NCBI GenBank assembly: GCA_002269645.1
Contig: NIVC01001332.1
Coordinates: 221,196-285,195 of the forward strand
Source of the DNA: Macrostomum lignano
Taxonomy: Eukaryota
Direction: 5' to 3'
Length of the DNA stretch: 64,000 nucleotides
The translations under genes and the position numbers were made by a program. The notes beneath the pieces are model-generated. The model was given only the letters and a program-made list of their open reading frames with translations, did no database searches and was not told the DNA's origin. Positions 1-64,000 of this stretch are shown here, in pieces (within the stretch, counting starts at the first letter, position 1; each line of letters opens with the position of its first letter).

Positions 1-144
1 CCAGACATGCACTTTTCTTGTCGAAAGAATTCACTGCTGGCTTGCGATGCTCGTGCAAATATAGACAAACTTGCTTCTGCGGCCGCTGAAGGACTAGTAG
101 AGACTTCTGTCGTTAATAGATCTTATACTCACTATATAAGTATA

Positions 145-510
145 GAGGGTTGTAGCCTAGTTGTTAGAGCATCGGACTCACGACTCGAAGGACGGGGGTT
201 CGATTCCCGATCCCACTCAGAACAATTTGTGTCCTTGAGCAAGACACTTAACTCTGCATTGCTTCAGTTCACCCAGCTGTAAAATGGGTGCCAGCATTAG
301 CTGGGGTAATTGAGGGTGTGTGTGGCGACCCACAGTCTGCGGCTGAGCTGTCGGTTGCACATCTGCCCATTAGGGCAGGTGTAATCAATTATTATATACA
401 TGTACTATTAATTATATTCACTATGCTTAATCTACCGAGCAACCGTCTTTGTCAACCCCGTGAAGCGCGACACTTGTTGTACAAATTTGTTGGCCCTCGA
501 TAATTAAAGA
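145..510 (+). mobile_element. tRNA-derived SINE with CORE/MIR-like central domain
   Basis: tRNA-like head with A-box-like TAGCCTAGTTGTT and B-box GGTTCGATTCC (197-207), then TGTGTCCTTGAGCAAGACACTTAAC...CTGTAAAATGGG, which resembles the MIR/CORE-type SINE core. The 3' end is approximate. Confidence 0.75.
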
Positions 511-778
511 GTGGTTCTTGTAGGCCGCAGAAACGCTTACTCCTTCCGTGCAAACAGGCCGACCCTTGTGTTCCATCATCAACAGTTTTTTTCTCTTTCA
601 AAGTATCTATATCTATACAAGCACCGGCTTCCTCTGTACTTTTGACGTCAATTACAAACTTTTACGAACTGATCGATTAATGCTTCTCGTGACAACAGAT
701 CACCATCGCCGCTCTCGATGGCTTCTCCATGAATGACCGCTGACAGAACGACTGACTGAGCTCGGGACTCCAGACTCG

Positions 779-1082
779 AGGCTCGATTCCAAGTGCAGTC
801 ACATTAATTTGGGGCTGAATTGGAATCTCGGCTTGGCTCTGCTCGTGCAATTAACAGTCTTAAGGGCCAAGCCCCAAGGCGCAGTGAAGTGTACATGCCT
901 AACGATAAAATAAAGTTAGGGCCGCTGTACACTCCTGTGTGAGTGTGTGCCTGCGTACGTATCCGCGCGCTTGTGTGCCTGCTCAGGGAAGTCGGCGGAA
1001 TGGGCAGCAATGCCTCTCGCCGGTTGTGTGCCTATGTCGCTTAAAGTGCGCCAGGGTGCACACAACCCCCCTGCCTCTAATA
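779..1082 (+). repeat. Dispersed ~300-bp repeat, copy 1 (inverted copy at 18973-19268)
   Basis: GGCTCGATTCCAAGTGCAGTCACATTAATT...GCGCCAGGGTGCACACA...CTCTAATA aligns by eye to the reverse complement of 18973-19268. Family unknown. Confidence 0.8.
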
Positions 1083-2774
1083 GTGAACGAGGCTTGGCAG
1101 ACGAGATGTAGTAAATGAGGCTGGTGTATAATTAGAGCCTGAGAGCGCAATGGGGGTTAGAAAATAATCGCAAAACCCCCAATGACCACGCGCAGTTGTG
1201 ACTAACTGGTTAGGGATTGATGGTCCGGCTCTTGGTTCGAGCTCTCGCGCCTTCCCCCACCACCCCCCATTTTGCATGCAGCTGATTGGTTGAACGCATT
1301 ATTGTCTCTCCTCTGCCTTTTTGCCTATCTGGCAGTCGGCTAGCTGTTTAGCTGCGCTGGGCGGCTCTGATTGGCTGGGCGCTAGGCTCTCTCTCTCTCT
1401 ATCTCTCTATCTCGCCTATTCTCTCTGCCAAGCCGATCACTTATTATTTGGTCAGCTGTTGCAAAGAATGTAGATTTCGGCTGCCGCGTGCACATGCGCG
1501 GACGCGCACGTAACTTAAGGGCGATCAGCCAGACTTTTTCGTGAAACTATAGAATCGCGCTTCGCGGGTGTTGTACAGCATGATGATACACATTCTTTCC
1601 TGCTCCCGATTTGTGTTTCGATTCGGTCTGATTGTACTCAACGCCAACCCCCTGCTGTGTCTAAGCTTCAGAGGTAAAAAAACCGCGCCTCGCGTCACGC
1701 TTCACGGTAAAGTGGACCTTGCAGACTCTGCGCCCTTCAAACAGGTGCCATCGGCATAATAAAACCCCTTTTCACACTGCTCACATGCAGGCGTCCGCTA
1801 TACTGCCTCCGGCGGACAGCCCACTGGGTGACCGCCATGCGTATTGATGCGCGGATGGTCAGACCCTATGCTTGTCCCACATATAGAGCACCTTAGTTAG
1901 CAGCGTCTTAGAGTTTCCATACGTGATTACATTACCAGAACTTTCCATGTACCCGCGCTTTCTATAAATAGTAATTCTTTCTAATTGTCAAAATTAAGTA
2001 CTTTTTCCTTTTTCTGCGAATTTCTTTAAAAATATATTTCCATGTTATATGCTCCGCTTCAAGAATTAATAGTAATTCCTGCATTTACTTCTAATACTCG
2101 TAGTTGCTATACCTTATACAATACTATATAATTTGTTATAGTCGTAGAAAATTCCAGCGCACCGTAAATTCGTAAATTAAATATACGCCAGGCACTCGGC
2201 TAAAAACCAAAGCTCCCTTCACTGACTAACCGAACATCTAAAAACCTCAAAGAGTCACCGCCTTCACGTCTCATTTATTTCGTAAACCCGCTACCGGAGC
2301 AATGAATGAGGTCGCATGAATTGATCCGCATGAGAACTGATTTTCACCGTGAAGAAGCTGCATGGCTGATCCTATAATTGTTTGGCCGAATGCGTATTGT
2401 TCATTGATGCGTGAATTGTTATAAATGGCGCAAGTGATAGTGCAGCCATCTGTTTGCCTTGCGGTCAAGTCGGTCTTGCTTCCTAAGATTAAAAAGCAGC
2501 TGTTCTTTAACGAAATTATGAATTTTAGCCAACTTTGTGTCTGCAACAGGGCTGTTCGAGTACAATGTACTCGGTACTCGTTTATTATCGAGTTATGACG
2601 AGTATTAATATATGCCCGAGTTTCTTTCCTAGAAAAGGGAGGAAATATCAACTTTCAAAAATTGATTCTTCACGTGAAGTTTAAGATTTAAAAAAGATAC
2701 ACAGCTCAGTAGCTTTGCATTTTTATTTTGCTCACTGTTTTTGTATTTGTGTGATATAATTAAATTATGTATAG

Positions 2775-3465
2775 GGCTGGGCGAGTGACTTGGTACTCGG
2801 TCACCCCTGGGTTAGACTGCTCAGTAGTCTGTCACTTCTGGGTTAGAATGCTCGGTACACGGTCACCCCTGGGTTAGACTGCTCGGTAGTCTGTCATATC
2901 TGGGTTAGAGTGCTCGGCACCCGGTCACTCCTGGGTTAGAGTGCTCGGCACCCGGTCACTCCTGGGTTAGAGTGCTCGGCACCCGGTCACTCCTGGGTTA
3001 GACTGCTCGGCACCCGGTCACTCCTGGGTTAGAGTGCTCGGTACCCGGTCACTCCTGGGTTAGACTGCTCGGCACCCGGTCACTCCTGGGTTAGAGTGCT
3101 CGGTACTCCGTCACTCCTGGGTTAGAGTGCTCGGCACTCGGTCACTCCTGGGTTAGAGTGCTCGGCACTCGGTCACTCCTGGGTTAGAGTGCTCGGCACT
3201 CGGTCACTCCTGGGTTAGAGTGCTCGGCACTCGGTCACTCCTGGGTTAGAGTGCTCGGCACTCGGTCACTCCTGGGTTAGAGTGCTCGGCACTCGGTCAC
3301 TCCTGGGTTAGAGTGCTCGGCACTCGGTCACTCCTGGGTTAGAGTGCTCGGCACTCGGTCACTCCTGGGTTAGAGTGCTCAGTACTCGGTCACTCCTGGG
3401 TAGAGTGCTCGGCACTCGGTCACTCCTGGGTTAGAGTGCTCGGTACCCGGTCACTCCTGGGTAAA
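2775..3465. repeat. 31-bp minisatellite (GGTTAGAGTGCTCGGCACTCGGTCACTCCTG), ~22 units
   Basis: Direct tandem units visible. Confidence 0.95.
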
Positions 3466-4369
3466 CTGAACAAACTCAGGCTGACTGCGACAGCGACTAC
3501 AAGCCTGTCAAGAATGAATGAATGCAGACACAGCTAACCATGCACTTTAGTTCTGCAGTCACGACTGTTTTTGGCGAAGAGATACATGTAGAGGAAAAAC
3601 TTTATAATAAAAAATTATAAGGTTGTTAATAGTTATCTTCATTATTATTTCACTTTGCAACATGTAATCTACCATTGATCTACATGTAGTACACTGGGAA
3701 TCGTATTGGTTTCCCTATGTAAAAACTACCTTGATACAACGACAACACAGAAAGGGGATCAGTAGATAAAAATTAGCGATTTATTTCTCCCCCTCCAAGT
3801 CAATGCACTTTATCCTGCAATGCTCAAGTGACCTGATGCCGTCTGAGTACGTCGTAAACCGAGGCGACAAATCTAAATTTGCCACTTTCCAGCTTCTTCT
3901 GAACAGCGCCGCTCTCTGCTGAGAGGTTTTTTGATACATTCATCATGCAGTTGAAGAAGGACTCAGAACAGATCTTCTGAGCTGACCATCAGCTGAGCAA
4001 ACAGAGCTACACAGAATGTGATCTTCAGAACAGATTGTGTGACTATAGAAACACATCTGCAGTTTGTAGCAGTCTGCTTGTTTAAACCTCTTAAAACCTT
4101 CAAACAACTGTGAAGAAAAGCTTTTGTTGAGAAGGAAAATTTTAAGACATGAGGCAATAATAACAAACATGTAGACTTATAAAACATTAAAACATGTAGA
4201 CTTATAAAACAACCCATGACGTATTACAGTGCATGCATCCTCATTTTAACAGCAAAATTCTCCTTTGATATCTCAGGCTGTTACATGGCACAGAAGTTAA
4301 GCAATATCACTAATAACTTGTGAATGAATCACGAGCAAAAGAAGAGTGTCGATACAATCGTTGTGGCCT

Positions 4370-4540
4370 CAGGACCAAGGGGCTTTAACACTAGGGGGCT
4401 TTAGCACCAAGGGGCTTTAACACTAGGAGGCTTTAACACTAAGGGGATTTAACGCTAGGGGGCTTTAGCACCAAGGGGCTTTAACACTAGGGGGCTTTAG
4501 CATCAAAGGGCTTTAGCACCAAGGGGCTTTAGCACCAGGG
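4370..4540. repeat. ~20-bp tandem repeat (GGGGCTTTARCACYA)
   Basis: Direct tandem units visible. Confidence 0.85.
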
Positions 4541-5119
4541 TACATATGAACACAGTTTATCACTCACTTATCTTCGATCTCCTGGATAACATCCCACGAG
4601 TTCTCTAACTGGTTCTGTTGACAATATTCTGCAGTGCGGTACAACTAAAGAGCTCGACTGTACGTTGATGTCGTGTCCCCGATGCCCATTATTTCGCGTT
4701 GCCGAGTGCAACTAGGGAACGAGAGCAGATTATGAAGGCAGAAGAAAGTTGTTAAGCATGCAGTCCCCTTGCTAAAAAAGCCTAATTTTTCAAAGCTACA
4801 CCGCCTGAATTTGCGCCTCAGTCCTGCTCATCCCCTGGGGCAGGATGCATGAGCTTTTCCGCTTTTAATGCGGCGAGGAGCAAGGATCAGCATGATCAGC
4901 TAGGAGTAGGTTTCAAATTCACACTGCTCACAAGCTGTAGCTGGAGTTGTAAAAGCAGAAACTTCGCATAGTTTCGGAGATCATATTTCTACAGTTCGCG
5001 CCTCGATCGGGGTCTCAACTTGTTTAATTCTCGAATAATCTGATTTAGTTCTCCTAGATACTCGTATGTTCGACGTAAATTGAGCAGCTTTATTCAGTGC
5101 TGCCTACTGCCTTTTGGCA

Positions 5120-5490
5120 TATCCTGTCCAGTCTTCCTGTCCTGTCCTGTCCTCCCCTATTTTGTCTTATCCGTCCTGTCCTGTCCAATCATGTCCTATC
5201 CTGTCCTATCCTGCCCTGTCCTGTCCTATCCTGCCCTGTCCTGTCCTGTCCTATCCTGCCCTGTCCTGTCCTGTCCTGTCCTGTCTTGTCCTGTCCTATC
5301 CTGTCCTGTCCTGTCCTATCCTGTCCTATCCTGCCCTATCCTGTCCTTTCTTGTCCTGTCCTATCCTGTCCTGTCCTATCCTGCCCTATCCTGTCCTGTC
5401 CAGTCCTGTCCTATCCTGCCCTATCCTGTCCTGTCCTGTCCTGTCCTGTCCTATCCTGTCCTGTCCTAACCTGTCCTGTCCTGTCCTCCT
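5120..5490. repeat. (CCTGT/CCTAT)n pentanucleotide microsatellite
   Basis: Visible; explains the three overlapping low-complexity ORFs at 5080-5540. Confidence 0.95.
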
Positions 5491-6208
5491 CTCCCAGCAG
5501 AACTCGTAATAATTGGTGGTACAATCTAGTCACTCATTAATTGCAGATGGAATTAATAATTTATTTATATACATAGTCCTCAAATTGCTAATTTGTTCGT
5601 GCAAGTCGCTCCTCGTTGTCATTATTAATAATGTATAATTGACAAACAATTGATAATTTCAAGCTAACTAAAATTGCAACGTTTTAGTAAAGTCTCGTGC
5701 TGAATACATCTACGGGTTAGTATAGGGGTGTGTCCGCGAGTTCGTAGTTTTCGTGTTTGATTGCTTCTATAGTGTTCCTTAAAACTCTCCTCTTCATCAC
5801 TCTCATCTTCACTCTCCATCTCTCCCTACACTCTCCTAACACTCTCCCTCACCCTCTCTACACTCTCTTAACACTCTCCCTCACTCACTCTCACACTCTC
5901 TACACTCTGCATACTCTCTCCCTACACTCTCCCTACACTCTGCATACTCTCTCCCTACACTCTCCCTACACTCTGCATACTCTCTGCATACTCTCTCCCT
6001 ACACTCTGCATACATTCCCAATGCACTATTTCTACACTTTCTACACAACACAACCGCACACTCACTTTACTTTGATGTTATATACTGATTAAAAAATCAC
6101 GCATGAAAAGAACTAAGTTCAACACGCACTGAAACACATTCAAACTTTGTACACTGCAGGTCTACAAATACTTTTCATGCAGTTTTGTCAGTGTATAGAT
6201 ATCTGATA

Positions 6209-9200
6209 TCATTGCTGGTTGCAGCACCTGGCTCGCAGGACCGTGAACAGCCGCTTGAATGCTGCCCGAAACTGTCTATTGCAATAGGCGTAGATGAGGC
6301 TGTTAGTTGAGAAATGCATGATGTAGAGTGTCTGGGCGCACCTGCGAACCAGATTGAATTGCATCATCGATTTCTCGGGAGCGTAGCGGCCAAGTACGAA
6401 ATGACCAAATAGTAAAGCGATGTAGTTGGGGAAGCTGCACACCAGGTAGCCCAGCGAGAAACCGATCAGCATCCTCGTTACCTTGAGTTTGAATTGTGCA
6501 AATTCGGTCACACAGTAGCTTATATTGTCTGTCACACAGTAGCTTATATTGTCTGTCACACAGTAGCTTATACTGTCTGTCACACAGCAGCTTATATTGT
6601 CTGTCACACAGCAGCTTATACTGTCTGTCACACAGCAGCTTATACTGTCTGTTACACAGTAGCTTATATTGTCTGTCACACAGTAGCTTATACTGTCTGT
6701 TACACAGTACTCGTAGTTTATATTGTCTGTCACACAGTAGCTTATACTGTCTGTTATACAGTAGCTTATATTGTCTGTTACACAGTAGCTTATACTCTCT
6801 GTCACACAGTACCTTATATTGTCTGTCACACAGTACCTTATATTGTCTGTCACACAGTAGCTTATACTGTCTGTCACACAGTACCTTATATTGTCTGTCA
6901 CACAGCAGCTTATACTGTCTGTCACACAGCAGCTTATATTGTCTGTCACACAGTAGCTTATATTGTCTGTCACGCAGTAGCTTATATTGTCTGTCACACA
7001 GTTGCTTATATTATCTGTCACACAGTAGCTTATACTGTCTGTTACACAGTACCTTATATTGTCTGTCACACAGTAGCTTATATTGTCTTTTACACAGTAG
7101 CTTATATTGTCTTTTACACAGTAGCTTATATTGTCTGTCACACAGTAGCTTATATTGTCTGTCACACAGTTGCTTATATTGTCTGTCACACAGCAGGTAA
7201 CATCAAATATTACTACGAGTATAGCTGTTGAGGTACGCACTGGCTATGATGGCTATCAATCAAAAGGTCATTAAAGTGCAAGTCACGCAAATCAGCTGAG
7301 TGATGCATACACATGTATCAATACCTGATACTGCTGTCGCTGTGCCGGCGGTGTGCTGCCGACGAGAGACGAGAGACGCCTAGCAGGGCCGACTTCTTGC
7401 AGCTCAACCCCTTCATTTACTGCCCCAACTCCCGGAGGCGAATTGCTCCCGTTCCAGTTTTCCTCGGCCGCACGTCGAGCAACGCAAGTTTTTCTTTGAC
7501 GAGTCAGAAATCTACTGATAGTGCAGGCGACGTATGAGTTGATTACAATAAGCAGCAAGCCGGGCACGAATGAGCATGCCAGGCTGTCAAGCAGAAACAG
7601 CAGCTTTCCGGCTCTCTCGCCCATGCACACAACAGTAGTGTTAGTTCCAGGGTGCGGCCCGTAGCTCACGCTCCATTTCACCTGGAATATCGGGCCACAT
7701 TAGCAAAGACTTGGGATGATACTCGATGACGTCATCAAATGATTTATCAATTTTATTGCCTCCAATTCTGCGAGTTCATCCGAGTGTTATTCGATTATCC
7801 TACATACACGTACGTCATTAAAGAAAGCTTTGACTCTTTGACGTCATTAAACGATGTTTTGATTCTATGACGTCATTAAACGATGTTTTGATTCTATGAC
7901 GCATTTGACGATGTTTTGATTCTATGACGTCATTAAAGAAAGCTTTTGTTCTATGACGTCATTAAAGAAAGCTTTTGTTCTATGACGTCATTAAAGAAAG
8001 CTTTTGTTCTATGACGTCATTAAAGAAAGCTTTGGTTCTATGACGTCATTAAACGATGTTTTGATTCTATGACTTCATTAAACGATGTTTTGATTCTATG
8101 ACGTCAATAAACGATGTTTTGATTCTGATGGGTTTCGACCTTCGGGCTCCTTGTTAGGGAAGCCTTCGGGCCTCAGGCTCAGAAATAAATCAATTAGAGA
8201 CCTGGCCCCCCACTCCTGTCAGATGGTCAGCCCCATGGTAGCTTGATCGTGTGGCGAGCAGTCTAGGTCCTATAGCTAAGAGAGGGACAGCGAGAGACGA
8301 GCAGGGAGAATTTTGAAAGTAGAAATTAGCTAATCCGCAGATCAACTAACTTGCTGCCACCAGCCCGTGCGCCCTGGCTCACCACACCGGGACTCTCGAA
8401 ATCGGGCTTCCGACTAGAAGGGGCTTTGCACTTACCTGCCAACTAGTGTCTTTTTGCTGTCAATCTCGAAGTCATAGCCGATGATAAGGGACACTGCTGG
8501 GACTAGATCGCGTTGGCCATGCAGGTACAGAGGGGACTTGTGCAGGGGATTCTTGCGGTGGCGAGTCTATGGGGTAGCTACATGTACTATTACATTGCTA
8601 AATACGAATATATGTACTTTTAGCCTTCAACGCGCCAACTAGCCTCTCATAGCGCTGATGATAGGCTAACTCGAACTTCAGAGACCGCATGATTCATTTA
8701 CCCGAGCCGCTTGGCTACCCTAGAGTGCACAAAGTACATCTCTGGCGCCGATTCTGCACTTCTGGCAGTTTTGCTCACTGATTTGTTAGATTGGTCGACT
8801 GAGAACTGCCTTGCCATTGGTCCACTGTGACCGGCGCCTACTAGCTTAGCTACTCATCTGAGCCATCGGCGAACAAAGAAATAAAGCCGACAAAGATAAC
8901 TGTTAGATTTAACCTTCTCCTTAATTCACTTCACACTTTAGATTGAATTGGAGTCTTAGACTACTGGCAGTATTATTGAATGATTCCTGCCTCAGCAACA
9001 GCACTACTGAACAAAATGAGCAAAAGTGTGCGCCTAATTCAGCTACTGCAACAGGGGACAGATAAGGGATCACCCAATCAAGCAAGTCTAGGTAGCCTCT
9101 CACCCAACCAATCAGAAACTCAAACGCCGGAGACCAGTTAATCCACAGTGACCGAATCGGCTCGATGCTCTGCAGCCGTAGACTCGAGATGATGCTGTCA

Positions 9201-11446
9201 CAATCTTCGCTGTTAGCTAGCAGGTGATGCTCTTAACTTGATGTTCGCTGCTGATGACCGGGGGACTCGTCCTTGATGATGATGGGGGAAGCTGCAATCC
9301 GGGGATCAAGAAACGACGGTCGTGCTCCGGGAACCAGAAGTTGCGCGCTGGGCCCGAGCCAAGGTAAGAAGAAGTAGCGTCCGAGCGGGCCAAAAACTCC
9401 GGTTTAAATAGCCGCCAACTGGACCGCAGTTTGTTATAACGGAACACGTCGATTCTGATTGGCTGAGCCGTTTTGTTAAAATGAGCGCCGAATTTTCTGA
9501 TTGGCTAAGCTCGTTGCTACCCAGAATCACGTGACCGAGAGATCCTATCAGTTCCCACAGGGTCGTAAAAAGATGACAGGTGCGGCCATAAATCACTCAA
9601 AATCGCAACAAAATGATTTATGACCTTTCGCGTAGGATTGACAGAAATTAATGAAAAAATATACATTAGAAAGCTCTTATTAAATAGAAAGTGAAGATAA
9701 TGAAGAGAAATCGCTAATCGCTAATCCCAAGGTACTTTTAGGGGTAAAACGCATAGCTGTCAAAGCTGTCACACGCTTGAGTGAATCCGAACAATAGGCT
9801 CTGACCTCATAAATCTTGATGGCCTGTCAAAATGATGAGAAAAAAGCTACCGCCCGCATCCTCTCAGACCATCTGGCGCCCGCTTCAACACTGAGTGAGG
9901 CGCAGGTGGCTGTCAGATCAGCTTCGAAAGCGATGATTTATGACCCAAAAAGCTGCGCCTATGTTATTATGACTACTAGTATGGCCAGACATTATATCTA
10001 GTATAGATTCTATGAAAATTCGCAGAAAAAGGATAAAAATGCCCACTGCCCACTGTTAGTAGGCAAGTAAGTTTAGAGCCCGTGTGCTAGCGCGGGATTT
10101 GGGAAAAAGTGCGTCCTCATCAATTCTATGACGTCATTAAAGAAAGCTTTGATTCTATGACTTTATTAAACGATGTTTTGATTCTATGACGTCATTAAAC
10201 GATGTTCTGATTCTATGACGTCATTAAACGATGACTTGGTTCCATGACGTCATCAAACAATGCCTTGGTTCTATGACGTCATTTGTGGCGTTTGTGCCAT
10301 GGACAATGAACTTTTCCTGTTTTCCGTATGCAACACCCCGGCCCCTTGTCTGAATCACTGCGTCTCTGTCTGGTTCCTCATCTCCGTCTCTCTCTGTCTG
10401 TCTGTCTGTGTGTGACTCACCTCATTGTCTGTATCCCTGCACTGTCTATGTGCGTCCCACTGCCTTCCCTCTACGAAGCTCGGGGCGTACCCACCCCAAA
10501 TATACTGAATATGAGCCTCCCACTCTGCTTGGGAAGGGAGGCATCCCTTTCCGGTATCTCTCTGCAATTTTCAGTTCAACAGAGCAAACTATTTTGCGGT
10601 ACAAGCCAGCCTTTGCCTTTCAAGGTTATTACATTATTAAACGATGTTTAAATTTTATGACGTCTTTCCAGCGACGCTTTGATTCTATGATGTCCTCAAA
10701 CAGTGCAAACTCAGCTTGAAATTAATTTATGACGCCATCAAATGATGAGTATATGAGGTCATCGTATGATAGTTTATTACTCTAATTTTTGTTGATTTAA
10801 GTGACCAAGTATTACTGTAATACTGAACTTGGCAATAGCTACTTTCAGTAGTTGAGCTCACCTGAAGATTCCAAGTCAATCCAACAGCCGCCACCGCATA
10901 GGTGAAAATTTTAGCCTTCACAGCTCGCGACCACCCGGTGCCGTAGCCGCCACCACTGGCCCCGTCGGGACTGACGCTGAATTCTCCGACCTTCATGCCG
11001 CTGGAGCTCCCGCCCGCTTCACCACCGCTATTGTTGCTCAACGCAGCGTCCACCTCCTGGCCAACTTCGACACCGCCGTGATTCCACAGGATCATAAATC
11101 GATCGAAGGTGATGGCCACCAGCAGCCAAGCGCTTAGAAACGTAGCCAAACTGTACACATAGTACAGACCGTAGCAGGCTGCCGCAGACAGGTGCTGCAG
11201 GTTCAACCAGTCCACAAGGCAGAACACCACCAGCAGGGTGAAATCATTCAGAGACAGCCATCGGAGCAACGCAGACAGGTAGTGCCGTCGCACCGGTTCG
11301 GCGCAGAACACGCAGAAATTGATTAGATTGGCTAGAGAGCCGGTGCACAGTAGGGCTGTGTCTACACTATAGAGCAATGCCATAGCGATGCTGTAGGCCT
11401 CAACAGCCAGGCTTGTAACGATTGAATCGTGGGAGAAGTTCCGCAT
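6209..11446 (-). CDS. Rhodopsin-like (class A) peptide-type GPCR, 3 exons, ~404 aa
   Basis: Exons 11446-10862, 7681-7325, 6481-6209, all joined in phase 0 at GT/AG. N-terminal NFS sequon, TM1 GSLAN, TM2 LSLND, TM3 AITFDRF (DRY-like), ECL2 Cys, TM5 FVPGLLL, TM6 VTRML...CSFP, TM7 NSLIY. The start codon and the AAG acceptor of exon 3 are inferred. Confidence 0.85.
6505..7195. repeat. 24-bp minisatellite (CACACAGTAGCTTATATTGTCTGT) in GPCR intron 2
   Basis: Direct tandem units visible. Confidence 0.95.
7820..10285. repeat. 29-bp minisatellite (TATGACGTCATTAAACGATGTTTTGATTC) split by an LTR insertion
   Basis: Units at 7820-8125 resume in register at 10123-10285. Confidence 0.9.
8126..10122. mobile_element. 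Solo LTR (~2.0 kb), Ty3/gypsy-like by TSD length
   Basis: TGATG...CATCA inverted termini and a 4-bp TSD ATTC (8122-8125 and 10123-10126) interrupting one minisatellite unit. Two CCAAT boxes (~9457, ~9499) and TATTTAAA (9403-9410) on the minus strand. No gag/pol ORF. Confidence 0.8.
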
Positions 11447-11789
11447 GACTGACCGCTTCTGTGTGATTCAGGAATGATGCTACAGGCCTGCGTGAATCTG
11501 CTGCCAAGACGCATTCTGTATGTATGGCAGCTGCAGGCGCCTGCTATTGGTCCACGAGCTAAGGACCAATAAGAGAGTGCGAGTTGCGACACTCACGGCA
11601 CAGTTTTTTTAAATTATAATGCATCGGTTTGCGCGAGCCCGCGAGGGCTAACCGCTGTTAGTGCAAGGGGGGGCTGTTTGGGTGCTGGCTGTCTGGTGGG
11701 GTGGTGGGTGCGTTGGTGCGTGCGCGTGCCTATTTAGGCCGCCACCTTTGTGGCTGCGCGGGGTTGCTCGCGGTAGAGACGGAGAGACG

Positions 11790-12620
11790 GTCTGTCCGTC
11801 TCTATGTGCTTTGTGTCTGTCCGTCTCTATGTGCTTTGTGTCTGTCTGTCTCTATGTGTCTTAGTGTCTGTCTGTCTCTATGTGCTTTGTGTCTGTCTGT
11901 CTCTATGTCTTAGTGTCTGTCTGTCTGTCTCTATGTGTCTTAGTGTCTGTCTGTCTTAGTGTCTGTCTGTCTCTATGCGTCTTAGTGTCTGTCTGTCTCT
12001 ATGTGTCTTAGTGTCTGTCTGTCTCTATGTGCTTTGTGTCTGTCTGTCTCTATGTGTCTTAGTGTCTGTCCGTCTCTATGTGCTTTGTGTCTGTCTGTCT
12101 CTATGTGTCTTAGTGTCTGTCTGTCTCTATGTGTCTTAGTGTCTGTCTGTCTCTATGTGCTTTGTGTCTGTCTGTCTCTATGTGTCTTATTGTCTGTCTG
12201 TCTCTATGTGCTTTGTGTCTGTCCGTCTCTATGTGCTTTGTGTCTGTCTGTCTCTATGTGTCTTAGTGTCTGTCTGTCTCTATGTGTCTTAGTGTCTGTC
12301 TGTCTCTATGTGCTTTGTGTCTGTCTGTCTCTATGTGTCTTAGTGTCTGTCCGTCTCTATGTGCTTTGTGTCTGTCCGTCTCTATGTGCTTTGTGTCTGT
12401 CTGTCTCTATGTGTCTTATTGTCTGTCTGTCTCTATGTGCTTTGTGTCTGTCCGTCTCTATGTGCTTTGTGTCTGTCTGTCTCTATGTGCTTTGTGTCTG
12501 TCTGTCTCTATGTGTCTTAGTGTCTGTCCGTCTCTATGTGCTTTGTGTCTGTCCGTCTCTATGTGCTTTGTGTCTGTCTGTCTCTATGTGTCTTATTGTC
12601 TGTCTGTCTCTATGTGTCTT
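11790..12620. repeat. TGTC-rich compound microsatellite/minisatellite upstream of the GPCR
   Basis: Visible TGTGTCTGTCTGTCTCTA-type units. Confidence 0.9.
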
Positions 12621-13414
12621 TTCAGGTTTTACTGTCCTCTTTTAGAAAGCGAAATTCCGGCCATGCAGGTCGTATTTTTTGTGACAGTAAAAAACAGAGA
12701 GGTGTTCCTGGAAACAACAATGTTGATTCTGTCCTCTCGTCCACTTTATACGCGACAGTCTGAATTTGGCGATTAAGGGGATGAAAGAATGGAAAATTGA
12801 AATTAGAAATCGGATTTTAGGATCAAATAGCAGCTTATTAGGTAATTTATAAATTAATTAGTCTAATTAGACCAACCGTCTCAAAGTTTAATTTCCGCAT
12901 AAAAAGCGAAATCCCAGCCTACTAATCCCCTTGCAAGAGACAAGGAAGCCTAGCAACGAAACTGAGACAAAGAAGAAACCTTTTTGACTTCAAGTACCGC
13001 CGTTTTTATTAAACCGAAGGCAACTCAAACAAATTAATTAATTATTATTAGGAAATATCGACAGCTATAGTGGATAACACATTACAATACGATTCTCGAA
13101 CTGTTTTCTTTTCTTTAACGTGTATAAACTAGTAATAATTACCCTACGTTTTATAAAGTACATTTTGGTGTCACTAAAGTTTCAGCTACCGGAACTCTGA
13201 GGCAAAATCAATTTCTAAAGACAAAAAATAATTGAAACAGGTTCAACTAAAGTAATTAAACAGTAGATAATGAATGTGCCAATAAATATCACCTGTAATC
13301 GGATAGCAAATAGTAATAACCATTGAGATGTGGATCAGGGTAAATAAACAATAGGGAGATTACATGTAAGGATATGGTTTCTGGGGTGAGACAAAAATGG
13401 GGAGATTAATTATG

Positions 13415-14090
13415 GGATTGTGGAGAAGATTAGAGATGGGGATTCTGGTAAGAGGGAGAATGGAGATAAGAGATGGGGATTCTGGGAAGAAGGGAGAATG
13501 GGGATTAGAGATGGGGATTCTGGGAAGAAGGGAGAATGGGGATTAGAGATGGGGATTCTGGGAGGAAGGGAGAATGGGGATTAGAGATGGGGATTCTGGG
13601 AGGAAGGGAGAATGGGGATTAGAGATGGGGATTCTGGGAGGAAGGGAGAATGGGGATTAGAGATGGGGATTCTGGGAAGAAGGGAGAATGGGGATAAGAG
13701 ATGGGGATTCTGGGAGGAAGGGAGAATGGGGATAAAAGATGGGGATTTTGGGAAGGAAGAATGGGGAGATCAGATATGGGGATTCTGGGAGGAAGGGAGA
13801 ATGGGGATAAAAGATAAGGATTCTAAGAAGAAGGGAGAAATGGGGATAAGAGATGGGGATTCTGGGAAGAAGGGAGAATGGGGAGATTAGAGATGGGGAT
13901 TTTGGGAAGAAGGGAGAATAGGGAGATTAGATATGGGGATTCTGGGAGGAAGGGAGAATGGGGAGATTAGATACGGGGATTCTGGGAGGGAGAATGGGGA
14001 GATTAGATACGGGGATTCTGGGAGGAAGGGGGAATGGGGAGATTAGATACGGGGATTCTGGGAGGAAGGGAGAATGGGGATTAGAGATGG
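13415..14090. repeat. ~38-bp purine-rich minisatellite (GGGAGAATGGGGATTAGAGATGGGGATTCTGGGAGGAA)
   Basis: Direct tandem units visible. Confidence 0.9.
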
Positions 14091-14812
14091 TTGATTGTAG
14101 GCACAGATGCTTCGGTAGAAGTGAAGTCAAAGAAGCATGTACAGAAAAATCAAGGCTAGGCATTCATGCCTCCAGAAGCAAAAGAAAAAAACCAATAAAG
14201 CACGCTAACGATTCTCATTAAAAATCGTTTGCAGTTGAAAAAAGTGCATAATGCACTTTAACATATACGCGAATGTTCCCTGTTTGATCTTCAGTTCTTG
14301 CCTAGCAACTAACTAGGAGATTTAGCTATTAAAGCAAATCAGCGACAATGTGCATACTATTATATATAAGCAATAAAATTGCAATAGAGTTAAAAAGCAA
14401 AAAGATGGAAAAAGAAGACTTAATGAATAAAAACAGGAACTAAATATCAGGCCAAGATGCCGCCCTCATCACAGGCTAATCATACAATAAGTTAACCAAC
14501 TAATGCCCATGAACACCCACACACAAATATTTATCGATATATTAATTAGGACAGGTAATTAACAATAAAACTACGTAAATAACAGATTTCTAGGATTTAA
14601 AAGCTACAGGAATTCCATGCCTGAAAATAAGTCTGCAGCTTATAATGGATTAAAACAAGTCTGAAATATTATAAGCTACAGACTTAAACAGGATTTATAC
14701 TTTACAGATATTCTGCTTGTAGCACTCGAAACTTTAACACTAAAAAAATCGCCATAGGTGTTGATTAAAACAACACAGGCCGGATCGGCTTTGCACCCTC
14801 AGGTCAGGAGAG

Positions 14813-17800
14813 TTATTTTGCTTTCTTCTTGGTAGCGACATCTTCTTCTAGGAGAGTTCTCAGATCGGCCAGAGCCTTCACGATGGTTCCGCCGAAACGC
14901 TTTGAGTCCTGCGAGATAGATTAGCAATCCATTTTATTCTAACTCAACTATATATGATTGGCTAGATTAGCAATCCATTCTATTCCAATTCAACTATATA
15001 TGATTGGCTAGATTAGCAATCCATTTATTCCAATTCAACTATATATGATTGGCTAGATTAGCAATCCATTCTATTCCAATTCAACTATATATGATTGGCT
15101 AGATTAGCAATCCATTCTATTCCAATTCATCTATATATGATTGGCTAGATTAGCAATCCATTCTATTCCAATTCAACTATATATGATTGGCTAGATTAGC
15201 AATCCATTCTATTCCAATTCATGTATATATGATTGGCTAGATTAGCAATCCATTCTATTCCAATTCAACTATATATGATTGGCTAGATTAGCAATCCATT
15301 CTATTCCAATTCAACTATATATGATTGGCTAGATTAGCAATCCATTCTATTCCAAGTTATCTATATATTACAGGCTAGATTAGCAATCCATTTATTCCAA
15401 TTTATCTATATATGATTGGCTAGACTAGCAATCCATTCCATTCGATATTTAAGCAGCAAAAGCTACACGAACCGTCTTGTCGCAGCTGACGCGACTGCTG
15501 ACGTGAAAGAAGACGGTGTTCTCCCCAGCAATGATGTAGGACACACCATAGCCGTCCTGAGACACGGGCCCGAAGCCGCCGCCAGCGCTCAAAAAGTCGG
15601 GATGCTTCTCCAAGTCCAGCACGTTAGTCTGTCCGTGCGGAGTCTGCGAGGTGGACAGCTTCCACTGGCAGTGCAGCGCCTTCTCCAGGAAAGGCGACTG
15701 GATCTTGCAGTACTTGGACACCACGTACAGGGTAAACAGGTGCCGGTCCACGCCTTTGCCAGTCATGGCGTCCCGGTACATTGTCTGGTGCTTCTCCGAG
15801 GCTTGCCGGAGCAGGCGGACAACTTCCTCATTCTGGAAAAAAACAGCGATTGGGTTAGGCGGGGTCACGTGACCTCTGCTGGGCCGGATTGGTTGAACGA
15901 TACGAACCCCTATTGGATAAATAAGACGCGGTCACGTGACCTCTGCTGGGCCGGACTGTTATGGCCCACCCTATCAATTCATTTATAAATTTTAGGGGGA
16001 GCTCTATTAAGCTTGCACGATCAAAAGTACCTTGTCTTGATCGAGGAGAAAAAATGCACACTTTTTATATTGCTGCCTTTTTATTCGATACCCCTTTTCG
16101 TATTTCAGAGCCAGTGAATAATGTGTCAGTAGTGTAATTAGATTTTTGCACTAATTAAATTTAGAAAACATTTTCCTTTACTTACTTCTGTAAGTAGTGT
16201 AATTAGATTGTCTCCCTAATTAAATTTAGACAACATTTTGCTTTACTTTCTTCTGTAAGTAGTGTAATTCGTTTTTTCTCACTAATTTAAATAATTTGAA
16301 TTCAAGGTTACATTTTACTTTACTTTTTACTGTCAGTAATGTAATTCGATTACTAACTAATTAAGTTTAGGCTACATTTTACTTTACTTTCTTCTGTCAG
16401 CAGTGTAATTAGATATTCTTACTAATTGACTTTAGGCTGCATTTTAATTCCCTCTCTACAGTCAGTAGTGTAATTAGATTCACACTAATTAAGTTTAGGC
16501 TACATTTTACTGTACTTTCTACTGTCAGTAGCCTATCGAGAACCAGTTGCACAGCGCCGCAGGTGAAACTCACGCTAGCGCCGCTTTCCATAGCGCGAAC
16601 AAACGCGCACGACTCGTTGGTGCAGGACCGGACGGTCTCCGTGCGGCCCTCCTTGAACAGCCGGGTCATGGAGGCCTCGTAGGTCAGGCAGAACTCGCCG
16701 CCGCTGTCCCTGAAGTACGCCAGCTGCAGGGCCAGCTGGATGAACGCGTCGGGGCTCATCGAGCAGCGCTTCATGGCGCCTTTGCCGAACTGCCGGTGGA
16801 CGACCAGGTGAAGGTCGACGTCGTTCAGCAGGTCGGTGGCAACCCGAAGCTGGCTGGCAATGACGGAGCGACAGGCGTCGTTGAGGTCCCACTGCAGGCG
16901 GATGGGGTTGGGCACGTTGTTGCGCGTCTGACCGCGGCAGTGACCGTTGGACCGGTAGCTGTGGGAGCGCAGCAATTCAATGATGATGCTGATTGATAAG
17001 ATTCAAAGTACGAGGGCTACTTTTAGATAAGTTTCGAATGTTGAAAAAGTTTTGCAAATCATTTTCGGTAAGCTGACAAAATATCGAGCTTGTGAAAGCG
17101 ACCGCAGTTCAATGGTTATTCATAGGATTTTTATGTGGGGGGACAAAGCCAAGAACTCAGCATATACTCGTACATGTACATGACTAAACTCCTACATGTC
17201 TAGTATTTTAAGAATCGGTGTTGTCAGCGCTCATTTTGGCGCCGCAGGCACTCATTTTGGCGCCTCAGGGATTCCTTTTGGCGCCGCAGGCACTCATTTT
17301 GGCGCCTCAGGGATTCCTTTTGGCGCCGCAGGCACTCATTTTGGCGCCTCAGGGATTCCTTTTAGCACCGCAGGCACTTATTTTAGCGCCGCAGGCACTC
17401 ATTTTAGCACCGCAGGCACTCATTTTAGCACCGCAGGCACTCATTTTAGCACCACAGGCACTTATTTTAGCACCGCAGGCACTCATTTTAGCACCGCAGG
17501 CACTCATTTTAGCACCACAGGCACTTATTTTAGCACCGCAGGCACTCATTTTAGCACCGCAGGCACTCATTTTAGCACCGCAGGCACTCATTTTAGCACC
17601 ACAGGCACTTATTTTAGCACCACAGGCACTTATTTTAGCACCGCAGGCACTCATTTTAGCACCGCAGGCACTCATTTTAGCACCGCAGGCACTCATTTTA
17701 GAACCACAGGCACTCATTTTAGCACCGCAGGCACTCATTTTAGCACCGCAGGCACTCATTTTAGCACCGCAGGCACTCATTTTAGCACCGCAGGCACTCA

Positions 17801-20800
17801 TTTTAGCACCACAGGCACTTATTTTAGCACCGCAGGCACTCATTTTAGCACCGCAGGCACTCATTTTAGCACCGCAGGCACTCATTTTAGCACCACAGGC
17901 ACTTATTTTAGCACCACAGGCACTTATTTTAGCACCGCAGGCACTCATTTTAGCACCGCAGGCACTCATTTTAGCACCGCAGGCACTCATTTTAGCACCA
18001 CAGGCACTCATTTTAGCACCGCAGGCACTCATTTTAGCACCGCAGGCACTCATTTTAGCACCGCAGGCACTCATTTTAGCACCGCAGGCACTCATTTTAG
18101 CACCACAGGCACTTATTTTAGCACCGCAGGCACTCATTTTAGCACCGCAGGCACTCATTTTAGCACCGCAGGCACTCATTTTAGCACCACAGGCACTTAT
18201 TTTAGCACCGCAGGCACTCATTTTAGCACCGCAGGCACTCATTTTAGCACCGCAGGCACTCATTTTAGCACCACAGGCACTCATTTTAGCACCGCAGGCA
18301 CTCATTTTAGCACCGCAGGCACTCATTTTAGCACCGCAGGCACTCATTTTAGCGCCGCAGGCACTCATTTTAGCACCACAGGCACTTATTTTAGCACCGC
18401 AGGCACTCATTTTAGCACCGCAGGCACTCATTTTAGCACCGCAGGCACTCATTTTAGCACCGCAGGCACTCATTTTAGCACCACAGGCACTTATTTTAGC
18501 ACCGCAGGCACTCATTTTAGCACCGCAGGCACTCATTTTAGCACCGCAGGCACTCATTTTAGCACCACAGGCACTTATTTTAGCACCGCAGGCACTCATT
18601 TTAGCACCGCAGGCACTCATTTTAGCACCGCAGGCACTCATTTTAGCACCGCAGGCACTTATTTTAGCACCGCAGGCACTCATTTTAGCACCGCAGGCAC
18701 TCATTTTAGCACCGCAGGCACTCATTTTAGCACCGCAGGCACTCATTTTAGCACCACAGGCACTTATTTTAGCACCGCAGGCACTCATTTTAGCACCGCA
18801 GGCACTCATTTTGGCGCTCTGAAGAAAAATTATTGATTACCACCACAACGGGTCACAAGGTGGGGGGGAAACACTGGTATGTACCCCATATCATGTCCTC
18901 CGTAGCCTGATTCATATAATTAGCTAGATTAGCAATCTATTCAATTCCATCCATATGATTGGCTTTTATATTTATTAGAGTCAGGAGTCTGTGTGCACCC
19001 TGGCGCACTTTAAGCGACACTGTCACACAACCGGCGAGAGGCATTACTGCCCATTCCGCCGACTCCCCTGAGCAGGTACACAAGCGCGCGGATACGTGCG
19101 CAGTCAGACGCACAGGCACACACTCACACAGGAGTGTACAGCGGCCCTGACTTTATTTATCGTTAGGCATGTACACTTCACTGTGCCTTGGGGCTTGGCC
19201 CTCAAGACTGTTAATGCACGATCAGAGCCAAGCCTCAAATTAATGTGACTGCACTTGGAATCGAGCCTGGGCCGCTGGCACATCAGAGCGCCGCGCCAGA
19301 CCACCATCGACAATCTTGGCTGCCTTGAAACGCAGACTGCTCGCTGAGAATGTCTATGGCCAAGAGACCATTGATACTGCAATCGCGGCCATAGACAACA
19401 AAGTCAAATCTGTCACTTGTGATTTGTCAAATTGTCAGCTAATAAAAAAACAGAACTCCGGAAAAAAATTAAAAAATCCTTACCAATCTTCGACAATATC
19501 GTAGTTGAACACAACGGCTTCCCACATCTGCGACATCACGGGAGCGTCGGCCCTGAACAGTGAAGGGTAAACCACGTGACACTATACTAGTGATATAAAA
19601 TGATGAAATTAATTTAAATTATTGGACTAAATAACAGCCAACTTACCAGCTGTGCTCGCAGTTGACGCCAACCTGGAAAGATAATAAGAAAACAAATCTT
19701 TTATTTTATCAGTTTTTAATCAATTTTAAAAACACGACACTTCTAAGAAAAGCAATTATTTGAAAAGAAACAATTATAATACGAGCTCGTAGAAAATTAG
19801 GACCGCAGCGCATGCTTTGGCGATTGTCTATGGCCAAAACCGTGTATAGGGAGAGCATTGAATTTAAGACACGGCTAACCATATTCAGCGCATGCTTTGG
19901 CGATTGTCTATGGCCAAAACCGTGTATAGGGAGAGCATTGAATTTAAGACACGGCTAACCATATTCAGCGCATGCTTTGGCGATTGTCTATGGCCAAAAC
20001 CGTGTATAGGGAGAGCATTGAATTTAAGACACGGCCAACCATATTCAGCCCATGCTTTGGCGATTGTCTATGGCCAAAATCGTGTATGGGGAGAGCATTG
20101 AATTTAAGACACGGCCAACCATATTCAGCGCATGCTTTGGCGATTGTCTATGGCCAAAACCGTGTATAGGGAGAGCATTGAATTTAAGACACGGCTAACC
20201 ATATTCAGCGCATGCTTTGGCGATTGTCTATGGCCAAAACCGTGTATAGGGAGAGCATTGAATTTAAGACACGGCCAACCATATTCAGCCCATGCTTTGG
20301 CGATTGTCTATGGCCAAAACCGTGTATGGGGAGAGCATTGAATTTAAGACACGGCCAACCATATTCAGCCCATGCTTTGGCGATTGTCTATGGCCAAAAC
20401 CGTGTATGGGGAGAGCATTGAATTTAAGACACGGCCAACCATATTCAGCCCATGCTTTGGCGATTGTCTATGGCCAAAACCGTGTATGGGGAGAGCATTG
20501 AATTTAAGACACGGCCAACCATATTCAGCCCATGCTTTGGCGATTGTCTATGGCCAAAACCGTGTATGGGGAGAGCATTGAATTAGGACACGGCCAACCA
20601 TATTCAGCCCATGCTTTGGCGATTGTCTATGGCAAAAATCGTGTATGGGGAGAGCATTGAATTTAAGACACGGCCAACCATATTCAGCCCATGCTTTGGC
20701 GATTGTCTATGGCCAACACCGTGTATGGGGAGAGCATTGAATTTAGGACACGGCCAACCATATTCAGCCCATGCTTTGGCGATTGTCTATGGCCAAAACC

Positions 20801-23800
20801 GTGTATGGGGAGAGCATTGAATTAGGACACGGCCAACCATATTCAGCCCATGCTTTGGCGATTGTCTATGGCCAAAATCGTGTATGGGGAGAGCATTGAA
20901 TTAGGACACGGCCAACCATATTCAGCCCATGCTTTGGCGATTGTCTATGGCCAAAACCGTGTATGGGGAGAGCATTGAATTTAGGACACGGCCAACCATA
21001 TTCAGCCCATGCTTTGGCGATTGTCTATGGCCAAAACCGTGTATGGGGAGAGCATTGAATTAGGACACGGCCAACCATATTCAGCCCATGCTTTGGCGAT
21101 TGTCTATGGCCAAAATCGTGTATGGGGAGAGCATTGAATTTAAGACACGGCTAACCATATTCAGCCCATGCTTTGGCGATTGTCTATGGCCAACACCGTG
21201 TATGGGGAGAGCATTGAATTTAGGACACGGCCAACCATATTCAGCCCATGCTTTGGCGATTGTCTATGGCCAAAACCGTGTATGGGGAGAGCATTGAATT
21301 TAGGACACGGCCAACCATATTCAGCCCATGCTTTGGCGATTGTCTATGGCCAACACCGTGTATGGGGAGAGCATTGAATTTAGGACACGGCCAACCATAT
21401 TCAGCCCATGCTTTGGCGATTGTCTATGGCCAAAACCGTGTATGGGGAGAGCATTGAATTTAGGACACGGCCAACCATATTCAGCCCATGCTTTGGCGAT
21501 TGTCTATGGCCAAAACCGTGTATGGGGAGAGCATTGAATTTAGGACACGGCCAACCATATTCAGCCCATGCTTTGGCGATTGTCTATGGCCAAAACCGTG
21601 TATGGGGAGAGCATTGAATTTAAGACACGGCCAACCATATTCAGCCCATGCTTTGGCGATTGTCTATGGCCAAAACCGTGTATGGGGAGAGCATTGAATT
21701 TAAGACACGGCCAACCATATTCAGCCCATGCTTTGGCGATTGTCTATGGCCAAAATCGTGTATGGGGAGAGCATTGAATTTAAGACACGGCCAACCATAT
21801 TCAGCCCATGCTTTGGCGATTGTCTATGGCCAAAACCGTGTATGGGGGAGCATTGAAGCTAAGCATTGAATTTTGTCTTAGAAAGAATTTTTGAATTCCT
21901 AAATAAAAAGTGAAAAATTCTATATAAGTATATATTTCAATAATTCAATACAGATTGGGATTAATGGGTGGTTTTTGTTTTAATTCTCTTAAGGGAGAAG
22001 TTTTTTATTTTATTCATTTATTTAGCTTGAGCAGTATATATTGTATCAAAGCTTTGTTAGTTTATTACTGCAAATTCTCCATAGCACTAGCTAGATGGCT
22101 TACATTTTTAATGCAAGAGAAGACAATAACAGGTTGGATGTTTGGCAAGGATAGGTAAGAGACATGTCATTTGTGGGTCAAGGATAGGTCATTAACAGCT
22201 GGTCAGATGTGGGTCAAGGATAGGTCAGTTAAAGCTGGTCAGATGTGGGTCAAGAATAGGTCAGTAAAAGCTGGTCAGATGTGGGTCAAGGATAGGTCAG
22301 TAACAGGTCAGATGTGGGTCAAGGATAGGTCAGTAACAGCTGGTCATTTGTGGGTCAAGGATAGGTCATTAACAGCTGGTCAGATGTGGGTCAAGGATAG
22401 GTCAGTTAAAGCTGGTCAGATGTGGGTCAAGAATAGGTCAGTAAAAGCTGGTCAGATGTGGGTCAAGGATAGGTCAGTAACAGGTCAGATGTGGGTCAAG
22501 GATAGGTCAGTAACAGCTGGTCAGATGTGGGTCAAGGATAGGTCAGTAACAGCTGGTCAGATGTGGGTCAAGGATAGGTCAGTAAAAGCTGGTCAGATGT
22601 GGGTCAAGGATAGGTCAGTAAAAGCTGGTCAGATGTGGGTCAAGGATAGGTCAGTAACAGGTCAGATGTGGGTCAAGGATAGGTCAGTAACAGCTGGTCA
22701 GATGTGGGTCAAGGATAGGTCAGTAACAGGTCAGATGTGGGTCAAGGATAGGTCAGTAACAGCTGGTCAGATGTGGGTCAAGGATAGGTCAGTAACAGGT
22801 CAGATGTGGGTCAAGGATAGGTCAGTAACAGCTGGTCAGATGTGGGTCAAGGATAGGTCAGTAACAGCTGGTCAGATGTGGGTCAAAGATAGGTCAGTAA
22901 TGAACCCAACTTGGTAACTAAGCGCTTACCCGTCCATTGGCGAACACGATCAACGAGAAGGACTTGTCGAACCAGCGGTTCCGCCCGTTGCCATGCAGCA
23001 AGCTCTTGGCGAAGTGGTCCAGCTTCGAGTCGTCCTTGGGATCGTAGTCGGCTTCTTCATCGTCCAGCACAAGGACGAACGCCGCCCGCTCCACAGCGTC
23101 CAGACTGGTCTTGTTGACGCCTCGCCTAAAGAAGTCTTTGCGGGCTCGAGCCCAGACCTTCCGCTCGCCTGCCGTCAGGGCCGCCAGCTCCGCCTCGCCT
23201 GGCGCAGGCGGCGACTTGTCGTCAACGATGCGCTGGAACTGCGCCTCCAGCTCGCACGGCTCCAGCCAGCGGTTGCCGTAGTGGAAGTACACCTTGTAGA
23301 ATCGGCCAGAGTGGAACACGGCAATGTGCCGCGTGTCGTTCAGGTGCATCAGGTAGTCGCGCTCCTCGCCTTTGGGTCGGTGAGAAATTAGCGTGGGTTA
23401 GTGGAGGGTTACTGGCGACAAGATCAAAGAGCCGGTAAGTTCAAATTAAGCGGTAAGATCAAATGAGGCCGCATGATCAAAGGAGGCGGTAAGATAAAAG
23501 AGAACGGTAATAAGGAGGTGGTAAGATCAAAGACGGCGGTAAGATAAAATGAAGCAGCATCTGTCACGCCATTGCTGTTGCTTACCCACCAACCCCCTTT
23601 CGAGAGGCTGTATATACTATCTTAAATCTGCTTAATAAATTTTATTAATTCGGGCAGAGGCTATGAAATTCTTCTCCAAACTTGTCCGTGATTAAAACGA
23701 AAAATAATACACCCTCTGGCTTTATGCTGAAGAAAACTTTAATCCTGCATACGGATTTCGTCCATAGCGACCTTTTTAACGTTCACATCAGCCCGGGCGT

Positions 23801-26400
23801 CTCTCTCAGTCCTTAACAGGATTAGAATTACCTGGACAATCGGTCACAGCAATATCCTGGGCAATGAGCTCGCAAATTCTCTCGCCAAGCTGACAGCAGC
23901 AACCCATACGGCAACTACCGTCTGATGAGGCTACCCATTCCTAGGTCCCAAGTCACCCGCCAAAGAAACAAGTGGCTTCGGTAAGATTAAAGGAGGCGGT
24001 AAGATCAAAGGAGGCGGTAAGAGCAATGGAAGCGGTAAGATCAAAGGAGGCGGTAATATTAAAGGAGGCGGTAATATCAAAGGAGGCGGTGAAGATCAAA
24101 GGAGGCGGTGAAGATCAAAGGAAGCGGTAAGATCAAAGGAGGCGGTGAAGATCAAAGGAAGCGGTAAAATTAAAGGAAGCGGTGAAGATCAAAGGAAGCG
24201 GTAAGATCAAAGGAAGCGGAAAGATCAAAGGAGGCGGTAAGATTAAATGAAGCGGCAAGATTAGAAGAGGCAACTCAAAGCAAAATAACTCACCAGGAAT
24301 CCTAGTGGTGGCGAACTGTCTCTCGTACTGCCAGCTGCACAGAGGCACGAGGTTCTGCACCATGAGTGGCTGCATTGTCTGCCTGCTGATGTTGCGCCAG
24401 TAGCGCAAGAAGCCCCAGGCCATGTTTGCCGCGCGGGCCACCTGCGTTGGAGGGGGAACTAGTTAACCTGCTCAACTGGGAATTCGCTAACCTACTCAAC
24501 TGGGAATTCGCTAACCTGTTCAACTGGGAATTCGCTAATCTACTCAAAACTGGGAATTCGCTAACCTGTTCAACTGGGAATTCGCTAATCTACTCAAAAC
24601 TGGGAATTCGCTAACCTGTTCAACTGGGAATTCGCTAATCTACTCAAAACTGGGAATTCGCTAACCTGTTCAACTGGGAATTCGCTAATCTACTCAAAAC
24701 TGGGAATTCGCTAACCTACTCAACTGGGAATTCGCTAACCTGCTCAACTTGGAATTCCCTTAACTACTCAATGAGCAATTTTTACTAAAAATCATCAACA
24801 ATTACAAACAACCTTGGCTCACCTGAACATTAGACGGGTTAAGGAGCACGGCATCAACCCCATAGTAGTTGGAGTTCACCATGATGGGGTCGCGACTGTA
24901 CAGGTAGACGAACTCCTCCCACCAGTCGCTAACGTAGTTATTAGTCCAGTAGTACTTCAGTTTCAAATAGAATTGCAATTTCCAAGACTCTTTGGCTAAG
25001 AAATCTCGGGCCAGAGCTCGAGTCTCGGCCATCTCAGATTCGCTAAGCAGCGGCTCCATGCTAAGCAGGTAGCGATCCACCGTCTTCTTCACTGGCGGAA
25101 CTGGCAGCGTTGGTAGGCAGCCCTGGCAATAAAGTAAAGTAAAATGATAATTTCCATACATATCGGCTGAGCAAATGTACAAGCCTACTGTAAAATCTTT
25201 GATCTAAAAAACCAATATTTCGATACATATCGGCAATTTTCATACCTTTAAAGAAGACAAAATAGAAACAATTATTTCAATACTTATCGACTATTTTATT
25301 CATACTTTTAGGACGAGAAAATATAAATAAATACACTTCCGATACATATAGACTATTTTTCATATATATTAGGGCAACAAATTCTCAAATAATATACCTA
25401 TTAGGACGACAAAATCTAAAGAACTATTTCAATACAGATCGGCACCAACCAGGAAGACAAAATGAAAAAATTATTTCGATATATATCGGCTATTTTCATA
25501 TAAATTAGATGAAGATATTTATTAGACAAACTATTGCATAAACAATTATTTCGATACATATAGGCTATTTTCAAATAAATTAGATAGATATTTATTAGGA
25601 GACAAACTATTGCATAAACAATTATTTCGATACATATCGGCTATTTTCATATAAATTAGATGAAGATATTTATTAGCAGACAAACTATTGCATAAACAGT
25701 TATTTCGATACATATCAGCTATTTTCATATAAATTAGATGAAGATATTTATTAGCAGACAAACTATTGCATAAACAGTTATTTCGATACATATCAGCTAT
25801 TTTCATATAAATTAGATAAAGATATTTATTAGGAGACAAACCATTGCATAAACAATTATTTCGATACATATCGGCACCAACCAAACAACTCACCTGGAAG
25901 CTAAACAAACTAGCCCCAGACGACCAGAGCAAGACGCGGCAGGCGCCGAACCACAGCTTGGTCCGCCAGGAGGTCGGGCCGCGCACCTCGTACATCCAGC
26001 CGTGATAGGCCAGCAGCTGACTCTGCACAGACTTGTACACTCTGGCAACGGCTAGCCAGGAAAAGCCGGAGAAGATCGACACGGCCAGGTAGCGATTATA
26101 CGGAGCCGGCACGGTGACAAATCGACTAATTAGGCTTTCAATTTTTGCTCCGCAGCCAAAAGTTGGATCCCGGCCGAGCAGTGCTGCGCTGGTGCCGCCA
26201 AACAGGGCCAGACAGAAACTCTTGGGCCCCATCGGGTAGGTGCTGTTCCATACCCGGTTCTTCAGCCTGCCGATGCCTTTCTTGTAGCTGCGCACTATTG
26301 AAGCGAACACTTCGCGTAGCACCGTGTGATCAAAGTCCAGCTGGATGCCTTCGTCCGTGATGTTGAAAGCAAACACCACCGCTTGATGAGCTTCGGCCAT
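14813..26400 (-). CDS. CPT1: Carnitine O-palmitoyltransferase 1 paralogue A, 9 exons, ~776 aa
   Basis: Exons 26400-25894, 25122-24823, 24441-24294, 23369-22930, 19672-19647, 19552-19484, 16958-16574, 15832-15473, 14908-14813, all GT-AG and in frame. MAEAHQAV N-terminus, [21 protein letters not shown] (catalytic His), [26 protein letters not shown]. Confidence 0.93.
14918..15445. repeat. ~46-bp minisatellite in CPT1-A intron 8; opposite-strand relative of the 42-bp array at 28500-32570
   Basis: Unit TAGATTAGCAATCCATTCTATTCCAATTCAACTATATATGATTGGC; its reverse complement contains GGAATAGAATGGATTGCTAATCTA. Confidence 0.9.
17230..18815. repeat. 21-bp minisatellite (CATTTTAGCACCGCAGGCACT), ~75 units, CPT1-A intron 6
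   Basis: Direct tandem units; source of the 486-546 aa repeat ORFs. Confidence 0.97.
18973..19268 (-). repeat. Dispersed ~300-bp repeat, copy 2 (inverted relative to 779-1082)
   Basis: Reverse-complement alignment by eye; lies in CPT1-A intron 6. Confidence 0.8.
19807..21855. repeat. 80-bp (some 79-bp) satellite, ~26 units, CPT1-A intron 4
   Basis: Unit CATGCTTTGGCGATTGTCTATGGCCAAAACCGTGTATGGGGAGAGCATTGAATTTAAGACACGGCCAACCATATTCAGCC; no unique spacers. Confidence 0.97.
22130..22900. repeat. 36/33-bp minisatellite, CPT1-A intron 4
   Basis: Unit AGATGTGGGTCAAGGATAGGTCAGTAACAGCTGGTC. Confidence 0.95.
23420..24270. repeat. GGCGGTAAGATCAAAGGA-type repeats in two blocks (23420-23550, 23980-24270), CPT1-A intron 3
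   Basis: Visible units flanking a unique ~430-bp insert. Confidence 0.85.
24460..24760. repeat. 23-26-bp minisatellite (CAACTGGGAATTCGCTAACCT), CPT1-A intron 2
   Basis: Visible units. Confidence 0.9.
25140..25880. repeat. ~78-bp degenerate tandem repeat, CPT1-A intron 1
   Basis: ATTATTTCGATACATATCGGCTATTTTCATA-type units. Confidence 0.85.
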
Positions 26401-26414
26401 GATTCGTCATTAAA

Positions 26415-27780
26415 ATAAACAATTTCTATTGTGTTTATCATTGAATATTAAACAATTTCTATTGTGTTTATCATTGAATATTAAACAATTTCTATTGTGT
26501 TTATCATTGAATATTAAACAATTTATATTGTGTTCATCATTGAATATTAAACAATTTCTATCGTGTTTATCATTGAATATTAAAAAATTTCTATCGTGTT
26601 TATCATTGGATATTAAACAATTTCTATTGTGTTTATCATTGGATATTAAACAATTTCTATTGTGTTTATCATTGAATATTAAACAATTTCTATCGTGTTT
26701 ATCATTGGATATTAAACAATTTCTATTGTGTTTATCATTAGATATTAAACAATTTCTATTGTGTTTATCATTGAATATTAAACAATTTCTATCGTGTTTA
26801 TCATTGGATATTAAACAATTTCTATTGTGTTTATCATTGGATATTAAACAATTTCTATTGTGTTTATCATTGAATATTAAACAATTTCTATCGTGTTTAT
26901 TATTGGATATTAAACAATTTCTATTGTGTTTATAATTGAATATTAAACAATTTCTATTGTGTTTATCATTGAATATTAAACAATTTCTATCGTGTTTATT
27001 ATTGGATATTAAACAATTTCTATTGTGTTTATAATTGAATATTAAACAATTTCTATTGTGTTTATCATTGGATATTAAACTAATTTCTATCGTGTTTATT
27101 ATTGGATATTAAACAATTTCTATTGTGTTTATCATTGGATATTAAACTAATTTCTATCGTGTTTATCATTGGATATTAAACTAATTTCTATCGTGTTTAT
27201 CATTGAATATTAAACAATTTCTATTGTGTTTATCATTGAATATTAAACAATTTCTATCGTGTTTATCATTGGATATTAAACAATTTCTATTGTGTTTATC
27301 ATTGGATATTAAACAATTTCTATTGTGTTTATCATTGAATATTAAACAATTTCTATCGTGTTTATTATTGGATATTAAACAATTTCTATTGTGTTTATAA
27401 TTGAATATTAAACAATTTCTATTGTGTTTATCATTGAATATTAAACAATTTCTATCGTGTTTATTATTGGATATTAAACAATTTCTATTGTGTTTATAAT
27501 TGAATATTAAACAATTTCTATTGTGTTTATCATTGGATATTAAACTAATTTCTATCGTGTTTATTATTGGATATTAAACAATTTCTATTGTGTTTATCAT
27601 TGGATAATAAACTAATTTCTATCGTGTTTATCATTGGATATTAAACTAATTTCTATCGTGTTTATCATTGAATATTAAACAATTTCTATTGTGTTTATCA
27701 TTGGATATAAAACAACTGATATTGTTATTATCATTGAATATTAAACAATTGATATTGTTATTATCGTTGAATATTAAAGT
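26415..27780. repeat. 33-bp AT-rich minisatellite abutting the CPT1-A start codon
   Basis: Unit TTTCTATTGTGTTTATCATTGAATATTAAACAA. Confidence 0.95.
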
Positions 27781-28499
27781 AATTACTGATTACAAACTCA
27801 CAAACACAATCAATACACTCATTATAAGTCGATAAGCACAACCGATAAACTATAAATTAATTGTGATAAACACAACTGATAAACACAACCAATAAACACA
27901 ATTGATACTCTTATTTAGGTCACAAACACAAATCTACTTATTGGGTCATAAGCAGATACAGTCATAAAATACATTCCTTATGCTTAATACACTAATACAC
28001 CTAATTTTAATCAGACTTTAAAATAAAATAATGAAATCAATTAGCATTATTTATGTACAACAGAATTGTCTCCGCAAAAAAGCAAAACATGTATGAATCG
28101 TGTTCATTCTTAATCTAAGAATCAAAATGCTACAACTGTACAACAGAACCCTATAAAAAGAGCCAATGCAGAAGACAACGGCAAAAACAGGATAAATTGA
28201 ATATTAATTAAAAATCAAAGGGTTTGCCAATAATTATTGTAGATCGCTTATAAAAACAAGTAGTTCGCAATAAAACGCCAATAAAATAAAAAACACAAGA
28301 TAGAAAAAATTATATATAATGCGGTAATTTAGGCAATTTTAGTCATTAGAATTATAATGTTTTAGGCCCTTAAATGCAACTAGCTCGTAAAACCGGCGTC
28401 AATTAAGACAATAAAACGCTATATCTCACAATTTCAATAAAAGATAAAAATATGGACTGGAGTGTATTTACTAATGCCCAGCTATTGCACAGAAACTAA

Positions 28500-31400
28500 T
28501 AGATGAATGGATTGCTAATCTAACCAACCATAGGAATGATGGAATTGAATGGATTCCTAATCTAGTCAATCATATGAATGATGGAATTAAATGGATTGCT
28601 AATCTAGCCAAACATATAAATGATGGAATAGAATGGAATAGAATGGATTGCTAATCTAGCCAACCATATAAATGATGGAACAGAATGGATTGCTAATCTA
28701 GCCAATCATATGAATAATGAATTAGAATGGATTGCTAATCTAGCCAACCATATAAATGATGGAACAGAATGGATTGCTAATCTAGCCAATCATATGAATA
28801 ATGAATTAGAATGGATTGCTAATCTAGCCAAACATATAAATGATGGAACAGAATGGATTGCTAATCTAGCCAATCATATGAATAATGAATTAGAATGGAT
28901 TGCTAATCTAGTCAATCATATGAATGATGGAATAGAATGGATTGCTAATCTAACCAACCATATTAATAATGAAATAGAATGAATTGCTAATCTAGCCAAA
29001 CATATAAATGATGGAATAGAATGGACTGCTAATCTAGCCAACCATATAAATGATGGAACAGAATGGATTGCTAATCTAGCCAACCATATAAATGATGGAA
29101 CAGAATGGATTGCTAATCTAGCCAATCATATGAATAATGAATTAGAATGGATTGCTAATCTAGCCAACCATATAAATGATGGAACAGAATGGATTGCTAA
29201 TCTAACCAACGATATGAATGATGGAATAGAATGGATTGCTAATCTAACCAACCATATGAATGATGGAATTGAATGGATTGCAAATCTAGTCAATCATATG
29301 AATGATGGAATTGAATGGATTGCTAATCTAGTCAATCATATGAATGATGGAATTGAATGGATTGCTAATCTAGCCAATCATATGAATAATGAAATAGAAT
29401 GAATTGCTAATCTAACCAACCATATGAATGATGGAATAGAATGGATTGCTAATCTAACCAACCATATGAATGATGGAACAGAATGGATTGCTAATCTAAC
29501 CAACCATATGAATGATGGAATAGAATGGATTGCTAATCTAGCCAAACATATGAATGATGGAATAGAATGGATTGCTAATCTAGCCAACCATATGAATGAT
29601 GAAATAGAATGAATTGCTAATCTAGCCAAACATATAAATGATGGAATAGAATGGAATAGAATGGACTGCTAATCTAGCCAACCATATAAATGATGGAACA
29701 GAATGGATTGCTAATCTAGCCAACCATATAAATGATGGAACAGAATGGATTGCTAATCTAGCCAATCATATGAATAATGAATTAGAATGGATTGCTAATC
29801 TAGCCAACCATATAAATGATGGAACAGAATGGATTGCTAATCTAACCAACCATATGAATGATGGAATAGAATGGATTGCTAATCTAGCCAACCATATGAA
29901 TGATGAAATAGAATGAATTGCTAATCTAGCCAAACATATAAATGATGGAATAGAATGGAATAGAATGGACTGCTAATCTAGCCAACCATATAAATGATGG
30001 AACAGAATGGATTGCTAATCTAGCCAACCATATAAATGATGGAACAGAATGGATTGCTAATCTAGCCAATCATATGAATAATGAATTAGAATGGATTGCT
30101 AATCTAGCCAACCATATAAATGATGGAACAGAATGGATTGCTAATCTAACCAACGATATGAATGATGGAATAGAATGGATTGCTAATCTAACCAACCATA
30201 TGAATGATGGAATTGAATGGATTGCAAATCTAGTCAATCATATGAATGATGGAATTGAATGGATTGCTAATCTAGTCAATCATATGAATGATGGAATTGA
30301 ATGGATTGCTAATCTAGTCAATCATATGAATGATGGAATTGAATGGATTGCTAATCTAGCCAATCATATGAATAATGAAATAGAATGAATTGCTAATCTA
30401 ACCAACCATATGAATGATGGAATAGAATGGATTGCTAATCTAACCAACCATATGAATGATGGAATAGAATGGATTGCTAATCTAACCAACCATATGAATG
30501 ATGGAATAGAATGGATTGCTAATCTAACCAACCATATGAATGATGGAATAGAATGGATTGCTAATCTAGCCAAACATAAATGATGGAATTGAATGGAATA
30601 GAATGGATTGCTAATCTAACCAACCATATGAATGATGGAACAGAATGGATTGCTAATCTAACCAACCATATGAATGATGGAATAGAATGGATTGCTAATC
30701 TAGCCAACCATATGAATGATGAAATAGAATGAATTGCTAATCTAGCCAAACATATAAATGATGGAATAGAATGGAATAGAATGGACTGCTAATCTAGCCA
30801 ACCATATAAATGATGGAACAGAATGGATTGCTAATCTAGCCAACCATATAAATGATGGAACAGAATGGATTGCTAATCTAGCCAATCATATGAATAATGA
30901 ATTAGAATGGATTGCTAATCTAGCCAACCATATAAATGATGGAACAGAATGGATTGCTAATCTAACCAACGATATGAATGATGGAATAGAATGGATTGCT
31001 AATCTAACCAACCATATGAATGATGGAATTGAATGGATTGCAAATCTAGTCAATCATATGAATGATGGAATTGAATGGATTGCTAATCTAGTCAATCATA
31101 TGAATGATGGAATTGAATGGATTGCTAATCTAGTCAATCATATGAATGATGGAATTGAATGGATTGCTAATCTAGCCAATCATATGAATAATGAAATAGA
31201 ATGAATTGCTAATCTAACCAACCATATGAATGATGGAATAGAATGGATTGCTAATCTAACCAACCATATGAATGATGGAATTGAATGGATTGCTAATCTA
31301 GCCAACCATATAAATGATGGAATAGAATGGATTGCTAATCTAGTCAATCATATAAATGATGGAATATAATGGATTGCTAATCTAGCCAACCATATAAACG

Positions 31401-32570
31401 ATGAAACAGAATGGATTGCTAATCTAGGCAATCATATGAATAATGAATTAGAATGGATTGCTAATCTAGCCAATCATATAAATGATGGAATAGAATGGAT
31501 TGCTAATCTAACCAACCATATAAATGATGGAATAGAATGGACTGCTAATCTAACCAATCATATAAATGATGGAATAGAATGGACTGCTAGTCTAACCTAC
31601 CATATAAATGATGGAATAGAATGGATTGCTAATCTTACTAACCATTTGAATGATGAAATAGAATGGACTGCTAATCTAACCAATCATATAAATGATGGAA
31701 TAGAATGGATTGCTAATCTAGCCAACCATATAAACGATGGAACAGAATGGATTGCTAATCTAGCCAATCATATGAATAATGAATTAGAATGGATTGCTAA
31801 TCTAGCCAATCATATAAATGATGGAATAGAATGGATTGCTAATCTAACCAACCATATGAATGATGGAATAGAATGGATTGCTAATCTAACCAACCATATG
31901 AATGATGGAATAGAATGGATTGCTAATCTAACCAACCATAGGAATGATGGAATAGAATGGATTGCTAATCTAACCAACCATATGAATGATGGAATAGAAT
32001 GGATTGCTAATCTAACCAACCATATGAATGATGGAATAGAATGGATTGCTAATCTTACTAACCATTTGAATGATGAAATAGAATGGACTGCTAATCTAAC
32101 CAACCATATAAATGATGGAATAGAATGGATTGCTAATCTAGCCAACCATATAAACGATGGAACAGAATGGATTGCTAATCTAGCCAATCATATGAATAAT
32201 GAATTAGAATGGATTGCTAATCTAGCCAATCATATAAATGATGGAATAGAATGGATTGCTAATCTAACCAACCATATGAATGATGGAATAGAATGGATTG
32301 CTAATCTAACCAACCATATGAATGATGGAATAGAATGGATTGCTAATCTAACCAACCATAGGAATGATGGAATAGAATGGATTGCTAATCTAACCAACCA
32401 TATGAATGATGGAATAGAATGGATTGCTAATCTAACCAACCATATGAATGATGGAATAGAATGGATTGCTAATCTAACCAACCATATGAATGATGGAATA
32501 GAATGGATTGCTAATCTAACCAACCATATGAATGATGGAATAGAATGGATTGCTAATCTAGCCAACCATA
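28500..32570. repeat. 4-kb array of 42-bp units with higher-order blocks, between the CPT1 paralogues
   Basis: Unit AACCATATGAATGATGGAATAGAATGGATTGCTAATCTAACC; near-identical blocks start at 29130, 30074 and 30890. Confidence 0.97.
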
Positions 32571-32905
32571 TGGATTTTCATTCATGTTATGCATTGAAAA
32601 ATCAGTACATGCTCAAACGGAATAGCAAAGCAAGGTACTGGAAACGCAAGTCTGAACAGCAGGTCATAAAATATTAGTAGACTATCTGCATGGATATAAT
32701 TGTGTTATATTTCTCGAATTCAGCTTCCAGTTTAAGTACAAACTTAACGGGATAATGTTACAGTATAACGTAGCAATAAATTAAAAAATATATTGCACAG
32801 ATATTGACCGAATATTGCACCAATGTAATAAACTAGTCATATAATTAGTTATATTCAACTCATAATAGGCAGGGTTCGCAAAGCAAAATCGACCTCAGAC
32901 AGCAG

Positions 32906-35900
32906 TCAAAACAGATTTTTCACATCCAACAGAGCCCGGCAGATCTGCTCGCCGAATCGACGGGAGTCCTGCAAAATGATTGATTAGTGCATTAGCTAGG
33001 AACAGTGTGTGCACTGCAACATCAGGATCGCTTGACTGAGATTCGGGAGATTTCGGGATTTAGGAACTAGGAATGCATTTAGGGATCGCACAATCTTGAA
33101 ATTTAGCATACGAGCGCGTAAGATTTTAGGAACTGAGAATCTGGAATCTGGGATCTGACATCTGGGAGCTGGGATCTCAAGAACTAGGATCTGGAGTCTG
33201 AGGACCCATGACCTAAGGACTAGGGAACTAAGGATCTGAGATCTGAGGATCTGGGATCTGAGGATCTGGGATCTGAGGATCTGAGGATCTGGGATCTGAG
33301 GATCTGGGATCTGAGGATCTGGGATCTGAGGATCTGGGATCTGAGGATCTGGGATCTGAGGATCTGGGATCTGAGGATCTGGGATCTGAGGATCTAGGAT
33401 CTGAGGATCTGGGATCTGAGGATCTGGGATCTGAGGATCTGAGGATCTGAGGATCTGGGATCTGAGGATCTGGAATCTGAGGATCTGGGATCTGAGGATC
33501 TGAGGATCTGGGATCTGAGGATCTGGGATCTGAGGATCTGAGGATCTGGGATCTGAGGATCTGGGATCTCAGATGTACCAGGTAGGATCTCAAAATCTGG
33601 GATCTGAGATGTAGGATCTCAAGATCTAGGATCTGAGGATCTAGGATCTTGGATCTGGGATATGACATCTGAGGATATGACATCTGAGGATCTGACATCT
33701 GAAGATCTGACATCTGAAGATCTGACATCTGAGGATCTGACATCTGAGGATCTGACATCTGAGGATCTCGGATCTGAGGATCTGACATCTGAGGATCTGA
33801 CATCTGAGGATCTGACATCTGAGGATCTGACATCTGAGGATCTAACATCTGAAGATCTGACATCTGAGGATCTCGGATCTGAGGATCTGACATCTGAGGA
33901 TTTGGGATCTGAGGATCTAACATCTGAGGATTTAAGGCACAGCAAAAGCTACACGAACCGTTTTATCCGAGCTGACGCGGCTGCTAACATGGAAGAAGAC
34001 GGTGTCCTCCCCCGCAATGATGTAGGACACACCGTAACCGTCGTGTGACACGGGCCCGAAGCCGCCACCGGCGCTCAAGAAATCCGGATTCTTGTGAAAA
34101 TCCATTTTGCTAGTCTGTCCGTGCGGAGTCTGCGAGGTGGACAGCTTCCACTGGCAGTGCAGCGCCTTCTCCAGGAAAGGCGACTGGGTCTTGCAGTACT
34201 TGGACACCACGTACAGGGTGAACAGGTGCCGGTCCACGCCTTTGCCAGTCATGGCGTCCCGGTACATTGTTTGGTGCTTCTCCGAGGCTTGCCGGAGCAG
34301 ACGGATAACTTCCTCATTCTGGGACAAAAGAGACAGTTTGAGTAAGTAAAGAGCCAATTTAAATTAACCGATAGGCCGCCACTTGCACTAGCTTAGTCTC
34401 TTAAGGAGAGATTGGAGTGTAGTTATAGCTAGAGTTGGATTAAAGGTTGGGCTTTAGACCTTAACGGAAACAGTTCGTTATAATAACAAAATGAATTCCG
34501 ATACAAAGCGTTGATTTTTCTCTGGCAACAATAGCCTCTTCTTCTAGTCTTTTGTCGGCTGTTTTACTTGCCCTATTATTTAGCTAATTGCTGAACTGTA
34601 GGATTTGCAATAGGTATTTATTAAGTGACTCTCGTTTACTCACTTTTAGGTGGCAAAGGCGGTGCAAAATCTTTCCTGCAGCTATTAATCTTTAACTACT
34701 TTTCTTCTCGCTATGATCTGCTGCATCAATAGGGTGCATTATAATCTTGTATAGCTTACAGATTCACCAATTCATTAATCTTACAGATTCACCAATTCAT
34801 TAATCTTACAGATTCACCAATTCATTAATCTTACAGATTCACCAATTCATCAATCTTACAGATTCACCAATTCATTAATCTTACAGTTTCACCAATTCAT
34901 CAATCTTACAGATTCACCAATTCATCAATCTTACAGTTTCACCAATTCATCAATCTTACAGATTCACCAATTCATCAATCTTACAGATTCACCAATTCAT
35001 CAATCTTACAGTTTCACCAATTCATCAATCTTACAGATTCACCAATTCATCAATCTTACAGATTCACCAATTCATTAATCTTACAGTTTCACCAATTCAT
35101 CAATCTTACAGATTCACCAATTCATCAATCTTACAGTTTCACCAATTCATCAATCTTACAGATTCACCAATTCATCAATCTTACAGATTCACCAATTCAT
35201 CAATCTTACAGTTTCACCAATTCATCAATCTTACAGATTCACCAATTCATCAATCTTACAGATTCACCAATTCATCAATCTTACAGATTCACCAATTCAT
35301 CAATCTTACAGATTCACCAATTCATCAATCTTACAGATTCACAAATTCATCAATCTTACAGATTCACCAATTCACCAATCTTACAGATTCACCAATTCAT
35401 CAATCTTACAGATTCACCAATTCACCAATCTTACAGATTTATGAATCCACAAATCCCATAGATTTTTGCCTACTGACTAAAAACATCAATCTAAGGGCAG
35501 TCTACGAGTCTACGATTATCCAACTAATGGAAATCTTAAATTCCAAAGCACCTGAATTATGATTAGTCATTATTACCTAAGAGGATTAAAGATTAAACAC
35601 AATCAGACAGATAAAAGTCATATTCTTACACGCCGGCACTTATCGAAATTACCAAAGTGACAACTAACAGACATTGCTAAATACCGATATTGGATGGATG
35701 TCCCCTAATTTAAGAGTACTAAGAAACAAAAATCTTACTTACAAAATGGAAACATAGTTTACATATTTTCGTCCGGACACTACCTTTCACGTCTACTATG
35801 AGTAGAATGAATATAAAATGACTAGTAATATATAGTTTAGGTCGGTTATTTTTTCTTTCAACTCTTAGTGTTCTACACAGATACTAAAACACTAGATGGG

Positions 35901-38900
35901 TCACTTAATGCAAATTCGCTCGATTTCTGAATAGCCTACTCTCTTCTGGGCATATGAACGCGCAAGACTATCGATTTTTGTTCTCCCACGTCAGTGCTAT
36001 GGTTTAAGCCATAGACAAAAGTTTCAAGCATCGAAATCAAGCTTACTAGTAGGGATTCAGCATGGCTTTCCTATTAGATATCAGAGCGAAAGCAAGGAGT
36101 ATATATATTTTGACTTTTCTCCTTTGCTAGAGCACAAATTCTTTTTCATTTAAGCAAGTAAAAACAATTGTCTAAATGGCTGCCGGAGGAAGAACCCATG
36201 AAGACCGAGTGCTGGCAAATATCGAAGAGTTGAAATACACAAGCGAAGATTGCTGTGCGGCGACTTGTACCAGCACTAGTACCTCTGTAAACGAAGATGG
36301 CATCCCGATTCGCATGCACCAGTTTCCGAAGAATCAGTCCATAGCATTGAAGTGGCAATCAATGCTGGAGTTACGACCATTTCACTCGAGAAGCTGTGGA
36401 AAATGAAGTGGAAGGTATGCAGCTTGCATTTTACAGACGAGGCATACAATTGCCCAAGACTACGCCATGACCGAAGTACAAGGCTACGGTAGGATGCTGT
36501 TCCTGACAGAGAGCTGGTGTTGCCACGACTAATCAGGGAGAAGCCACTAGAAATAATTCGGAGTGACGATGCGGCTGATAATACGTACCCACCTGTTCTG
36601 TCGCGCTTTGACGTGGAAGACGCAGTTCCAGAAGCAGATCAGATTCCTTCAATAGCAGTTGATTTAGCTAGCGCTGCTCCACGAGAACCAACTGCGTCTT
36701 GCTCTGCATCATTTCTACGACTGCATGCATCGTCCAGCAAAGTAGCTGGAAACCTACGACGAAAGCTGTGTCGGCAGGAGAAGACGATCGATAAGCTGCG
36801 GCGCAAAATCGAAGACTCGCAGGTTGGAAAGTTCAGCAGCAGCAGCAGCAGCGCCCTTCACCGTCTAGTGCAGAGCTCTATGAAGCAAACAAAGTCTCGC
36901 CACCGTGGCATGCGTTGGGCTGTCGAAGACATCTGCTCTGCTATTCAAGTGCATCACAAAAGTCCTGCCGCGTACCGACTTCTGCGAGATCAGTGGAAGA
37001 TGCCATTTCCATCAGAGACGTCAATTAAACGGCGCATCAGATTGTTTTTTCAGGAAGAAGGCGTTTGTGAAGTTACCATGAAGCTGATGAGAAAAAAGTT
37101 GCAAGACTGCACAGAGAAAGAGCGAGTGGCCACTCTTTGCTTTGATGGAATGAGCTTGTCAGGATGTGTGCGTTACAGCCAGTACAAGGACAAGATAATT
37201 GGCTTTGAGACTAATCCTGCTCAAGCGGATGCACCAAAAGTTGTAGACGAAGCGGTAGTAGGCGTAGTCGCGGTATTTTGCACAACTGGAAGCAGTCGAT
37301 TGCATATTACCCTGTGCATCGGAGTCTCGGACAGGAAGGTTTTCGTAACGCGATTGAAAGTTGTCTGACGGCGTGTCATAATGCAGGAATTATTGTTGTA
37401 GCTTTGGTTGCAGACCAAGAGACAAGCCAGTGGAGCTACTTATCTAAGTTGGTCAGCTCTTCCAAGCCGTTTCTGCACCACCCAGTGACAAACGAGCCTG
37501 TTTTTGTCATCATTGATATCCCTCACTGCCTGAAAAATGCGCGAAATGCTTTGTTCAAGAACGAAATTGTGTTCGACGATTGCAAAACAGCAAAATGGAA
37601 GCATGTTACGGACTTCTATCAGGCCGATAGTCGCAACAAGCTTAAATTGGCACCAAGGTTAAGCGACAGTCACTTCAACCTACAGGTTGGAAACAAAATG
37701 AAAGTATCTCTCGCGGCGCAGATTTTCAGCCATTCAGTCGCCAGTGGAATCCGAACTTCGGTGTATCACAAAATAATAGAATCCGATGGAGAGCAAACAG
37801 CAGAGTTTTTAGATAGAATTAATGGCATATTTGACATTCTTAACTCAGCTCACTTATTCGATAAGGGTCTTAAAGCGCCCCCTTTCTCGAGATATTCTTG
37901 AAGAGCAGATCACAGAACTGGAGGCAGCTGAAAGCTTCTTACACAGTTGGAAATTTAGACCTCACAGCGGAAGGAAGCAAAAGACTACAATGAAGTTCAA
38001 GGAAGCGTGGCTGCTGTCTATCTCATCGATCAAAAGTCTGGCCAGATCGCTGCTGCAAAACGGCGATTTTCAATACATCTGCACTAGGAGGCTAACACAG
38101 GATCACGTTGAGGTGCGTTAAACAGCCTTTTACCACTAGGCATGTTAATTATTGTAGCTTAGAGATGATTAAATAACAACTTTTTAAAAAATTAAATTTT
38201 CAATTGTAGATCTATTTAGCGTCATCAGAGGCCGCAATGGGTTCAATGAAAAGCCAGAGCTTCCTGCCTTTATTGGTGCCCTACGATCGATTTCTGCGAG
38301 TGGCATAATGAAAGCCGAGTCAAAAACCGGAAATTGCTCCAGCGACCAGTGCTCTGCTGGCGTCACAGCAGCATGCATTACTCAACCGCTAAATTTACCA
38401 GCCGGATCAAGCGCATCTTTTGCCGAAATCGTGCCGACGACACGCACAGATGAGGGGCTCCAGTGCAGTTTGCAGCCGCTTGCTTCTCCTGACACATCAA
38501 TCGAAGCCATGGAATATGTTGCTGGCTACGTGTTAGCAAAAAGTGGTGTACTGGATTGCCTGGATTGCAAGGAAACTCTGACCGCTCAAATCCCATCTGG
38601 AGTTCACTTGCCCAACAAGCAGTACAGTGCCGTTCACACTGGATTGACAGAACCATCGGAAGCAGTTCTGGAAAGTTTTATGCTGTTGGAATCTTTATTT
38701 GGCTCATTATCAAAGACTACATTGCTGCAGAATCACGTGAGCCATTCAGTTTTGAGATGCTTCCGACACGCAAATGTGACCTTCCCCTCGTGCTCCGTGC
38801 ACACGGAGATCGTCTGGCAGCAACTGTGCGTCAAGTTCGCTCGTCTCAGACTGCATCACTGGTGCCGCTGTGAGGCCAAGCCGCTGAAGGATAGGACAGC

Positions 38901-41900
38901 GCGATGCTCAGCAAGCAGAAAGATGAGTAAACATAATTAACCTTCGTGTTTGTATTAAACATTTAATTGTATTTCGTTCTTTGTCACATTCGTGAACTTC
39001 AATTTGTTCATGAACATTTGCTTTAACTACCGGGTAAGTAGCTAGCTTAAACTATAAAGTAAAATTTTGTTTTCATAATGCTTTTGTCTTGCCCAAATGC
39101 TTTATATGTACGAGTATAATATTTACTTTTGTGAAATCTTCTTTCAATCTGTGTATACATGATAAGTTGATACGACCCTGTGCATCAAAATATATATACA
39201 TATACTCGTAAGTGCAATGCGCATGCCTCTATTATGACAAGTTTAAACCAAGCCCACATTTTTGTTAATTTTTTTTCATTTTCCGTCGGTGTAAATAAAC
39301 TTCAATGATTGAAAAATGAGGGTCTGAAATGTCAAAACTTTTTTGTCTACATCATAATCTAAATATAATATTAAAATTTTACTTGGTGCACAAATATATC
39401 CAAAAAACTCTATACAGACGCCCAATTGAAAGTAGCTTATTCATGAAATAGGCGAGTGACCCATCTAGTGTTTTTATTATCTATGGTGTTCTACTTGACT
39501 AATAAAGTACACATTTAAATTGTAATACTTTCAAATACTTAACTACTATTCATATAAGTTTAATCACTATTTGTTTCAATTGAATCTAGTGTCTACTGGG
39601 ATGTCAAATTTCTTGCTAATCAAAATAAAACTACATTTTGACTGTACTTTTTTCTGTTAGTAGTGTAATTGTAGTTAGATTTTATTAATAATTAAATTTG
39701 AACTTAACTTTCTACTGTCAGTAGTGTAATTAGTTTTTTCTCACTAATTGAAATAATTTAAATTCAAGGCTACATTTTACTTTACTTTCTACTGTCAGTA
39801 GTGTAATTAGTTTTTTCTCACTAAATTAAATAATTTAAATTAAGACTACATTTTACTTTACTTATTACAGTCAGTAATGTAATTCGATTACTAACTAATT
39901 AAGTCTAGGCTACATTTTACTGTACTTTCTACTGTCAGTAGCCTATCGAGAACCAGTTGCACAGCGCCGCAGGTGAAACTCACGTTAGCGCCGCTTTCCA
40001 TAGCGCGAACAAACGCGCACGACTCGTTGGTGCAGGACCGGACGGTCTCCGTGCGGCCCTCCTTGAACAGCCGGGTCATGGAGGCCTCGTAGGTCAGGCA
40101 GAACTCGCCGCCGCTGTCCCTGAAGTACGCCAGCTGCAGGGCCAGCTGGATGAACGCGTCGGGGCTCATCGAGCAGCGCTTCATGGCGCCTTTGCCGAAC
40201 TGCCGGTGGACGACCAGGTGAAGGTCGACGTCGTTCAGCAGGTCGGTGGCAACGCGAAGCTGGCTGGCGATGACGGAGCGACAGGCGTCGTTGAGGTCCC
40301 ACTGGAGGCGGATGGGGTTGGGCACGGGGCCTTTCGGTGTGCCCTTGCAATGACCCGTCGCAGTGTATCTAAAAGCATAAAAATATTCAAGTAGACATGT
40401 CAACTAAAATATTTGCTGAAAAATTAACGAGCTACTTTAAGTACAAATGTGAGGATTTTTGTAGAAATTTAGTCCTAAGCGGGTAAATGAAATTATGGAA
40501 TTACCCAGTGTCTGGCACAATGTCATAGGTGATGACAGCCTCTTCCCACAATTGCGACATTACTGGAGCATCGGCCCTAAAGTAGTAAGGTAAGCTTTTT
40601 TATTATCACTAAAATTTCCGTAAAATAAATAGCAATAAAATACAACTTTTATATAAAACTTACCAACTGTGTTCTGCGTTGACGCCAATCTGTAACCAGT
40701 TAGATAGATGACAGTGAGATTGACTTGAGATTATAAATAAAAATTAAAAAAAATTATAAATAGACATTTTCACAATACTGTCAATTGTGTCTTGTCAAAC
40801 CAGTTACAGCACGAACTACAATATAATCCATAGTAGCTAGCTAGCATAGGCCACTTCCGGTCAGAACTACTATTCGTAAGTATCATCAGGAGCCACTTCC
40901 AGTCTGAACTGTCATCCAAATAGATTATCAGGGGCCACTTCCGGTCTGACTGTCATCCAAATAGATTATCAGGGGCCACTTCCGGTCTTAACTGTTATCC
41001 ATAGTGATTATCAGGAGCCACTTCCGGTCTGAACTGTTATCCAAATAGATTATCAGGAGCCACTTCCAGTCTGAACTGTCATCCAAATAGATTATCAGGG
41101 GCCACTTCCGGTCTAAACTGTTATCCATAGGGATTATCATGAGCCACTTCCGGTCTGAATTGTTATCCAAATAGATTATCAGGGGCCACTTCCAGTCTTA
41201 ACTGTCATCCAAATAGATTATCAGGGGCCACTTCCAGTCTTAACTGTCATCCAAATAGATTATCAGGGGCCACTTCCAGTCTAAACTGTTATCGATAGGG
41301 ATTATCATAAGCCACCTACAGTCTGAACTGCTATTTCCTACGAAATCATTTCCGGTCAGGAGAATAATAACTAATGACACTCAAAATACGCATAATTTCA
41401 GCTTAGCTCACCCGTCCATTGGCGAACACGATCAGCGAGAAGGACTTGTCGAACCAGCGGTTCCGCCCGTTGCCATGCAACAGGCTCTTAGCGAAGTGGT
41501 CCAGCTTCGAGTCATCCTTGGGATCGTAGTCGGCCTCTTCATCGTCCAGCACAAGGACGAACGCCGCCCGCTCCACAGCGTCCAGACTGGTCTTGTTGAC
41601 GCCTCGCCTAAAGAAGTCTTTGCGGGCTCGAGCCCAGACCTTCCGCTCGCCTGCCGTCAGGGCCGCCAGCTCCGCCTCGCCTGGCGCAGGCGGCGACTTG
41701 TCGTCAACGATGCGCTGGAACTGCGCCTCCAGCTCGCACGGCTCCAGCCAGCGGTTGCCGTAGTGGAAGTACACCTTGTAGAATCGGCCAGAGTGGAACA
41801 CGGCAATGTGCCGCGTGTCGTTCAGGTGCATCAGGTAGTCGCGCTCCTCGCCTGTTCAATTCATAGACGGGTTTATTTTTCAAATTGACTGGCACTTTAA

Positions 41901-44900
41901 ATCCAGATAATGAAACTTATCAAAACCAAACTTTTTTTAAAAAGCGCCACTTCTAATCCTGAAGAATGACACTTTCAATTTTTATTGAAAAATGGCACTT
42001 TTAATCTTGAAAAATGGCACTTTCAATCTTTATTTAAAAATGGCACTTTTAATCTTGAAAAATGGCACTTTTAATTTTGAAAAATGGCACTTTTAATCTT
42101 GAAAAAGGGTACTTTCAACCTTTATTTAAAAATGGCACTTTTAATCTTGAAAAATGGCATTTTAAATCTTAAAAAATGGCACTTTGAATCTTGAAAAATG
42201 GCACTTTTAACCTTGAAAAAATGGCACTTTTAATCTTGAAAAATGGCACTTTTAACCTTGAAAATGGCACTTTCAATCTTGAAAAAATGGCACTTTTAAT
42301 CTTGAAAAATGGCACTTTTAATCTTGAAAAATGGCACTTTTAATTTTGAAAAATGGCACTTTTAATCTTGAAAAAGGGTACTTTCAACCTTTATTTAAAA
42401 ATGGCACTTTTAATCTTGAAAAATGGCATTTTAAATCTTAAAAAATGGCACTTTGAATCTTGAAAAATGGCACTTTTAACCTTGAAAAAATGGCACTTTT
42501 AATCTTGAAAAATGGCACTTTTAACCTTGAAAATGGCACTTTCAATCTTGAAAAAATGGTGCTTTTAATCTTGAAAAATGGCACTTTTAATCTTGAAAAA
42601 TGGCACTTTCAATCTTGAAAAATGGCACTTTTAATCTTGAAAAATGGCATTTTTAATTTTGAAAAATGGCACTTAATCTTGAAAAAGGGCACTTTCAATC
42701 TTTATTTAAAAATGGCACTTTTAATCTTGAAAAAATGGCATTTTAAATCTTAAAAAATGGCACTTTGAATCTTGAAAAATGGCACTTTTAACCCTGAAAA
42801 TGGTGCTTTTAATCTTGAAAAATGGCACTTTTAACCTTGAAAATGGCACTGTCAATCTTGAAAAAATGGCCCTTTTAACCTTGAAAATGGTGCTTTTAAT
42901 CTTGAAAAATGGCACTTTTAATCTTGAAAAATGGCACTTTCAATCTTGAAAAAGAACTGGCTCACCTGGTATCCTAGTAGTGGCAAACTGTCTCTCATAC
43001 TGCCAGCTACACAGCGGCACAGTGTCATTCAGTAGAATCGGCGGCATCTCCTCCCGGCAGATGCGGCGCCAGAACTGCAGCATCGCCCAGGACACGTTTG
43101 CCGCCCTGGCCGCTTGAACCCGGGTTGGCCTGACGAATATCGCGTCCACTGCGTAATAGTTGGAGTTCACCATTATTGGGTCGCGGCTGTACAAGTAGAC
43201 AAATTCTTCCCACCAATCGCTGACGTAGTTCGGAGCCCACCAGGATTTCAGGCGCAAATAGAATTGCAACTTCCTGGCAATGCCCGTGCTCTGCGGGTGT
43301 TGGTATAAACACCTATATCTATCTACTTCTGTAGCTACCTCTAGCTACCTGTGTAGCTACCTCTATCTACCTGTGTAGCTACCTCTTATCTACCTGTGTA
43401 GCTACTGGTACCTCTATCTACCTGTGTAGCTACTGGTACCTCTTATCTACCTGTGTAGCTAATTCTATCTACCTGTGTAGCTACCTCTTATCTACCTGTG
43501 TAGCTACCTCTTATCTACCTGTGTGGCTAATTCTATCTACCTGTGTAGCTACCTCTTATCTACATGTGTAGCTACCTCTTATCTACCTGTGTAGCTAATT
43601 CTATCTACCTGTGTAGCTACCTCTATCTACCTGTGTAGCTACCTCTATCTACCTGTGTAGCTACCTCTTATCTACCTGTGTAGCTAATTCTATCTACCTG
43701 TGTAGCTACCTCTTATCTACCTGTGTAGCTACCTCTTATCTACCTGTGTGGCTAATTCTATCTACCTGTGTAGCTACCTCTTATCTACCTGTGTAGCTAC
43801 CTCTATCTACCTGTGTAGCTACCTCTAGCTACCTGTGTAGCTACCTCTATCTACCTGTGTAGCTACCTCTTATCTACCTGTGTAGCTACCTCTTATCTAC
43901 CTGTGTAGCTACCTCTTATCTACCTGTGTAGCTAATTCTATCTACCTGTGTAGCTAATTCTATCTACCTGTGTAGCTACCTCTATCTACCTGTGTAGCTA
44001 CCTCTAGCTACCTGTGTAGCTACCTCTATCTACCTGTGTAGCTACCTCTTATCTACCTGTGTAGCTACCTCTTATCTACCTGTGTAGCTACCTCTATCTA
44101 CCTGTGTAGCTACCTCTATCTACCTATGTAGCTACCTCTTATCTACCTGTGTAGCTACCTCTATCTACCTATGTAGCTACCTCTTATCTACCTGTGTAGC
44201 TACCTCTTATCTACCTGTGTAGCTACCTCTATCTACCTGTGCAGCTACCTCTATCTACCTGTGTAGCTACCTCTATCTACCTGTGTAGCTACCTCTATCT
44301 ACTGGAGTAGCCAAACTCGTGTACCCTCGTAGTAGCTACCTATACTCTACCTACTTTTGAAGCTAACTCAGCCTATTTTGTCTCACCTCATTTTACCTTT
44401 GTCTACCTCACTGACTATTTTTGTCTACCTACCTCACCGCACTATCCGCTATTGTAGCCTGACTCACTCGGCCAAGATTAAGAAAACCCACCTGAAATTC
44501 GGCAGCCAACCGTCGCATTTCAAGCATTTCCTCGTCGCCAAGCAGCGGCTCCATGGAGACCAGATACCGGCGCACCGTGTCGCCAACGGACGGCAGCGGC
44601 AGACGGGGCAGCGAGTTTTGAAACGAAAACAAACCCGGCCGACGATTTCTTAACAGAGTTTTGGCCAGAACCGCCCACACTTTGGTCGGTCGCGACACCC
44701 GACCTCGGGCTTCGTACATCCAACCGTGATAGGCTAGCATCTGGCCAATCAGCAGCTTATAGATCAGCACTACTAGTAGCCACAGTATGCAGGCTATGAG
44801 TGCGCAGGAGGCGTACGTGTCGTGAGGCGGCACCACGCCTAAGTAGCTGCATAGGGGTATCAAAAGGATTAAATACAAAACTATGAATAGGATTAGTGAT

Positions 44901-45521
44901 GAAAGGTGCATGGAGTGCCAAGGTGGGAGACAGAGAAGTAGGCTTGAGAAGGGCTGAGAGATGGAGGTAAGAGTAGTGTGGGAGGAGACAGAGAAGTAGG
45001 GTTGGGAAAGGCTAGGAGAGGGAGAGAGAGTAGAGTGGAAGGGGGAGGCAGAGTAGGGTGAGAAAGTCTGACAGAGGGAGGTAGAAGTGGAGTGGGGGAG
45101 GGAAACAGAGAAGTAGGGTTGGAGAGGCAGGGAAAAGACGTTACACCGAGACTACAAAGAGGCTTCATGATAGGCTCAGAGCATCCGCAGTAGAGAACTC
45201 TTAGTACAGAGAGTAAATAATGTGTCAACTCTTTGCCACTCACCGCACAAGCAACGGGTTGAGCTGTTTCACATAGCCAAATGATAAATCGTTGCCAAAC
45301 ATAGTGGCAAAGATCATCACTAACATCATTGTTAGCAGGCTGCTCGGCTTAGCAGGATAAATCCCATTGCGCAGTCGGTTTTTAAACCTGGCGTACCACT
45401 TTTTATAGGCTCGAACTCCGGACGCCCAGACGCGTAGCAGGGCGTCGTGATCGAATTCAAATTCGACGCCCTGGTCGGTGATATTAAATGCGAACACTAC
45501 AGCTTGATGGGCCTCGGCCAT
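32906..45521 (-). CDS. CPT1: Carnitine O-palmitoyltransferase 1 paralogue B, 9 exons, ~767 aa
   Basis: Exons 45521-45244, 44846-44492, 43290-42966, 41851-41412, 40689-40664, 40576-40505, 40368-39984, 34318-33959, 32968-32906, all GT-AG and in frame. Same CPT1 motifs including NAEHSWAD; ends [20 protein letters not shown]. Confidence 0.93.
33130..33935. repeat. 15-bp minisatellite (GAGGATCTGGGATCT / GAGGATCTGACATCT), CPT1-B intron 8
   Basis: Two sub-arrays with variant units. Confidence 0.95.
34755..35440. repeat. 25-bp minisatellite (AATCTTACAGATTCACCAATTCATC), CPT1-B intron 7
   Basis: Visible units. Confidence 0.95.
35876..39485 (+). mobile_element. P-element superfamily (THAP/THAP9-like) DNA transposon, full length but decayed
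   Basis: ~30-bp imperfect TIRs CACAGATACTAAAACACTAGATGGGTCAC and CATAGATAATAAAAACACTAGATGGGTCAC; 8-bp TSD GTGTTCTA (35868-35875, 39486-39493). Confidence 0.92.
36176..38940 (+). pseudogene. THAP + P-element transposase pseudogene
   Basis: THAP motifs CCAATC...HQFPK...W...KVCSLHF...DAVP; catalytic region [27 protein letters not shown]. Frameshifts at ~36375, ~37270, ~37870 and at the ~38113-38209 intron junction; in-frame TAG at 36490. Confidence 0.88.
40850..41330. repeat. ~42-bp minisatellite (GCCACTTCCRGTCTGAACTGT...), CPT1-B intron 4
   Basis: Visible units. Confidence 0.9.
41960..42950. repeat. ~22-bp minisatellite (AATCTTGAAAAATGGCACTTTT), CPT1-B intron 3
   Basis: Visible units. Confidence 0.95.
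43320..44340. repeat. 22-23-bp minisatellite (TATCTACCTGTGTAGCTACCTCT), CPT1-B intron 2
   Basis: Visible units. Confidence 0.95.
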
Positions 45522-46329
45522 GGCTTTGTTTCGATTAGCTGCAGCTGAGGCAAACAGCAAAATCTATTTGATTATTAAATAGCAAACGAGACTCTTTTAT
45601 ACAACCTTTACCCCTTCGGTCTCTCTGTCTCTAACCCCAAAGGCTGGTCAAAGGTTATTATCACAAACACAACTATTTTATATTTTAGTAAAGATTTCCT
45701 CTGTGTACTATGAAACCTTCTAAAGATTGGGTTTCAGGCAAACTAGAAAACTTGCAGAAGTTGAATCCAGTTTAGGCTTTATAATACAAAGTAACACCTA
45801 AACATAAGGTGGATCTAAGCGCGTCCTATAGGTGAATATGTTTACGAATTTTCTTATCTAAATTTGTCACTCGCAACGATAAGCGGACATTCTCCAAGCC
45901 AGTATTTTTATAACCAAACCTTCAAGCTATTTTTATCAATGCAAAAAGATTGCTCCGCGCCAGAGGGCAGAGACAAGAAAACGACCTTTCGACTTAAACG
46001 ATTGAAACTTTACCCCCCCCCCCGAGGGCAAAGTCTCATTGTAACCTTTTAAGCTTTCAGTTAAGTTATCAGATCATAAAATCGCTATATCGTAAGCATA
46101 TTTTAGAAAAATTATGAAAAACTACTGACAACTCAAGGTAGGAAAAGATAGTAAGGGACAAGTGAAAGACTGAATTTTACAGAATAGTACCCAGAGACTG
46201 TCACCCAGTGTATACATTTCGGTCAAAAACACCAGCATTGAAACATAATGTTACTTTTAATTTGTCAAACACGACAGAACATCATCGCAAAACAATGCAC
46301 GACTAGACTATAACTACTCTAGTTACTGT

Positions 46330-46990
46330 CTGTGTCAGATTAACCTGACAACTAATCCAGTCTGTGTCAGATAAGCCTGACAGCTAATCAAGTCTGTATC
46401 AGATAAGCCTGACAGCTAATCCAGTCTGTATTCAGATAAGCCTGACAGCTAATCCAGTCTGTGTCAGATCAGCCTGACAACTAATCCAGTCCGTGTCAGA
46501 TAAGCCTAACAGCTAATCCAGTCTGTGTCAGATAAGCCTGACAACTAATCCAGTCTGTGTCAGATAAGCCTGACAACTAATCCAGTCTGTGTCAGATAAG
46601 CCTGACAACTAATCCAGTCTGTGTCAGATAAGCCTGACAGCTAATCCAGTCTGTGTCAGATAAGCCTGACAACTAATCCAGTCTGTGTCAGATAAGCCTG
46701 ACAACTAATCCAGTCTGTGTCAGATAAGCCTGACAGCTAATCCAGTCTGTGTCAGATAAGCCTGACAACTAATCCAGTCTGTGTCAGATAAGCCTGACAA
46801 CTAATCCAGTCTGTGTCAGATAAGCCTGACAACTAATCCATTCTGTGTCAGATCAGCCTGACAACTAATCCAGTCTGTGTCAGATAAGCCTGACAGCTAA
46901 TCCAGTCAGTGTCAGATTAGCCTGACAACTAATCCAGTCTGTGTCAGATCAGCCTGACAACTAATCTAGTCTATGTCTATGTCAATGTCA
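46330..46990. repeat. 32-bp minisatellite (CTAATCCAGTCTGTGTCAGATAAGCCTGACAA)
   Basis: Visible units. Confidence 0.95.
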
Positions 46991-48679
46991 AATTAGCCTG
47001 ACAAATAAGCTAATCTGTGGCAGATGGGCAAGATCAAATTACATAAAATTAGAAAATAGTAAATTTGAGTTAGACTACTATAAGTTGTTGCATATAGAAA
47101 ACAGAAAACAGGAATTTAGTCAATTTTTTTACTAAAGATATAAAATATAAAGAAAAGTCCTAATCCTAACTATCTAATTGATAATACCCTATTGAGGCTT
47201 AAGCAATATTAAACCTCTATTGTACCTTACTGTTTATATTTTGTAGTTTATATCTAATATATCATATGATTCTGACTATCACTGTTAAAAATAAAGAAAT
47301 GAAGAAAATATTTATTATATTCTTTGCTTAGCTTATTGCAACAGACAATGTAAATTCTATCTAAAAGGCTATTTGGATGTTTTTTAGTTTCAGTTTTACA
47401 ATCCTAATTTTAGACAAATTATAAGTTATGATAAACTTTATTTAGCATATTTCTTGCTTATCTAAACTGCTAGCTATCAATATAATTTGGATAAAAAATT
47501 GTTCAAAAACATGGTATAAGGAAAAAGAAATATCTAGAAAAAAGTGACAATTGTCACTTTTGACAAGTGAAGAGTGAAGAGAAATTTTACTAATTGGTAG
47601 GGTTTTTAATAAAACCAGAGCTAGTCAACTGTTTCTATAAAAAAGATAAAAAGAATATATATTTTTATTTAATAAACTACTAGAAAACATAAATTTAAAA
47701 ACTTTATTTGCTACTAACTTATCTATTTGTAGTTTTTGCATATAATGCCAATGGCTTTCATTTTGACTAAGTATTTGATTATCTTTCTTATTAATAAGCC
47801 ATTGTGCAATATGAACACAGGCCAATAACTAATTTTCATATTGAAATGTGCAATTCATTATCTATATATGACTAGATATTATACTAACATATGAAGCAAG
47901 TTCTTTCTTTTAAATATTTTATAGGCCTAATAGTAAATGTTTTTATATACCCCCTGTATGACTTAGGGGGCTATAATAGATTTCTATGCTTTTTAGTACT
48001 TGGCATTTTGGTATCTTAGATTGTTTTTTCAGTGTCTCAGTTTAAAATATATAAGTAATGAAATAATCTTACAACAATATAATAAGTTTTATATAAAACT
48101 TTTGATTTTTCTCATAAAAGTAGTATCCATTTTGTTAAATTAGCATGTTTATTTAATTTTGAAAATTCTATTTACTTTAACTACATTTGCTATTGATGCT
48201 ATATATGCATTTAGCCTATAAGGTTACATTTGACTTAGAATTTGTGCTAAGAAGACTTAGGTAACAATGATAACCAACAACAATGCTATATAAAATTTTG
48301 GTCAAAATTATAAAATGTGACAAATCTTTTTAAATATGATTTTATTTCTTAAATAACATATAATCATGTATGCTTTGATTGCTTAAAAAATGAAGACAAA
48401 AAATTAAATGAAGAAGAAACTACTTTTTCAACAAAAAAACAGTAGATTAGCTTAACAAAATGAAAAGCAAATATTTTTACTTTAGTCTAGATTGCAAACT
48501 TGCAAAGCAATTATTGTTAAATTAGATGCTAGATCTAGGGCTTATTTAATTCTTTTGTTTCTAATTCCATTTATAATTTAGGCCTCAAAAAGCAAACTAG
48601 GCCTAGGGCACCAAAATGCCAGGTACCGAAATGCTGGATACCATGGATACCAAAAAACAGAGTTTACCCAACACTTTAA

Positions 48680-48818
48680 ATGAGAGATAGGAGAGTAGAG
48701 AGAACAGAGGAGAGATCAGAGAGAAGAGATTATAGACTAGAGGAAAGAGGAGAGACAAGGAAAGAAGTGAGGAGAGAGAAGAGGAAAGAGGAGAATGAAG
48801 AGAGTAGAGAATAAAGAT

Positions 48819-48901
<83 letters not shown>

Positions 48902-49170
48902 GAGTAGAGAGTAGAGTAGAGCAGAGAGAAATAAGAAGAGATAAGAGAAAAGATAAGAGAAGAGAAAGGAGAGATGAGAGAGCAAAGATAAAAGGGAAGA
49001 GATAAGGGAAGAGATGAGAGACAAGGAGAGAGAGAGGAGAGATAAAACAAGAAAAGATATGAGAGGAAAGAGAGAGAAGAAAGGGGAAAAGAGAGAAGAG
49101 AAGAGATGAGTTGGAGGAAGAGAAGAAAGGAGAGACAAAGGATGAGAGAAGAGAGGAAACAGAAGAGAAG
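48680..49170. repeat. Polypurine tract with (GA)n microsatellite
   Basis: Visible. Confidence 0.9.
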
Positions 49171-49462
49171 ATACAAGTTGCAATGGACCCAAGGTTATAT
49201 AGGGAAAGTTAGAGGCAAAGGCCAGAGTTTGCCAATACATGTTTTAGAGTCAGACAGACATTGCCTAACATTCTATATAGCACCCAAGCTAACAATATCA
49301 AATGTTTGCCTCAAATCTTAATTTTATACAAATGTACTCCATTTTATATTTAGGCCTACCCTATCCTACTAACTATTAACAAGTTTTTGTTTGAATATAG
49401 CCTCAGATTTAAGAGCACATGCACAAATATTTCCAGGAATTGTAATTCCCCAGGTTAAAAAT

Positions 49463-51009
49463 CAGGGTGACCGCGCTCCAGTAACTTTTTTCTTCCCTGA
49501 CTAAACTAAATTTTCCCTGACACACTAAAAGTAATAGAAGAAGCTCAGTGATAGTTGTGCACAATAATTTTATTGCAACAAACTGTTGCGCATTAAAAAG
49601 TCAGCAATGTTGAGATTAATTTAATTTGAATTGAAGTTGAAACAGCGCATGTATTGGCAATAATTTGTTTGAATTAATAATGAAAAATTAATGCACCGGA
49701 AACTGACCACAAAAAACGTAGTGTTTGATAAAAAATTGCATGAAAAATATCAAGTACTAACTTTTATTGTATGTGGCGCACAGTAAAACAAAGTTAAGAG
49801 ATGTAGCACTGTAGTTAAAATTGAGTTCAATGAGGAATCGTACCTTCAAGTGCTACAATCTCTTTCTCTACCTTCTCCACTTCTTCCTTTTTCTGTTGTG
49901 CAGCACGACGCAGTGCATTTGACTTCACGAGTAGGCTCATGTTTGAATCCGTCTCACATTGGTACACGAGGCTATCCGCATCTTTGGTGAGAACTGCAAC
50001 ATCAAGCAGGAGCTTCTTTTGCTTCGACTGGAGCTCCAGCACCGTTGCATCCTTCCTTTTCCTTGATTCCTCGTATTTCCGATGAGATGCTTCTGCTCGC
50101 TGCTGCTCCAACATGGCCCTGTACCTACTCCTGGCACTTCTCACACTCTTCAACATCTCCTCGGTAACTTTCGCGATGATTTCAGCGGCAGTCTTTCCCT
50201 TTTGCCACTCGTACACAAGTCGGAGAGAACGAATGCTCAATCCCTGAAGATTTGGTTCTAGGCACTCTTTGTTGACACTGAAGCCGCGCTCAACAGCAGC
50301 ATTCCCATGGAAGGTTGTCAGAACCATCTTCACAATGATCTGCAAATTATTGGTACTCGTTGAATCAGTGAAGAGGGAAGCAAAGAGGACATCAAGTCGG
50401 TCTGACTTATAGTCGAATTGAGACAGCTGAAATCGATGCTCACGAACTGTAACAGTTCGAAACTGGGTGAACTCGGACTTTGCAGCGTCAGCTTCCTGTG
50501 CAGTGATGCGTCCCTTAGTGTAGGCTTCCAGGACAAGCGCATCAAAATCCGCTTGAGCCGGTGATGAGGATGGTGGGTCACTATCCAATTCTGCCACCAG
50601 CACAGAAAAACAAAATATACACCTTTCTATTAATGGCCTGGTTAATATATTATCATAGTATGGACTATATATTTTACTGTCAGTGTGATTAGCACAGCAA
50701 TTATAGATTAGCAATATGTAGGCCTACAAGCCCATAAATTATTCATTTAAGAACAAGTATCTGCCAATTTCAAATAAATACCAGCTTTTAAAAACAAAAA
50801 TACATGGAACAAACAAAACAGATTTACTATTCGAGCTACTTAGTGCTATCGATTAGCCGCTTTCTTGTCTCACAATTTTTTTCTTCAATTTTCTAATTTA
50901 CTTTCAAATTTTCCCTGACTTCCTAAGAATTTCCCTGACTTTCCCTGACTTTCCAGACCACATTTTTTTCCCTGACTTTCCCTGACTTTCCCTGACCGCG
51001 GTCACCCTG
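49463..51009 (-). mobile_element. hAT-like non-autonomous deletion derivative (1547 bp) with 5-bp TSD
   Basis: Perfect 13-bp TIR CAGGGTGACCGCG, AAAAT on both flanks (49458-49462, 51010-51014), subterminal TTCCCTGAC repeats at both ends. Minus-strand ORF 50714-49827 carries HGNAAVERGFSVNK, resembling the hAT C-terminal ERxFS region. Confidence 0.8.
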
Positions 51010-52459
51010 AAAATCTATGGGTTTCAACAGTTTGTACTTTATATAATATAGACCTAGATAGGCCTAGGCCCCTAGTCATCACTAAAATTCAATTTTATAT
51101 AGCAAATAGGCCTAGGCTTTATAATTAAAGGCTTAATTATAGGACCTATATTTTATTTATTTTTTCATTGTTTATATATTTATTTATTTAAATATTTACT
51201 TATATTTATATATTTTACTTATTGTAATTTGGCCTAGGGCCTAGCTAGTGTCAGCAATTTTAGATATTTAGTATATATGCTTTTCCAATTATTGCTTTAT
51301 TGATCTTTTAAAATAAAAGTTCTTAAAAAAACATTTTCTCATTTTACCAGAATCTAGCCTAGGCCAATAAATAGCCTAGCCTTATATAGACCTTATAGGT
51401 CTAGGCCTATATTAAAAGCTTTTTTAGTGTCTAGGCCTCTAATTTTGATAAAAATATGGTTTAAAATAGGTACATACAACTGTCTTCAAAGTTCAAACTT
51501 ATTTGATTTAGCTAATTTGTATATGCCACTATATTATATATATCGATAAATTTAGATTGACCAAAAAATAAAAATAGGCCTAATAGGCCTATGCCTAGGC
51601 CTACTGCCTCTGCCTATAGCTGTACTGTAGCACTAGCAATAGGCTAATAGCTAGGGCCTAATACTAATAGGTGGCAGAAAGCTGATGCATACTGCATAGT
51701 TCGTTTTTTTGTAGCCAAAATTTGTCTTAGTTAGGCCGTAAACTCTAGGCCCCCCTATTTATTATTCAGTAAATGTTTATTCCACCAGTGACTGATACCG
51801 AACCTTGTGAAGTTCAAATAGTTCGCTTAGGCCCAGCTACTTAAGAACGAACGACAACCCCACAACATACCACCTGATCTGACCTGAGGCCAAACCCTAG
51901 CTCGACTGGACTACTAGATCAGATCTTCTTTTGTAAAATATTCTCACCTATGTTGCTTTAAAGACATAAGAAACTTAAAGTCAGAATGGTGATGTTGCAA
52001 TTTAGGCCTAGCTTGCAAAAGAATTTTTCTCGTTCGTTTAAAAAATTCGGTTTTTGTTTTAGTACGCAAAATATAGATTTAAATATGAGCACTTCTGGTC
52101 TAAAGAACTCGGCGGCGCGTCTTCCAAACACCCTTCTGCAATGAACCCGGCCGTTACTGCATGCAGTGGTATGGTTTTTTAGATAGATTAGTCTCGGGAC
52201 TTCTGGTATAAGTATGTGTTTCATGAAGATTTAATTCGTCATTCAGTTGCAGAGATGAACGGCTAACAGGCTATAACGTGACGGACGAAAAATTTTGGCT
52301 TGAACAATGTCCGGTTTAGCCATAATTTCTACATGGTTTACATTATAATACATCCAGTTGACGAAATTCCGGTTGACGAAATGTCCTGGAAACTGAAATT
52401 CAATGTAGGAGCAGTACGAATACGAGCAATTTTACCACAATTTTATGCTAATATCGATC

Positions 52460-52602
52460 CTGGTTCTGGTTCTAGAACTCGAATTTATTCTGGTTCTAGA
52501 ACCGATTGCCGTGAAGAGTCTCGGTGTGATAGTGAGTGAGCTAATTTTCACGGCAATCGGTTCTAGAACCAGAATAAATTCGAGTTCTAGAACCAGAACC
52601 AG
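52460..52602. repeat. Perfect 56-bp inverted repeat with 31-nt spacer
   Basis: Arm 52460-52515 is the exact reverse complement of arm 52547-52602. Confidence 0.93.
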
Positions 52603-55005
52603 TGTGAAATGAGGAGCTTCGAGCCCATTTTATGTTTGACAGTCTTTACAATTTAATTTTGTCGTTCTTTGACTTTGTTTCCTCTTGGATATGACAAAAA
52701 AGGAATAATTATATAACAATAATAAAATTTGACGATTTCAAATATATTTTACTACTGTTAAAGTGTAAACATGACAACGGTTCGAGAAAATTTCTCGAAC
52801 CATATTCTAGAACCAGAACCATGTTCCGGAACTGATTCTGTTTTTCGAACCATCGATATGAAGAGCGTCGAACCAGCGATATGAAGAGGCTCAGTGTAAT
52901 TCGCTAGTGAAACGTGAGTCTGTTCGTCCTTGACGAATAGTCCGGTACCCATTTTAACGATGAGGGTAGGGACGATTATAGTCCACTCAACTACGATTTA
53001 TATTTATCTTCTATCTTCTATCATTTAGATAAGACTCTTTGCAGACGGAAATCGGCAGTTAAAGTACAGCAATATAGGTAATGTAGCTTGCTTGAGTATT
53101 TATAAGTAAATTAGCAAGCAGAAAAACAAAACGAAAGTATTATCAACTTCTTAATAGTTAATTTTTATTTGAATCAATACAATAGGTAAAGACTTTGTTT
53201 AGTACATTACAAATAAATTGCGGGATTTTGAACTGCGCAAAACCACCGAATAAACTTCGCAAAACAAACACTCACTTACTCAGAGTCAGACCTGAGTCCT
53301 GACCAGGCTCCCCTTACATATAGGGGCCTAACCAATCTATAATCATCGTGCTTAGCGATCAGCCTTTCAAAGGCAATTCAACTTTTGCAGCCTAGGAATT
53401 CTGAATTTTCATGCGGTCTAGACAGCAAACAGACAAATATTTCTGACAGTTGACCATATACACTGTACTGTATGGTGACCGTATAAATAACGAAACAAAA
53501 AATGCTAATATAATTCATAAGATACTATCTGGGCCTATGGTCTTTACTTAATGTAACTGTATAAATACCAAAACTGTTATTTTTATCATCACTGCAGGTA
53601 GAAAGCAAAATGGCTTCTTTTACTTTTACAGTCTTGTGGAAGAAATTTTAGTTAAATTACAATGTAATAGTTAACAATTGCCTAAAGTAAGCTACCATGA
53701 CAAGAACCAATAGAAGTTACCATTGTATTTATTTATAACACGTTTCTCTATTTTTTTAATTCAACCATCTTAGCATTTGCACATCAAGTTTGTCACTTAA
53801 TTTAGATGGTAGGCCCTATTTGCTTTAAGTGTTAACTATAGGGCCTAGTGTTCTGCTATAAAAAGGTCCATGTACCATAACTATAGCCATAAGCAAAACT
53901 ATGGGTTATTCCGATTCTCCATATTCCATAGCCGTAGAGACCCTTGTAGTTCTCATAGCCATAGCCATAGTTTTAACAAAAAGTCTAGAAAACAAAATAT
54001 TTTAAATCAAGAAGATAACCTGGTGCTTAAACAACTGCAAATTAAGTTAGAAAATAAAAAAACACTTTATTGCATTTGTAAGATTATATTTTGTCTTTTT
54101 ATAGAGCAACAATACTTAATTGCTACTGAAAGTACTAATGCTAAAAAATTTTACATTAATAAAAATTAGAGTTGCTAGTGCTTTATTGTACTTTATTTGG
54201 TATATTCTATAAGTTCTAAGTTGATAATACAGTTTACTCTACCTGTTTCTGATTTTTTTTAAATTTTTTTAAATTAATAACTACAGCTGCAGGAATCTAT
54301 GGAATGTGACAGCAATTACCATCTTTCCATAGTTGTAGCTATAAGAGCAGCTAGCTACCATAGGCACCTATTTTACCATATTTGCCATAGGATCCCATAG
54401 CCGTAGCTACGGCTACAGTGGAACACTAACCAATACAAAAATCAAAATAAATGCAACTTTTTGATAATAGTATTGAATAAATTTAAAAAACTTTGTTTAT
54501 TATGCAAAATTGAAAGCTATTTAGTTCTGCATTTGCATACATGACTGCATATAGTAAAAAAGACCCTATTACAATGGAACATTAGTAATCAAATTTAGAC
54601 CCCATTGTCTCTACTAGGGGTCCCAACCCATTGTTAGCAGCAGGCTGCATTAGACATAAGCTGAGATGCATAGGCAACAATAATAAGCAAACTCTGCCTT
54701 CTATTAGTCATAGAAGAGTCCTTTATAGGCTTGAATGCCATATACAGTTATCCTATATACTAAAAGTGAGTTTTTTGTATTTATGTGTGCTAAAAAGACT
54801 AAAAATGACTCAGTGGGCTGCATTGGAAAGAGGTTAGTGCCCCTAGTCTACACTGTACAATATGCACACAAGCCTTCACATTTTTCAATAGAAACATATG
54901 AAACATTTTCAGAGGAACGGGGCTGTATCAACATCACAAGTACATAGTATCAACATTGAACACATTCTTATGTTCTATTTTCAGCAGCCACATTGAGACA
55001 GAGCC

Positions 55006-58000
55006 ATGCAAAAGCAAACTGAATTTTATGTAGTAGAGTTTGGCGGTACCTCATGGAATGTGCCAACCAGGTATAGGGACCTGCAGCCTGTTGGTCACGG
55101 AGCCTATGGCAGCGTCTGCTCAGCCTGGGACAATCAGCTCAATCACAAGGTGGCCATTAAAAAGTTGGCCAGACCATTCCAGACTGATATTCATGCGAAA
55201 CGGACTTATCGCGAAATTAAAATGCTCAGGCATATGGATCATGACAATGTGAGTTTTGACTGCTTTGCTAGGTAAATAGTATATTTTAGTTCCTAATCTC
55301 ATTTATCTCAATTATGTCTGTTAGTCTAGTGCAGCTTTACTTCCAATGGCTTCAGCTATGTCACCCCTCTTCTCTTGTCACCCTCTTCCCCTCTGCCACC
55401 CCCTCTTCTCTTGTCACCCTCTTCCCCTCTGCCACCCCTCTTCTCTTGTCACCCTCTTCCCCTCTGCCACCCCTCTTCCCCTCTGCCACCCCTCTTCTCT
55501 TGTCACCCTCTTCCCCTCTGCCACCCCTCTTCCCCTCTGCCACCCCTCTTCCCCTCTGCCACCCCTCTTCCCCTCTGCCACCCCTCTTCCCCTCTGCTTC
55601 CCCTCTGCCACCCCTCTTCTCTTGTCACCCTCTTCCCCTCTGCCACTCCTCTTCCCCTCTGTCACCCCTCTTCCCCTCTGTCACCCCTCTTCCCCTCTGC
55701 CACCCCTCTTCCCCTCTGTCACCCCTCTTCCCCTCTGCCACCCCTCTTCCCCTCTGTCACCCCTCTTCCCCTCTGCCACCCCTCTTCCCCTCTGCCACCC
55801 CTCTTCCCCTCTGTCACCCCTCTTCCCCTCTGTCACCCCTCTTCCCCTCTGCCACCCCTCTTCCCCTCTGCCACCCCTCTTCCCCTCTGCCACCCCTCTT
55901 CCCCTCTGCCACCCCTCTTCCCCTCTGCCACCCCTCTTCCCCTCTGCCACCCCTCTTCCCCTCTGCCACCCCTCTTCCCCTCTGCCACCCCTCTTCCCCT
56001 CTGCCACCCCTCTTCCCCTCTGCCACCCCTCTTCCCCTCTGCCACCCCTCTTCCCCTCTGTCACCCCTCTTCCCCTCTGCCACCCCTCTTCCCCTCTGTC
56101 ACCCTCTCTTCTCCTCTGTCACTCACTGTCACCCCTTCTCTTCCCCTCCGATTATTACCTTGTTCGCTTGCATTAACAAAGTTTACACTAACTATATCCG
56201 TCTCCCACTATATCAGATCATCATCTTGATCGACCTGTTCTCGCCAAACAACAGCCTGGAGACATTCGAAGACGTGTACATGGTCACCCCGCTGATGGGC
56301 GCCGACCTCAACGCCATCGTGCGCACCCAGACCCTGTCTGATGAGCACGTTCAGTTTCTAATCTATCAGATTCTGCGCGGACTCAAATATCTGCACAGTG
56401 CTAATATTATTCACAGGTGACCACTGCTGGTCTATGGTTGCTAATGTTATAATTTACAAATTGTTATTCTTAGAAAAGCTCAGATCCCACAAAAGCGAAC
56501 ACCAAGATCCCATTTTAGCTAAGCTATAATCCCAGATCCTACACTAGCTATAATCCCAGATCCTACACTAGCTATAATCCCAGATCTTACACTAGCTATA
56601 ATCCCAGATCCCACACTAGCTATAATCCCAGATCCCACACTAGCTATAATCCCAGATCCTACACTAGCTATAATCCCAGATACTACACTAGCTATAATCC
56701 CAGATCCCACACTAGCTATAATCCCACGTCCCACACTAGCTATAATCTCAGATCCCACACTAGCTATAATCTCAGATCCCACACTAGCTATAATCCCAGA
56801 TCCCACACTAGCTATAATCCCAGATCCTACACTAGCTATAATCCCAGATCCCACACTAGCTATAATCCCAGATCCCACACTAGCTATAATCCCAGATCCC
56901 ACACTAGCTATAATCTCAGATCCCACACTAGCTATAATCCCAGATCCCACACTAGCTATAATCCCAGATCCCACACTAGCTATAATCCCAGATCCCACAC
57001 TAGCTATAATCCCAGATCCTACACTAGCTATAATCCCAGATCCTACACTAGCCATAATCCCACGTCCCACACTAGCTATAATCTCAGATCCCACACTAGC
57101 TATAATCCCAGATCCCACACTAGCTATAATCCCAGATCCCACAGCTATAATCACAGATCCCACACTAGCTATAATCCCAGATCCCACACTAGCTATAATC
57201 CCAGATCCCACACTAGCTATAATCCCAGATCCTACACTAGCTATAATCCCAGATCCCACACTAGCTATAATCCCAGATCCCACACTAGCTATAATCCCAC
57301 GTCCCACACTAGCTATAATCCCAGATCCCACACTAGCTATAATCCCAGATCCTACACTAGCTATAATCCCAGATCCTACACTAGCTATAATCCCAGATCC
57401 CACACTAGCTATAATCCCAGATCCCACACTAGCTATAATCCCAGATCCCACAGCTATAATCACAGATCCCACACTAGCTATAATCCCAGATCCTACACTA
57501 GCTATAATCCCAGATCCTACATTAGCTATAATCCCAGATCCCACACTAGCTATAATCCCAGATCCCACAGCTATAATCACAGATCCCACAATTATAATCC
57601 CAGGCGTTAGAAAATCCTATCTCAAATCCCCAGACTTATCTCACTCAGTCAATCTGTCATACCTACATTTCTCTCCCCATCTCAATCGCAGGGATCTCAA
57701 GCCGTCCAACATCGCCGTGAACGAGGACTGCGAGCTGCGCATACTCGACCTCGGCCTCGCCCGTCAACGGGACGACGAAATGACCGGCTACGTTGCCACC
57801 AGGTGGTACAGAGCTCCTGAGATCATGCTGCAGTGGATGAAATATGACAGGGTGGTGGACATCTGGTCCGTGGGCTGCATCATGGTGGAGCTCATCAACA
57901 GGCACCCGCTGTTCCCCGGCATGGACCACATTGACCAGCTGATGAAGATCCTGTCTGTAAGTGGCTTGCGGAGTTCTGGGTAGATGGACAAATGAATAGG

Positions 58001-58518
58001 TCCAGATAGATAGATAGATAGATAGATCGATAGATAAATAGATAGATAGATAGATGGGTACATTAATACGAGTAAATTAATATTTATTAAATGGTTGATT
58101 GATTGCTAGACAGACAAACGGACGAAACCTCAAACCGAAACCGCAGGTGACCGGCTTCCCAGAGGACGACTTCCTTAGAAAGATCGAGTCCAGCGACGCC
58201 ATCACCTTCCTGAACAACCAACGGGGCAACATCACCCAGTGTCCCCTGGCCAGCGTCTGCCCGGGCGCCAGTCCGACAGCGCTGGACCTGCTGAAGCGGA
58301 TGCTCACTCTGGATCCCACTAAGCGAGTATCGGCAGCCGAGGCCCTTGAGCACCCCTACCTAGCCGCCTATCACGACCCAGATGACGAGCCGGACGCTGT
58401 CCCCTACTCAGACGAATGGGAGAGTCAGGATCTCAGCGTGTCGGAGTGGCGCCAGCTGGTTTGGGGCACCATCAGCGAGTTCACTGAGCCTCATCTGGGC
58501 TCTCTGGCTAACAATTAA
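55006..58518 (+). CDS. p38: p38 mitogen-activated protein kinase (MAPK14-like), 4 exons, ~359 aa
   Basis: Exons 55006-55248, 56217-56416, 57692-57956, 58147-58518 (GT-AG, in frame). GHGAYG, VAIKKL, HRDLKPSN, DLG, TGY activation motif, RWYRAPE, DPDDEP CD domain. Confidence 0.95.
55350..56130. repeat. 19-bp polypyrimidine minisatellite (CCCCTCTTCCCCTCTGCCA), p38 intron 1
   Basis: Visible units. Confidence 0.95.
56480..57600. repeat. 24-bp minisatellite (AGCTATAATCCCAGATCCCACACT), p38 intron 2
   Basis: Visible units; source of the 356-aa minus ORF. Confidence 0.96.
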
Positions 58519-59580
58519 TTCAGAATTCACCGTATAGAGGACGCGTTGAGTCTGGGCTGCTCCATCGGCTCTAGCTCGAGACGCAATCACTTCTATGTTG
58601 TCTAGATTGAGTACTAATAATTGACATTAATAATATATGAACTTTAGACCATTAAAAATATTTATTGAATTGGGACTGCCTCTATCTAACACTTTCCTAA
58701 TTGCACTTAATGTTTCGCTTATGGTGAATTTTATAGTCCAGATGTCTGGATGGCTAATCCCATTTAAAATTCAAAAAATCCCCATTTATAATCCCTAAAA
58801 TCTTCATTTAAAACCCCTAAAATCCTCATTTAGAATCCCAAAAATTCCGATTAAAATCCGATATTCCCCACTTGTAATCCCAAAAATCCCAATTGTAAAT
58901 TGCCAAAATTCCCATTTAAAATTCAAAAATCCACATTTAAAATTCCCAAAATCCTCATTTGAAATTCAAAAAATTCATACTAGTAATCCCGAAAATCCCC
59001 CATTCAAAATCCCAAATCGCATAAAAATCCATCTCGAGTTGCGGACCTGCTCCTTATTCAAGCTTTTTTAGACCAGCTTATTATTCCCAATCGCATATCA
59101 AGTCCGAAATTTATTTCAAGTTTTTGTTTCAGTCGATTGTTAAGCGCGTGTTTTTTTTTCGATTTTGTTTAAAATTAAGGTCGCTTCGCCCTTTCTTAAA
59201 TTGCGGTTTAAGAGCGTCGTTTAGTACTCGTATATTTTTATATAGTTTCGTTTTAGTAGTAATTTAGGGTAAAAAAATCAATTAGCAAACGTTAGTTTTC
59301 ATTTTTCAACTATATTAATAACCACAGCAAGGTTTTTCAACGTTTAATACTGCTTGGTCACTTTCAATTTCAATACAAATATGGAATCACTACCCGGTTA
59401 CGTAAGTCTCTGTATGACTGCTCCCCTATCTATGAATTTTCTGGAAGCTCACCTACGATATTTATTTTCTTATGTGTGTACATAACTTTTTAGTTAACGC
59501 CCCAGCCTGCTTATATATGACCATATATAGCACATATAACCTATGTACTCATAAATCATAAATCATATTCAAGTAATATA

Positions 59581-61050
59581 CACTCAGCAACATTTAAAAG
59601 TGTCCACCCTTGCGCCAAGGGTCAATGGGCAGCACGATCGATGGTTTCGCCAATTGGTTTTGGGCCATAGACAAATGAGCAAAAAGGGCAGGAAAGTGTA
59701 AAGACCTATATCTGGTGTCACAGGGAAAAGCGTTACAGTAACGAGTGTACAGGATTTTACTGGAGGCATCTGGACGCAGGTGACAGCGATAGCCCGCTAA
59801 ATGACTGATTGGCGCACTCTGCGTTGGCCGTCCAGATCACCGGATATGAACCCGATTGAGCACGTGTGGGATTTCCTAAAGCGCACGATTCGGTGCAACA
59901 ATTTCTATCCCCCCCCCCCAGAACATGGTCCAGCTGCACAATGCGCTTTAAGTCGCGTGGCAACAGCTTCCACAAGACTTTCTGCGGCGCCTTGCTCGGG
60001 AATGCCTCGACGAGTGAGCGGTCTGTTGTACGCTGGTGGTTGCTATACCCTGTTCTGTGCTTTAGACACGTACACAGCGTGGAAATGGGCATGGACTTGT
60101 TTCGCTGCTCATTCTTTGTTGCCTTATTTTGATTGTCTATGGCCCAAACATAGTTAAAAAATCTTTCAATCCTTAATCGTTCAGCTAGTGTAGCCTTTTG
60201 CGCTGCACTTGAGCTTACGGGCAAATCACTTAATCCTAAGTGGCAGAATTACACTGGCGAGGGCAGCTGCCGATCGATTCTATGGTCTCAACTGGTGGCT
60301 AGTGGGCAATTTACTTTAGTCTTGGGGCACAGACTTGATCCATTCATGCTCTATTGCAGTTTGAAAAGCTTTCAATTGGCTGCCCAATAGGTGGTGTTGT
60401 GGCAAGGGTATAATTTTAATCGGTTAATATGAGCAACATATGAGCAAATGAGCAAAGTATGAGCAAATGAGGGAACATAGGCAGGTGGTTGGTTGGCCAT
60501 AAAAAGTGGGAAAATAAACAACAGCAGCTGCAACACAGAAGCGGGTTAGCATTGATTTTGTCAACAAGGTGCTGCATATGGGCAACTGCGAGTTTTGGAA
60601 CTCGGCTGACGCCTTGGCCTTGGAGAATCGATGACAGCGTCCAGTAACTTCGTATTGCCTTTGAATTGACAAAATAGTCTTAAAGTTGACCTGGAACCAT
60701 CGCGCAATGTCGACCGGCCACTCACCCCTGTCTAGGGCGTCGGTGACGAGGTTGTGCTTTTCATCGCTCATCCTTGACCATGGTCTACGTTGTTATCCGC
60801 CTCCAATTCCATCTAGTGCAGTTTCATAGCTAGCATTGCTGGCCTCATCTTCCGAGCTCATGTTGCTGCAAGCCTTAGCGTCTAGTTCACTTTGATAGAG
60901 CATGAATGGATTGAGTCAGTGCCCCAAGGCTTAAGTAACTTGCCTGCTAGCCAATGGTTTGGGCCATAGACTTGATCGGCAGCTGCCCTTGCCAGTGTAA
61001 TCTTGGATCAAGTGATTTGCCCGTAGGCTTGAGTGCAACGCAAAATGCTA
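59581..61050. mobile_element. Rearranged Tc1/mariner (IS630-Tc1) remnants
   Basis: TA|CACTCAGC terminus-like start; plus-strand RWPSRSPDMNPIEHVW (Tc1 catalytic-E motif); minus-strand HTH-like MSDEKHNLVTDALDRGEWPVDIARWFQVNFKTI...YEVTG; ~170-bp diverged inverted repeats at 60185-60356 and 60893-61050. Confidence 0.7.
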
Positions 61051-61784
61051 TATTTTATATCCAGGCTATGATGTAACTGTATTACGGCTATTACCGTTGT
61101 TAGGGGCGCCGAAACAGACATTAGAGGCTTTTTTCCCAACAAATCACACTATTTTGTTAGAACTGATAGCCTCTCGCATGCCCGATTGTTTTGTTTGTTT
61201 TTTATGAAAACCAATAATTTTACAAAGCTTACATTTCTTATATCCCTCTAGTGTAGTTGATATGCCTTGGTATTCATACACTTAATTTATAGTCTCACCG
61301 TTTATTTATTGTACTTATGCTATAACTAGTTCTAGTTATGCTGCTACTGATGAGAGGCTGCTTTGTAAGTAGTATAATTGTTTGTTGTGCCCTATTTTAT
61401 AACTTCCCTAGATGATCTGCTTGTCAACTGTCGTTTGCTTTATCCGCTTTTCGCGCTACTGTTAGCTAGTAGTGTGTTTCGGACGAGCAAGTCTATAGGC
61501 TGCCTTCTGTGGCAGCTTGATATATATATATTTATATACACATTACTGATTAAAATTATTAAATAATCACTTTTGCACAGGTGAATTTTATAGTGGTGTT
61601 GAGACTCGTTCATAATTATTCTTATTGAGAGAATTTGCAAACAAAAAATATAAAAACTAATCCTGTTGATATATACTACTCAATTTGAATCATTATATTT
61701 TCTATTTTCAAATATTTGCTTTTGTTATTTTAGTTCACAAAGTGTGTTAGTTGGCACCAGCGGAATTGACTCTGTCTGTCTTAA

Positions 61785-61825
<41 letters not shown>

Positions 61826-61969
61826 TAATGTCTGTCTGTCTGTCTGTCTGTCTGTATATCTGTCTGTCTGTGTGTCTGTCTGTCTGTCTGTCTGTCTTAA
61901 TGCCTGTCTGTCTTAGTGTCTACTGAGGATAAAATGTGATTAATAATTGATTCTTTATAGACATGCTAG

Positions 61970-62928
61970 TGAAGTACTTGGGGTTTTCTCGAGGTGGCCT
62001 GGTAGGTCTTTGAATCCCACCGCTGCCACCAGTGAATGGAATGGTGTTTTCTTCCCGGTTTAGGCACTTAAGATTACCTTAAGACTCGAGCCTCTTCAGT
62101 GGGAAGTTCTCTCAACTCTCAGTAGCGTAGGTAGTGCTGCCACCAGTTCCTTCAGGTCTCGGCCTTCGATGAGGTGAGCTTCCCGTCGGAACGAAATAAA
62201 CAAGTCAACGAACTCAGCACAGCGTGCAGATTTGCAGATTAATGAACAAGGCGTCCTGATCAGCAGATCCCCGCCGGGCTCAGGGGTGGCTGGGAAGGCA
62301 GTGTTAGCCTCCCTTAGGCTTGGCTTTAGTGGGTCTCAGTCAGACCAGTACAAACGGATTCAGTACGCAAAGGCACTTAGTTAGACACTGACGCACACGG
62401 GATCTTAGTGAATTCTCCGCAGATAAGAAGCCTCCTTGACGGAAACAAGGGGAGAGGGGTCCTATTTATAGCCGGGAAACACCCACGCACAAGACCTCGT
62501 GACTTTTTCTATTTTTAGAACTGACGTCACTTGAGGTCTCCGGCCAGAGTACACGCGGCTGTGACTCAGTTGCTATTTTAGCAACATGAGTCACGCCTCT
62601 CCTTAGAGAAGGGAGGGTTCCGAAAGCACGTGATTCTCCCGGTAAACAGGGCCAACGAGTGCAGTAAACATGTTTACTGCACTTTAGGACTCGAAGAACG
62701 CAGAGTCTGTCATGTGACTTGCTCACATGACAGAGGAAAACGGGACGGGAACGAAACAGAGACAGCCCACAGCAGAGAAGCTGAGGGCTGAGAACAGAGA
62801 CGCAGAAGGGCAGAACAGGCCAAGGGCAGCAACAGACGGGCCAAGGGGGGCGGGAAGCTGACCAGCGGCAGACAGCAACCCAGGCGAGGGCGAGGGAGAC
62901 TGCTGACAAAGTGGGACGCCTAACATCA
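61970..62928. mobile_element. Probable solo LTR (~960 bp)
   Basis: TG...CA termini, imperfect 5-bp flanks GCTAG/ACTAG, TATAAATAGG on the minus strand (~62461-62470), no coding capacity. Confidence 0.4.
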
Positions 62929-63699
62929 ACTAGCGGATCACTACACTAGTAGTATTAAAAAAGCAAATCTTGCATATTTCATAACTGCTGTAGTTATAAC
63001 ATGGTATAGAGTGATTCAAAATTTCAATGTTTGTACATTTAAGGCCAGGGTTTTTCGAGACATGCATTTCAGACCTGTTGTTGGATCTGGGAGGCTACAT
63101 GTATGCAGTGGCGGCTCCAATGTTCTGGGGTCTTGGTGGGCGCCCCTGTCTTTTGTGAGCGCCCCTGTCTCTTGATGGGCGCCCCTGTCATTTGGTGGCG
63201 CCCCTGTCTCTCACTGGGCTAGATACCTTAATTACATACCTTAATCACATATCATGGCGTAAAATGTATGTACATACATCAATTAACAATTTTGCAGGAT
63301 TGTTATCTATTATCTTTTATCTATTACTATTACTATCTATTATCTATTACTATCTAGATTATTAACTATTATCTATCTATTATCTATTACTATCTATCTT
63401 TTATCTTTTACTTTTTATCTATTGGTCCTGCAATTAAGTACAAGGGCTGTACAAGGGCTCTACAGTTAGTACAGTGAAGTGAGCACAGGAGATACAGTGT
63501 ATGACTAAGAGACTATTGAGTATAATAGATGGATAAACTATAATTGCCCAATTTTTAATTCAAGTTCCGGCCTGATGCCCATGATGTTCTAACATGCAGT
63601 TGAAATGCTGTTTATTCTGCACGATTTTGAAATTTTGTACTGCACGCTTACGAACTAAATTTGCATGCGTGGATCACGGCACGGCACGTATATAGCTTG

Positions 63700-64000
63700 T
63701 GAGTTTATAGTGAGTTTATGAGCTAGTATGAGTGAGTTTATGAGCTTGTGAGTTATGAGCTTGTGAGTTATGAGCTTGTGAGTTTATGAGCTTGTGAGTT
63801 TATGAGCTTGTGAGTTTATGAGCTGTGAGTTTATGAGCTTGTGAGTTTATGAGCTTGTGAGTTTATGAGCTTGTGAGTTTATGAGCTTGTGAGTTTATGA
63901 GCTTGTGAGTTTATGAGCTTGTGAGTTTATGAGCTTGTGAGTTTATGAGCTTGTGAGTTTATGAGCTTGTGAGTTTATGAGCTTGTGAGTTTATGAGCTT
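63700..64000. repeat. 16-bp minisatellite (GAGTTTATGAGCTTGT), runs off the window
   Basis: Visible units. Confidence 0.95.

Follow-up and report, generated by a model that had tools for sequence, protein, structure and literature searches.

Mosaic divergence of tandem CPT1 paralogues in Macrostomum lignano is consistent with segmental interlocus gene conversion

The vertebrate isoforms CPT1A, CPT1B and CPT1C differ mainly in the N-terminal regulatory/membrane region that sets malonyl-CoA sensitivity and have a conserved catalytic core in common; they are unlinked, derive from genome duplications and have evolved independently. Exon-restricted homogenisation is a feature of other gene pairs, RHD/RHCE and the gamma-globin genes HBG1/HBG2 among them. 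In the primate L/M opsin array OPN1LW/OPN1MW, conversion between neighbouring genes has made some exons alike and left others specific to each copy (PMC4919619), and interlocus conversion mosaics are found in the three copies of HMA4 in Arabidopsis halleri (bioRxiv 10.1101/2025.10.29.685298) and in the col-12/col-13, hsp70 and fog-2/ftr-1 genes of Caenorhabditis (PMC3966223). Published conversion tracts measure 50 to several hundred bp, with a minimal processing segment of approximately 200 bp (PMC3924818), and introns are known to impede conversion (PMC3966223). A search for literature on CPT1 or gene conversion in Macrostomum returned no paper. Here two tandem CPT1 paralogues of the flatworm M. 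lignano, termed A and B, are described as a mosaic of saturated and near-identical segments that is very probably the product of segmental interlocus gene conversion.

The window analysed is the last 64 kb of a contig of assembly Mlig_3_7 (GCA_002269645.1, NIVC01001332.1:221,196-285,195), a Canu assembly of PacBio reads that was subsequently polished by Pilon with Illumina reads mapped by Bowtie2 and RNA-seq reads mapped by STAR (PMC5730564). Gene models were spliced with scoring of GT/AG junctions and yielded two complete CPT1 genes in tandem on the minus strand, B lying upstream of A with homologous exons 18-23 kb apart (Table 1). These models reproduced the exon 4 coordinates, the A stop and the B start of the initial annotation, each gene having nine exons; its numbering did not carry over to exons 1-3, which are not exon-for-exon equivalents because introns 1 and 2 are placed differently in A and B. 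Both proteins match Pfam PF00755 (Carn_acyltransf) over nearly the full profile (A, E=7.4e-183, residues 175-754; B, E=2.2e-179, residues 175-757) and the full profile of the CPT1-specific N-terminal regulatory domain PF16484 (CPT_N) at residues 1-47 (A, E=3e-19; B, E=9e-17). All of the motifs EHSWADAP (471 in A/472 in B), TET (603/605), STSQ (685/687) and GGGFGP (709/711) are present at equivalent sites in both; in this family the first carries the catalytic histidine, and the TET, STS and GGGFGP motifs likewise have a functional role. Full-length identity of the A protein to M. lignano PAA83980.1, the homeologous copy, is 100%, and the B protein matches the ML2-derived UniProt models P0002 and P0127.

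Table 1. Coordinates, within the 64-kb window, of the two CPT1 genes, their converted segments and associated repeats.
Feature	Position	Strand	Remarks
CPT1 paralogue A	14813..26400	-	776 aa, nine exons, reading frame intact
Paralogue A exons 1-5	26400-25894, 25122-24823, 24441-24294, 23369-22930, 19672-19647	-	
Paralogue A exons 6-9	19552-19484, 16958-16574, 15832-15473, 14908-14813	-	stop included
CPT1 paralogue B	32906..45521	-	767 aa, nine exons
Paralogue B exons 1-5	45521-45244, 44846-44492, 43290-42966, 41851-41412, 40689-40664	-	
Paralogue B exons 6-9	40576-40505, 40368-39984, 34318-33959, 32968-32906	-	stop included; exon 6/7 junction provisional
Tract 1 in A	22930..23369	-	whole exon 4, 440 nt; 98.6% identical to B 41412-41851, dN 0
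Tract 1 in B	41412..41851	-	exon 4, donor-type; B-type by dN pattern to C and D and by tree
Tract 2 in A	16496..16916	-	exon 7 nt 43 to end + first 78 nt of intron 7
Tract 2 in B	39906..40326	-	partner of 16496-16916
65-nt minisatellite, intron 7 of A	16124..16531	-	TRF; homologous to B array; older part of tract 2
65-nt minisatellite, intron 7 of B	39616..39941	-	TRF; same unit as A array
Tract 3 in A	15625..15846	-	14 nt of intron 7 acceptor region + exon 8 nt 1-208
Tract 3 in B	34111..34332	-	partner of tract 3 in A
Older stratum in A	15454..15624	-	exon 8 nt 209-360 + first 19 nt of intron 8
Older stratum in B	33940..34110	-	partner of older stratum in A
42-bp satellite	28505..32572	.	~96 copies; most of the 6.5-kb B-A spacer; outside converted sequence

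Silent divergence between A and B is not uniform along the genes. Per exon, pS is 0.63-0.88 in exons 1-3, 5 and 6, or 0.48-0.88 once exon 9 is included, bearing out the strong divergence initially noted for these exons, and a 26-residue peptide that is identical in the two proteins is encoded by nucleotides differing at 11 of 78 positions, the many synonymous differences having also been remarked upon. Over the whole of exons 4, 7 and 8 the values are 0.058, 0.105 and 0.25, respectively. A finer division sets recent tracts at pS 0.02-0.06 against approximately 0.7 elsewhere, synonymous sites being saturated (pS ~0.7; 0.73) in exons 1-3, 5 and 6 and in nt 1-42 of exon 7. The whole-gene dS of 0.6 is meaningless for this pair. 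Among 549 conserved degenerate codons the longest run of unchanged silent codons is 102, with further runs of 89 and 34; when assessed by the GENECONV criterion, a run of 102 was reached in none of 100,000 shuffles, the longest shuffled run being 54. The introns of A and B cannot be aligned at any point save the start of intron 7.

The near-identity claimed from inspection by eye was recovered at each of the three exons concerned. Exon 4 differs at six of 440 nt, all synonymous, leaving the protein identical. From VPNPIRL (16915 in A, 40325 in B) to the end of exon 7 there are four differences, and the next 78 nt of intron 7 are identical before a single mismatch and subsequent decay, in place of the approximately 80 bp first estimated. 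The first 208 nt of exon 8 (approximately 210 nt in the earlier estimate) carry five differences between A1 and B1. When five copies of these exons were compared, from this and the two further loci described below, no fixed A/B difference was found in exon 4 and only one in exon 8 nt 1-208. The edges are abrupt, one of them indeed lying within exon 7, where 24 sites differ in nt 1-42, three fixed differences fall in nt 43-115 and none is present from nt 116 (16843 in A) onward. The exon 4 identity begins and ends exactly at the splice sites, beyond which A and B are unalignable. Its recent tract, with no intron base at all, is tidy for a DNA-level process, and a spliced-RNA template fits too.

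Transfer at this locus extends to non-coding DNA. In addition to the identical start of intron 7, A and B carry homologous arrays of a 65-nt minisatellite in this intron (blastn identity of A to B1, B2 and B3 76-83%, with unit indels), which was sought in intron 7 of the M. lignano paralogues C and D and was absent; its restriction to A and B points to DNA-level transfer. Inclusion of intron 7 and the minisatellite in tract 2 also bears on the possibility that exon 4 was converted from a spliced B transcript, or its cDNA, serving as repair template and binding the tract to the exon. Such a template would explain why identity reaches the last base on both sides of exon 4 and stops short of any intron base, in spite of flanks that are 96% conserved among homeologues, and the widely differing intron positions among the paralogues indicate active intron turnover in this CPT1 family. 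However, tract 2 demonstrates that DNA-templated conversion operates here, and edges exactly at the exon ends are equally expected where homology drops off at unrelated introns. A multi-exon cDNA template would also tend to remove introns lying between converted exons, yet A has lost none of them. A tract of one exon does not itself discriminate between DNA and RNA templates, and involvement of RNA is considered unlikely.

The B-A tandem is also present on NIVC01000392.1 and NIVC01000890.1, with the same exon structure and tract edges and with private singletons in each, and the three loci correspond to the three subgenomes described previously (PMC10733133). The sequence covered for the locus on NIVC01000890.1 stops approximately 26 nt into exon 4 of its A copy, A3; a homology search for this third copy with the A-specific N-terminus returned no M. 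lignano protein. The A protein cluster also contained P0121, a 44-aa sequence from a Fimbriimonadaceae metagenome bin, which proved to be a bacterial protein of no relation, encoded on a bacterial contig, and was set aside as a clustering artefact. At sites 369, 372 and 417 of exon 4, A1 and B3 share one state and A2, B1 and B2 the other, which suggests exchange after the loci had separated, although Pilon polishing may alter SNPs in near-identical exons and this weakens the argument from three sites. More generally, polishing with DNA and RNA-seq short reads makes single-SNP details less certain than the overall mosaic.

Recurrence of the mosaic likewise makes it very doubtful that exons 4, 7 and 8 of one paralogue were collapsed onto, or cross-corrected with, those of the other during assembly or polishing. 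RNA-seq-based Pilon polishing (PMC5730564) acts on exons only and could yield exon-exact identity, exon 4 identity does end precisely at splice sites, and 36% of the assembly length is reported to lie in chimeric scaffolds (PMC10733133). Nevertheless, short reads cannot cross-map at the 25-45% difference of the neighbouring exons, so that polishing could only sharpen an existing similarity, and one edge falls inside exon 7 while identity at the other side runs on into intron 7 and the minisatellite. The window contains no N, and all five exon 4 copies keep private singletons within unique flanks, the opposite of homogenisation. Identical edges are seen in three separately assembled loci, and protein models from the independent ML2 pipeline (P0127, P0122 and P0002) show the same tandem order, the mosaic at protein level and the copy-specific residues.

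Protein trees of converted and unconverted sequence conflict. No other Macrostomum CPT1 sequences were among the protein search results, and paralogues C and D were used as an internal reference frame; synonymous sites are saturated among all four paralogues, such that the branching order rests on amino-acid data. NJ trees (300 bootstraps) from 379 unconverted columns gave (A,(D,(B,C))), with bootstrap values of 100 for BC, 100 for BCD and 0 for AB, whilst 328 converted columns gave (((A,B),C),D), with values of 100 for AB, 100 for ABC and 0 for BC. This conflict, at 100% bootstrap in each tree, indicates that B-type sequence was copied into A after the B/C split, and the founding conversion therefore ran from B into A; exon 4 dN agrees with the trees (AB-C 0.16 < AB-D 0.20 < C-D 0.28). 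The 3' part of exon 8 (A-B pS 0.54, dN 0.106) also places A and B closest to each other (dN to C 0.18), with an AB clade at 69% bootstrap on 50 columns. No input from a third paralogue to exon 8 was apparent, the private B1 variants matching neither C nor D.

The same trees weigh heavily against A and B being young duplicates whose near-identity reflects their true age, the other exons of A having diverged rapidly or been replaced from another donor. The A dN is the highest of the four paralogues (0.40, exons 1-3) and its hydrophobic segments are unusually weak, CPT1 enzymes having two transmembrane segments that separate the N-terminal from the catalytic domain: by the crude measure of Kyte-Doolittle 19-residue maxima A scores 1.14 and 1.31, the lowest among eight CPT1s compared, whilst B, at 1.54 and 2.79, looks clearly membrane-like. 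These features can be read as acceleration, and the position of intron 3 is common to A and B alone. On the other hand, silent sites of the diverged exons are saturated (pS 0.73), the introns are unalignable and introns 1 and 2 differ in position, whilst similarity of A to outgroup CPT1s (43-46%) is about that of D (46-47%), indicating that A has retained ancestral residues rather than decayed from a B-like state. With a BCD clade that excludes A at 100% bootstrap and no other A-type donor found in the protein database, recent duplication has little to recommend it. Nucleotide-level selection (for codon bias, or for a regulatory or RNA element within the sequence) holding exons 4, 7 and 8 identical without exchange can be dismissed almost entirely, for although GC3 in the segments is high (0.81-0.91), their counterparts in C and D have diverged from A and B to pS 0.46-0.67, non-coding intron 7 is also identical, and conservation alone cannot produce conflicting segment trees. 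Neither was there a clear signature of GC-biased conversion in the tracts, where the GC3 excess over the same segments of C and D is small.

Only A and B have an intron immediately upstream of exon 4 (phase 1, after IPG), at a shared position; C, D and the annelid Capitella lack it, even though B groups as sister to C with A as the outgroup. It is possible, though doubtful, that the founding conversion carried this intron, gained in B after the B/C split, into A and that its sequence later decayed; alternatively it may be ancestral and have been lost twice, in C and in D. Were the former correct, this would be a documented spread of an intron between paralogues by gene conversion, leaving an exon-limited island behind. 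An older tract was sought upstream of intron 3, where the last 18 codons of exon 3 show seven silent A/B differences against approximately 11 between B and C, too few sites for a call.

Segmental interlocus conversion, proposed as a repeated process in the initial annotation, is the only reading that accommodates together the abrupt alternation of near-zero and saturated silent divergence, the identity in intron 7 with its shared minisatellite, the conflicting trees and the same edges in two further loci. A and B would be old tandem paralogues, A having split off before the duplications that gave D and C, and after the B/C split B-type DNA would repeatedly have been copied into A by non-allelic gene conversion, presumably through homology-dependent break repair with the neighbouring copy as template. 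The spread of each event would be bounded by the reach of usable homology, leaving three islands of concerted evolution in exons 4 (440 nt), 7 (385 nt) and 8 (360 nt) with edges at homology cliffs, namely splice sites beside unrelated satellite-filled introns and the hypervariable loop encoded by exon 7 nt 1-42. The converted exons are the only three of at least 360 nt with retained homology; exons 5, 6 and 9 (26-96 nt), together with diverged exons 1-3 and their different intron positions, would offer no usable homology and continue to diverge. Tracts of 220-440 nt and unconverted exons of 26-96 nt fit the published tract lengths and minimal processing segment (PMC3924818). A homogenised island would in turn be easier to convert again, which would account for nested strata, of which at least three ages may be distinguished: an old stratum comprising the exon 8 3' part (pS ~0.5) and the intron 7 minisatellite, an intermediate one in exon 7 nt 43-115, and a recent one comprising exon 4, exon 7 nt 116 to intron position +78 and exon 8 nt 1-208, whose pS of 0.02-0.06 is of the same order as the divergence of the three subgenomes. 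Exchange would then have continued after genome multiplication. The N-terminus, the His-proximal segment and the C-terminus are diverged between the paralogues as first claimed, but the selective explanation implied there was not borne out; confinement of conversion to three long exons with kept homology suggests that these regions may be paralogue-specific through lack of usable homology rather than selection.

These data suggest that paralogues whose remaining sequence is saturated, and whose intron positions have even shifted, can go on converting one another over very long periods within isolated islands the size of an exon, the edges of which are set where homology runs out. The A/B pair resembles a natural domain swap, in which one catalytic core appears to be joined to two very different N-terminal regulatory/membrane regions. 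The three subgenomes of this neopolyploid flatworm provide three replicates in one animal and could help to date conversion events and establish their number. A practical consequence is that exons 4, 7 and 8 cannot tell A from B, a warning for M. lignano CPT1 trees, for duplication dating and for knock-down or guide design.

The locus is a new example of a well-known process, ordinary conversion between tandem duplicates. The flatworm pair resembles the HMA4 and Caenorhabditis genes in its tandem, co-oriented arrangement, in an effective conversion rate that changes along the gene, in the alternation of near-identical and diverged tracts, in the limits that introns set on tracts and in exchange favoured by proximity. 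It differs from those cases in its saturated background and differing intron positions, in that the islands lie in very old paralogues rather than recent duplicates, and in the presence of three homeologous replicates of the locus within one genome. As in the primate opsin array some exons are homogenised and others copy-specific, but opsin-type pairs are young with introns still homologous, whereas the flatworm introns are unrelated and satellite-rich and tract edges fall at those homology cliffs. In contrast to the unlinked vertebrate CPT1 isoforms, the flatworm genes are in tandem and their catalytic core appears to be kept alike by sequence exchange and not by purifying selection alone.

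Two CPT1 genes, A and B, are encoded on the minus strand of the window, which represents the final 64 kb of contig NIVC01001332.1 in Macrostomum lignano assembly Mlig_3_7 (GCA_002269645.1), contains no N, and is matched at 100% over 55521-29985 by locus L004 on this contig. Spliced models, for which GT/AG junctions were scored against a guide protein, gave intact reading frames for both genes, with full-profile Pfam matches to Carn_acyltransf and CPT_N and retention of the EHSWADAP, TET, STS and GGGFGP motifs. The 6.5 kb spacer between B and A is mostly 42-bp satellite, and the positions of introns 1 and 2 differ between the genes.

Features of the CPT1 tandem (window positions unless stated otherwise)
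Feature	Position or accession	Strand	Remarks
CPT1 gene B	45521-32906	minus	767 aa, nine exons; upstream of A
CPT1 gene A	26400-14813	minus	776 aa, nine exons
Exon 6/7 junction of B	40505-40520 and 40363-40368	minus	non-canonical boundaries in GenBank models; ACACTG microhomology on both sides
Annotated genes upstream of B	49827-50339 and about 55000-55521 onward		public contig annotation
Intron arrays, A	14917-15443, 16124-16531, 17230-18812, 19806-21857, 22146-22900, 23979-24261, 24464-24771, 25465-25875		
Intron arrays, B	33128-33931, 34755-35439, 40849-41334, 41985-42953, 43318-44302		
B-A tandem copy	NIVC01000392.1		L001 and L003
B-A tandem copy	NIVC01000890.1		L005; B and only exons 1-3 of A
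Paralogue-specific intron positions (alignment columns)	A: 175, 276; B and D: 217; C: 257, 351; D: 307; A and B: 325		

Divergence between A and B, determined per exon (Nei-Gojobori), was far from uniform. Values of pS were 0.63-0.88 in exons 1-3, 5 and 6, 0.48 in exon 9, 0.25 in exon 8, 0.105 in exon 7 and 0.058 in exon 4, where 6 of 440 nt differ and dN is 0; a 26-residue peptide (NYVSDWWEE...NSNYY) is the same in both proteins, yet 11 of its 78 nt differ. These counts reproduce all those of the initial annotation for exons 4, 7 and 8 and for the diverged exons. Conserved degenerate codons differ in 129 of 549 cases, with unchanged silent-codon runs of 102 (exon 4), 89 (exon 7 into exon 8) and 34 (exon 8); a run of 102 was reached in none of 100,000 shuffles, the longest shuffled run being 54. 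Tract edges are abrupt, as first described. Near-identity in exon 4 spans the first to the last base, and the flanking introns are unalignable between A and B up to the splice sites. Within exon 7, 24 sites differ in nt 1-42, after which identity begins at 16916 / 40326 and extends past the exon end for 78 nt into intron 7 (initially put at ~80 bp), similarity then fading across a 65-nt minisatellite to about 16130 / 39600. Near-identity around exon 8 runs from 14 nt 5' of the acceptor to nt 208, followed by ~83% identity to the exon end and 19 nt of intron 8.

Two extra copies of the whole B-A tandem are present in Mlig_3_7, differing from the window by ~1% in exons and 3-8% in alignable introns. 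This agrees with the three subgenomes S, L1 and L2 reported for the neopolyploid M. lignano, SNP difference 1.4-2.4% (PMC10733133). Exon structure and tract edges are identical in every copy. There are no fixed A/B differences in exon 4 (five copies); exon 7 has 24 in nt 1-42, three at nt 64, 100 and 115 and then none, and exon 8 has one in nt 1-208 and about 25 in nt 209-360. Private singletons occur in each copy. At exon 4 sites 369, 372 and 417, A1 agrees with B3, and A2 with B1 and B2 (1, window; 2, NIVC01000392.1; 3, NIVC01000890.1; five copies compared), a pattern of three SNPs for which the simplest explanation would be continued exchange once the loci had separated.

Comparisons of direction and age also drew on paralogues C (P0003 on L002) and D (P0131 on L006), each spliced exactly onto its locus. 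Because silent sites are saturated across all four paralogues, amino-acid data were used for branching. In exons 1-3 dN was 0.15 for B-C, 0.26-0.27 for both B-D and C-D and 0.40-0.43 between A and each of the others, and in exon 4 it was 0.16 for AB-C, 0.20 for AB-D and 0.28 for C-D. Neighbour-joining trees (seven outgroups, 300 bootstraps) gave (A,(D,(B,C))) for 379 unconverted columns (BC 100, BCD 100, AB 0) and (((A,B),C),D) for 328 converted columns (AB 100, ABC 100). The conflicting trees and dN values indicate a B-type origin of the converted sequence, which was copied into A once B and C had split. A, for which dN is the highest among the paralogues, is more than a decayed B, its similarity to outgroup CPT1s being equal to that of D. 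Exon 8 nt 209-360, over which A and B are mutually closest at intermediate divergence (pS 0.54, dN 0.106), represents an older conversion stratum. The intron 7 minisatellite tract, 99.6% identical between A1 and A2 and 76-83% between A and B with unit indels, is also older than the adjoining exon tract. Neither C nor D has this minisatellite, and therefore non-coding DNA was transferred, ruling out selection and, for the intron 7 tract, an RNA template.

Conversion affected the three long exons with remaining homology (440, 385 and 360 nt). Exons 5, 6 and 9 are 26-96 nt with unrelated introns on either side, exons 1-3 have diverged strongly and are interrupted by introns whose places differ between A and B, and the internal edge of exon 7 lies in a loop variable in all CPT1s compared. 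Conversion would be limited by homology, with tract edges where homology ends; published tract lengths of 50 to several hundred bp, a minimal processing segment of ~200 bp (PMC3924818) and the barrier posed by diverged introns (PMC3966223) fit such a process. Not a single intron base lies in the recent tract of exon 4, and its intron flanks are 96% conserved between homeologues. This exon-exact tract is explained by the homology cliff and would also be explained by a spliced-RNA template, the two being inseparable for a tract within a single exon. The intron just upstream of exon 4 has a position common to A and B only, absent in C, D and Capitella; this would reflect two losses of an ancestral intron or else movement of the intron from B to A along with an early conversion. 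The paralogue-specific pattern initially proposed for the N-terminus, His-proximal segment and C-terminus holds (pS 0.48-0.88), but selection for such regions, while possible, is unnecessary to account for it. Mlig_3_7 was assembled from PacBio reads with Canu and Pilon-polished with Illumina DNA and RNA-seq reads (PMC5730564). Polishing restricted to exons might, in principle, heighten exonic similarity, so individual SNPs are to be read with care, but cross-mapping does not occur at 25-45% divergence, and one edge within an exon, identity extending into intron 7, private variants in each of five exon 4 copies within unique flanks, and protein models of the separate, older ML2 pipeline with the same tandem order, mosaic and copy-specific residues argue that polishing cannot create the mosaic.

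Nearly all introns of A and B are dominated by a private tandem-repeat array (units 15-80 nt, lengths up to 3 kb), often beginning 30-80 nt from the splice site, and the A/B introns are therefore unalignable; the abundance of arrays fits the reported genome tandem-repeat content of 15%. Intron 7 of B (34319-39983) is 5665 nt in the window and 2667 and 2966 nt in the homeologous copies (741 nt in A), the window copy carrying a large insertion of its own, within which lies a 25-nt satellite (34755-35439). The spacer satellite (28505-32572) has about 96 copies of its 42-bp unit, and a related 46-bp satellite in intron 8 of A (14917-15443) is ~81% similar to the homeologous copy of that array. Over the first 1.4 kb of coding sequence, A, B, C and D all differ in where their introns lie; none of the paralogue-specific positions was found in Capitella (L007), which has five positions in common with the M. 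lignano paralogues, suggesting high intron turnover, possibly gain, in the CPT1 family.

Among eight CPT1s compared, A has the lowest hydrophobicity in its two presumed transmembrane segments (exon 1, 26400-25894; residues 50-125; Kyte-Doolittle maxima 1.14 and 1.31; 1.4-2.8 in the others), and membrane anchoring or regulation of A may differ from B. GenBank models of the three B homeologues (P0124, P0125, P0126) join exons 6 and 7 by a route 17 nt shorter, giving products of 620-629 aa with ~130 residues out of frame and without exons 8-9. An in-frame GT/AG junction is present and is chosen by ML2-derived models; the short join is probably an annotation error, an aberrant transcript being possible. 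In ML2 model P0127 a coiled-coil-like product from upstream, B and A are fused in that order, so the older annotation contains read-through gene models. Upstream of B, a 170-aa ORF without Pfam match and a protein-kinase gene (Pkinase) are annotated. P0121 (44 aa; Fimbriimonadaceae metagenome bin, L008), placed in the 90% cluster of flatworm CPT1 P0001, is an unrelated bacterial protein and a clustering artefact of the protein collection.

Segmental interlocus conversion, the cause originally proposed for the mosaic, is supported at the sequence level by tree conflict, silent-codon runs and transferred intron 7 DNA, to which direction of transfer, strata of different age and an explanation of the edges by limits of homology are now added. 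A literature search found no description of such conversion for CPT1 or Macrostomum, and the A/B pair represents a new, unusually clean case of a well-known class, mosaic interlocus gene conversion between tandem paralogues.
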